Shown here: piece by piece, positions 1 to 64,000 of the stretch
Numbering within the stretch: position 1 is the first letter of the stretch
Layout: each line of letters starts with the position of its first letter
Source: Mobula hypostoma
Taxonomy: Eukaryota
NCBI RefSeq assembly: GCF_963921235.1
Contig: NC_086098.1
Location: 212,784,001-212,848,000 of the forward strand
Direction of reading: 5' to 3'
Length of the DNA: 64,000 nt
The notes under the pieces: model-generated
What the model saw: the letters and a program-made list of their open reading frames with translations, nothing else
The model's database searches: none
What the model was told of the DNA's origin: nothing
Program-made: the position numbers and the translations under genes

Positions 1-372
1 TATAGAATTCAGGAGATTGATTCATAACTTTATAGAAGCGTCTGAAATCACGAGGGATATAGACAGGGTGAACACACATAGTCTTTTTCTCCCAGGGAAG
101 GGAAAATAAAACTAAGCGGGCATTGGATAAAGGTGAAAGGTATCATAAGGATCTGAGGACAACTTCTTCTCAAAGAGGGTGGTGTGTATATGGAATGAAC
201 TGCCAGAGGAAGTGGTTGGAAGAAGTACAAAAAATCATTTAAAAATATTTGGATAAGTACATGATTAGGAGGGGTTTAGGGGGAGACAGACCAGATGTGG
301 GCAAATGGACAAGCTTGGTGCAGTCCACGGTTGGCATGGATAGGATGTCCCAATAGGCCTGTTTCCATGCTG
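1..372 (+). mobile_element. CR1 LINE 3' end fragment (degraded)
   Basis: EFRRL-like start, TTCTTCTCAAAGAGGGTGGTGTGTATATGGAATGAACTGCCAGAGGAAGTGGT (FFxQRVVxxWNxLP region), and a GGCCTGTTTCCATGCTG tail; resembles the CR1 at 528-1860. Confidence 0.8.
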
Positions 373-527
373 AATTACTTTATCGCTGTAACCCTGCATG
401 ATGGTTCAAAGGTGGTTGTGGTGGGAGGAAGAGGAAGGGATTGAAAACGGCAAAGGGTCTTATTGCAGTAACTGTGCAGTGGATCATTATATGACACAGA
501 AAAAATCTTTGCCAACAATTCTTTAAT

Positions 528-1860
528 AGACAATAGGTGCAGGAGTAGGCCATTCAGCCCTTCGAGCCAGCACCACCATTCACTGTGATCATGGCTGATC
601 ATCCACAATCATTACCCTTTTCCTGCCTTTTCCCAATATCCCTTCACTCCGCTATCTTTAAGAGCTCTATCTAACTCTTTCTCGAAAGAATCCAGAGAAT
701 TGGCCTCCACTGCCTTCTGAGGCAGAGCATTCCACAGAACCACAACCCTCTGTGTGAAAAAGTTTTCCCTCAACTCCGTTCTAAATTGTCTACCCCTTAT
801 CCTTAAACTGTGGCCTCTGGTTCTGGACTCCCCCAACATCAGGAACATGTTTCCTGTCGCTAGCGTGTCCAATCCCTTAATAATCTTATATGTTTCAATT
901 AGATCCCCTCTCAGCCTTCTAAATTCCAGTGTATACAACCCCAGACGCTCCAATCTTTCAACATATGACAGTCCCGCCATCCCGGGAATTAACCTCGTGA
1001 ACCTACGCTGCACTCCCTCAATAGCTAGAATGTCCTTCCTGAAATTTGGAGACCAAAATTGTACACAATACTCCAGGTGTGGTCTCACCAGGGCCCTGTA
1101 CAACTGCAGAAGGACCTCTTTGCTACTATACTCAACTCCCCTTGTTATGAAGGCCAACATGCCATTAGCTTTCTTCACTGCCTGCTGTACCTGCATGCTT
1201 ACTTTCAGCCACTGATGAACACGGACACCTAGATCTCGTTGTACTTCCCCTTTTCCTAACTTGACACCATTCAGATAGTAATCTGCCTTCCTGTTCTTGC
1301 CACCAAAGTGGATAACCTCACATTTATCCACATTAAACTGCATCTGCCCACTCACCCAACCTGTCCAAGTCACCCTGCATTCTCATAACATCCTCTTCAC
1401 ATTTCACACTGCCACCCAGCTTTGTGTCATCTGCAAATTTGCTGATGTTACTTTTAATCCCTTCATCTAAATCATTAATGTATATTGTAAATAGCTGCGG
1501 TCCCAGCACCGAGCCTTGCGGTACCCTACTAGTCACTGCCTGCCATTCTGAAAAGGACCCATTAATCCCTACTCTTTGTTTCCTGTCTGCCAACCAATTT
1601 TCTATCCATGTCAGTACCCTACCCCCAATACCATTTGCTCTAATTTTGCACACTAACCTCTTATGTGGGAACTTATCAAAGGCTTTCTGAAAGTCCAGGT
1701 ACACTACATCCACTGGCTTTCCCATGTCCATTTTCATAGTTACATTCTCAAAAAATTCCAGAAGATTAGTCAAGCATGATTTCCCTTTCGTAAATCCATG
1801 CTGACTCAGACCTATCCTGCCACTGCTATCCAAATATGCCGCTATTTCATCTTTTATAAT
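528..1860 (-). mobile_element. CR1 LINE, 5'-truncated, young; ORF2 reverse transcriptase and C-terminus (ORFs 1333-1893 and 612-1373, one frameshift)
   Basis: QHGF, YLDFQKAFDK, VPQGSVLGP, KFADDTK, LVRPHLEYCVQFWSP, RTRGHSL, FFTQRVVVLWNALP; 3' UTR ends in a CTATTGTCTATT-type tail. Confidence 0.95.
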
Positions 1861-2229
1861 TGGAAGTTGCAAGTTAGTTACTATAATTGCCAATAAATTT
1901 CTTGGGGTTGGCTAAAGAAGGCATTACCAGCTTCATCACTTGCTTTATGTGACTACAATGAATGATCAAAAAATAGCCTGATCCAGTTTGGGTGGCCATT
2001 TTTCAAGCATTTCTGTGCCCTGGGCATTGGCACCTGAGCAACATTCCCTCTAATTTTCTTTTACAACTGCACAGAGCAACCACTGCTGTGAGCAGGAAAT
2101 TTTTAAGGGCCTGAAAGCTGTGTGGCAATTTAATTTTTTTGTTAATATGCATACAATGGATATTTAAAATATTTATATTCTATTTTACTAAAGAGGGAGG
2201 AGCGACTGGCCAGAGCATGCAGAGGTAGG

Positions 2230-3250
2230 CTTGCTACATGGTTTGGAGCACAGCACATTGTTATGAGGCCAGCGGAAGCACCTCTGACCACCTCAGTCCA
2301 CTTTGCTCAGCCAGCTTGCTTTTTAGGGCCCTATTTTGTCTTTCTAATTTCCCAGCAGATTGAGGATTCTAAGGACAGGTGAAATGGCGCTTACACTGTC
2401 AGGCTTTCATTAGGTCCTGTTTCACCTTGCCTGTGAACTATGGGCCATTATCACTCAAAATATTCTTAGGGATTCCAAACCTAGAAATAAATTCTCATAA
2501 TCAGAGTTTAGCGACAGTTATGGCATCATTTCTACAAGCTGGATACTCTTCCACCTACTGAGAGAAGAACTTACAATAACAAGTACATAATTATAACCTG
2601 TACATTTGGGTAATTGCATAAAGTCCACTTGGAGGTGATGAATGCTCCCCAAGGGAGGGTCCAACAGCGGATGGAATGGGTGGTGTTTTCGCAGGGTTAT
2701 GTTTCTGATAAATCATACTTTTCTTGCTAAAGCCAGAAATCCTGGTGCATACCACTCATTTTCGATCATACCCATCATTCCTCCTTTGCCTGCATATGGG
2801 CAAGCCAGGGGAGGGGAGCAGAGGGCGCTGCAGGATGCCCATCGAGGTGATGCCAGGGGCCTTGAGAGTTTTATATACAGTGTGCTTTGGTCCATGACAT
2901 CTATTTGGCCTCAGGTGCATCAAACTGAAATGGTGTAAGTTCATCAATAGAATTTGAACAAGAATTGGCAGCCTGAACAGACACTGGGGATGTTGTCCAA
3001 ATGTGTTATTTACAGTAAACTGTGTAGTCTTCTGTGCAGGTGGCAGTGGAGGTGGGAGCTGACTATTTTCAAAGTTCCCTTGGCACCAACGGCATCTTCG
3101 AGCCCAGTGGCCAGGCTGTCCACAAACAAAACACAATACTGATCCCTGCAGGTGTCTCCTTCTTATCCCTCTGCTGATCCACCGTCTCAACCCTGCGAGG
3201 CTGCCCTTGGTGCAGATGCTCGTAATTTATCGTCGTTTCATTGAATACTT
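2230..3250 (-). mobile_element. Endogenous retrovirus relic, class I (gamma/epsilon-like): Gag NC knuckle plus integrase
   Basis: CFVCGQPGHWARRC (CX2CX4HX4C, about 3091-3133); GKGGM..W.APGF..ARKV..KHNP zinc-binding region; HLQVDFMQLPKCTGYNYVLV; FISRFGIPKNILSDNGP; PQSAGKLERQNRALKSKL..LRWSEVLPLA; read across stops and frameshifts. Confidence 0.8.
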
Positions 3251-3529
3251 CTAATCTTTTAATATTGTAATTGCCTCTGACCATGTTGTAAAATGTTTAC
3301 TACTTTGCTTAACTCTTTCCCCTCCCATCCACACAAATTGCAGTGAACATTTTTTGGACTTGGGCTGCAGCCTTCTTTCTGTTCTAAGGAGAATAATCCC
3401 AGCCTTTCCAATTTAACCTTAAACTCCCTTGACCATTCAAATTATTTCAAATGTTCTTCTATATTCTTTCAGTATACTGTATACCCATGGTGACCCGAAG
3501 TGGAAGCATTCTCCTGATGTGCACTATAC

Positions 3530-4420
3530 GTTATCACTGTTTTATATGATGTGAAATTTGTTGTCATGTGGCAGAGGTATAGTACAAAGACATAAAGTTA
3601 CCAGAAATTACAAAATAAATATATAATGTAGAAATTAGAAATAATAACGTTCATCGTTCATAGCCTGCTCAGAAATCTGATGAGTGGGAGAAGCTTGTCC
3701 TGAATTGTTGAGTGTGTGTTTTCAGGGTCAAGTCCTTCTCTCTTTTGGTAGTAAGGAGAAGTGGGTATGTCCTGGATTGCCAGGTCCTTAATGAAGGATG
3801 CTGCTTTCTTGAAGCACCACCTTTTGAAGATGTCCTCGATGGTATGGCCGGTTGTGACTGAGATGGAGCTGCCTGAGTCTACAACCCTCTGCAGCCCCTT
3901 GTAATCCTACGCACTGGAGCCTATGTCCAGTCAGTGATGCAACCAGTCAGGATACTCTCCACCACTTATCAACAGAAATTTGTAAGAGTCTTTGCTGACA
4001 TACCAATTTTCCTCAAACTCCTTACAAAGTAGAGCTATTCATGCCTTCTTCATGGTTGTGTCAATGCCTTTAGCCCAGAACGGATCCTTGGAGAAGTTAG
4101 CATTCAGTAACTTGAAGCTCTTTGCCCTTTCCATCACTGACGTTTCAATGAGGACTGGTGTATTTTCTCCCCACTTCCACTTCCTGAAGACCACAATCAA
4201 TTTCTTAGTCTTGCTGACTTGGAGGGTGAGTTTTTCATTGCGACACCACAGGACAAGCCAATCTATCTCACTCCCGTCTGCCCTTCATGACCATCTGAGA
4301 ATTTACCAAAACAACAGGTGTCATCTCCAAATTTATAAATGAGCTGTGTTTAGCCACCCAGTCATAAGTGTGGAGTGCGCAGTAGAGTAGTGGGTTAAGC
4401 ATGTATCCTTGAGGTGTGTT
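3530..4420 (-). mobile_element. Rex1/Babar-type LINE 3' fragment (degraded)
   Basis: Nucleotide resemblance to the copies at 17790-18470 and 53720-54700 (CAGAAATCTGATG, GAAGACCACAATCAATTTCTTAGTCTTGCTGAC = reverse of the [12 protein letters not shown] region). Confidence 0.75.
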
Positions 4421-5569
4421 TATTTATTAATACAATTTACTAATGTGACCTTCCATCTTGAAAGATTTATATACATCTATCTGCAAAACAATTGCTCGGC
4501 ACAAACTACATTCGCTACCTTATAGGCTTTACTGCATTCTACTGTTGTACCCTGTATTACTACATGCCCTGCTGCCCAAGAAGCATCATCCACTGCTTTT
4601 AATATTGTTTTGCCCTTTTCACAAACACACTACTATAAACACATATGTGTTGTATGTTTGGGTCGAGACACCTGTTTATCATCTTGCAGCGCTGGGCTCA
4701 CTGCCATGTTGTCTGACTAGAAAATTTACCCTGATATTCAAGAAGAAAATTGTAGGAAAACAGCTTTCTTTTTGAACTTCTAATTCACCCAAACAACGAC
4801 CCTTTCTTTCAAGTGAATTATAAATCTTACTGCTTTCCAACACTTACTCATAAATATGTAGCTTTTGACAAAATTCTGACATAATTCTTCTAAATCTTCC
4901 ACAATTTCCTTTAAATTATTCCAGTCACCATTTTAGTAATAAATTACACTTGTTACTTTCCTGAACATATTATGTTATATATATCACTAAAAAAAAATCA
5001 AGCGAATGATGTTTCATTACAGATGTTCCTGAAGCAGTAGAGATCAGGTTGCTAAATTGTACTCTTATTAATCTCTATTGATCTAACTTCCATAGAAGTA
5101 TCAGAGAAGAATTATTGGCACCATTATTACTCTATAGAGGGGAATATTATGTTCCAAATAACATCTCATTCATGGAAAGTACTTGTTTTAAAAATTGTGC
5201 ACTCTGGCAAGTCTAATACAAAATAATAAATTCTCAACAAAAATATATTTTTGAAAAATCAGTTTCTTGGATGATGGGATTGGAGTAGGAAAGGGCAAAC
5301 GTAGCTGTTAATATGGAATTTAAAATTATATATAGAAGTACAACAGAGTTACTTTTGCAAGGCTAGGTTTGTTGCGAGGGGTTAGAGAGACTGTCAACTG
5401 TATAACCCAGAGTAGCGCTGACAGCCTGAGGTGTAGCCTATGGATGCCGAAAGCAGAAAGTTTCACTGTCATCCCACTCAACTTGACAAGTACAAATATA
5501 CATTAAAATAGATAATAAATGACATTTACATCCACTCACTAAGATGGTAGAAAAGCATAAGTAATTGCT

Positions 5570-6050
5570 TTATTGGATAGAAGATTGGCTGGCGGGCTTT
5601 TTCTGGTTGGCTGCCAGTGATTAGTGGTGTTCTTCAGGGATCGGTACTATGAATGCTTGTTTTTACGTTATATATCGATGATTTGGATGACGGAATTGAT
5701 AGCTTTGTGGCCAAGTTTGCGGATGATACAAAGAAAACTGGAGGAGCAGGTAGTCTTGCGGAAGCAGAGAGTTTGCAGAGGGACTTGGACAGATTAGGAG
5801 AAAGGGCAAGGAAGTGGTAAATGGAATAGAGTGTACGGAAGTGTATGGTCATGCATATTAGTAGAGGGAATAAAGGCAAAGACTATTTTCTAAATGGAAA
5901 GCAAATTCAGAAATTGGAGGTGCAAAGGTTAGCTTGTAGGTTGATTCAATAGTAAGAAAGGCAATTGCAATGTTAGCATTCCTTTGAGAGGATTAGAATA
6001 TAAAATCAAGGATGTAATGCTAAGGCTTTATAAGGTGTTGATCAGACCAA
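5570..6050 (+). mobile_element. CR1 RT fragment
   Basis: WIEDWL, SGVLQGSVL, IDDLDDGIDSFVAKFADDTK, LQRDLDRLGE readable on + strand. Confidence 0.9.
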
Positions 6051-6159
6051 ATGGACCAAACCTCTAATTTGGTAAAGGCAAAAGGTGGAGATGTTTCATG
6101 ATAAACTCTTGGTAGTGCTCTGATGTGTCAGTTTTGCCAAACATGCGTTCTCCTGAAAT

Positions 6160-7905
6160 TAGTCATAGTCATACTTTATTGATCCCAGGGGGAAGTTGGT
6201 TTTCGTTACAGTTGCACCATAAATAATAAATAGTAATAGAACCATAAATAGTTAAATAGTAATATGTAATTTATGCCAGTAAATTATGAAATAAGTCCAG
6301 GACCAGCCTATTGGCTCAGGGTGTCTGACCCTCCAAGGGAGGAGTTGTAAAGTTTGATGGCCACAGGCAGGAATGACTTCCTATGATGCTCTGTGCTGCA
6401 TCTTGGAGGAATGAGTCTCTGGCTGAATGTAGTCCTGTGCCCAACCAGTACATTATGTAGTGGATGGGAGACATTGACCAAGATGGCATGCAACTTAGAC
6501 AGCATCCTCTTTTCAGACACCACCGTGAGAGAGTCCAGTTCCATCCTCACAACATCACTGGCCTTACGAATAAGTTTGTTGATTCTGTTGGTGTCTGCTA
6601 CCCTCAGCCTGCTGCCCCAGCACACAACAGCAAACATGATAGCACTGGCCACCACAGACTCGTAGAACATCCTCAGCATCGTCCGGCAGATGTTAAAGGA
6701 CCTCAGTCTCCTCAGGAAATAGAAACGGCTCTGACCCTTCTTGTAGACAGTCTCAGTGTTCTTTGACCAGTCCAGTTTATTGTCAATTCATATCCCCAGG
6801 TATTTGTAATCCTCCACCAAGTCCACACTGACCCTCTGGATGAAAACAGGGGTCACCGGTACCTTAGCTCTCCTCAGGTCTACCACCAGCTTCTTAGTCT
6901 TTTTCACATTAAGCTGCAGATAATTCTGCTCACACCATGTGACAAAGTTTCCTACAGTAGCCCTGTACTCGACCTCATCTCCCTTGCTCATACATCCAAC
7001 TATGGCAGAGTCATCCGAAAACTTCTGAAGATGACAAGACTCTGTGCAGTAGTTGAAGTCCGAGGTGTAAATGGTGAAGAGAAAGGGAGACAGTCCCCTG
7101 TGGAGCCCCAGTGCTGCTGATCACTCTGTCGGACACACAGTGTTTCAAGCACACGTACTGTGGTCTGCCAGTCAGGCAATCAAGAATCCATGACACCAGG
7201 GGAGCATCCACCTGCATCGCTGTCAGCTTCTCCCCCAGCAGAGCAGGGCGGATGGTGTTGAACGCACTGGAGAAGTCAAAAAACATGACCCTCACAGTGC
7301 TCGCTGGCTTGTCCAGGTGGGCGTAGACACGGTTCAGCAGATAGACGATGGCATCCTCAACTCCTAGTCGGGGCTGGTAGGCGAACTGGAGGGGATCTAA
7401 GTGTGGCCTGACCATAGGCTGGAGCAGCTCCAGAACAAGTCTCTCCAGGGTCGTCATGATGTGGGAGGTCAATGCCACCAGTCTGTAGTCATTGAGGCCG
7501 CTGGGGCGCGGCGTCTTTGGCACAGGGACGAGGCAGGATGTCTTTCACAGTACAGGAACCCTCTGGAGCCTCAGGCTCAGGTTGAATACATGGTGAAGTA
7601 CTCCACATAGCTGAGGGGCACAGGCTTTGAGCACCCTGGTATTGACACCTTCCGGTCCTGCAGCCTTGCTTGGGTTGAGACGTTTCAGCTGTCTTCTCAC
7701 CTGTTCAGCCGTGAAGCTCACTGTGGTGGTTTTGTGTGGGGAAGGGGTATAGTCATGAAAGCAGGGTGGGGGACTGTGAGGAGGGGTGGGAGGGGAGAGT
7801 GGAACATGTGTTGATTGGGGGCTGACAACAGATGGCTCATGAGGGGGATGGGCAGGGGTCACAATGTCAAATCTGTTAAAGAACAGGTTAAGTTCGGTGT
7901 ACAAG
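6160..7905 (-). mobile_element. Rex1/Babar LINE, 5'-truncated, RT plus C-terminal region (ORFs 7545-7904, 7011-7523, 6788-6991, 6308-6679)
   Basis: KAAGPEG, LNDYRLVALTSHIM, LDPLQFAY, FFDFSSAFNTI, GAPQG, LNVKKTK, YKYLG, FYESVVASAIMFAVVCW; 3' end AATAAA followed by (ATGACT)n. Confidence 0.93.
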
Positions 7906-8029
7906 TTAAATTGTACACCTAATGGTCAAATGTCGTCCATTCTATTTCCCTACCGACTGCAATTTCCATACCATATAACAATTACAGCACGGAAACAGGC
8001 CATCTCGGCCCATCAGTGACCAACTATAA

Positions 8030-8578
8030 TCAAGTGCTTGAGATACTGCATGATGCATCTCTGAGCAAGAAATAATCCATCCTGATGCATGTCAAATCAT
8101 AGTAGGAGACTTCAACCAGGTTTGTTTGAAGAAAACCTTGCCCAATCACCATTAGCATATAACCTGTAGCATCAGAAGTCCCAAACACTAGAACACTGTT
8201 ATACTAAGATTAGGAATGCCTACCATTCCATCCTCAGACTGCATTTCTGTAAATTGGATCACTTGGCTGTCCTTCTCCTACCTGTATACTGGCAAAGGCT
8301 AAAGAGCAAATCTCCATAGCTTAGGACAACAAAGAGGTGGTCACAGTAGGAAGTGGAGTGGCTATGGGATTGCTTTGAGTTGGTGGACTGGGCCGTGTTC
8401 AGGTACTCAACTGTGGATCTGAATGAATATATCATGGTTGTAATGGAGTTTATTAAAACAGCTGTAGATGAGTGTGTCTCCACAAAGTCAATCAGAGTCT
8501 ACCCCAATCAGAAGCCTTGGATAAACCATGAGATCCACAATCTGCTGAGAGGCAGATCAGAGGTGACCAAGAAAGTTA
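8030..8578 (+). mobile_element. Rex1-like LINE, endonuclease/linker part; left piece of a copy interrupted by Tc1
   Basis: GDFN motif (GGAGACTTCAAC), DH motif, CFELVDWAVF, YPNQKPWIN; continues after 11782. Confidence 0.85.
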
Positions 8579-8800
8579 CAGTGGCATGCAAAAGTTTGGG
8601 CACCCGGGTCAAAATTTCTGTTACTGTGAATTGCTAAGGCATAAAGTTAAAGTCGACATATTTCTTTAGTATTTTAAGCAAGCAAACTTTTCTTATTTCC
8701 ATCTTTTACAGTTTCAAAATAACAAAAAAGGAAAAGGGCCCGAAGCAAAGGTTTGGACACCCTGCATGGCAGTACTTAGTAACACCCCCTTTGGTAGGTA

Positions 8801-10410
8801 CAGGTTTCCCCCGCCATCTGAAGGTAGAGCGTTCCTATGAAACGATTTGTAAGCCGAAATGTCGTAAAGCGAAGAAGCAATTACCATTTATTTATATGGG
8901 AAAATTTTGTGAGCGTTCGCAGACCCAAAAATAACCTACCAAATCATGCCAAATAACACATAAAACCTAAAATAACAGTAACATATAGTAAAAGCAGGAA
9001 TGATATGATAAATACACAGCCTATATAAAGTAGAAATACTTTTCCACAATCATTGCCGGCACTGTTCTCCGAAGCAAAAACCTCACGCAAGTGCTCTCGG
9101 CAGAAAATCTCACGCAAGCGCTCTCGGCAAAAACACTCTCTCCAGTAACCTTTAAGCTATGAAGCTGCCAAATCATACCAAATAACATGTAAAAATACAC
9201 AGCCTATATAAAGTAGAAATAATGTATGAACAGTGTAGTATCACTTACCGGAATTGGGAAGACAGCACAGAGCACACTGATGATGGTGTGTTAGACTGAG
9301 TTGTCGAAGTTGCGGTGGTGCAGTGGCCCCCACCCTCCAGGCCGCCGACCGATACATTGCCACGAAGCATGCAGCTGTAGCCGGAAGGCACACAGCACAT
9401 CTTTGAGAAAAAAGCTGAAATAAACATGCTAGTTAATTAGGTGCCACCCGACACGTAATTGTTGGCCCAGATCAGTGCTGGTTGCCGAATGCATCCCCGC
9501 TGATCTGGGCCGACATTTACATGTCAGGCAGCACCTAATTAATTAGCTTGTTTATTTCGGCTTTTTTCTTAAAGATGTGCTGGGTGCGTCCCGGCTACCG
9601 CTGCATTCTCCACAAATCGGTATCTGTCCGGGGCCTGGGTGTTGGGGTGGTGGGACACTGGGGTGTCATCTCATCATCGTCTGCTTCCATTAGAGTAGGC
9701 GGCTCATCTTCTCCTATTACTGGCCCCTTCAATGTCGAAGGTCGAGGTTCGTCATCTGCTGTGGCTGATATGGAAGGCTTGCTTGACTGCTGAGCCTCGT
9801 GCATTTTTCTATCATACAGTTCTTTGTAAGCACTCAAACCATCCTGCAAATATCCCCTAAACCCACGTACCCTTTCAAAATTAAAGTCGTACTTTATCAT
9901 TGCAGTGAAAATCTCACGCAGTTGCTTCACGTTCATTTCGCTAATAAGTTCGGTTTCGATTGTTATCCTTTCCTCTTCCAATTGCATCAGCTCTTCATCT
10001 ATCAGTTCTTGGTCATGGGATGCCAAAACCTCTTCAATGTCATCTTCGTCAGCTTCCACAAGCCAAACCCACATTGTCCTTACTTCGTTCACCACAATCG
10101 AAACGCTTAATTATGTCTAGTTTTACACTAAGTGTAACACCCTTACGGGCTCTTTTGGGCTTTTCCAATACCTCAGAACTCATCTTGCAAACGGCTGCTC
10201 ACAGGCACGTGTTAAAGCAATGCCGTTCCGAATCCGGGTGAGAGCGGCTGCTCGGGGCATGAGCTGCCTTTTATCGCGTGCTGATTTTTTCACGCGCTGA
10301 TTTTTTTCACAGTGAAAACACCTTCTGAAAGCAAAAACACGGAACTAATGTAGGTCTTTCGTAACAGTGAGGTTTCGTAAAGCAAACGTTCGAAAAGCGG
10401 GGGACACCTG
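8801..10410 (-). mobile_element. Tigger/pogo-type internally deleted DNA transposon nested in the Tc1
   Basis: TA-CAGGTTTCCCCCGC ... GCGGGGGACACCTG-TA; ATG at 10183(-) gives MSSEVLEKPKRARKGVTLSVKLDIIKRFDCGE (psq/CENP-B-type HTH start); ORF 9595-10095 gives DDIEEVLASHDQELIDEEL..DFNFER..YKELYDRK (Tigger C-terminus). Confidence 0.88.
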
Positions 10411-10939
10411 TATCACAGCTTGTAAATGCTTTTTGTAGCCAGCCAAGAGTCTTTCAATTCTTGTTTGGGGAATTTTCGCCCATTCTTCCTCGCAAAAGGC
10501 TTCTAGTTCTGTGAGATTCTTGCGCCGTCTTGCATGCACCACTCTTTTGAGGTCTATCCACAGATTCTCGATGATGTTTAGGTCAGGGGACTGTGAGGGC
10601 CATGGCAAAACCTTCAGCTTGCGCCTCTAGAGGTAGTCCATTGTGGATTTTGAGGTGTGTTTAGGTTCATTATCCTGTTGTAGAAGCTATCCTCTTTTCA
10701 TCTTCAGCTTTTTTACAGACAATGTGATGTTTGCTTCCAGAATTTGCTGGTATTTAGTTGAATTCATTCTTCCCTCTACCAGTAAACGTTCCCCGTGCCA
10801 CTGGCTGCAACACAAGCCCAAAGCATGATCGATCCACCCCCGTGCTTAACAGTTGGAGAGGGGTTCTTTTCATGAAATTCTGCACCCTTTTTACTCCAAA
10901 CATACATTTGTTCATTGTGGACAAAAATTTCTATTCAAA

Positions 10940-11540
10940 AGGTTCAAAGGGACATCTAAACAAACCTGATGCATATTGGAAACAAGTCCTGTGGACTGAC
11001 GAAGTTAAAATAGAATTTTTTGGCTGCAATGAACAAAGGTATGTTTGAATAAAAAGGGTGCAGAATTTCATGAAAAGAACACCTCTCCAACTGTTAAGCA
11101 CAGGGGTGGATCGATCATGCTTTGGGCTTGTGTTGCAGCCAATGGCACGGGGAACATTTACTGGTAGAGGCAAGAATGAATTCAATTAAATACCAGCAAA
11201 TTCTGGAAGCAAATATCACACTGTCTGTAAAAAAGCCAAAGATGAAAAGAGGATGGCTTCTACAACAGGATAATGAACCTAAACACACCTCAAAATCCAC
11301 AATGGACTACCTCAAGAGGCGCAAGCTGAAGGTTTTGCCATGGCCCTCACAGTCCCCTGACCTGAACAACATCGAAAATCTGTGGATAGACCTCAAAGGA
11401 GCAGTGCATGCAAGACGGCCCAAGAATCTCACAGAACTAGAAGCCGTTTGCAAGGAAGAATGGGTGAAAATCCCCCAAATAAGAATTGAAAGACTCTTAG
11501 CTGGCTAAGAAAGTGTTTACAAGCTGTGATACTTGCCAAT
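10940..11540 (+). pseudogene. Tc1 transposase catalytic-domain remnant (no DNA-binding N-terminus)
   Basis: End of ORF 10758-11048 and ORF 11122-11508 carry the three catalytic motifs; frameshifted. Confidence 0.9.
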
Positions 11541-11782
11541 GGGGGTGTTACTAAGTACTGCCATGCAGGATGCCCAAACTTTTGTTTCGGGCCCTTTTCC
11601 TTTTTTGTTATTTTGAAACTGTAAAAGAAGGAAATAAAAAATGTTTTCTTGCTTAAAATATTAAAGAAATGTGTCATCTTTAACTTTATGCCTTTTGGAA
11701 ATCAATTCATCTTTTATTCGCTTAGTTATTAACAGTAATAGAAATTTTGACCGGGGTGCCCAAAATTTTGCATGCCACTGTA

Positions 11783-13140
11783 CATGAGGTCCAGGTATGA
11801 TCTCAGGAAAGCCATCTCCTGGGTTGTGGCAATTTATGGACCAAACTTAAATTAACAAGAGATGCTTGACAGTTGTGGCAGGGCTTGAATAACATCAGCT
11901 CTTATAAAGTTAAATCTAGTGACATAGATGACAGCAGTGCTTTGCTTCCAGATGAGCTCAATACCTTCTATGCTCACATTGACCGCCAAAACATGGAGGA
12001 ATTTCTATGATTTCAGTCTCTGAGGCTGACGTGTGAGCATCCTTCAGGAGGGTGAACCCATGAAAATCATCTGGCCCAGATGGGGTACCTGGCCAAGTAC
12101 TAAAGAGCTGTGCTGATCAACTGGCTGCAGTGTTCACCGAGATCTTTAACCTTTGCTTTGGCAGACTGAGGTACCCACCTGGTTCAAGCACGCTTTAATT
12201 ATACCAGTATCCATGAAGAACATGATGACCAGCCTCAATGACTATCACCAAGTAGCACTTACATCCACAGTTTTGAGAGGTTGGTGATGAAACATATCAA
12301 CTCCTGCTTGAGAAGTGTCTTAGATCAGCTCCACAGATCCACAGCAGAAGACATCTCATTGGCTCTTCACTCAACCCTGGAACATCTGGACAGCAAAGAT
12401 GCATCCATCAGGATGCTCTTTATTGACAAAAGCTCAACATTCAATACCATCGTCCCCTCAAAACTAATCAATAAGTGCTGAGACGAATAAGGCCTCAATA
12501 CCACTTGTGCAATTGGATCCTCAATTTCCTCACTTGTATACCTTAGTCAGATCCAATTGGCAGCAACACCTCCTCCACAATCTCCAACAGCACAGGTGCA
12601 CCACAAGGCTGTGTGCTTAGTCCCCTGCTCTACTCACTTTACACTTATGACTGTGTGGCTCAGCACAGCTCTAATGCCATATTCAAATTTGCTGAGACAT
12701 CACTGTTGTAAGCCAAATCAAAAGTGGTGATGAATCAGAGGATAAGAGGTGTTGAGGGTTAGCAACTTTAAATTGCACGGTCTTTTATTTCGGAAGACCT
12801 GTCCAAGGCCCAGAACATAAGTGCAATTACGAAGGCGGTAACTTCACTCAAATTCACTTGCCCCATGATTGAAATTTTCCTACAACTAATGGGTTCACTT
12901 TCAATAACTCCATCTCATGTTCTCGAAATTTATTGCTTATTTATTTATTATCATTATTTCTTTTTCTATTTGCACAGTTTGTTGTCTTCTGCACTCTGGT
13001 TGAACACTCTGTTTGGGTAATCTTTCATTGATTCTGTTATGGTTATTATGTTATAGATTTATTGAATATGTCCATGAGATCTCAGGGTTACATATAGCGA
13101 CATATATGTGCTTTGATAATAAATTTATTTTGAACTTTGA
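11783..13140 (+). mobile_element. Rex1-like LINE, RT and 3' tail; right piece of the interrupted copy
   Basis: [49 protein letters not shown]; ends AATAAA..(TTTGAA)n. Confidence 0.88.
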
Positions 13141-14127
13141 ATATTTGGATTATTGTGAGCAGTTTAGGCTACATATCTAAGAAAGGATGTGCTGGCATTG
13201 AAGAGGGTTCCAGAGGAGGTTTATGAGGGGTGATTGATAAGTTTGTGGCCTAAGGTAGAAGGAGATGAGTTATACAGCTCTCGTTACATGCACATGCAGT
13301 TCAACGCTTTCAGATTCATAAGATCTTCTACCTTAGGCCACAAACTTATCAATCACCCCGATGAGTTATTAACTGAGGAGTTATTAACTTCAAACTTTCT
13401 GCATAATCACTCAAAGAGTTGAACTACATGTGCATGTAACAAGAGCTGTATAACTCATCTTTTTCTATGCTAGGCCACGAACTTATCAATCACCCATGCT
13501 GCGGGCACTTTCTGGAGGTCCAAGATCCGAATGATCCACGACCGCTGGACTAAGTGTGTAAATGTAGGAGTGTAGGAGGGGACTATGTTGAAAAATAAAT
13601 AAGCTAGGTTTTCTAAAATTGACTCCTTTTATCTTAGACCACGAACTTATCAATCACCCCTCGTATAAGAATGCTCCTGGGAATGAAAGGATCAACGTAT
13701 CAGGAGTGTTTGATGGTTCTGGGCCTGTACTCCCTCCTCAGAATAAGGAGGGATGCCATTGAAACCTATCAAATATTGAAATATCTAGATTGAGTAGATA
13801 TGAAGAGGATGTTTTTAATAATGGGAGATTTTAGGAACAGGGACACAGTCTCAGAATACAAGGGCGTTCCTTTAGATCAGAAATGAGGAGGAATTTCTTT
13901 TTTCAGAAGCTGGTGAATATATAGAATTTATCTCCACAGAAGGCTGTGGAGGCCAAGTCATTGGATATATTTAATGCAGAGGTTGATAAGTTCTTGATTA
14001 GTATGGGCGTCAATGGTTATGGGGAAAATGGGGTTGAGAGAGAAAATACATTAGCCATGAACGAAGGGTAGAGCTAACCTGATGGGCCAAATGACCAAAT
14101 TCTCCTTCTATGTCTTATGGTCTTATT
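13141..14127 (+). mobile_element. CR1 3' fragment interrupted by a mariner element
   Basis: Removing 13224-13663 and one TA restores CAGAGGAGGTTTATAAGAATG (QRRFIRM); tail TATGTCTTATGGTCTTAT. Confidence 0.85.
13224..13663. mobile_element. Mariner-derived non-autonomous element, TA duplication
   Basis: TA-TGAGGGGTGATTGATAAGTT ... AACTTATCAATCACCCCTCG-TA; contains the transposase C-terminus IRMIHDRWTKCVNVG..DYVEK*. Confidence 0.88.
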
Positions 14128-15357
14128 GATAGAAATTGTGAGAGAGTTTACAGAAAACATCCCTTAACTGTAGGTCTCACTTTATTGTATCTCTTTCATT
14201 TTAAATTAACGCAGCAGAATGGGGGAAAAGTAATTGAATTCATGCTGTTCTGTGTGAGTAAAAGTTGACACTAGCTAATGTGATAAATAAACTAAACTGT
14301 AAATTATTTTTCACTTACTGTTCCTTAATTACAGCTAATTACGTGATTGTGAACCTTGTAAGTTTGGCAGTATTATGTATTTAAGTAGCGTGTCTTCGCT
14401 CCATCTGTTGAGAAATGTTACTTCAGAGAACAGCACGGTTTCACAGTCAGATTCAGTGAAAGTGAAATTCTAACAACGTATTATGGGGAAAATGAGTAAA
14501 TAACCTGTCGACAACCTGTCATTATGGGAAAGTCTGGAGACTGTCATTAACCCTGCAGTATATTATGAGTCTCTCTCTCTTATTGTCTCATATGCGCCTA
14601 GAAAGGCAATGTAAGCTAATGTATGTGTGTTTGTATGTCTTTGCTGCATTAGTGAGAGGATGAAATGCCTTCACTTTGACAGGATGGCTCAGCTTCACCT
14701 ATTTTGGGAGCACAGTTTCTTGCTGAGTCCACACTTAATTGTTCTGTTTGGTTTATAGCAGGCATTGAGGTTCCGATACAGTAAGTTCTCTCACTCACAT
14801 ACACAGACCCCTGCTGGATAATATATATAATGAACCCATCTGTGAACAAAATATTCCATAGACTCATTGAAATTTATGTATCAAATTTGATTATTTAATC
14901 TGTCTCAAACACATGTGTGGAAAAAGGTTTGAATAATTTTATTTCTTACTTAACAGACTTTCACATTTATTCAGGAATAGAAACCAGAACTACTTTCTAC
15001 ACCCTGCCAAATTGTTAGGCTGCCTCAGGCAAAAATGTGAAAATAATTAAATAATTTGCCAAGGTGCTTGTTTAGATTTCTATGTTTATCACTTATTTGC
15101 TAACATAATTACATTAAAACAGATACGTACAACTTAAAACTTTTGGCCCTGGGAGGAACTGAACTTCAGAGCTGACTGCTGTCAGTGATCATTGCAACCA
15201 AGGCCATATTTCAACACTCAGAACCTCCTTATCCATTGCACCACATTTCATATAAAGGTCACAAAATCATCAGAAGAGCAAGTTATTTAAATATATTTAC
15301 TGGTGTAATACTCATAGCTTCCTGGTTCTTTGTTAACATGGTTTTTCTACGTTCTAC

Positions 15358-16340
15358 AGAGTGACAGGGGCTACCTCACCTTCCACCCCATGTACCTCTA
15401 TATCCAGCACATCATCCTCCGCAACTTCCATCATCTCCAATGTGGATCCTACCACTAGGCACATCTTTCCCTCCTGCACACTCTCCTCTCTCTGTAGGGG
15501 TCACACTCTAAGTGACTCCCTTATCCACTCGTTCCTTCCCACTGATCTCCCTACCTGCTACTTACCTCTGCAAGCGAGACAGGAGTTACACCTGCGCCTG
15601 CAGCTCCTCCCTCATCACCTTTCAGGGCCCCAAACAGTTCTTCCAGGTGAAATGACACTTCCCCTGCTAAGTCTGTCAGGGTTATCTACTGCATCCAGTG
15701 CTCCTGGAGTGGCCACCTCTACATCAATGAGACCGGATGTAGGTGGTGGGATTGCTTTGTGGACCATCTTCGCTCCATCTGCCACTAAAGGCAGGATAAA
15801 AATTCAAACCACCCGTTTGAATTTGATTTCCCGGTCCTATTCTAACATGTCTGCCCATAGCCTCCTCTACTGCCAAAATGAGGCCACATTCAGGTTAGGG
15901 GAGCATCACTTCATATTTCACATGAGTATCCTTGAATCTGATGGCATGAACACCGAGTTCTCCACCTTCCAGTAATTGCCCCCCTTACCCTTCTCTCTTT
16001 TTCCATTCTCCATTTTGGTTAGCCTTTCACTCTCTCTCAACTGTCCACCTCCACTGTTCTCTCCTGTTAGATTCTTCTTCTTCTTCAGCCCTTTGCCTTT
16101 CCCACCTATCACCTCTCAACTTCTCACTTCATCCCCCCTCCTCAACCCACCCACCTGGTGTCACCTGCCAGCTTGTACTCCCTCCCCTCCTCCCACCTTC
16201 TTATTCTGGCTTCTGACCCCTTTCTGTCCTGTCCTGATGAAGTGTCTTGGCCCAAAATATCAACAGTGTACTCCCTCCATAGATGCTGCCTGCCTTGCTG
16301 AGTTCCTCCAGCATTTTGTGTCTGTCTATGATTTCCAGTT
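15358..16340 (+). mobile_element. Penelope-like element 3' part: GIY-YIG endonuclease remnant, pyrimidine tract and pseudo-LTR
   Basis: Mosaic reading CKR..YTC, GPKQFFQV..HFPC, VIYCIQCS..LYINET, RLGEHHFIF..L..DGMNTEFSTF; followed by CTGATGAAG..GGCCC..AGATGCTGCCTG..CTGAGTTCCTCCAGCATTTTGTGT. Confidence 0.8.
16229..16266 (+). ncRNA. Degenerate minimal hammerhead ribozyme motif in the Penelope pseudo-LTR
   Basis: CTGTC-CTGATGA-AGTGTCTTGGCCC-AAAA-TA-TC-AACAG; GAAA box mutated. Confidence 0.55.
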
Positions 16341-16448
16341 GTGTTTGAGAGATAGGAGATGTAGTTTTTCAAATCAAGATATATGAAGTTATTAATAGCG
16401 AAGTGCTTAATAGTTGTAGTGATAGTAACTATTAACCCTTTGCTTTAT

Positions 16449-16532
16449 GGTCTTGGCCCGAAATGTCGACTGTACTTCTTCCTATAGATGCTGCCTGGCC
16501 TGCTGTGTTCCACCAGCATTCTGTGTGTGCTG
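16449..16532 (+). repeat. Partial second Penelope pseudo-LTR/SINE-like copy
   Basis: GGTCTTGGCCCGAAATGTCGACTG..ATAGATGCTGCCTGGCCTGCTG..CCAGCATTCTGTGTG. Confidence 0.8.
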
Positions 16533-16877
16533 CTTGTAAAACCATAGTGTGCTCTTTGTTCTCTGTAAAACGATTGACCTAGATATTATTTGCTGCCAAG
16601 AAAGGTACATAATACTGGAGCTCTGTGTTTCGTGTGAAGGCTTGCCAATGCAGAATCTTTTTGCATGTGAAGTCCAAGGCATTACATAGCAAGCAATGGA
16701 AAGTAGATTGATTAGACAGAAAAGACCCTGGTTGTGAGATTATTAATTGGTCAAACTGCTGTAAAAGTTGAAAGGTTTCTGCTGAGGGCCCAGCCCTCCA
16801 ATTGCCCTGATAGAGGTCCGAGTCCATACACTGTTAAAACTGATACAGATACTCTGACCATTATCAATTCCTCCCAT

Positions 16878-18475
16878 TAAGTTTAAAGTTCAATGTAAAT
16901 TTATTAACATACATACACAACCCCAAAGATTCATTTTCTTGTGGGCAATCACAGTAAATACAGGAAACACAATAAATTCAATGAAAGACCACACCCAGCA
17001 AGACGGACAAAAACCAATGTGCAAATGCAAAAAGAAAGAAAATAAACAAACAAATAAATAAATAAGTGTAAGGGGGTTTCTTCTTTTATGTTACTGCGTA
17101 GGCTAATCAAAATGGCTCCTTTGTTATGTTATAATTAAAATGGCTTTTCTGAAATAACTGCGATGTAAGGAGTTCTCTCTCTCTCTCTGCTTGTTTGGGT
17201 TATATTATTGATAAGAGAGGGAACAAGCCAATTGGGATCGATGTTATTCCTTCTTGTGTGTCTGTAAGCTATTATGTTGCATGGGTTTTGGGAGAGAAGG
17301 CGCGATGGGGACAGAGAGAGTGGACGCGATGCTGTAAGCTGGCCGACAGGACGGACCCCGAGTGGGAATCCAAGGCCCAGGGTCTTCGGCGAGGAGAGGA
17401 GACAAAGATAGACTCATGTGGAGCGTCTGGTCGACCACCGTGGTTGGTCCCAGGCGGCAGGTCGAGGCAGTCAGAGGGGATCGAGTGATGGAAAGAGGAC
17501 CCCATTACTAGAGCTCCAACTGTTGTGCACGAAGTGGTTGAACTGTGATAAATTTGGCACCTTTTACTTTCCTTTTATATTTTATCTCTATTAATTACAT
17601 AGTTCCAGTAAGATATATAAAGTGTAATCATTTACTCGCATATGGTGTATTGTCTGTTATTTGGCGGGGTGGGGTACATCACACAGCATCCACACAAACT
17701 TGATTACCCACTTTGGCAGGGCCGAAGGCTGCGTCCTGTAGACGAAAGCGAGTTGAGCGAGCCTGAGGTGTACTGGGGGCTACATAAGCAATAAATATCG
17801 AGAACATGAAATGAAGAATTCATCAAAGTGAGTGTGTAGGTTGTGGGAACAGTTCAGTGTTGGGGAGAGTGAAGTTGAGTGAAGTTATCTGCTGTGGTTC
17901 AAGAGTTGGTTGAGGGGTAATAACTGTTGAACCTGATGATGCAGGTTCTGTGCCTCCTGTACATTCTTCCTAATGGTAGCAGCGAGAAGAGAGCACGGCC
18001 TAGATGATGAGGGTCCTTAATGATGGATGCTGCCTTCCTGTGCTCTGTGTAGATGTGGTCGAAAGTGGGGAGGGCTTTAACCTTGATGGACTGGGCTATA
18101 TCCACTACTTTTAGTATGCTCTTTCATGCAAGAGCAGTATTGTTTTCATACCAGCCTGTGATGAATCTCGTCAATATACTCTCTGCCACACATCCATAAA
18201 AGTTTGTTAAAGTTTTAAATGACATGCTGAGTCGTTGCAAATTCAAAGAAAGTAGAGGAGCTACCATGCTTTCTTCATAATGGCACTTACATGCTGGACC
18301 CAGGACAGATCCTCTGAAATGATAACACCACGGGATTTAAAATTCCTGACCCTGTCCACCTCTGGTCCTCACGATGAGCAGTGGCTCATGGATCTCTGGA
18401 TTATTCCTCTTGAAGTCAATAATCATCACCTTGGTCTTGCTGACAATGAGTTAGAGGTTGTCCGAGACATTGAGT
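16878..18475 (-). mobile_element. Rex1-like LINE 3' region interrupted by a solo LTR
   Basis: ORF 17899-18105 KAASIIKDPHHLGRALFSLLPLGR; 3' UTR is the reverse complement of 12900-13140. Confidence 0.85.
17067..17784. mobile_element. Solo LTR (718 bp) with 4-bp target duplication
   Basis: TAAG-TGTA...TACA-TAAG; GC- and CpG-richer than its flanks; splits the LINE tail. Confidence 0.8.
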
Positions 18476-18704
18476 GAGTTGGCTCATTATTATCACCAAT
18501 AGCACCCACCCCCCTTGATAAGGCATCTGACCACTGGCCCATTCCTCATTGATACTTCAGACTTGGCTTTTATCCTAGCTGGCACTCTTCCACAGTATTT
18601 TCATCAGACATAGGCATTAGTCATCATTGCAGTAGGCCTACACCTGAGGAAGTTGTTTCTTCTCTAAGCTATATCGTGCTCCTGTAACAATACATCCTTA
18701 AGGT

Positions 18705-19222
18705 TGTTTTAGCTGGGGGTAGTAAATGTTCCCAATGGCGAGTGCCTCAAATAGCCTCTGACATCCAAGTTCAGCTCCTGGCCTTCACGTGTGGCTTAGC
18801 TACTAAGCCGGCGGAACCATTCCTACAGACAGGAGTAGGACAAAAGGTGGGTTACTGGCACCTGAAAACCAATTGCTTTGGGCAGATGGGGCTTGTCAGC
18901 TGTGGTTGCCAGCTCATCTAGGAGAAGGAAATCGCAAACCTCTGCTGCCTTGTGGCTGTTCCCACTCATGGGGAAGGCTTCCAGAGTAAATCCTGAGGGA
19001 AAAATCCAGAAGTAGGAGTCCCAAAAGCAGTCCTACTTTGAGTTCAATGCTGACTGGCAAATCCTGCGATGGTGCTGTTCCTTTGGGTTCATCAGTTGCA
19101 TGGAGAGGGCAAGCTTGCTACATGGGCAACAGCTTGCCCTCCATATTGTACTGCCTAGGCTTGCGTATCTAGACAGCTAGGACAGAATATCTATGGCCAA
19201 CTCTGACTGACAGAGGCCTCAA
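18705..19222 (+). repeat. Interspersed repeat of about 0.5 kb, copy 1 (resembles an RTE 5'-UTR-derived element; family uncertain)
   Basis: Colinear reverse complement of 26125-26690 (CTCAAATAGCCTCTGACA, CCTTCAC.TGTGGCTTAGCTACT, CAGCTCATCTAGGAGAAGGAAA, TAGACAGCT.GGAC). Confidence 0.75.
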
Positions 19223-19988
19223 TCAACCAACAGCACATTGTAAATTCTTGGCCTGATTCAATGTGTTACTTTAACTTTGTAATATGATTCTGCATATTTC
19301 ATCTCCATATTTTCCTTGACTCTCAATAGGACCATAGAGTAAAAGAATTTGGAGCACCCAAAGGCTCCCACTGGGTGTCACATTTCCTCTCCACATCCAT
19401 CCGTCTTTCTTCATGATGAGGATTGATCTCTTTCCTTCATATACACTGCTTCTTTCTTTCCAAAGTTAATCATTGATATTTATTCCTTTTTGCCGTTATC
19501 TTTTTTTTAGTTTTATTGTACTTATTCTCTCTTGCCTTGCTCAGCTATTTCTACTTCCTTGGCATTTGCTTCTGCAGTTTAGATTTGCTCACTGATGCAT
19601 TGTGTGCATATGATTGCAACCATTGTGCTCTACCTGTGATTATATTTCTGGTATGTAGGATTTTCATGTTTGCATTTTAGTTTTCCACATTAAAAATCAA
19701 TTGAACCTCCAGAATCAATAGCAGAATGCTATTAAGCATTGTTTATATTGAGTTAAAATTCACTGGGAATTACTTAGTAAATACACATTCTTTCACTCTA
19801 TTAGAGACTTAGTAATACGTTGGGACTTCCATAAAAACAATAGTCGATATATTGGTTCAGAACGACTGCAAGTTTCAGGGCATCATTTTTGACATCTGTG
19901 ATGTTCAGCTCTCTTTCTAAGTATTGACACAACACATATGGCAGCAGACGGAGAAAACATTAAAGTACAAACCCTGCCTTCAGAAGCC

Positions 19989-20004
19989 GGGGGGGGGGGG
20001 GGGG
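19989..20004 (+). repeat. G16 homopolymer
   Basis: Directly visible. Confidence 0.95.
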
Positions 20005-20444
20005 CGTGCGGGGACACCTTACACAAATTCACAATAAAACCATACTGATTGTATCATAGGGTTAAGTGAAACAAAGCTAATTCTACTTCCTCACAGCTAA
20101 CATACATTTTCTCTGCCCTAAAGCCAGCATCAGCATGGAGCCATAATTCATTACAATTATGCAAATTTGTAGCAGTAAAATATAGACTATTTTGTTGCTA
20201 AGATTTTTATTTAATCAGTTTCAGGATGTGGAAGCTGCCAGCAAGGCCAGCATTTACCGCCCATCCCTACCTGCCCTTGAGTATGCTTCTTGAATCCCCA
20301 GTCCTTCAGCTGCTCCCACGAAACAGTGTTGGGTAGGGAATTTCAGGACTTAGCACCAGTGGTCAATTTATTTCCAAGTCAGAAGAGTGTGTGACTTGAA
20401 GGGGAACCACCATTTGATGTTATTTGCAACTAGCTATAGCTGTT

Positions 20445-20550
20445 GGGAGTCCTGTGGAAGGGTCTCAGCTTGAAACACCAACTGTTTACTCTTTTCCTCA
20501 GATGCTGCCTGGCCTGCTGAGGTCCTCCTGCATTTTGTGTGTGTTGCTTT
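20445..20550 (+). repeat. Penelope pseudo-LTR/SINE-like copy
   Basis: AGTCCTGTGGAAGGGTCTCAGCTTGAAAC..AGATGCTGCCTGGCCTGCTGAG..GCATTTTGTGTGTG. Confidence 0.8.
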
Positions 20551-21067
20551 GTAGTTCTTGTACTTGGTTTTGGAAGTTTGGGCAGTGCTGTTGGGGGACC
20601 CTAGGCAAGCAAATGGTTCAATTTGTATATCGTACATCCTTCCACTATTGGTGGAGGAAGGAGGAAATACAAGATTTTCTGGTCAACAGTGACTCCCCAG
20701 ATATTAATGACAGAGGAATAGAGATCAGTATGCCATTGACCCTCAAGCAGAAGTAGTGATGCTCTACTTTGTTGTACATTGCCACTGCCTCTCTTTTTTG
20801 GTATGTCACTTGTCACTTATCAGCTTATGGCTGAATGATATTTAGACCTTACATTATGCAAGAATGGGCATCTTTAATTGCTGAGGAATTCTGAGTGGAA
20901 TTGTACATTGTACATTGTGCAATCATCAGTGAAGATCCCCCATTCTGATCATTGGATTACAGGAATGTCACTGAAGAATCAATTGAAGACTATTGAAAAC
21001 AGCAATCTGAGATATTGCTGCAATAATGTTTAATCTCTGACAACTACAACCATTTTTTTTTGTAGAT

Positions 21068-21240
21068 TGTATGCCAACAGGGAGCTGGTGGAAGCATATA
21101 CAAAAGCAACATTTAAACAGTATTTGGACAGATATATGAACAGGCAAGAAATGGAAGGATATAGACTATGTGTAGGCGGACATGCAGCACAAAATGGGAT
21201 CAGTGTTGGCACAGACATTACGAACTGTATTATTCTGCGT
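21068..21240 (+). mobile_element. CR1 3' tail fragment
   Basis: ELVEA..TFKQYLDRYMNR motif. Confidence 0.7.
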
Positions 21241-23794
21241 TTTCCTTGATGTCCAGTAAATTCACTTTTACCAGGACACCTTGATACCACAATTAGTCAA
21301 ATGCTGCTTTTATGACAAAGACAGTCATTCTCATCTCACCCTTGGGATTTAGCTCTATGGTTCCTGTTACATAAATTGGGTACCAGTAAGTATGTTATGG
21401 CTTCATAGTATCATTATTGACCCCTTCCATCAGTCTGAAGATTGAGTTTTGATCATTCACCAGAAAAAAATCCATCCCACGTTTTCCAGATAGTCAAGCA
21501 AATGTGGTACTTGTACTTGCTTAGAAGAGCAGATAGTTCTGGAGCATAAGTCTTTAGTTCTACAGCTGGGATTTTCTCTGGTCCTATAACTTTGCTCTCA
21601 GCCATTTCTTGACAACACAGAGTAAATCAAAATGGATGAATTCTGGCTTCTGTAATGATGGGGATCTCAAGAGGTAGTCAAGATGGATCATATGCTTGAC
21701 ATTTCTGCCTGAAAATGCAGAAAGCACGCAGACGAGTAAAAAGCATGTATGTTACAGGTAAAATAGGTTGATAAACTAAAATCAAGGCATAAACATATAT
21801 TTCTTCAAGGCACTATAATAGGATCAAATTCTATTTTTGGCAACAATCCATTGCTTTCTATGGTTTGTAAAAAAAATTAAAAGGATTTATCAGCATTGTA
21901 ACATTGTCAAAGTTACACCAACGTTATTTTTCTGTTTGGTTTCTTCACATAACATGCTGAAAGAATGAACATAATTTTGGTTTCATGGAAATTATCCCAC
22001 AACAACAAATAGAGCAAAATGCTTGACAAGTAGCATGTCTCAGAAAGAATGCTTGCTATTCTTCAGCAAGATGGAAGTGAAAACAAAAATGATGGCTATC
22101 TGACGGCCAACTTTTTCGAACTGATATGCTATCGAGACAACACTGACTGTTAAAGGTCCTTGGCCTAGAAACTCTGTTAAGTTACATAATGACATAGTGT
22201 GTTACATTAGTGTAATTCATCAGAATTCCATTGTACTGTGCAAGCGAGTAGAACACCTTTAGATTCTAGACCCAGGTTCTCGGTGCATCAATTACAGATG
22301 TGCATGGAAGCCAACAGGCATGCACAGTAATGTTAAACAGTGTGAAAGGCTCATTTTTGTACTTCTTATGTAAAACTGTAACGTGAAGGCTAGTTCAGTA
22401 CACACTGCAAAAGGCCTTAACTGTTCGGGATATTTAATGGGAGGCCTGTCTTCACATGAACCACTTTTCTGGAGTACAACATGTTGACATTCTTCCAGGC
22501 ATGTTATTCTTTAGGCTTTCTTATGAATACTTCAATCCCTTGCTGGCCTAGATCGCTTACTGACTGACACTTCCTATTTTCGTCCTCTTGATCTCTCCTC
22601 AAATGGTCTCCAGATCATCTTTATAATTACTGCCTCACCTGACCGACACTCTCTGCTCTCTCTCCCTATGATCATCTGTCCCTTTCCCTGTGAGATACTT
22701 TCTCTATCTCCAGTGGTTCACCCACTGATCTCCACCATCCCATCCTTGTTCCTACCCAACCAACCTCCTCTACAAACTACTCTCTGTAATGGTGGGAGCT
22801 TGTGGATGAAAGGCTTTGTATGAGATCTGGTGAACAAGGCCTGATCTACCTTGAACAATGTTGTAGACATTGTGCACAACAGAATGTCCTCTGGGGTGGG
22901 AGGTGGGACTTCTCACAACAGAGCTATACCCCTATGGCCTCATTATTGTGCCATGCAATCTCTTCACCCATTTCTCTTGTATTTTAGGTCTCTTTCAATA
23001 GTTCCCAGGAAAATGCATTATCTACATGCTAGTATTTATTTTGTGTTAGATACAAGTCCAGGAACAAGAGTGACTAAGCAACTTACAGAGAGTTGCTTCT
23101 GATCATCTGCTTAGATCATCTACATTATATTGAAAAATTATTAGATGTGTCAGCATCCTTCATAAATATGCCCTTCTTAACTTTCAAAGCAATTTACTTT
23201 CCATTCTATATTTTGTAACCATCTGAGCGTGTTTATGGGCCAAATGAAACATCTGTAGTCATGATAAATATCCAGTCACTTACTCCAACCAGTACACCAA
23301 ACTTTAGTTGACTGGTATCTTTACTACCCTGTGGTACTTTACATGATGTAGCAGTATTGAGAATGCCCACAGAATGTCACAAAATCTGACAGATGTCACT
23401 AAAAGGCAGGCAATGAAGCAGACAGTGAACAGCAATTTATCTCAAGTAGTCAGAATTTCAGCAGTTACAGATCCAAAATTAAATTCTAACTGCACACAGA
23501 TTCCACCTCCCCATCTGCTGTGCCCATTTGAATTCCTGTAGCTTTGAACTAAAGTCAAACATTTCTCTTTATAAATATAATACAGTACCAAAAAAGCAGA
23601 CAAATTAAACTGCTGGAAAATGTCAATTATTGCCAAATTCCATACATCCCAGAGATGCTATCAATGGAAATTATATGCTTTTGCTACAAAACAATTTTTG
23701 AACTGAAGTTAACACATTGAACACTGGGCAGCTACTGCAGTTTTCATAATACTTTGTTTTCCAATCTAACATCTGCAAGATCATTCGTGATGAA

Positions 23795-24073
23795 CACACT
23801 CAGCGATCCAGGAACAGCTTCTTCCCCTCTGCCATCCAATTCCTAAATGGACACTGAACCCTTGGACACTACCTCAATTAAAAAAAAATAGTATTTCTGT
23901 TTGTTGCATGATTTTTAATCTATTCAATATACATATACTGTAATTTATTTATTTACTATTATTTTTATTTTATTTTGTGTTTTTTCTTCTAGATTATGTA
24001 TCGCATTGAACTGCTCCTGCTAAGCTAACGAATTTCATGTCACATGCCAGTGATAGTAAATCTGATTCTGATG
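23795..24073 (+). mobile_element. Rex1-like 3' tail
   Basis: RNSFFPSAI-coding sequence and terminal (TCTGAT)n. Confidence 0.75.
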
Positions 24074-24129
24074 AATTCTCATTCCCATTCTTTGTATGCA
24101 TACATCAGAATAGTTGAGTGAAAATCTAA

Positions 24130-24235
24130 CAAAAACTAGAAAATACTGGAAACCTAAGCCTGAAATGTTTGCTCTGTTTTTCTTCCACAGATGCTGCCTG
24201 ACCTACTGAGAATTTTCAGTATTTTCTGTTCTTAT
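24130..24235 (+). repeat. Penelope-derived short repeat, degenerate
   Basis: CCACAGATGCTGCCTGACCTACTGAG..TTTCAGTATTTTCTGTT. Confidence 0.6.
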
Positions 24236-26124
24236 TATTGGCACAATTGCTGGTGGCTGTTGGTGGGAAAAAAGACAGAATCCCAGATACTTGTTGCACT
24301 AGATGAAGTGGATAGTTTTGTTATTTCTTCGGCCAAGAGCTTAACAGCTAGATTTGACAAGTTCAGACTTGTGGAATAAAGTATTATGCTTCAATATATT
24401 ATAAATTATACTAAATAGGATGGTTAATTTAAGTCTGCAACTAGACTATGAAATTCAAGTATATTACTAAAGACTAGTGAGAAGCATTATAAATTGCAGA
24501 TAAAAATCTAATAAAGTAAAATCTCAACTTCATAATCTGTCAGAGGTAAGAAAAGGAAATTCCCAATTACCGATATGTCATGTTACATGCTTTAAATAGA
24601 TTCCATCTTTAGTTGGTTATTCTGTTAATGACATTTTAGTATTTTTTTCATACTTCAGACTGCATGACAATTTTTGCACCATTCTGCTGTTTTGCACACA
24701 TCGGTATATTGATTGTTAAATGTATAAGTGAACTTGATGTGAATAAGGAATTTCATCACACCCTGATGTATACAACAATAAAATAATCTAACCTAACATG
24801 AAGAGAGTGGTTGCTGACCCTTCCCATATTTCTAGTGCATTGGGTCAAAAATGAAACATTTATTTAGTGATACCAGACCTCAAGTGTGACTGTTTCTTTG
24901 TAGTTCTGATCAAATTAAACTTAAAACACACTTTCTGGTAGTGATTTGTCTCGAAATCCCAAGAAAAAAGGTCATCAAAGGAGTTACATATTTTTCAGCT
25001 TGGGCATCATTCCAAGTTACCACAGCTGCCAATAGAAAGGACAGAAACAGACAACACAAAGTGGCATCTCAGTGACAACGCCCAGTAAATAAGATAATGT
25101 AACAGGATACCAAATATTACTTGCTTCAGTCCTCAAGGGGTTAAAGTGACCAGTTAGATCGTTATCCATTGCTTGATTGAGTTTAATAGTCATTCAGAGT
25201 GATTAAATCTGTCAGAGAAGAATCTAAATGGTTGTGGTAATGATGTGAGGGTGTTTGTCTTTGTCTGTTGTTCCCCCTTCTTCTATACACCCTTCACATC
25301 TTGTCTTAGGAACTACACGCCATCAGACTCACTTGACAACTAGAATCTATCCCTAAAATTAAAACATTCCTGACCTATCTCCGATGACAAGGCAGCCAAG
25401 CTTCTCAGCACTCAGGCGCATGAAGAAGCTGACACATTTGTTTTTAATTTCAAAAGAATATAAAGCAAAGATCTGACCCCGTCAATCAGCTTGGGTGACA
25501 AGTTTAATCATTTGTGCCCTACAAAATCTCAGCTAAATAGGAATGCAAATATGTTTCATAGGACTCTTATAAATGCTAATCAAGGCAAAGTAATCAACTG
25601 ACAATTTCACCGATCTCTTTTCAACAGAAGCCAGTCAAGTCACTGTCTCCTGACCACCTCATATAAAAGTCACAGTCAGAGCTTCATAAATCTTCTGAGA
25701 GCTTTACTGACGTGATGTAAAGTAAAATAAACAAAAACTCAGCCCTATGTCTGGAAAAAAAACAACTTGGTCATTAAGGATGGCCTGTCTCTTCAGATAT
25801 GGTTGAACACTGTACAATTAATATACAAAAGAGTTTAGTAGGACAACTTGTTGAATTAGCAATCTTCAAACATATATTTAATGTATGATTATAATGTCAT
25901 GTCACAGAGCATTTCCTTTGCATGTTTTGTATTTCAGTTCCTTCTTGCACATCTCAATGTGCAGATGTTACTGAGCATGCAAATATCAATTCTGAACTAA
26001 TTTTAGGTTTTAAATGGATCTTTAGCGGTTGCCAGAAGCTATATTAACATCCCAGTTTTATATTAGAATATCACAATATTTTAACTTTTAAATAGCAATA
26101 CCCCTGTTATTTTTGTGACGTATA

Positions 26125-26690
26125 ACGAGGCCCTCCATTGGTCAGGGTCGTCCATGGCTATTGTGTCCCAGCTGTCTACATGATACGCAATCCAGGGCAA
26201 TATGATATGGAAAGCAAACTGTTGTCCGCGTAGCAGGCTCCGGCTATCCATGCAGCAGATAAATTGAAAGGAATGGGAGAGACCAATACTGTTTGGCACC
26301 AACGGTGTTGCAGAAGTTGGCAGTCAGTGTTGAATCAACATAGGACTGCCTTAGGGATTCCAGCTCTGGATTTTTCCCTCGAGGTTTATTCCTGAAGCCT
26401 TCCCCATGAATGGATATAGCCACAAGGGAGCGGAAGTTTGAGATCAGAGTTTTCCTTCTCCTAGATGAGCTGCCAACCACAGCTGATGAGCCCCATCTGC
26501 CTGAGGCGACTGGTTCTAAGGCGCCAGAGTCCCTTCTGCAGAAGAAACTGTTCCACTGGGCATAGTAGCTAAGCCACATGTGAAGGCTAGGTGCTGGACT
26601 TGGTTGTCAGAGGCTATTTGAGATGCACAATTTTGGTAGCATTTAAAAGTTAGTGGGATCTTATCACTACTACCTCTCCCAGCGATTTCC
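26125..26690 (-). repeat. Interspersed repeat of about 0.5 kb, copy 2 (inverted relative to 18705-19222)
   Basis: Colinear reverse-complement matches to copy 1. Confidence 0.75.
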
Positions 26691-28129
26691 GTGACATTAA
26701 TACAACTGTATAGAATAAGCACCTCTTTTGAGGAGCTTTTAACTTTGCAAGATGTTGGAACACACACAAAATATAGAGTTGAATATAGTAATATAGAGCT
26801 GTATTCTATCTTTCAGATTTATAAATACCTCATGCTTTATTTTTTCTAATATCAACCAATATTTTAAAAGATGGTTGAAAATTCATAGGATTTCAATCTC
26901 CTTAAAGGCTGTCTTGCATTCCGACATCACTCTCAGAAATCATATTTGATTCTTTCTGAGTGCTCTGTGAATAGTGACATGTTCAATGTTAAAGCATAGT
27001 CCAGTGGGCACTCACATTGACAACAAGAGCACAAGAGGCCAGCAAAGATGATCACATATTTCTATATTCAGTGTAACTCATGAGGACAGAACATAATGTC
27101 CCAGCAGTCCACCAAGTAATTTGCTTGGATATTTATATGAATGTTACTTTCAGAATAAAGAAGTGCCGTGTTTCACATAAAGAATACAAATGGGAAAGTT
27201 CTGTTAAAATTGTGTTTCACTCTGCTACACAGCATTGCGAGACCTTGGCCACATCACAAAATGACCTTGCACTTACAATCAGTCCTATCACTTCAAATGA
27301 TGCCATAACTGACTATTCTGCACCTTTTACTATTATGTTCCTTTCATTTTAATGTATTATGTTAAAATATAAACCAATTAACACAGAAAGTTGAGAAAGA
27401 AATGTACTTTCTTTCAGAAGCTATGCAGTCTTTTCCATCATCAAACTGCTGATGATGCATAAACACAGTGTATTTGGAATTTCATCATTTAACCAATGAT
27501 TCAGCCTATGAATCACGTCTCTCTAACATTTTCAACAACAAATAATTGCTCCAAATTTGTAACGGGTGCAGTGTTAACCAATTATTAAAGGAATAATTAG
27601 AAAGATCATGTGCTGGAAATTCTACTGCATAATTGTAACATCTATGGCTACCAAATGAATGAATTGTTTCAGTGTAGTAAATAGACCTTATCTTTCTTGA
27701 CGCTAAATTTATAGGTGGAATACAGTTCTGAATCCTGCAAAATTGTACCTGACTTCAAATCCTGTATGCATGGTGTTCTTCTACAGTCATAGTATGAAAC
27801 AGCACTAAAACAGGACATGAAATGAACCATGTCCATGGTGACTATTCCTGCTCATAGAGACAAAGGGTTGTAGAATCAGGGCTACAATCTGCATCTTTCT
27901 TTCTGTCTACAATACCCCACTTGTACCAGTCTACTTTGTGAAGCTGGGGCCTGCAGGTGACCTTTAGGGAAATAAGGGCAAGGTAGTGTAGGAGTGAATA
28001 CTATTTAAGTAGGGATGTGGGATGATCACAAAAAATGATAACTCGTACCTGAAGAGAGCTGGGGTGATAGTGGAAGAGTGTCTGCTAATGCTCTTCTGGA
28101 CGGTTGAGCTAACTTGTGCCACATTTGTC

Positions 28130-28530
28130 AGAAAACTAAAGCCGTTGGAATAAAAGTGACAGTGGCAGAATGGTTAATCATTGGTTTAGTGGCAGGAAAC
28201 ACTGGTAAATAGTTTTTTTAACCAACAGAAAGTATGCAAAAATGTTTCCTGGAGTCAGTGCTGGGACCATTGCTTTTATTGATACATATCAATGACTTGG
28301 ACTTGGATTTGGATAATAGGAAAGAAACTCAAAACTTAGGAATGACAAAATATTATAAAGTGTGTTACACTGAGGGAAGAGAGCAATAGACTTAAGAAAA
28401 TATTGACAAGCTAGTAGAATTAGGTGAACTCTAGCTCATAAAGCCTAATGATCCATTTTTTGTAGAAAACCTAGAGAACCGAAAGATGAAAACAAAGTAT
28501 ACAATTTAAACAGAGTGCAAGTACACGTGG
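28130..28530 (+). mobile_element. Old CR1 RT fragment
   Basis: TCAGTGCTGGGACCATTGCTTTTATTGATACATATCAATGACTTGGAC (SVLGPLLLLIHINDLD). Confidence 0.7.
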
Positions 28531-28633
28531 ACCTTTATTCTGTTTTGGAACCAATGTACTTTAGCAAAACTCTATGGGGTAGAACTTCTTCATGTTTTCA
28601 TTACAATTATAGAAGTACACATTGTGCACACAA

Positions 28634-29280
28634 TGTCATGGTCCAGTCTGTTAACTACTCATTTCAGTTAATTTCCTATTCCCTGTGTTCCACTGGGCTT
28701 CTTGATTAGGGCACCTGATCATCTTCCGAACCAGCAGGATAAAAACTCCGGCTTACAGTTATTTGGGGCTGGTCCGTCACCATAGCCAGGGCGGCGACGA
28801 ATGTTCCGAGCTGCCAAGAATAAGGGACTGTCTTCCGAGCTACCAAGAATAAGGGACTGTCTTCATGAGCTTCTCCGTGTCAAGATTCACATCGTCTCGT
28901 GTCCAGCTGAGTACTGCCGGCCGTTTTGCCACTGCTCCGAGCTGGGATGCGAGTGGTCTGTTGTTGTTTTGTTTTGAAGGCTCCGAGTCCCAGACCAAGT
29001 CAAGGCTTCGAGTCCCAGTCAAGGCTTTGTGTCCAGTCAAGTGATTGCTGGCCGTTTGCCGCTTCATGAGCTTCTCCATGTCAAGATACGTATCGTCTGT
29101 TATTGCTTGGTTTAGTTGTCTCGTTTCCAGCTGAGTAGGTCTGGCCGTTTGCCACTACTCTGAGTACGGAATTCTGTCTCTCCGTGTCCAAGTCCAGGCT
29201 CAAGTCCAAGTCCATCTCTGTGTCAAGTCTCCGTGCCTGTGTCCTGCTCTTGGGTCCGCTCCATATGTCCCATTGCAACA
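28634..29280 (+). mobile_element. Probable Gypsy-type solo LTR (647 bp) with internal repeats
   Basis: TGTCATG...TGCAACA termini; flanks CACAA/CACAG (4 of 5); TATA-like GATAAAAA near 28738; U5-like CCTGCTCTTGGGTCC; 29-bp tandem pair near 28804-28862 and a longer repeat at 28862/29063. Confidence 0.7.
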
Positions 29281-31489
29281 CACAGCTACTTAGTCATATA
29301 CAGTGCTGAGATTTTAGATGAAGACACATAGCACAGTGGAAAAATATTGTGCATCACCATAAAACAATCAGTATATTGAAATTCACAGATGCAACATTTA
29401 CACAATACAAGAATTATATCTTCAAGAGACAGAAATTAAACTTAATAATTAATTTAATAATGTGTTAAAATATCTCAGTTAAATTTTCATTGGGAAAGAC
29501 AGTGTAGCTGCTAATTTTCTGACCTTCAAGCAAACTTTAGACAAATGACTGGAAGATCTCCCATTTAAATTTAACCCAATCATTTCAATGTGCATCTTTG
29601 GTCATTTATACTGGCTGTTGTAGTACAAAATTGCATTCATTGTGCATCATTCCCATCTGCTTAAGACACTAGATTCTTTGCTAAACCATCCAAGGTAAAG
29701 TACAGTTGGGTATTATAATTACAAGTGTAACCATAAGTCTGATGCACTTATTTCTGCTTCTTCATCCCCCTTTAAACTCTTTTTCTGTTCCAGCGGAACT
29801 TCAGCATAAGTTTTCTTTAATAATCACTGTTATTTCGAGTACTATTTCAATTAGCAGGAACAAGGTTGTAGGTATATCTTGATTCCTGATATTGGGTTTG
29901 CTTCAAGAATAAAATGTATGCGAAATTCCTTTTACATAACATACTGTGGTTCTCAACATTAATGTAAATAGTACCCATAATATTAATTTATTTGCTGCTT
30001 TAAATTCAAAATTTTAGACTAGCATGTAAGTTTAATAGCTGTTTATCACTTTGTTATTTAGACTTACATTTTAGCTAAAGGAGCTCTCCCACCATTTCCT
30101 CAAAAGACCATAAATCCTTCTGAAGAACAGTAAATTCCTTCAATATCCCACTAAATAAATTACATATTGTATTAAAGATTTAAAAAAACAGAACAGCAAT
30201 CAATTGTAATATAGTTGAGTTAAACGTTTGCAGTGGATTAATTAAGCCACAGACATTCTGGGGAAGAAAAGTCCATGAACAAAGGCATGTATTTGTGTGG
30301 AGTGATAAAGACTCCGATGATTTATTTAGGCACAGTGCCAAAACCAGAGGCTTTGATTTAGACTTTTTGTACCAGACAGGCTTGGGAAAGTTGATGTCTT
30401 AAGTAGATGCTAATGGGAGACGATCATCAGCAACGTGTTCTTAATTATCTACAGTAAAATAAAAAAATGTGAATTGACTCAGCTAAGTACTGGAAGTAAT
30501 ACAGTGCTTTTGTTGTCTCTTACTATATTATTCTACTACACCACTTTTGGTAGTGTTCCAACACTGAGCCATAAGTGTTACAATCAGCATCAACTTTGTG
30601 TGTAATTGAAAAGTAGCATTTGTTTAATGTGTCAGAGGGAAATTATTTTATTCCAAATAATTGAACATCCCAAGTCAAAAGCTCCATTTACTTTTGGCTG
30701 ATGACAATCCATTCAGTTCTGGGTTAGGCTCTTGCCAGCCTGACTGGAAGCACCCTGTACTACCTGCACCCCATGGTTATTTATATTTATATATTTGAAT
30801 AAATATCTATTTATATTTATTTAGCGATATAGTATGGTAATAGGCCCTTTGCCCCAATAGATCCACACCGCCCAGTTGTATGCATGTCCACAAATTAACC
30901 TGCTTGACAGTAGCTGAAGGTCCATGTTTGTTCTTTGGCCACAATTAAAGATACAACTCCTCCAAACTGGAAATGTCATAGTGTGCCCAAGAATGGCAAT
31001 AATATTCAAAGGACTTTTACTTTTGCTTTAACAAGTTGGATTATGCTCAATAAATATCTTCATTCTTCACTACCTCCATCTGGAATAGTTACTAATCATG
31101 AATGATTTAGAAATCCTTGTTGATTGGTACAAGCAAAAAGGAAGGCAGGCTGGAAATATGCGACAGCTTGAATTAGAATGAAAGCTTCTTTGTGATCATC
31201 ATCGTCAATGATGGCAGTCATTGTACCCAGCACCATGTTCCCTTTCTTTCATCCACTAAAATAAGTTGATGCCAATTGCTAGTTTATGTTATTATCAAAT
31301 TTTAATAAATGCATGAAGGAAAAAGGAGATATACAGAGAAATATCTACAACCTCCAAGTTGCATCATTTTGTGGAAGAGAATTAACCCATTCCCAGACGA
31401 CCGTCACAGGAGTTCTAACCAAGTCATAACAGCCCACTTATGCTTTCCATGGAATGGGATTCCAACATTAAAATGAAGAGAACACGCTA

Positions 31490-31766
31490 GTGGTAGAGTG
31501 GTTAAATTACAAGCCTGGTAGCCCAGACCTGTGGACTATCAGTATGTAATGGGAGATCACCATCAGGCTTAGTAATGATGACAAAGCTATCTGTTTCAAG
31601 AATTCCTTCTGTGAACAAAACCTATCATCACACCTCCTCTGACCAAAATGTGACTGCAGATTCACAGCTATGTAAATAAGTATGATGTGACCTAGCAAGC
31701 CACTCTTTTTAGGGACAATACCAATGGACCATAAACATTAGCCTTGCCACATCCTGAGAAATAAAA
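31490..31766 (+). mobile_element. Old SINE-like element with a tail shared with the 57.5 kb LINE family
   Basis: ATGTGACTGCAGATTCACAGCTATGT, CCTAGCAAGCCACTC, ATAAACATTAGCCTTGCCACATCCTGAGAAATAAAA. Confidence 0.5.
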
Positions 31767-34700
31767 GTTCCAATAATTTGTACTATAGCTTTAAGGTGAT
31801 AATTTCAAATCGATCAAAAACGCAAAATGTTGTATGATACTCCAGAAAATGGGCTTGTGATGAATTAGTTTCATACTGTCTCAGTATTTTATACCTTCCA
31901 TGAAAGTCAAGTAAGAATACAAAGTTCAAGAGTTGTGTAAATTTGGCTGTTAATTTGTTCTGGTCCTGTTCTGCATTGCTTCCAAAAGCCAATTCACCTC
32001 AAGAGTCTCTGAATGCCAGGTACAAGCCAAAATACAAAAGAATATGAGATTATCACCTAATGTTGCTGTACAAACCACAACCAGATCTAGTACACAGCGA
32101 AAAAATTATACAACTCCTTCACACAATATGGTTTGTGATTTCCATTTGTGGAATCATGTTCAACTATTGTTATTTCTGGGGACATGATACTCCCAGGTAT
32201 ATGAATTTAGTCAAATTACACTCCAAAATAAACATTTCAAAAACTTAGCAACACACACAAAAGGCCAGTTCACATTAAGTTCAAAAACTTATGTGATTCT
32301 ATTTGCATCAATGACAAAAGTTGGCATTTACTTTCATAATGAGTTGTGTGATTATAACTCAAAATAATTTTGTGGTTATGTAATGTTTGAGAACTTCTGA
32401 AAGGTCAAAAGGTGAACTGTATATTTTATTCTTTTATTAGAAGCATTTTTTGACAGCACATCATACGATTTTGTGGTGGCAGATATGTCCAACAACTCCC
32501 ACACATCAAGATCCTTAATTAGGTCCAGTCTATCCTGATAGAGATTAACGTGAAGTTGATTTTCTCAACTCCACTCTTCTATTTCATAATAGCTTTTCTG
32601 AGTGGCAAAGACCAAGAAGATCAATTCTTGCCAATAAATCAGTCAAACAAGAAAAACAAGTTCTAATGAATATGCATTATGAAAGTATATTTATGCATAT
32701 TTTGAAAGGAAATATAAAAATGTCATTAAAATCAATGTCTGGATAATAATTAAGTGGAATGTCAGTTCATATGCGCTAAAATATTAACACTAAAAAGACT
32801 GTTGACATTTATTTTCCCTCAGAAATATGAGAAGATGCACAAATCAGGCCTTAATCTTTAAATTTGATCTAGACCACTTTCTGTAAGTTTGAAGCTTTTG
32901 TAAGATTTGTGCTGATCATCAGAAGCAATTGCAAAAATGCAGAAGAATGGAGTTGGAGCATTTTGCTTCAGTTAAACCTATGTTTCCAACAAAATGAACT
33001 GCACCAAGTAATCCAGGAGGCAGCATGCAGGATGAGGATCAGTTTCCAATGATTCTTACATAGTGACTGGAAATGGTGAATTCAAAACCCTGTCCTTATG
33101 AAGCAATACCATCAGTAACAGCTGGATCAGAACCTGGAACTTTCCATTGATTTTGTGAGGGAACCTTTACTATAGTTACTGCAGGAGTTCAAGAAGGTGC
33201 CTCACTAGCACCATCCAAAGGATAAACAGATATGGGAAAGAAATTATAGTCTTGTCAGCAATGGCCAAGACCATAAGGTTAATATAAAATAAATTAACAA
33301 TTATAAAAGAAAAGGAAAACCAAATGTCAACATTTGTTAGGTTATAAATAAGTCATATGTAATTTGGATCAGCATTTGAACTTTTTCAAAAACATTAAGG
33401 TCTAGAAATTGATTTGTGCCATTAAAAGAATGCAGTGACCATTATGGAGTATAGCAAAAGGTGTTCACCACTGGAATATTTGGTCAAGATGCAAAAATAA
33501 ACACAGTGAGGGGGTGGAGAGAAGGTGGAGGGATGGAAAAGAGGTCCAGTATTTTGTGGCTGATTTTAAGGTGAGAAAATAGGGTGGTCCAGAGAGGGAA
33601 ATGAGCTTATTCCTGGAAGCAAGTGACTCACAGGGAAGGAAATCATTAAGTTGTTGTGGGCTAGGCTGGAGTTCAGCACAGGTGGAGTGGGACGAGGGTT
33701 TAGGATGCTGAACAGAGTAATTAAGTTACATAAAATTAAATGGGACTTTCTCTGGTTAGCTTGCCTTTGTTATGTGGAAAGTGGGCTAGGAGCCAGTCTT
33801 TGGAGGTAAACCATGGGGAATGATACACTGCATATGTTTGATCAAACTACCAGGTAATTTGAATTTATTGTAATCATATTCCATACCGAACGTAATTGAT
33901 TTTCAACTTGTAACTTGTGTACAGTCTTGCATGGCTGAATTGTTAAGTGCAAAATCTCAAAATAATTACCACAATTAATATCATTATCCCAATTAATACT
34001 CCAATTAAATCAAACTGATCAAATTGTCAGGTAAAGCAGAAGTCCACTTAAGTACTCCAAGTCAGAGCTTATTTTCTATATTCTATATTTCTAAATAAGT
34101 TATTCTTATTTTCTTCAAGGATTTTACTGTGGCCAAAAAGAGAAATATCAGAGCTAATCAAACATAATTTGTGTTAAGGGGTTTGAAAGATATAATCTAT
34201 ATTCCCAGATATAACGTACAAAGGATATCTTCAATCATTCCTCCAGTTTCAAGAGACAACCAGGATCTGTGGGCCTTATATGTAGGATCTGTATCAAATG
34301 ACTCAATGAAACATTGCATTTTCTTGTTTGTAGTGCTCCATAACCAAGAAACACTAGTTTATTCAGAGTAATAAATATCTAGGACTTTTTTTTCTCCAAA
34401 TGAATGGATCAAATGAAATTGATAGATTTTTGTTAGGTAATAATACCAAGGATAGCGTCTATAAGAGGTAAAGTAAGTTAAATGCACATTAACCATGATG
34501 CAATTAAATGACAGAATTGAATCAAAGGGTTGAACGGCTTACTCCTGTTTTCATGTTCCAAAATGAACTTCTCTCTCCTGTGGATTTACCAATTATGAGT
34601 GAATCGATTCTACCTTTGATGTTGCTTTAACAGATGAATTAAAACAATATGCATTTCAGGTTACTGTCTGCGTGCTTTATTTAACTTGGAATGGTCCCAA

Positions 34701-36849
34701 ACGAACATAACAAAAAATACCATGGTATTGAAAACTGAGTTAACCCAGAGACTGCTGATTTTGCATATATATCTGGGCATTTCAGTATGTTTAGGAAAAT
34801 CCACCATCTCTCTTTCGTTCTCCCTTACGTATTTTTTACTGGTGAAAAACTCTCACAATAGTTTCAATAGTAATATATCATACAAAGTTCATTTCATTCT
34901 CAGTGGTCTGAAAAATAATTGCTCTTGCTCAGAAGATAGCCAGTTTTTACTAATGCTTCTTAAAGGGCCAACTGCATTGAAACATGTTTTCTTTGTCCTA
35001 ACTGAGATCCAGATCCTCCTATATCCTCAAATGTAACCTCACATTTGTGGTTGACTATTTTACCTGTAGAAGTCAGGGTCAAATTCACTCTAATTCTCCC
35101 AGCCTCAGGCTCAACCTAAGCTGCTGATGAACTCTGCCATATCACAGTCTTCTTCTCACTACTCCAGTTAGAAGGTCACTTCTTCTTCTTCTTTTTTTTG
35201 AGTTTTTACGGCAGTTGGCATCCACACTGTTGTATTACTACCATCTTCAGAATTTATTGTCTCTCATTGTCCATTCACTTTAAAGCAAAGACGGTCACTT
35301 AAATTTCACAATGAAGGGCAATCTTCATCCACAGAGGAGGCAGAACAGGGCACTGAGTGCAGACGTTCGTGGATATGGCACACATCCACACAGGGACTTC
35401 TGTGACATCTTCCAGTCAGCCCATCTTTATAGCTCACACACAAAGAACATGGCTTCAGCAGGTTTTGTTATTTACTACTCCAGGTCTCTCTAACCACCTC
35501 CCTTGTGAATCATGCATTCATTCTGTAGCAACATTCACCCATGGCTAGAAGAGTAATTAACTCATTCAAATTTTCATGAGAGTTGCAACTATTCCATGTC
35601 TTAGTATGACAGAGAGACAAACTTTTCATTGCAATTTGCTACCCCATTTCAGGGATATTATTACTGAATGGTCCCCTCATAGAGTCAGATGGATGACAAT
35701 GTCCAAGTAGTCAATCACTTCAATATTCAAGATTCAATGTGCATTTATTATCAAAGAAAGTATGAATCATACAGCTTGAGATTTGACTGCTTATAGGCAG
35801 TCACAAAGCAAGAACCCCGAGGAACCCAATAAGGAAAGAAAGAGCAAAACCACTGCGCAGAGAAAGAGAAAGAAAAAATCACAATCATGTGAGCAATTGA
35901 AGAAAGCGACAGTGTTCCGGTCAGTGAAATCAATGCTCACTTGAATGTCCTTTTAGGTGCTGGGTGCAACAATAGCACCTGCTGTGTTACATCAAGAGGA
36001 ACAATGCCAGTACAGCACAGAGTTACAGAAAAACTTAGCAATGTTGTTGTATCAAACTTGCAACTGGAAGTCTCACTCTTTATTTAACTTTCAGCTTTAT
36101 GTGAACCACAGTGCTCTTTAAATGCCATAAAAAAGAGTGTTCAGCAAATTGAAGGCCAGCACCTTAGATGTGAAATAAGACAGATCTCCATTGAGTTAAA
36201 AATGAGTTCACTTTTGACATCGAGTAAGAGTGTCAAACACACATGGGAGAGGACAGCACAAATCAAATGCTCATTTTACTCTGCCCTAACATGATTTAAT
36301 GCAGAATTTCAAAAGGATGCTTCAATCATTTGTGATTTTCAACATTCCCAAGACCCATTTTTATGTTCTTTTTGAGTGAAGGAAACAATTCAGCAAGAAA
36401 TTGGAAGCTGATTCATGACCCAATCATACAACCAATAGAAATAGAGGAAAATCATCAAATTCATTTCAAACTGAAGTCTTAAAGGTGAATTGAAGGAATT
36501 TTCTATACTGTATTTTACCCTGCACTTTCTGTCAATGGTTGCCTCTGTCTGACTTTTGATCCTTTAGGAATAGCTTACCTAAATTTCTCTAATGCATTAA
36601 GAATTGAAGCAATTCATCAACAGTCAATTCCATAAACTCTCCTCTCTACAGATCTTCACACAAACAGTCTGGACCATATTCCAACCCTAATTTCTAATGC
36701 AAATGACCAACATGTTAATATGATTTAACACAACCGCTAAGGTTAGTGTGTGCTTCAGTTTTCTGGAATAGGGCATTGCGGTTACTTCTATATAAAATCC
36801 ACAGCTACAGAATTAAGACAGGAAACTCTTAAACTATTCTTCTCAACTT

Positions 36850-37135
36850 CCAAATAACCCAAAGTGCTTAACAGTCAATTTAGTACTTTTAAAAATATAA
36901 TCGCTGTTGTAGAGAATATTATAAACTTTTTGCACATGTCATAGTAAGAAATTAAGCAGGTAAATAACAAAGATACACTCTCACAATGAAAACAAACGGG
37001 ATCCTTTCATATTCCTCAGTCTTGAACAAAAGACAACACAGTTAACATGTTAGCACTCCAGCACTGCCCTAGAATCTCAGTAATGGAGTGAGAGCTGAAG
37101 TGACTAACTTTGCGGAGGGAGGCACTGCTGAGAGC
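36850..37135 (-). mobile_element. Highly degraded Deu-SINE-like remnant
   Basis: CCCAAAGTGCTT..GGGATCCTTTCATAT..GCACTCCAGCACTGC resembles the reverse of Deu-domain SINEs, from memory only. Confidence 0.35.
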
Positions 37136-38029
37136 ATAGAAAGAATAGCAGATTTGAAAATCTAAATGCATGTTTCAGATGGAGAATGTTGACTATAAGC
37201 TTGTTCTTGGGTGCAAGAAGGTGAGGAGATAACTAAAATGGACTCTCAGATTTCACCAGTTTCTACTTGTGTTTAATCTTAACATGATCAGATGAATAAA
37301 TGGAAGCTTGAAGTGACTCTGAACATGCAGAACATGGTCTCAAGACAATACCAAGCTCGAACTGCAAGATTAGTAGTTGGAACAGGTCAGTACACAGGAA
37401 GACGCTTAAGAAGGCTACTGGATTTTACAGTCTCTGTGGGCCACAATAATCAGATGCGTTGTTCCATGTCACACAATAAGACTGCTGATCATCACTTTGA
37501 CCATGAATTCATCCTAACCATTTACTTGATGGCAATTTGTTCCCAGCTGCTGAATCAGCTGTCTATCTGGCCTGTCTATGCTTATCTCCAGATCGGTTAA
37601 AATGGGGGCTTAAGCATTCTTTCACTTCATTTATAATTTTATTTAATTTTCCTGGCAAACATTATGAGCGTTACCATTGATTTTACTACCTAAAAAGAAC
37701 TAACATTCCGCAAAAACAAACACATAATTTTAGTTGGTTGGGGGAGTTATCACTAGTTGACTTACATACGTTAAGTGATATTTTTCTTGGATTGTTACAC
37801 CTTTTGTTTGCAGATTTATGAATAAGATTTTGCATTCTACAGTATTATCTGACAATTTTATGGTTATTCTTCTCTGGATAATATATCTCAGCAATTTATT
37901 AGATTGGCAATCCTCAATAAAATATTCGGCAGCACACACCATTTCACAGGAGTGTGTGTTTCATAAGAAAGTAGACTTATCCCCAAGTAGCATTTTAATT
38001 TATGTATTATAAAGCAGAATCTGATTGAA

Positions 38030-38620
38030 AGACTCAGCCAGTCAGCATCTGTGGAGTGAGAAACGGGGTTAATTTTTCAAGTGGAGACAAAAGAAACTGC
38101 AGACGCTGGAATGTGGAGCAAAAAAACAATCTGCAGGAGAAACCCAGCAGGTTGAGCAGCATTTGTGAGGGAAAAGGATGGCTGATGTTTCAGAACGAAA
38201 CCCTGCATCAGGACTGAAATATCAACTAGCTGAGTTCCTGAGTTCGTAAATATTTCAGTTTTATGATGTCGCCAGAATAGGGTAAAGTTAGAAATCAAAG
38301 ATGTTTTAACTTGCAGAGAAGGGGAAGAAGAGGAGGGAATAACAGAAATGTCTGTATGAAGGTGGCGACCAAGAGATACAGAAATACAATAACCTCATTG
38401 ATGCCAGATGAGAGAGGATGGGGAGTACTGGTTAATTTCAGCCAATCCATCAAGACGAGATAGAAATAGAAGATGAATGAAGATGGGGGAGTGCAGAACA
38501 AAATAAACATGAGAACTGTGAAATACAGAAAACTGCTATGATTGGAAATTAAAGGAGAATGTTGGAAATTCTCAGCAGGTCAGTCAGTAACCATGTAGAA
38601 AGCAATAGAGTTAATCGTTC
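38030..38620 (-). repeat. Cluster of Penelope-derived repeats, including a degenerate hammerhead motif at 38180-38216
   Basis: Reverse strand CAGTC-CTGATGC-AGGGTTTCGTTCT-GAAA-CA-TC; AAACTGCAGACGCTGGAAT; purine-rich tract. Confidence 0.7.
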
Positions 38621-39404
38621 GGGTTAACAATCATTAGATCATTAGAGCATACTGGTCTGATGACTTGAAATGTTAAACCTTATTAGTAGAAATACTTAAC
38701 TGGTTCAAGTTAGCAGTTACCTGCCTGCATAAATGTTTTGATAGAAATGAGATATCATATTAAGGGGATGTGACAAAATCTTCCAAACTTTAGTGTGTGT
38801 TTATTGGCAGATTTGACTGGGCCACAGGTAAGCAGGGAATAGAGTGTAATGGAAAACCTGGCGGGGACTAAACATTCAATGATGCCTATGAGCCAATCAG
38901 CTCAACTTATTAGTTGGGGTATCTGCGGTTCTAGTGTAGCCGACATCTTAGCCAACAGTGAGATTTGACTTTTTTCCAAAGACCAACAGAGCAGAGTGAC
39001 ATAGTGGCTAAAGTGTTTTCAGTCTAAGAGGAATTAAAACAGAAATTAATGCACTTTGTTTTTTTTTATATATATAGGGGTATTGGTGATTCAGGATAAA
39101 TTAGTTTCTACTGAAATGTACTGATTAAACAACATTTACTCCACTAATGCTTTACAGTTCTGCAATCATCGTCAGAATTAAATAACCTGCTTACTCCTAC
39201 ATTATCCATTTGTCTAAGTATTGTAGGAGCCTACATCATGTTCCTACTCAATCTTCTTTGCCATGTAGATAAATGTTAGGTAATGCATTCTTGAAAAATG
39301 TGTACACAGTGAGTGATTACCCGTTAGAAAGTAGGAAAGTATTAGAGTAATCTCAAGATTGACAGTGGAACCATTATGCGTTAGTCCAGTATAAGCCTAT
39401 ATGT

Positions 39405-39962
39405 AACTATAACCATAAGACATAGGAACAGAATTGGGCCATTTAGCCCATGGAATCATGGTTAATTTATTTCCTTGTTAACCCCGTTCTTCTGTCTTCT
39501 CTTCATTATCTTTAAAACACTTATAATCAAAAACCTGTCAACCTCCACTTCAAATATATACAACAACTTGGCCTCCACAGTTGTCTGTGGCAATGAAATC
39601 CACAGAATCACCCTTTGGCTAAAGAAGTTCCTCTTCAACCCTGTTCTAAAAGGACATCCTTCTTTTCTGAGGCTGTGCCCTCTGACCCTAAACTCTCCCA
39701 CTATTGGAATTATGCTCTCTGCACCCACTGTATCTAGGCCTTTCAATATGCTGTAGGTTTCAGTAAGTTCCTCTCTCATTTTTTTAATCTCCAGCAAATA
39801 CAGACCCAGGGCTGTCAAATGCTCCTCATAGGTTAACTGTTTCAGTCCTGGGATCATTCTTGCAAACCTCCTCCAGACCCTGTTCAATAACAGCACATTG
39901 CTTCTTAAATATGGGGCACAAAACTGCTCAGAATATTCCAGGAGCAGTCTGACCAACACCAT
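39405..39962 (-). mobile_element. CR1 ORF2 C-terminal fragment
   Basis: ORF 39462-39962 LVRLLLEY..RRFARMIPGL..RGHSL..NFFSQRV. Confidence 0.9.
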
Positions 39963-42910
39963 TTAACATAAAGCAACACCATTTAATAGTATCTTTTATG
40001 GTCATAATGAAAATTGTATTCAGTTATACTTGAGTGGTGAAAGTACAGCACTCCATACAACTGTGATATTAGTGGGTTTGCTGTCCACAAAGTTTTGAAC
40101 TCAAATGAAGATCTTAGGCCTTATCCAATATAGATAGCTATGGATACCCTCACTATAGAGAAGTTATACTATAGCCATCCACTCTACAAAGACTAGATCA
40201 CTTCCCTGTTTAATCTCCATGGTGTTTAGCTGCCAATACTCACTATTTGAAGAGTAGACCCCCTCCCAAGGAAGAGACACTTCCAGCTAGCAAAGCAGTT
40301 TAAAAACAGTTCATTTCTTTTCAGTAATACATGTTTAAACTTAGATAATTTTTTAAATATATGTTCAAAACACACTGAGGATTTCCATCTTACAAAAGTT
40401 TTCTAAATCACAAATGATCTCTAAAGCACAAAGTATTTCCAAAACACAGGTACAATTCCTATAAGCTAAAAAGATATACCACTGATTGTAAACAAATGAG
40501 CCATCTGTCACAGAAAATGGAGGCAGAGGAATAGCTTCTAGTCAATTCTTATCATTCTATCATTCTTGTTATCGTTCCTGACTATTCCTACCAAACCTGA
40601 TTGCTCTCTAATACTTATACTTCTTTGCCACTTGGTGATGTAATCTGCCTGTGATATTTTTCAAAACCTTTCCTGTGAAATTCACACAGATGGTCTAAAG
40701 TCTTCTGAGGACATAGATCCCAGACACCCAAAATGTGGAGGGTGACTCTCTGCGTACACTAATCTCCCACCTATTGATAGCTATTTGATGTGCTAAGTAA
40801 TAGTATCAATCTGGTCTGCAAGCTTCCTTGAATTAAATAACTTAGCCAGACTTTTTCTGGCTTGATGCAGGCTCAGCTAGCATAATCCCATTGTTTTACA
40901 CTGCATCTCTTGAGCAGCCAGCCCCATGCTGTGCGCCAGTAGTTTGTGCCCTAGAAAGTGATGTTTGCTTGCAAAGCTGTCCTTTTAACTTCAGGTCGGT
41001 TATTGCATGCAATTTCCATTAAGAACTGGTTCTTGTTGATGTCAAGGAGCTATGCAAGGAATATTGCTTGAGAGTTTAATTTCCCTCTTGAAGAGTCAGC
41101 TGCTGTGTTAGAAAGCTGAGCTTGGCAAAAAGGCTCCTCGGGCCATGGACAATGAACATCCACCACACCACATGGTGTGGATGCTTGTCAGAGGCTAACT
41201 GAGTATATGAGGGAGAAGGGAATTTAAGTGTCTGCTGGTAAAGTTATATTAAAAAGGAACAGAGTTGATTCATGTTTAGCTCGAGCATCATCATAAACTG
41301 ACTGGGCCAAACGGCCCACTTCTCAGCTTTGTATTCCATGTCCTCGATGAACAATAATTATTTTCAACAATTTATACCTATATAACTCAGGACAGAATTC
41401 TCATTGTATTCAGAAGTGATCAAAGGGGGACTATGGAAGCAAGTATAAACCTCTGAGACATGACCACTTTGAGTGCCAAACAGCAGGAAAGATGGAATTA
41501 AAAAGAAGCTTCTCACTCAAGAGCATAACCTGCATATGAAATACCCGGGAAAGTCACTTCATCCAACGAAGAGAAAACCAAACAAAAAGAAGCCAAGAAA
41601 ATCATTATGGCTGGTGGTGAGTGCTGTTCAGTTAAATTTGACTTTGCCATTCAGTATTTTACTGCTTGTCCTAAATCCCTACTCATCATAGTATCAATGT
41701 GTTTGAAAGCATGTTGTTTTCTATTCACAACCTGCAAACAACAGCCGATTCTTGTCGCCCCAAACTCTAGCATTCTCCTTTGCATGCGACACGCCCACAG
41801 AGAAACTGATCACTAACAAAAGTGTCACAAATCATCAGGTACTCCTAATGAGGTAGCTGATGATTTTTGACACATAATGATGAATATATTAACTTACACA
41901 GCACTATCTCGCATGACAACCAATGTTTTATTTGTGAAATCTTTTCACAGACCTTTCAATTCCCCTCTTTTAAACTACTTATTCTGCAAGCAGTGCATGA
42001 TAATAGCATAGGTAACAGACTTAGATCCATAGCAGTCATGCTGGCTAGTTTGAAGCACTCAGTGAATAATAAGGTGGTTTACACTTGGAATTTAAAACCT
42101 GAAGAATGCTGGTTACAAATACACTTCTGAATTGCACATTTTTATGAGTAGTGTCCAAAACTGAACACCAAATAGAAAATGAAAAGGTGAATGGAGCATT
42201 CTGAATATTATCCATATTTACTACATGATACAAAAAAGGATGTTTTTTTTATGTCTATCTGCTATACATAGTTCAGTTCAAATTTTGTGCAAGGTTTTAT
42301 TAAAGGTGCTGTTGAACCAACACATTAGAATTGCATACAGGGGCCACTCTGAGCAACTTTATCAGCCAATTCCTATTTCCACGTCTGTAATACAAAAGCA
42401 AACCTGAAATAAAAACAGAAATGCTGGAAATACTTGGTCAACCTCTCCAGAGAAAGTAAAGTGTTGCTGCTGTGGTTAATGGCCACTCATCAAAATCTGG
42501 ATTAGTTCAAGGTAGAGCATGATAAATCCAGAGAGGATGGAAAATAAAGGTCAATGATAGGGACAGAGGGACTGAAGGGGGGGAAAGTACCAGATAACAA
42601 CATTTTAGATTACATGCAAATAGTTAATTTTGATGATCTGAAATTGTTAATTTCAATGCTGAGCCAGATGGCTAAAAAAAGATGAAGGATGAAGTGCTAT
42701 CCCCTGAAATGTTGAGTTCCTTGAATTGTTGTTCTATCCCTCACAGAATCACAAGATTGATTTTACCTTAAAATGAGTCACTCAAAATTCTGCTTCCTGT
42801 GTCCTCACCTCTTCATCCACTTCACATACTTACTGACAAATATCAACTCCCAGTTAAGCAGCACTTTGACTTTGAAATATTTCAACCATTGTTTACAATT
42901 CCCTGTATGG

Positions 42911-42984
42911 CAAGAGTTCCCAACCTTTTTTATGCCATGGACCATTAAACAAGGGGTCCATGGACCACAGGTTGGGAACCCCTG
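42911..42984. mobile_element. 74-bp hAT(Charlie)-type MITE
   Basis: CAAGAGTTCCCAACCT...AGGTTGGGAACCCCTG terminal inverted repeats; 8-bp flanks match only 5 of 8. Confidence 0.7.
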
Positions 42985-43479
42985 CTCTGTGATGTCACAT
43001 TACCTCTGGAGCTTCCAGCAGCCTTATACCCTTGCAAGCTGCCTGTTCATTTTACCTTTTAGCTTCATGATCATTCTTGAATTATTCATTCCATGAATTC
43101 TCATTCTAAAAATATTAACTTCTTTCATCAAATAACAGACCCCTGGAAACCTATCCATTCAAGCATCCCTTTCATCATGAAACCTAAGCTTAATTATTAA
43201 TCCAATATTAATTATTTTTAATAATGCACCCATGAAGCACTCTAGGACATTTTGCTATCCTAAGAATGTCATGGAAATGCAAACTGTTGTTGCTTAATAG
43301 CTGAGACAAGCTATCTATTAGGAAATAATAGGTACAAACCAAGACTTCATTAGCTCCTATAATTTGTTGTTAGCGTGACAGGTTCTGTTTAACCACACTC
43401 TTATTTGTAAAATAGCTGTGCAATTTTGGGTATTTTTCTCATTTATACCAAAAAAAACCCAAAATGAATTATAACTTAT

Positions 43480-43700
43480 AGAAGTTTTTCACACAATGGG
43501 TGGTGATTATCTGGAAGGGACTGCCTAAGGAAATGGTTCAGGCAGATATAATGATAATGTTTAAAAGACATTTGGATAAGTATTTAGTTAGGAAAGGAAT
43601 ACAAACCCAAAGCAGGCAAATGGGATTAGCATAGTTATGACTGGCATGGTTGATTTGGGACTAAAGTGCCATTTCTGCTATGCATACAGCTCTATGACTT
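43480..43700 (+). mobile_element. CR1 3' tail fragment
   Basis: TTTTTCACACAATGGGTGGTG..TTTAAAAGACATTTGGATAAG..CTCTATGACT. Confidence 0.75.
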
Positions 43701-44084
43701 CTTAGATGGTAATGAATGTTATTGACTTCTATGACTTTTGTAGATATTAACAATTAATCACTTGGATGCTACTGCAAATAACAAAGTGAAAAATCATAGA
43801 CTCATCAAGAAATAATTTTCTTTTAACAGTTTTGTTACGAGTAAAAGCATTAAGAGGAAAAAAATAAATGTTAGGTGCATCGCCAAGAATCAATTAATCA
43901 GAAAAGCTAGAAACGAGAGTAGGGGGAAAAAAAATCACTTGTGCCTACTTTTATGTATATATCCAGCCATGGAAGTTGGATCAGGAACTTTCTGTCAGGA
44001 CCCACCCTAACACGGGTGTCATTCTCTATTCCCTCCTTGTATTTCAATGTGTGTCATGACATTAGCAATGTGATTTAATATCAA

Positions 44085-44392
44085 GTCTAGGACCAAGACG
44101 ACACAGCCTCAGGATAGAGGGGCATTGATTTAGAACAGAAATGAGGAGGAATTTCTTTAGCCAGAGGGTGGTGAACCTGTGGAATTCATTCCCATGGACA
44201 GCTGTGGAGGCCTGGTTATTGAGTATACCTAAAGCAGAAACTGCTAGATTATTGATTAGTCAGGGCATCAGAGGTTAAGGGGAGAAGGCAGGAGAGTGGG
44301 GTTGAGAGAGATAATAAATCAGCCATGATAGAATGGCGGGACAGACTCAATGGGCTGATTGGCCTAATTCTGCTCCTATGTCTTACGGTCTA
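44085..44392 (+). mobile_element. CR1 3' end
   Basis: FRTEMRRNFFSQRVVNLWNS and tail CTAATTCTGCTCCTATGTCTTACGGTCT. Confidence 0.85.
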
Positions 44393-44414
44393 AAACATCA
44401 TGGTATATGACATC

Positions 44415-44810
44415 TCCTGCAGAGAGTGGTATGGACAGCCCAGCACATCTGTAAATGTGAACTTCCCACTATTCAGGACGTTTACAAAGACAGGTATATA
44501 AAAAGGGCCCAAAGGCTCAATGGGGACCCGAGCCACCCCAACCACAAACTGTTCCAGCTGCTACCATCTGGGGAACGGTACCACTGCATAAAAACCAGGA
44601 CCAACAGGCTCCCGGACAGCTTCTTCCACCAGGCCATCAGACTGATTAATTCATGCTGACACTACAGTATTTCTATGCTATATTGTTGTACATACTATTT
44701 ATTATAAATTACTATGAATTGCACATTGTACATTTAGATGGAGATGTAATGTAAAGATTTTTACTCCTCATGTATATGAAGGATGTAAGTAATAAAGTCA
44801 ATTCAATAAA
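44415..44810 (+). mobile_element. Rex1-like 3' end
   Basis: ORF 44426-44659 DPSHPNHKLFQLLPSG..RTNRLPDSFFHQAIRL; AATAAAGTCAATTCAAT tail. Confidence 0.85.
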
Positions 44811-45337
44811 CCAAACAGTACATCATGCAAAACACAGGTAACTTAACATCAATCAAAGGGTCCCCAAGTTTATTTTTACTAATCCTCACACTTTAAATTA
44901 CAAGTGCTATCCTTTTGCAGTCAAAGACAAGGGTCTACTGCGGTGTCAACTTAACTTGGCAAAAATGGGTGAACTCTAATTATGTATCATGGATGGATAA
45001 CCCTGGTAGGAGCCCATGGATGGGATAGTATAGTTCTATGTAATTTGCTGAAAATTCCAGGAACACTTGCAGAGTTGACAACCTGAATTTGAAAGAGGCT
45101 GATGAAACCTGATTCTAGTTTACTATTATTGTACATCTATAATTCAATCTCGCTTATGTGGTGATTACAAATCAAAGGTTGCCTGAAGTTATGAACATTT
45201 CCTGAATTACTGAACAAGCAGGTACTTGAACCTGCCCAGTTTAATGGTACAAAATAATGAAAAAGAATGAAAGATAGGACATTAGTTTTAACTTTGCAAT
45301 AACAGAGTACAATAAAATATTAGTTTTTTAAATACTA

Positions 45338-45507
45338 AACACAAGAGATTCTGCAGATGCTGGAAATCTTGAGCAACACACACAAAATACTGGAGGAACT
45401 CAGCAGGTCAGAAGGCATCTATGGAGAGGAATAAACAGGTCAACATTTCAGGCTGAGACCCTTCATCAGGACTAGAAAGATAGGGGGAAGAAGCTAAATT
45501 AAGAAGC
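45338..45507 (-). repeat. Penelope pseudo-LTR/SINE-like copy with hammerhead core at 45439-45473
   Basis: Reverse strand AGTC-CTGATGA-AGGGTCTCAGCCT-GAAA-TG-TT-GAC. Confidence 0.8.
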
Positions 45508-46399
45508 ATTTTTAAATTCTGCAGTTTCTATTAAATTTGCTATCGTTGCCATAATAATGGCAACAAACCCAAGGTTCTATATCCTAGAAAAAAGCAATCT
45601 TCCTGTCACTTGAAAAGAAAACATTCGGCTGTTTGGTTTGCTTTCTTGGAGTACTAAAATAATATCTGGTTTATTATAATTTTCAATAGTATATTAACTT
45701 AATTTAAAACAAAAGCTGTTCAAAAAAAAGGCCCAAGTACTTATCTAAGACATGGGGAAACATACGTGATAAATGTGTTCATGTGATTCATTGTGGAATA
45801 TGGTTTACTGATTTGCTGTTTGAGAAAGGAAAATAGCAGACTATGATTTAATAATGTTAATCACTTCAAAATATAGTGCATGTGATGGTTTATTTCTCTC
45901 TAATTTTTGCTCTCTATTCCCGTACTATATTTAAACTTTTTTATTAAGAGGGCTGGAATATAATCAGTGTTTCCAAAATCTCTTCTGTGTAGGTTCTGTA
46001 AGGAATGAGGCTATCATATCTCAGTATCTTCCTCTGTTTATCTTTCTTGTCTTCAAGAATGCATGAGTGTTTTTTTTCTAGGCGGCCTGGCAAAGGATGG
46101 GAACTTGCCCATGATAAAAGACATGTCTCAAGTAATGAATACTGAAAAATACATTAGGCCATGATATTCTGTCATCACATGCTACTTACAGGGACAAAAG
46201 CAATGAGTTTTGTACTTTCCCATTTCCTGCAACAGTTAATTGGTTGCTCGAGGTTCATGGATTTGCTATGTAGCTACAGAACCATGTTTAAACATTGAAG
46301 GGAAGCCTTTGCTATTGTGCGGGTTATTCTTTCAGTTTGAGCAGCATGAAAATAACGTAAGGGACACCGAACATATTTTACATTGTCCCGAGCAATGAG

Positions 46400-46790
46400 T
46401 ACAAAATGCTGGAAGAACTCAGCAAGTCAGGCAGCATCTATAGAAATAAATAAACAGTCGATGTTTTGGGCCAAGACCCTTCATCAGGACTGGAAAGGAA
46501 GAGGGAAGACGCCAGAATAAAGAGGTGCGGGGAGCAGAAGGAGGAGAACTAGATGGTGATAGGGAAGGTAAAGGGCAGGAGATGAAGGAATCTGACAGGA
46601 GAGGAAAGTGCACCAAGGGAGAAAGGAAAGAAGGAGAGGCGCTGGGGGAGATGATAGGGAGGTGAGGAGAAAAGATACGAAGCCAGAGTGGGGAATAGAA
46701 GAAGAGGGAAGGGAAAGGGATTTTTTTTTACTGGAAGGAGAAATTGATGTTCGTGCCATTAGGTTGGAGATTACCAAGATGGACATTACC
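46400..46790 (-). mobile_element. Penelope 3' end (ORF tail, pyrimidine tract, pseudo-LTR)
   Basis: Reverse-complement homolog of 15900-16320. Confidence 0.85.
46455..46492 (-). ncRNA. Minimal type-I hammerhead ribozyme motif (best copy; GAAA box mutated to AAAA)
   Basis: CAGTC-CTGATGA-A-GGGT(CTTG)GCCC-AAAA-CA-TC-GACTG: perfect 5-bp stem I and 4-bp stem II. Confidence 0.65.
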
Positions 46791-47954
46791 CTGTTACTAT
46801 TAAATAGAAAAGCAGCTTTTGTGGCATTAAAAAAATGTCTCCTACCACATTATGGATAGTTAGTTCCCATTTAGTATAATAACTGTTACCTCCATGCACT
46901 GGAGAATATCTGGAAAGCATACTTCCTCTGCAATCATCATGTCATCAATTAAAGCCCTAAACAATCCAATGATCCTTGCACTGTATGCTCCATTGTAGCA
47001 AAGTTTTTTTTCACTATGTTAAAACAGAGGCATTTTTAATTACACCATTTGATCATTACCTGAAATCTAACCAAGCCTATCTCAAAAACCCTGTTCTAAA
47101 TATTTATGGTGATGCTTTTCTTTTTAATTTTCCCTCTTCTTTCCAGAAGGCAAAGGGTCATTATTGATAGAGATTATAGACAGTAGATTATTTGGTACAT
47201 CACAAAAATAGTCACTCCTAATATGTGATGCTTGATGTTGAGTGTCGGCACAAGAATGGCAGCATAATAGCTGACCCAATTCCATTTTTGCCTCCTTCTA
47301 AAAACCAAATTCTATATTTTTTCCACTGTAATGCATTTCTTTCTTTCCATGAGTGAAGCAAGATAGCAACTATTATTGGGTCATTTTGCATCACTTCAAA
47401 ATTTGATTCTAAGGATAACTTGTTCTTACAAGCCTGCAAGTAAAGTGCTTGTCTACACCTTGGTCTCCCTTCCATGTTACAATTGTATTCCTAATCCACT
47501 ATCAATCATCAGGTGGCCATTCTGCCCCTGTCCCCAATCCTGCATGGTTGAATTTGAAGTCTGATGAAGTCCAAAAGTCACTTCTTCTTCTCATATTTAC
47601 CAATACAGCCTCCACTTTTGCCTTCATTTCCAACCAGATAACGATTAGGAACTGGAGATCTGACCTGCGTTACTTCACAGTGAATGACATGAATTCCAAA
47701 AGCAATGCCATCTCCTAGCTTGAACCTAGATCTTCCTAGATTCTGTTGTGGCTTATTTTGACATCTTCCTTAATGGGATACAGGAGTAGGAAAGCAGGAT
47801 GAATGATTAAAATAAAGGGGATCATTTACAGATTTGGGTCATTCCTGCAATGCCTCTTCATTGACCTGACCTTTCAAGTTGGGAAGCAAAACTCCCTGCA
47901 GGAAAGACTGTACTGGCTTAAAGATGCCGATATATTTTGATAATTTCATCAAAT

Positions 47955-48497
47955 ATTAGGAACCTCCTGTATCTAATAAAGTGGCCACTAAGTATATGTT
48001 TGTGGTCTTCTGCTGTTGTAGCCCATCCACTTCAAGGTTTGAGGTGTTGTGTGCTCAGACATACTCTTCTGCACACCGCTGTTGTAACACATGATTATTT
48101 GAGTTACTGTTGCCTTCTTGTTCTCTTGAACCAGTCTGGCTATTTTTCTGTGCCCTCTCTCTTTGACAGAGCGTTTTTGCCTACCGAACTGCTGTTCACC
48201 AGATGTCTCTTCATCACACCATTCTCTGTAAACTCTAGAGATTGTTGTATGTGAAAATCTCAGGAGATCAGCAGTTTCTGAGATACTCAAACGAGCCTAT
48301 CTGGCACCAACAATCATTACACGGTCAAAGTCACTTAACATCACATTTCTTCTCCATTCTAATGTTTGATCTGAACAACAAATGAATCACTTGACCATGT
48401 CTGCATTCTCTTATGCATTGAATTGCTGCCACATGATTGGTTGATTAGCATTAATGAACGTGTGTACAGATGCACTTAATAAAGCGGCCACTGATTG
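47955..48497 (-). mobile_element. Non-autonomous Tc1-like element retaining the transposase DNA-binding N-terminus, copy 1
   Basis: ORF 47988-48290 SISETADLLRFSHTTISRVYREW..ATVTQI..GYNSRRP; TIR TAATAAAG(C/T)GGCCACT. Confidence 0.85.
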
Positions 48498-49059
48498 TAC
48501 GTTGTAAATTTACTTTCTTATAGTATGATAAGGCAGAACACCATTCAGATCTCACTCAATGTGTTAGGTTTTCCATTCCTCATACCCCTTTCACCATCTT
48601 CTTCCTCCAACTGTGACTGTAAGCAGAGCTCCTATACACTACCGAGATGGGAAGCTGGGGACCTCCCAACTCCATTAAATTATTCCTAGCTGCTGGTAAC
48701 AGGTAGCAGTCTGCATTCTTTTGTTCAAATAAGTTCTTCCCTCCATATTCCAGGACTGCCAAGGGTTTTCCCTGGGTTCATCCACATCTCCTCCTGTTAA
48801 TAACATCGAGTACAGAGAACACAGAACATAGAAATTTACATAGAACACAGAACATGGAAAGTTGGCCGTGCAACTTTTGTATCTGCTTTAAACACTTCAT
48901 ATGATCTCCAGTCTTACTTTTCTTTGCACGTACTTGTGTATGTATCACATTTAGAGCTGATTTTCAAACATGGCACTGTTTCCTTAAACCCCCAATTCAG
49001 TCACAGCTACGTGGGCTTCTTCTTCCTGTTTACTCTTCTCTTTAATCAATTTTCTCCCA

Positions 49060-49450
49060 CAAGGACTGCACAAAAGCCAAGAAAAGGGCATACAAGGTAG
49101 CAAAAGTGAGTGGGAAGGTTTGAAAATCCAACAAAAGGCAACCGAAAAAAGCTATAAGAAGGGAAAAGATGAAATATGAGGGCAGACCAGCCAACAATAT
49201 AAAGCCGGATACCAAAAGTATTTTTTCATTTATATAAAGAGTAAAACGGAGGTGAGAGTTGATATTGGACTACTGGAAAATAATGATAGTGAGGTAGCAA
49301 CGGAGTAAAGAATTAGCAGATGAACCCAATGGATACTCTGTATCTGTCCCCACTGCTGAAGACACCAGCTGTGTGCAGGAGGTCCATGAGTGTCAGGGAG
49401 CAGGAGTGAGTGCCATTGCTGTTACAAGGAAAAAAGTGCTAGGCGAACTC
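49060..49450 (+). mobile_element. CR1 ORF2 pre-RT fragment
   Basis: IRREKMKYEG..ANNIK..TKS..YIKSK..DIGLLEN. Confidence 0.75.
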
Positions 49451-49862
49451 ATAGAACATAGAAATTTACAGCACATTACAGGCCCTTCGGCCCACAATGT
49501 TGTGCTGACCATGTAACCTGCTCTAGAAGCTGCCTAGAATTTCCCTAGTACATAGCCTTCTATTTTTCTAAGCTCCATGTACCTATCTAAGAGTCTCTTA
49601 AAAACCCTATTGCATCTCCCTCCACCACCGTTGCCGGCAGTGCATTCCACACACCTACCACTCTCCGTGTGGAAAACTTATCCTGACATCCCTCTCCGAA
49701 GCACCTAAAAACTATGCCCCCTCGTGCCAGCCTCTGGCTATCCACACGATCTACACCCCTCATCATCTTATACACCTCTATCAGGTCACCTCTCATCCGT
49801 CCTCGCACCAAGGAGAAAAGGCCAAGTTCACTCAACCTATTCTCATAAGGTACTCCCTCCAA
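49450..49862 (-). mobile_element. CR1 3' end
   Basis: ORF 49587-49862 RGDLIEVYKMM..RVVGVWNALP; (CATAGAA)n tail. Confidence 0.88.
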
Positions 49863-50779
49863 CTCAAATGACTACTTGAAATCAGTTCATCAGACTGGAC
49901 AATCAGAGCAATAAGTTATTTATTCAGCAAGATACCTGGTTACCCACTCTGATCAACCTGTGCACAATATATTTCAGAGCTCATTGATGATACTGCCAGG
50001 TCTCATTGGTGTGGCATGATTCTTTCTGATGATCACTTTACGTGTGAACTATGTAACTGGAAGGGCTCCCAATAGAAACTTCCACTCCTAACTGGACTCC
50101 TTGGAATGAAAGTATATAACATAGGCAATGGAGATTCTGGGTTAATCTTCAATCTAAGTTAAATGATGTGATTTCCGATGAATGATAATTTAGTTACTAC
50201 ATATGGGGAGAAAACTCAAGGCTTTAGCTACTGTCTGTTTTCAGGAACTGTTCCCTGATGTGTTTGCTGGCATGCTTTATATAATGGCAGGATTCATCCT
50301 TGCTGTGATAGTTCCAATGTGTTTCATGCTCACTGTATTCCAAGAGAATACAATTTAGGTGAAGTACCGTAAGCAGCTGAGACCTAGGAATTTTGCATCC
50401 AGCATGAGGCAATATTCCCTGTGGTCTCTGGCAGAATCCTGCAGGTCTGCTTGAAATAATCTTCACAGGAGAGGAAAATCAGAGCTCTTGATCACTCTGA
50501 CATGTCTTTTATCACGCAGTGCTCTAAAATAGGCCATTTTGTAATTGAGGTAAATTAATTGTATATTGCTTGTGCTGATGGATTTGTAGTTCCTCCCTTT
50601 GGTTCTCTCACTCCTTCTAATTGCAACCAGACCATCCATCTCCTTCCTTCAAGACTGTAGCTGAATGCTTCACCAATTACAGTGATGGAGATTTGGGAAT
50701 ATAACCATACTCTTTGTTTCCCCAGAGGATCACTACCCTCAGTATGAACAAATTCTACTGTATCTCAGTTTTACTCACT

Positions 50780-51650
50780 AACCTGAAACTGTAGCTCTTC
50801 GTCCTGCTATAGCAGCACCCCCCCACCCCCCATCCTGTCCAGTTAATGGAAATGATCACCCTGCACCAAGACTGACAAGTTCTGTCAGAGTTTTTCATGC
50901 TTCAATTAGGTCACTTATTCTTCTAAATTCTAATAAATATAAGCCTAATCAACTCAGTCTCTCCTCATACACAGTCAATGAATTAATCCACTGAACCTCT
51001 TCTGTACAGCCTCTGGCAAATATATTCTTTTGTAAGTAAGGTGACCAAACTACACGCTACTCCAGATGTGGCATCACAAAGGCCCTGTACATCTGTAGTA
51101 AACCATCCTTGCTCTTGTACTCCAAATTTCTTGGAATAAAGGTAAACAAACTGTTTGTCCTCTTAACTGTTTGTTGTAACAGTATCCTTGCTTTAAGTGA
51201 TTGATGAACAATGATAATCTGATCTATTTTCAACTTTTCATTTTCCTATCTATCACCATTTACATTATTCTTTTTGCTTTCTTACTGAAGTGGGCAACTT
51301 TACATTTATCCAAATTTTGGCCCACACACTTAACTCTAAATTGATTTGAAACCTTTCTGCATTCACTCCACAACCCACAAACCTATTCGACCATCCATAC
51401 TCACTACACCACACCACACCATATCATTAGCACAACAGAAATACTGCTTTCAGCTTCCTCATCCAAATTGCTGATGTATATTGTTAATCACTAGGGGATG
51501 GGCTCTGTTATAAACCACTGACCCTCATTGTCCCATTGCCTGGAAAAATACCTATATATTCCAACTCTGTTTCTTGTCTGTCACAGAATTTTCAAGCCAT
51601 TACACCCAATCCCAAATGCTTTGATTTGCCACACTTTTCACTTATGTGGT
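50780..51650 (-). mobile_element. Old CR1 fragment
   Basis: Colinear with 900-1680 (GACCAAACTACACGCTACTCCAGATGTGG, CATCCAAATTGCTGATGTATATTGT). Confidence 0.75.
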
Positions 51651-51654
51651 AAAT

Positions 51655-52051
51655 TCCTACATGTACACACTTAGTCCGGCAGTCGTGGAGCATACGGATC
51701 CTTTCTTTGTAGAAATGGTCCACAGCAAGGGTGATTGATAATTTTGTGGCCTAAGGTAGAAGGAGATGAGTTATACAGCTCTTGTTACATGCACGTGCAG
51801 TTCAACTCTTTGAGTGGAAATGCAGAAAGTTTGAAGTTAATAACTCATTTCCTTCTACCTTAGGCCACGAACTTATCAATCACCCCCGCTGTGGACCACT
51901 TTCTGGAGGTCCAAGACACCGACTTCTACAAAGAAGGGATCCGTATGCTCCACGACCTCTGGACTAAGTGTGTAAATGTAGGAAAAATAAATGCGCTAGG
52001 TCTTCTAAAATTGACTCGTTCTAAGTTCACAAACTTATCAATCACCCCTTG
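51655..52051. mobile_element. Mariner-derived element, same family as 13224-13663, rearranged
   Basis: GGGTGATTGATAA..TGGCCTAAGGTAGAAGGAGATGAG; FYKEGIRMLHDLWTKCVNVG; ends AACTTATCAATCACCCCTTG-TA. Confidence 0.85.
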
Positions 52052-52489
52052 TACTTTATACATTCATTCTTCTACATCTAGTCTAAAGGTACATCCTCAA
52101 AAAATACTTTGTGAATATAATTTCTCTTTCCAAAATGCTGTTGATAGCTTCCAAATTGAATAGAGATTGCTGTAGATGCAAGTAGAGACAATCTCTGATT
52201 AATCTTTTCAATATGACCTAGAGTCTCTTAAAGAAATGTCACATCTTGCACTAATGAATGGTAGTCAACGAATTGGGCATTTCAACCTGTACAATTGTGT
52301 AGGAGCCAAGTACCTATTTTCTGTCTGTCTGTATTGTATTTTGTGTTGTGCGTTTGTTATGAGTAATTTGTCACATGGCTCGGGCATGGTAGAGGTGAAT
52401 GAGTATAGTGATGTATTTACGCTAATCAAAATTTCCTCTCACTTCCCATCAATTTTGCTTCCTGCTTCCACTCCCCATTCTCTTGCCAC

Positions 52490-52660
52490 TCACTAATACT
52501 AGAGGTAATTTGCAGCAGCTAATTAACCTACCAACTCGCCTCAGCTTATCAACCAGAAGGTCTGGAGACAGTCACAGGGTGATCATGCAAACTCAAGGTT
52601 AGGATTGAACTCTAGTCCCTGGAACAGCCCACTACCTGATACAACACTGTGCCATCCTGT
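52490..52660 (-). mobile_element. Degraded tRNA-derived V-SINE-like fragment
   Basis: AATTAACCTACC, GTCACAGGG..TGCAAACTC, AGGATTGAAC (reverse B-box-like), ACTGTGCCA. Confidence 0.55.
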
Positions 52661-53309
52661 AGGTCTGTAATATTTGTTAAGGTGATTAAGACAAGTTGCT
52701 TGGACACTTAAAGTAACTTTACCAGTGACCACATCTTCTGCAAACAACCATTTCTAGCTTGCAAGCTGTATATTACAGATGGAAAAGCCACTTAAACTGC
52801 AGAATTCCAGCCACATACACAAAAGTCATTTTTGTTAACCTTTGTTGCACAATAATTATAAATGAACTTGTAACCCCAAAGCACTCACACGCTAGAAAAA
52901 ATGCAACCAGTATATAAACATGCAGTTTATTTATAATAGCAAGAATATAAATATATTTTTGATTCAATATGGTTTAGGTACTTTCAATGGTATGATATCA
53001 TAGGAAATTTGTGGTCCTAAATTGGATAGTCCATGAAAATAAGGACAGAGGCTATTACACATGATTAATCTGTGCTCATTCGATCTGATACACCAAGCTT
53101 TTATAATGATTTCATCTAATAGAGAGCACTAATTGTGGGGCCCAGATTTTGTGAGAAACTAGCCTATTAAAGTTAGCTTTCACTGCTTGGAGAGAGCCTG
53201 CGCTTCAAGAGCAGGTACATTGTCATCATGTTAAGCAGCAGAAAGGATTGTAGAAATTCTTTTAGAGTTGATAGAAGCATCATGGCACACCACGAAACAG
53301 TGTGATAAT

Positions 53310-54700
53310 GTCAGAATCAGAATCAGATTAATATCAATAACACATGACATGAAATTTGCTGTTTTGTGGCAGCACTGAATGCTTGACACCACAGTAAGCA
53401 AAACTATTCTGAATTGTCTTACTGCTTATTTCTCACCAAATATCCGTGATAAACATCACTGCTTTTGGAACACAAACACACACAACTGACACATCTAAAA
53501 ACTGTTTGCTGAAAGCATGGTGTTGTGTCTAATGGCCACGCAAGTGCATGCTAGTTAGAAATTTTTCGGCAACAGTCTCCTGCCTCAATGAAGTGGCAAA
53601 TAAATGAAAGAAGTCACAGCTATTTTCTTGGTTAGATTTTGTTCTTTAAGAGTTTTCCCAAATAAGTGGCTGTCCTTATTAACCAATGGCCCAATTAACT
53701 GGAGTACACTGTCGGCAAAATAAAAAGGAATAACAGGTAGTATTTATGGATTCATAGACAGTTCAGAAATCTGATGGTGGTGGGGAAGAAGCTGTTGCTA
53801 TATCATTGAATGTGATTATGCAGTGTCCTGTCCCTCCTCCCTGATGGTGGTTTTGAAAAAAGGGCATGTCCCAGATGGTGAGGGTCCTTAACACCTGCTT
53901 CTTGAAGATGTTCTCGACGGTGGAGCTGGCTGAGTTTGCAGCCCTCCGCAGCCTCTTGCGATCGTGTGCACTGGGGCCTCTATACCAAGCTGTGTTGTAA
54001 CCAAACAAAATGCTCTCTACCGTAAGTCTGTAGAAATTTGCTAGTCTTTGGTGACATACAAAATTGTCTCAAGCTTCTGAATAAATATAGCCACTGGTAT
54101 GCCCCTTTTGTGATTGTATTGTATTGATGTGTTGGGCCAAGGATAAATCCTCTCAGATGTTGATGCCCAGGAACTTGAAGCTGTTTACCCTTTCCATCGC
54201 TGATCCTTCAATGAGGACTGGAGAGTTTTCTCCTGATTTCTCCTCCCTAAAGTTCACAATTAATTCCTTGGTCTTGCTGATGCTGTGTGTGAGATTGTTG
54301 CTGTGACACCAACCAGCTGATCTATCTCACTCCTGTAAATCTGCTCATCACCATCTGAGATTCTGTCAGCATCAGTAGTGTAATTGACAAACTTATAGAT
54401 GGTGCTTGAACTGGGCCTAATCACACACTCATGGGTGTAGAGAGAGTAGAGCAATGGGCTAAGCACCCATCCTTGAGGCGCACCTGTGTTGACTGTGGAG
54501 AAGCTATTAGTGATCTGCATTGACTGTGGTCTCCCAATAAGGAAGTCAAGGATCCAGTTACAAAGGGAGGTACAGAGACCCAAGATTTTAAGTTTGGTTA
54601 ATAATACTGCGGAAGTGATGGTGTTGAAAGGCAAGCTGTAATTAATAAAAAAAAGTAGCCTGATGCACATCTTACAGAGCAGAGGATTCTGTATGTGCAG
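53310..54700 (-). mobile_element. Rex1-like LINE fragment; its tail is split by an unrelated insert of about 0.3 kb (53390-53712, possibly a DNA MITE)
   Basis: ORF 54260-54739 [30 protein letters not shown]; (TCAGAA)n tail at 53311. Confidence 0.82.
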
Positions 54701-54809
54701 AGAGCCGGGAGACCCTTCAGGCGCCTGCTTCAAAGACAATGAGAGGAAGCAGCTCTCGATGAGTGAACAAATAATTGTAGGAAAGCTTCAAGAGAGTGAA
54801 GATGTAGAC

Positions 54810-54945
54810 ACACAATTGATGTGGGGTTTCAACTCAAAACTTTGACCATTCATTTCCTTTCACAGATGCTGCCTGACCTGTTGAGTTCCTTTAGCACATT
54901 GTTTGCCGCTTCAGATTCCAGCAACTGCAGTCTCTTGTGTCTCCC
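54810..54945 (+). repeat. Penelope-derived short repeat
   Basis: CACAGATGCTGCCTGACCTGTTGAGTTCC..GATTCCAGCAACTGCAGTCTCTTGTGTCTC. Confidence 0.7.
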
Positions 54946-55289
54946 AGACATATCATTACTTGGTCTGCAGTTCTCATCACCAGTTCAGATGTTATAAATT
55001 AAAATTAGCCCAGAGGCAAAATGTACATATGGTGAATCACTGGGGTTGAGTGGCAAGAGTCCAAGCAGAGGGAGTTTGTGGCACAAGCATCAGTTCCTAA
55101 GTATTTGAATGGGCAGCTTACTGGAGAAGCCCAATGGGCATGGACAGGAGAGCTTGACAGAAGTCCTGCCATGCAAGATCAAGGATGAGTCAAGTACGGA
55201 GGATGCCCAGGGCTTTGCTTGACATTGAACTTCATTCCTTTCAAGAGAAAATAGCTAGCAAATCTATTGACAGACTTATTGAGCTAATC

Positions 55290-55790
55290 ACAAGAACATA
55301 CAAAGTTGACTCAGGAGTAGGCCATTCAGCCCCCATGCCTCTTCTATCATTCAGTAAAATCTTGGGGAATTGTTTTTACCTCAATGCCACTTCCCTGCAT
55401 TAGCCCACAATTTCTGTAATACTTAAAACAATCTACTGTACTTACAGCTGTCTTGAACATGTTCAGTGACCGAGCCTCTGTAACTCAAGTCATAAATTCC
55501 AAATATTCTTTATCCTTTGGGTGAAAAAACTACTTCTCATCTCTGATTAAGGATATTCTTTCTGTGAGACTGTGACCACTGATTACAGACCACCCAGCCA
55601 GAATCAGGGGCCATAGTCACTATTTCTGGATCTATTCCGTTAAGCCTTATAAAAACTTTTACCTTTCAATAAAATGACCCCTTATTCTTCTGAACTCGAC
55701 AGGGCTAAAGCCCAATTTGCATAATCTTTAGACAAACCCTCCATCTCAGGAATCAAATTAATGAATACTTGTTACAGTCTTATTAATTCA
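55290..55790 (-). mobile_element. CR1 3' fragment
   Basis: CAGGAGTAGGCCATTCAGCCC tail as at 540-560. Confidence 0.75.
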
Positions 55791-56658
55791 AGTCATTAAA
55801 ATGTTTCAACATCCTTACAGGTTGTGAAGGGAATACTAGGTGGGATACAAATGTGTGGAAATAATGAGGAAAAAGTTGGGTTAGAACTTGTGCGATATAA
55901 ATGTTCACGGACAGCGAGGTAATACTAGGATTGGAAAAGTTAGATTAGACTTTATGGGATATTGAAGAGTGCAACGTGCAAGGGGAGATCAGTCAAAACT
56001 GGGTGGGATATGAAAGGCATGATTGTAAACTCATGATTGCAAATCTCATTGTTCCTCAAATAGGTGAAGCAGATTTGTACATGATTTACCAGAACCCTAT
56101 ATAATTGGAGCAGGATGCCTCTAGTCAAGATGTTGAGGAGATGCATGACAGCAGTTGGGAATGATCCCAAGACCAGGGAAATAAGGGTGACTCAGAAACC
56201 AACACCCACAGACAAAACTTTGTTGGCACATGTGTGAACTAGTACTCAAGGTCACAAATCTCACCGGAGATAAGAATGCAGTTTGAATGTTACACCTGTA
56301 ACACAATTAAAGGAGAAAATGAGTTAGTGAAGTGTGGTTGTTCCGTGAATACTGAAACCAACTGTTTTCATTTCAGGGAGATTAAAGATTATCAACCACA
56401 CTCTGTCCAAAATTAAATTTACCCCATCAGATCCACTTTAAAACATTTTCCTCTCACCTTATAACTATAGCTTTTTGTTTTTGATGCCCTTCTAATTCCC
56501 CATGGACACACAGTTACCACATAAGCACATAACAAGATTATGAATAGGAGCAGGGGGAAGCCACCTGGTCTTTCGAGCTTGCTCTGGCCTTCAAAAACAG
56601 TATGGCTGATCTGGCCATGGACTCATCTCCCCTTCCCTGCCTTTACCCATGAGACTTA

Positions 56659-57199
56659 CACACAATGGCCACTTTATTAGGTACCTCCTGTAGCTAATAA
56701 AGTAGGCAGTGAGTGTATGTTCATAGTCTTCTGCAGCTGTAGCCCATCCATTTCAAGGTTTGATATGTTGTGCATTCAGAGATGCTTTTCTGATGCAGGG
56801 TTATTTGAGTTACTGTTATCTTCCTGTCAGCTTGAACCAGTCTAGCCATTCTCCTCTGACCTTTCTTATTTACAAGATGTTTTTGCCCATAGAACTGCTG
56901 CTCACTGGATTTTTTTTTTTGTTTTTTTGCACCATTCTCTGAAAACTCTAGAGACTGCTGTGTGTGAACAGTTCAGGAGATACTCAAACCACCCCATCTG
57001 GTATCAACAATCATTTCATAGTCAAAGTCACTTAGATCACATTTCATCCCCATTCAGATGCTTGCCCTGCACCAGAACTGTACCCTTTAATCATATCTGC
57101 ATGCTTTTATGCATTGAGTTGCTGCCACATAATTAGCTGATTAGATATTTGCATTAACGAGCAGGTGTAATGTTGTACCTAATAAATGGCCACTGAGTG
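56659..57199 (-). mobile_element. Non-autonomous Tc1-like element, copy 2, inserted at a TA in a CR1 tail (56520-57290)
   Basis: TA-CACACAATGGCCACTTTATTAGGTAC ... GTACCTAATAAATGGCCACTGAGTG-TA; colinear with 47955-48497. Confidence 0.88.
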
Positions 57200-57454
57200 T
57201 AATTCCTCAATTATGCAAAGATTTATCTAACTGTGCCTTAAATATATTTAATGAGGTACACTCTACTGCTTCTTGGGCAGAGGATTCCACAGATGATATT
57301 TAGTTACCAGCAATACGTGATATATTTGAACCCAGGTCTTAAAGGTCAATGGCCAGTCTATTGCATGAGTATTGTTCTGGCATCCTCACTTCAAAAGACA
57401 TGTAAAAGGGGCACAGTTTACTTTACACTACACTAACAGAAACATTTTTTTAAA

Positions 57455-58502
57455 AATTATTTATTTACGGGATGTGGGCATTGTCAGCTAAGCCAACATT
57501 TATTGCCCATCCCCAGTTGCCCTTGAGAAGGTGGTGATGAGCTGTCTTATTGAACCGCTGCAGATCCTGAGGTGTAGGTACACCCACAGTGCTGTTAGGG
57601 AGGGAATGTCATGATTTTGACCCAGCAACAATGAAGGAAGAGCAATATGTTTCCAAGTCAGCAAGGTGAGTGACTTGGAGGGGGATTTCCAAGTGGTGGT
57701 GTTCCCAGGTATCTGTTGTTCTTGTCCTTTTAGATGGTAGTGGTCATGGGTCTGGAAGGTGCTGCCTTAGGAACTTGTGGTGTATCTTGTAGATAGTACA
57801 CACTGCTGCAACTGTTCATCGATGGTGGAAGGACTGGATACTTGTTGAAGGGGTACCAATCAAGTGGGCTGCCTTGTACTGGACGGTGTCAAGTCCTTGA
57901 ATGCTGATGGAGCTGCACTCATCCAGGCGAGTGGCGAGTATTCCATTACACTCCTCAGCTGAGCCTTGTAGATGGTGGACAGGCTTTGGGGAGTCAGGAG
58001 GTGAGCTACATGCTGCAGGATTCCTAGTCAAGGGATGATGGTTAGAGACTCTCTTGTTGGAGATGGTCATTGCCTGGCACTTGCATGGCTCGAATGTTAC
58101 TTGCCACTTGTCAGCCCAAGCCTGGATATTGTCCAGGTCCTGCTGCATTTGGGTATGAACTGCTTTACCATCCGAGGAGTCACAAATGGTACAGAACATT
58201 GTGCAGTCATCTGCGAACATCCCCACTTCTGACCTTATGACAGAAGGAAGGTCATCGATGAAGAAGCTGAAAGTGGTTGGTGCTACAACACTTCCCTGAG
58301 GAACTCCTGCATTGATGTCCTGAGTAGGAGATAATTGACCTCCAACGACCACAACCATATTCCCTTGTGTCAGGTATGATTCCAACCAGCAAGGGGTTTC
58401 CCTCTAATTCCCATTGACTCCATTTTAGCTAGGGTATCTTGATGCTATACTAGGTCAAATGCTGCCTTGATGTCGAGGGCTATTACTCTCCCCTCACCTC
58501 TG
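57455..58502 (-). mobile_element. CR1/L2-group LINE (lineage distinct from the 528-1860 CR1), RT and 3' end
   Basis: ORF 57816-58385 AGVPQGSVV..FIDDLP..MFADDCT..QQDLDNIQAWADKWQVTF; tail CCCACATCCCG(TAAA)n. Confidence 0.88.
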
Positions 58503-58539
58503 GATGCTTGAGGCTGCATTCACTAGTTTTAGTTTCATC

Positions 58540-59140
58540 TCCAGTGGATATAACTTTCCTTCCTCTATCTTATCCATCACTTTCATAGTTTTATGTTTCT
58601 ATAAGATCCCTTTTCATTCTTCTGAATTCCAGTGAATATAGTCCTAGGCTACTCAATCTCTCCTCATAGGCTAATCCCCTCATCTCTGAAGTCATCCTGG
58701 TGAATCTCTTCTGCACTGTCTCCAAAGCCAGTAGATCTTCTCTCAAGTGAGAGCCCAAAACTATATGTAGTACTCCAGGTAAAGCCTCCCCTGTACCCAG
58801 TACAGATGCAGTGCAACCTCCAGGTTCTTAAATTCCAACTCTACTAATGAAAGCTAACATTCCTTTTTGCTTTCTCAACAGCCTGTTGCACCTGAAAACA
58901 ACTTTTTGTGACTCGTGCACCAACATTTCCAAGTCCTTCTGTAGTATAATATGCTGCAAACTTTCACCACTTAAATAATAATCTAAATTTATATTTTTCC
59001 TTCTGAAGCAGATGACTTTGCATTTAACAGTGTGGTATTCCATTTGCCAAATGTTTGCCCATTTGTTTAATCTATTTCTATCACTCTAAAGATTCTCCGC
59101 ATTCACTGAACAATTGGCTTTTCCACTGAGTTTAGTGTTA
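58540..59140 (-). mobile_element. CR1 fragment
   Basis: ORF 58828-59043 KCKVI..DYYLSG..KDL..VHESQK..GMLAFISR. Confidence 0.8.
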
Positions 59141-59454
59141 GACACACGTAGAGATTAGCTAACTACACAGCACCTTTTTTTGGAATCCTGCAACATATTT
59201 CTGGGTCATAATGTCAACAGATGTCCCTTGTCTCTGAATTACTACCCTCTAATTTGTTGCAGAGACTCAAATGTAGATGGCCAAACAAAATACTTCAGAT
59301 TGAAGGCAGCAAGGCTGTTGCCAAGAAGTTGGCATTAATCCAAGCAATGTGCTGCATGTGAATGTTGAAAGTGAAATTTGTTTTGCAGTACACTTCCATA
59401 CTTACAGACAGTGACTGTAAAGCTATACGTGTGCAGTCAGACAATCTGAACCAT

Positions 59455-59808
59455 GGCAAGTCCTGAAGCACTTGTAACTTCTACCTGATGGTAGCAACGA
59501 GAAAAGAGCATGGCCTGGGTGGTGAGGATCTTTGATGATGGTCACCGCTTTTCTACAATGTTTCATGTAGATGTGCTCAATGGTTGGGAGGGCATTACCT
59601 GTAACGTACTGGGCCAAATTCATTACCTTTTGTAGGATTTTCCACTCAAAGGCATTGGTGTTCCCACACCAGGCCATAATGCACTTTCCACTTTCCACCA
59701 CACATCTATAGAAATTTGTCGAGGTTTTTGATGATATGCCAAATCTTCGCAGATTCCTAAGGAAGCAGAGGCACTGTTGTGCTTTCCTTGCAATTACATT
59801 TATATGTA
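59455..59808 (-). mobile_element. Rex1-like fragment
   Basis: ORF 59423-59701 CIMAW.GN..IIKDPHHPGHALFSLLPSGR. Confidence 0.82.
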
Positions 59809-59809
59809 A

Positions 59810-60348
59810 TCAGTCAAGGCATTGAGTATAGCACTTGGAATATTGTATATAGTTTTGGTTATCCTTGTTATAGGAAATATGCTATTGAACTAGAAAGACT
59901 GAAAAGATTTACCGGGATTTTGCAAGGACATTTGAGTTACAATAGTAAGTTGTATAGACTAAGACTTCATTCTCAGGAGTTGAAAGAGGTTACAAAGATC
60001 ATGAGTGTCACAGACAGGGTTAAAGCACAAGTCTTTTTCTCAAGGGGAGAGTGCTAAGAACAGAGGGGCATAGGTTTAAGATCCACGATGAGAAATTTAA
60101 AAGGTACATTAGGGCAGCTTCTCCAAGCAAACACTGGTGCATATTTGGAATGGGCTGACAGAAAGAGTGGTTGAGGCAGGCACATTAGCAAAATTTAAAA
60201 GCCATCTAGATAGGTATATGGATAGGAGAGATTTAGAGAGCTATGCTCCAAACATGGGCAGATGGGACTAGTTCATTGGGTAACATATTTGGCATGGACA
60301 AGTTGGGTCACAGGACCCGTTTCCATGCTGGATGATTCTACAACTCTG
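59810..60348 (+). mobile_element. CR1 3' fragment
   Basis: QGIEY..YRKYAIELER..RGHRFK; tail CCCGTTTCCATGCTG. Confidence 0.8.
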
Positions 60349-60429
60349 AATTCACGTGTCCTTAGCAGAACAGCCTTGGACTTGTGTAGGATTTCTAACA
60401 CTTTCCAACTGTAATTCTGATGGGAATAT

Positions 60430-60626
60430 TGTTGTGTCTGTGCACAACTACATATCAATTAAATAAAAGCACACACATGGGAGAAGGCTGTAACTGGTGA
60501 ATTCACATTGCAGTGATAGAGAGAACAATACACATGCATAGGCAACAGCGCATGCACAGACAACAGATCAATACATAGTACTATGGAGGGATCATTGCTC
60601 TAAAATAAATAGATCCATATATTACA
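60430..60626 (-). repeat. 3' LTR (about 197 bp) of the Gypsy element
   Basis: Minus strand reads polypurine tract AAAGGTGGAGGAAG, then TGTAAT...CACAACA; distal end inferred. Confidence 0.65.
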
Positions 60627-63600
60627 CTTCCTCCACCTTTAGATTAATGTAGCATAAAACTGTATATGTACAAAACATTCAACTTAATTATAAACCCATA
60701 TTCCAAATAATCATGTTTTCATGATAAAAGCCCATAAAAAAACATCACAGTTCTAAAGGTTCAGTCTTTCGGATGGCGCTCTGTTTCTTTCAGGACAGCA
60801 CCTCTGGACCTGTGGGGAGGCATCAGGTTTGGTAGGTGTCTTGTCTAAGATAACGTTCTCGGTTTCCGGGGTCACATTGCTGTCAGTGATGTCATCACTG
60901 AGAGGTAAGTCCGGCGGCTGTAAAGTGTCCATCTTGTTGGATGCAGGCTACTCAGGTGTGATCTTCAGTTGAGCATCCAGTATCTGGTCCACATGATGTC
61001 TCCATGTCTGATCTCCAACATCCACTGTGTACATCAGAAGCTCAGTTCTTGTAGCTATCCTATCATCGTCCACTGTAGATCTGGTTTCAGGAGGTCTATG
61101 TGAGTTCTCAGATTCCTGCTCATGAACAGCATTGCAGGTTTTTGACTTGTTGTCACATGAACAGAGTTCCGATACGCAAAAAGGAAAGTTGTCCACCTTG
61201 TGCTGTAGAGAAATGTCCTCCTGAAGGTTTGGCTAAACTTTTCAGCTAACCCATTCATTGCTGGGTGGTGAGGAACTGACTTGAGATGTCTGATGCTATT
61301 TTTCTTCATGAACAGTCGGAATTATTCTGACGTATATTGTGGTCCGCTATCACTCACAATTTGTTTAGGTAAGCCATTTCTGGTGAAGATAGTCCTCAGA
61401 GCAGTGACTTCACTGATATAACCTCCGGTCACTTCAAATGAGTATCCACAACAATCAGAAACATGGAGTCCATGAATGGCCCAGCAAAGTCAATATGTAC
61501 TCTTTGCCATAGTGACGACGGCCACTCCCACGGGTGTAATGGTGCCTGTGGGAGTGCATTTTGAACTTTTTGGTATCCTGAACAGCTTTTGGCCAAGTCT
61601 TCAATCTGTTTATCTATTTCTGGCCACCACATGTATCTGTGGGCGAGACTCTTCATTTAGAGTGTACCTAGGTGTTCTTCTATTCTAACGCAATGGTGCG
61701 CAGGTTAGAGGGAACCTCAGCACAAGATCCACATACCAGCATTCTTTGACATATTGACAGTTGGTCTCCTTTTGCTGAGGGGCTGGTGATCTGTCGCTAA
61801 CACAAACATTTGTTTGTGGAGCTAGTGGTGGAACTTCTTTATTCCCTATGCTAGACTATGGGCCTCTCGGTGAATCTGTGTGTAGATGTGTTCTGTGCTC
61901 ATCAGTGGTCTTGAAGCAAATGCAATCCTTCATAGTGTGTGACGAAACGGCTCTAATGCCATAAAGGGACACATTGCACACCAGTCTGACGGGCAGGGAT
62001 GGGTTATAATGGGTGAGCAATTCATCGGATGTTATCAGCCTCTTTGTTTTCTTGAATGCTCTTTCACATCTTTCTGACCATTTGCACTTTGCTGCTGTCT
62101 GTAACAGTGCATTCAATGGGTGCAGCACTGTAGTAATGTTTGGGAGAAACCGGTGTTGGTAGTTTACAAAGCCCAAGTATGACCTGAGTTGTAATACATT
62201 TTCTGTTTTGGGTGCCTGTAGCTCTGCTTCAATCTTCTCTTGTGACTTATGTAACCCATGCTTGTCAAGGACATGTCCACAATATGAGATTTCATCCTTG
62301 AAAAACTCACATTTCTCTCTTTGTACACAGACCATACACACTCAGCTGGTAAGCACTTTACTAAGGTTCTGGAGGTACTCTTAGTTATTTTTGCCAGTCA
62401 CAATGATGTCATCAAGGTAACACTGTGTTCCTTCAATATCTTGGAGCCATTGCTGTTTGCCAAATTGCTGGAGCTGATGCAACGCCAAATACGAGAAGTT
62501 TATACTGGAACGATCCCTTGTGAATGTTCATAGTAAGGAACTTCCTACTTGACTCCTCAATATCCATTTACAGATAGGCTTGTGACAAGTCAATCTTTGA
62601 AAACCTCTCCCCACCTCCCAAAAATGCAAAAATGTCTTCCTTTCATGGCAGGGGATACTGCACAGTACACAGCATAGGGTTGACGCTCACCTTGAAATCC
62701 CCACATATGCAAACGGCTCCGGCCTTCCCTTGCTTGATCACTGGGACAACGGGCATGGTTCAACCACACCACTCAGCCTTGGAGAGAATTCCAGATGCTT
62801 CTACGTTCTGAAGTTCAGCATCCACTTCAGGACATAGTACTTAAGGCACTGGGCACGCTTTATGGAATCTTCTGTTGCTGTTTCATCCAGTTCAATTCTG
62901 GCCTTCATTCCTTTGAGTTTACCAATAACTCTCTCAAACACCTTCTCATCAGCGTTAAGCTGCTGTGCCAGTCTCTGGTTAGTGCTACAATCTGGGCTGC
63001 CAATGCCTGTTGATGCCAAAATGAGAGGTTTGACTGAGTGCCAGTCTAGTCGGATATTTCTCAGCCATTCATGTCCGAAAAGTGCTGGCCCTCCACTTTC
63101 AAAGCATAAAGTTCTAACTGCTGTGTATAGCCTCCATATATCACATTTACTTTCAGTTTGCCTTTGGGAGACACTTTTTTGCCTGTGTAGGTCTTAAGCA
63201 TCATTGCGGTCTTGTCTAATAGTATCTTAGAAAACCGTCTGTTGTAGTCAGCCTCTGGAATTATGGACAAAGCTGACGCTGTATCCAGCTCCATTTTCAG
63301 TTTTACACTGGACACATCTATTGTGATCCAGATGATTTTGTAATCTGTTTCAGTTATACTATGCAGTTCTAGGCATGACAGCTCACTTTTGTCAGACTCC
63401 ATGTTGTCTGATTCTATTTTGTATTCTGTAACTTATTAATTCGCCTAGTTTTGTGTTTGAAACTTTTCACTTGGTTGTGCTTTTTGTCTGCCTTGCACAT
63501 TCTCTCTATGCAACCTTCTCTGTGATGCTTTCAGCAGACTTTTTCGTTGAGCCAAGTTATTTGCATCATGAGAGGATTTGCCACAGCGATAACACCTTTT

Positions 63601-64000
63601 GTGCATTTCACATTCTAGCCTCCTTCTCTGTAGTTCTGCTGCATCCTTTGCTGCAGTCTCTAACAATATTGCAATGGTCATGCCCGTTCTAAGGTTAGGT
63701 TTTTTTCTGCCAGCAGCCCCATTTGAGTGCTTTGACTATGCCTGCCACTTTCAAGCCTGACCCATAGACATCAGGAAATCCATCTCTAAAGTCACAGCGC
63801 TGGGAAAATTTGTGCAGTTCTGCGATGTATTCAGAAAGGCTTTCATCTTTTGACTGGTTCCATTTGTAAAATCTAAATTTCTCAGCCATTACCAGCAGTT
63901 TAAAGCTCAAGTGAATTCGTAAAGTTGTAACTTTTTCGTCAAGCGTCTTGCATGTTGGCATTGCAGGCATTACTAAGTTGCGTAAGAGACTCTACGTTTT
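60430..64000 (-). mobile_element. Ty3/Gypsy LTR retrotransposon (Mag-like), decayed gag-PR-RT-RH-IN; continues beyond the window
   Basis: gag FRFYK..ESLSEYIAEL; knuckle CYRCGKSSH; protease MELDTASALSII; RT LDDI and KCEFF..YCGH; LRSYLGFVNY; integrase MKSLAHRYMWWP, WQRVHIDFAGPF, HPAMNGLAE; integrase lies after RT/RH. Confidence 0.93.

What the first reader, a model, noticed from the sequence alone, without database searches (positions are those of the whole stretch)
16229..46492. Dispersed Penelope-derived repeats reconstruct a minimal hammerhead ribozyme
Seen: related copies at 16229(+), 16449(+), 20445(+), 38180(-), 45439(-) and 46455(-). Their consensus is CAGTC-CTGATGA-A-GGGT(CTYG)GCCC-GAAA-CG-TC-GACTG. 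That gives stem I CAGUC/GACUG, the CUGAUGA box, a 4-bp stem II, the GAAA box, almost no stem III, and a GUC cleavage triplet. Established: this is type-I hammerhead topology, and minimal hammerheads occur in Penelope pseudo-LTRs, where the tiny palindromic stem III implies cleavage as a dimer. No single copy here is intact, and several defects are CpG-type transitions (CCCGAAACG to CCCAAAACA). Inference: a high-copy, ribozyme-carrying SINE/retrozyme-like family mobilised by Penelope and silenced by methylation decay.
Basis: partly seen in the sequence, partly recalled or inferred. Interest (0 to 1): 0.75.

Follow-up and report, generated by a model that had tools for sequence, protein, structure and literature searches.

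The report
Decayed hammerhead motifs in Penelope tails
The repeats are real: they are dead, mostly front-truncated end pieces of a very abundant Penelope-like jumping gene that carry the tiny hammerhead ribozyme motif already known from this class, so this is an ordinary member of a known kind.

Summary
All six copies exist at the stated places. A profile search finds ten family members in the window. Their shared 38-nt motif has helix I, CUGAUGA, one bulged A, a 4-bp helix II, GAAA, an ACGU mini helix III and a GUC site. This is the minimal type-I hammerhead described for Penelope-like elements (PLEs). No hit to a formal descriptor occurred in 200 shuffles of the window.

One correction: copy 45439-45472(-) keeps every core nucleotide and passes the descriptor. 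"No copy intact" is therefore too strong. CpG decay is confirmed: 21 of 38 differences are CpG transitions (p = 7.5e-7), including the catalytic G12.

The SINE/retrozyme reading is not supported here. Two copies run on upstream into a 3' UTR and the end of an ORF, one of them with a GIY-YIG remnant. The 5' ends vary. There is no tRNA-like head and no tandem array. The 3' ends fall into a short and a longer form, like the known PLE "tail".

The family is huge: about 69,000 and 80,000 contigs in DNA runs of two species. This scan has already reported the same element many times elsewhere in this genome. Cleavage is untested.

The parts
15345..15975 (+). Frameshifted 3' part of a Penelope-like ORF. 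It holds a GIY..YIG remnant at 15681-15734 and a stop at 15973-15975. The 5' truncation point is near 15345-15360.
   Evidence: Three-frame translation. A regex for GIY-x-C-x-C-x-YIG-ET hits only here. The nearest Atlas clusters carry PF01541 GIY-YIG, score 0.93. Repeat depth starts at bin 15344-15387. Pfam and word searches were blank.
15976..16228 (+). CT-rich 3' UTR (pseudo-LTR part) between the ORF stop and the hammerhead.
   Evidence: It aligns with the region upstream of copy 46455.
16229..16266 (+). Hammerhead motif, 8 differences from the family motif (G12A, helix II mismatch, G1.1A and others). It has one compensatory A-U to U-A change in helix I.
16267..16340 (+). Tail downstream of the cleavage site. 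It is the most abundant part of the family.
16449..16532 (+). Independent 5'-truncated copy that starts inside helix II (GGTCTTGGCCCGAAATGTCGACTG plus tail). It lacks CUGAUGA and has the short 3' end.
   Evidence: The spacer 16356-16443 has almost no repeat depth.
20450..20586 (+). Short copy that starts at the 5' edge of the motif (motif 20447-20484; A6T and U7G kill the core). Candidate 11-bp target-site duplication at 20439-20449 and 20587-20597.
24154..24228 (+). Old decayed copy: the 3' half of the motif plus tail.
38126..38340 (-). Copy with upstream UTR-like CT-rich sequence. The motif is at 38179-38216 (10 differences, A9C). It has the long tail.
38028..38088 (-). Second partial copy joined head-to-tail to the end of the tail of the 38180 copy. 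It starts in helix II.
   Evidence: (E=3.3e-5).
38558..38650 (-). Old decayed copy with a duplicated and eroded core and the long tail.
45337..45508 (-). 172-bp copy made of about 35 nt of UTR, the motif and the long tail. Candidate 12-bp AT-rich target-site duplication at 45520-45509 and 45336-45325. The motif 45439-45472 passes the formal min-HHR descriptor.
46400..46775 (-). 5'-truncated copy made of the last ~15 codons of the ORF, the stop, about 240 nt of UTR, the motif at 46455-46492 and the short tail. The motif has 3 differences, all CpG-type, including G12A.
54813..54945 (+). Old copy that starts near the motif's edge. The motif 54813-54848 is heavily eroded. It has the long tail.

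Best explanation
The repeats are genomic fossils of one very abundant Penelope-like retrotransposon (PLE) of an elasmobranch. In this element the ORF ends in a GIY-YIG endonuclease domain. About 250 nt of CT-rich UTR follows, then a 38-nt minimal type-I hammerhead, then a tail of about 70 nt or about 105 nt. The hammerhead consists of a 5-bp helix I, CUGAUGA, a bulged A, a 4-bp helix II with a tetraloop, GAAA, an ACGU mini helix III and the GUC cleavage site.

Shown here: the anatomy, the same-strand linkage to the ORF end, the variable 5' ends, the two classes of 3' end, the very high copy number in two species, and the excess of CpG transitions.

Inferred from published work on other PLEs: the RNA is copied by target-primed reverse transcription that starts at internal sites in the tail, and synthesis often stops early, which yields the short 'motif plus tail' pieces. 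The hammerhead lacks a stable helix III, so it can only become active when two copies pair through ACGU, or when the element's protein assists. It would then trim tandem or read-through transcripts. Four CpGs lie in the 38 nt, one of them including the catalytic G12, so methylation-driven deamination quickly destroys the motif in inserted copies.
For: - Family membership: 10 copies at E from 1e-31 to 2e-4.
- Motif anatomy: shown, with 0 descriptor hits in 200 shuffles.
- Helix register: 78% of cells pair, against 3-50% when the partners are slid.
- ORF remnant with a GIY..YIG pattern on the same strand 254 nt upstream of the 16229 motif. The Atlas neighbours carry PF01541.
- Copy 46455 also holds the ORF end and the UTR.
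- 3' ends: short and long forms that differ by about 35 nt, matching the optional 30-40-bp PLE tail (PMC8557442) and the two adjacent internal RT start sites in the anole Poseidon element, which lie 85-92 nt past its hammerhead cut site (PMC11167929).
- Candidate target-site duplications flank two copies, one of them AT-rich.
- Copy number: 69,450 and 80,088 contigs in DNA runs of two species lay on the 1.3-kb stretch. Their commonest letters keep GAAA and AGTCCTGATGA.
- CpG excess: p=7.5e-7.
- Minimal hammerheads in PLE pseudo-LTRs of fishes and other vertebrates, with dimer logic and weak activity, are published (PMC4209133).
Against: - No reverse transcriptase domain is attached to any copy in this window, so 'PLE' rests on a degenerate endonuclease remnant. 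Pfam and two word searches did not recognise it.
- No Rfam hammerhead model scores, even at E<=10.
- Covariation among the seven motifs is not above control.
- No cleavage data exist. The runs were available only as contigs, so RNA ends could not be seen.
- No copy starts at the predicted cleavage site.
Confidence: 0.88

Rival explanations
1. The short 'motif plus tail' units are a non-autonomous lineage of their own, SINE- or retrozyme-like. They would be transcribed and copied in trans by the PLE enzyme because the tail holds its binding and initiation site.
For: Summed contig depth over the tail is 10 to 1000 times that over the ORF part. At least one copy starts right at the motif's edge and has a candidate target-site duplication. 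In the anole element the RNA just downstream of the hammerhead is sufficient as a template in vitro (PMC11167929). A 2026 preprint derives vertebrate non-LTR retrozymes from PLE pseudo-LTRs (10.64898/2026.07.22.740005).
Against: The 5' ends in this window are scattered over the ORF, the UTR, the motif edge and helix II. There is no promoter-bearing head, no tRNA and no A/B box. There is no tandem array. Heavy 5' truncation alone explains the excess of 3' ends (PMC8557442). Contig depth is not a copy number.
Confidence: 0.1
2. The hammerhead likeness is a coincidence of a repeat consensus, and the RNA never had catalytic potential.
For: No Rfam hit. No significant covariation. The monomer's lowest-energy fold is a rod that pairs GAUG with CGUC rather than the hammerhead fold.
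Against: All 11 invariant core positions, the bulged nucleotide, the G10.1-C11.1 pair and the palindromic 15.2/16.2 occur together. No descriptor hit occurs in 200 shuffles. The position downstream of a GIY-YIG ORF is exactly where such motifs are documented (PMC4209133).
Confidence: 0.02

Closest known systems
Minimal hammerhead ribozymes (min-HHR) in the pseudo-LTRs of metazoan Penelope-like elements (Cervera and de la Pena 2014, PMC4209133)
   Same: Type-I topology. The CUGANGA and GAAA boxes. [quoted passage not shown] The G10.1-C11.1 pair. A short helix I. No helix III beyond a palindromic 15.2/16.2 dinucleotide. Many dispersed single motifs in truncated elements, and location 3' of the ORF.
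   Different: Helix II here is the canonical 4 bp, not the 6-8 bp common in the published PLE families. The host is a cartilaginous fish. Most copies seen here are mutated. No activity data exist.
Poseidon_Ac of the green anole (Frangieh et al. 2024, PMC11167929)
   Same: A hammerhead is followed by a stretch of about 90 nt that ends at the 3' boundary of genomic insertions. There are two alternative 3' ends (the tail). The target is AT-rich in one case here.
   Different: In the anole the ORF starts inside the hammerhead. Here that is unknown: a frame opening at the ATG in the tail stays open to the element's end, but no full-length copy was available. Protein-assisted cleavage was shown there and not here.
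Animal non-LTR retrozymes (PMC7229834; preprint 10.64898/2026.07.22.740005)
   Same: Type-I hammerheads that need two copies to fold, and a relationship to PLE pseudo-LTRs.
   Different: Retrozymes are tandem arrays that give circular RNAs. The copies here are dispersed single units with a variable 5' extent, and several are attached to PLE coding sequence.

Membership tests
PLE-type minimal hammerhead (min-HHR descriptor, PMC4209133) | Core nucleotides C3 U4 G5 A6 N7 G8 A9 ... G12 A13 A14 A15.1 ... U16.1 H17 | tested here: met
   Complete in 45439-45472(-). It is the majority in the window alignment and in genome-wide contigs. The other copies are mutated.
PLE-type minimal hammerhead (min-HHR descriptor, PMC4209133) | Helix II with the G10.1-C11.1 pair and an unpaired nucleotide 5' of it; helix I of 4-6 bp | tested here: met
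   Helix II cells are 93% paired and helix I cells 64%. A bulged A is present in five of the six copies that hold that column. Helix I is 5 bp in copy 46455 and 3 bp in copy 45439.
PLE-type minimal hammerhead (min-HHR descriptor, PMC4209133) | No helix III, with palindromic positions 15.2/16.2 (dimer pairing) | tested here: met
   ACGU appears in consensus letters of contigs from runs X20 and X5. Every window copy has TG, CA or TA there, which are CpG decay products.
PLE-type minimal hammerhead (min-HHR descriptor, PMC4209133) | Self-cleavage after H17 | not testable with these tools
   Only contigs were available, so no RNA ends could be seen.
Rfam Hammerhead_1 (RF00163) and the other Rfam hammerhead models | Covariance-model score at or above gathering | tested here: not met
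   No hammerhead match at gathering or at E<=10, on the whole window or on a 1.3-kb stretch. In my understanding these models expect a helix III.
Penelope-like element | C-terminal GIY-YIG endonuclease in the ORF | tested here: inconclusive
   The pattern VIY-x3-C-x2-S-x3-YIN-ET is at 15681-15734. The Atlas neighbours carry PF01541. Pfam and word searches were blank.
Penelope-like element | Telomerase-like reverse transcriptase | not tested
   All copies in the window are truncated 3' of the RT. The other RT fragments in the window are unlinked and were not classified.
Penelope-like element | Heavy 5' truncation, an optional 30-40-bp tail, and partial tandems | tested here: met
   Variable 5' ends. 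Short and long 3' ends. One head-to-tail junction at about 38100. Same-orientation clustering, P=0.002.
Non-LTR retrozyme | Tandem repeats of hammerhead-bearing units | tested here: not met
   Tandem Repeats Finder reports no array of this family.
SINE | Pol III promoter head (tRNA, 5S or 7SL) and a defined 5' end | tested here: not met
   No tRNA-like sequence in the window. No A or B box in any copy at up to 1 mismatch. The 5' ends differ between copies.

The most novel reading that the evidence does not exclude
The short 'hammerhead plus tail' units are not just truncation debris. They would be a self-sustaining non-autonomous lineage re-copied in trans by the Penelope enzyme, because the tail carries its binding and initiation site. 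The hammerhead module would be kept because it helps to release or fold that template.
Probability: 0.1. Interest if true: 0.4.

Novelty: new member of a known kind. Interest (0 to 1): 0.15.

Why it matters
It matters little beyond annotation. The finding documents one more vertebrate lineage, a cartilaginous fish, in which a Penelope-like element carries the minimal hammerhead and has spread to tens of thousands of copies. It also shows why such motifs erode fast: four CpGs lie in the 38 nt, and one of them includes the catalytic G12. These repeats should be masked as Penelope ends. They should not be reported as new ribozyme genes or as a new SINE.

Tried and rejected
- Rfam gave no hammerhead match at gathering, at E<=10 on the whole window, or on a 1.3-kb stretch. 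The weak snoRNA and miRNA matches there are noise.
- Pfam on the ORF and on four of its frame pieces was blank.
- Two word-based protein searches, with the 212-aa and the 45-aa pieces, were blank. The copy is too degenerate and frameshifted, and the length filter excludes full-length PLE proteins.
- Covariation counting on seven motifs was not above the controls. These are decaying copies of one source, so the test has no power here.
- RNAcofold of two motif copies gives an extended duplex. The dimeric hammerhead is not a nested structure, so this says nothing.
- The reads tool returned contigs only. Transcript ends at the GUC site and true copy numbers could therefore not be read.
- No Repbase or Dfam library was on hand, so I could not check whether the family is already catalogued under a name.
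'Devil ray' comes from earlier notes of this scan and was not checked.
Full report
**1. Observation.** Reading the six stated places shows the same sequence block each time...AGTCCTGATGAAGGGTCTYGGCCCGAAACGTCGACTG, followed by a conserved tail (...GATGCTGCCTGRCCTGCTGAGTTCCTCCAGCATTTTGTG...).
- BLAST and an nhmmer profile built from four copies recover ten members in the 64-kb window, at E from 1e-31 to 2e-4.
- The motif is 38 nt long.

**2. Is it a hammerhead and more than chance?** I wrote a formal minimal type-I descriptor. It requires helix I of at least 3 bp, CUGANGA, 0-1 bulged nucleotide, helix II of 4-6 bp, a loop of 3-8 nt, GAAA, two nucleotides, then U and H.
- It hits 45439-45472(-) in the window.
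- With G12 relaxed to R it also hits 46455-46492(-).
- It gives no hit in 200 dinucleotide-preserving shuffles.
- The named helices are in register: 78% of cells pair, against 3-50% when the 3' partners are slid.
- Covariation is not above the controls. That is expected for decaying copies of one source. The only double change is A-U to U-A in helix I of the 16229 copy.
- Rfam's hammerhead models do not score, even at E<=10. Formal Rfam membership is therefore not met. The published min-HHR descriptor class (PMC4209133) is the right comparison.

**3. State of the copies.**

| Copy | Differences from the motif | Notes |
|---|---|---|
| 46455 | 3 | All CpG-type, including G12A, which removes the catalytic general base |
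| 45439 | 5, plus a 1-nt insertion in helix I | Every core nucleotide is kept; its ACGU has become AUGU, which can still self-pair through two G-U pairs |
| 16229 | 8 | |
| 20445 | 9 | A6T and U7G |
| 38180 | 10 | A9C |
| 16449 | 3 | Begins inside helix II and lacks CUGAUGA |

- 'No copy intact' is nearly right, but it overlooks copy 45439.
- Of 38 differences, 21 are C>T or G>A at the eight CpG positions. That is 44% of CpG cells against 10% of other cells (p=7.5e-7).
- The reference motif was partly inferred from these same copies. However, genome-wide contig letters independently give CCCGAAAC(A/G)TCGACTG.

**4. What the copies are attached to.**
- Upstream of the 16229 motif, on the same strand, lies a frameshifted ORF that ends at 15975.
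- One frame piece of that ORF reads ...VIYCIQCSWSGHLYINETG...DHLRS. This is a GIY...YIG pattern with the interspersed cysteines that, from my knowledge of the family, are typical of Penelope endonucleases. A regex finds it only here in the window.
- The protein atlas puts the piece next to short chordate proteins that carry PF01541 GIY-YIG (score 0.93).
- Pfam and two word searches were blank, so I rate this feature as suggestive and not proven.
- The ORF ends ...ESDGMNTEFSTFQ*. The 46455 copy holds the equivalent last codons, the stop and about 240 nt of the same CT-rich UTR before its motif.
- Copies 38180 and 45439 carry shorter UTR stretches. Copy 20445 starts at the motif's edge. Copies 16449 and 38088 start inside helix II.
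- There is no tRNA-like sequence, no A or B box and no tandem array.
- This pattern is the heavy 5' truncation described for PLEs (PMC8557442). It is not the pattern of a SINE with a defined head, nor of a tandem retrozyme.

**5. 3' ends.**
- Copies end either at ...GTGTGTTGCT, about 70 nt past the cleavage site (46455, 16449), or about 35 nt further at ...GATTTCCAGCATCTGCAG..TCTTGTGT (45439, 54817, 38180, 38627).
- Copy 16229 has only part of the extension, and the 3' end of copy 20445 is uncertain.
- PLEs are known for an optional 30-40-bp 'tail' (PMC8557442).
- In the anole Poseidon element, reverse transcription starts at two adjacent internal sites 85-92 nt past the hammerhead cut site, and these sites coincide with the ends of genomic insertions (PMC11167929). 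The geometry here is the same. That link is an inference.
- Candidate target-site duplications flank two copies: a 12-mer AT-rich repeat around 45337-45508 and an 11-mer around 20450-20586.
- Four neighbour pairs lie within 1.1 kb in the same orientation (simulated P=0.002). This agrees with the published habit of PLEs to insert beside older copies.

**6. Abundance and age.** I laid the contigs of four runs on 15300-16600 at 80% likeness.

| Run | Type | Contigs laid |
|---|---|---|
| X1 | DNA, organism A | 69,450 |
| X5 | DNA, organism B | 80,088 |
| X20 | guessed to be RNA | 6,684 |
| X18 | guessed to be RNA | 4,001 |

- The summed depth over the tail is far above that over the ORF part. Contig depth is not a copy number.
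- The low value over the 16229 motif itself reflects that copy's divergence.
- Organism B has near-identical contigs across 15300-16017, including the junction with unique flank. This insertion therefore predates the split of the two species.
- The contigs from the RNA-type runs embed the repeat in longer pieces. That does not show transcription of the element on its own, and contigs cannot show cleavage ends.

**7. Mechanism.** Shown: the anatomy, the linkage, the truncation pattern, the abundance and the CpG decay. The rest is inferred from the literature.
- The motif has no stable helix III. It can therefore fold actively only as a pair through the ACGU palindrome (PMC4209133) or with help from the element's protein (PMC11167929).
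- Its proposed role is trimming of tandem or read-through transcripts.
- Uncleaved RNA was the main insertion template in vitro (PMC11167929). This fits the fact that no copy here begins at the cleavage site.

**8. Comparison and novelty.** This is the published class of PLE minimal hammerheads, seen in a cartilaginous-fish family with a canonical 4-bp helix II.
- A 2026 preprint already links vertebrate retrozymes to PLE pseudo-LTRs and includes one chondrichthyan species (10.64898/2026.07.22.740005).
- Earlier notes of this scan report the same element many times elsewhere in this genome. I used them as leads only.
- My own tests agree with their reading that the short units are Penelope end pieces.

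**Verdict.** The feature is real and the motif was correctly recognised. The SINE/retrozyme claim is not supported, and the interest is low.

Noticed in passing
window 10849-11094 (+): A ~245-bp near-perfect fold-back that looks like a MITE-type inverted repeat. It gives sub-threshold Rfam matches to the plant miRNA precursor models MIR2606 and MIR4208 (63 and 55 bits, gathering ~140).
   Followed up: no
window 1333-1893(-), 7011-7523(-), 54260-54739(-), 57816-58385(-), 61856-62341(-): Other retroelement remnants: four ORF fragments with Pfam RVT_1 and one with RT_RNaseH_2 (LTR-retrotransposon type). None is joined to a hammerhead copy. They were not classified further.
   Followed up: no
window 38028-38217 (-): A head-to-tail junction. 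The long tail of the 38180 copy runs straight into a second partial copy that begins in helix II (GTCTCC...). The independent 16449 copy begins at the same motif position, which may be a preferred stop of cDNA synthesis just past the helix II hairpin.
   Followed up: partly
window 16283-16340 (+) and the equivalent place in the other copies: An ATG about 22 nt past the cleavage site (in ...ATAGATGCTGCC...) opens a frame (MLPDLLSSSSILC...). In the five copies I read by eye (16229, 46455, 20445, 16449, 54817), and in 45439, it stays open to the end of the element. In the anole Poseidon element the ORF starts at the hammerhead, so this could be the ray element's start codon. No full-length copy was available to check.
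   Followed up: no
window 45515-45523 and 45346-45354 (-): The 9-mer CTGCAGAAT occurs in the tail end of the 45439 copy and also in the flank just upstream of its 5' target-site duplication. This may be chance, or a trace of an older tail at the target.
   Followed up: no
window 15300-16017: Contigs of a second species (organism B, run X5) match this locus, including the junction with unique flank, with about 1-4% differences. The truncated Penelope insertion is therefore orthologous and older than the split of the two species.
   Followed up: partly
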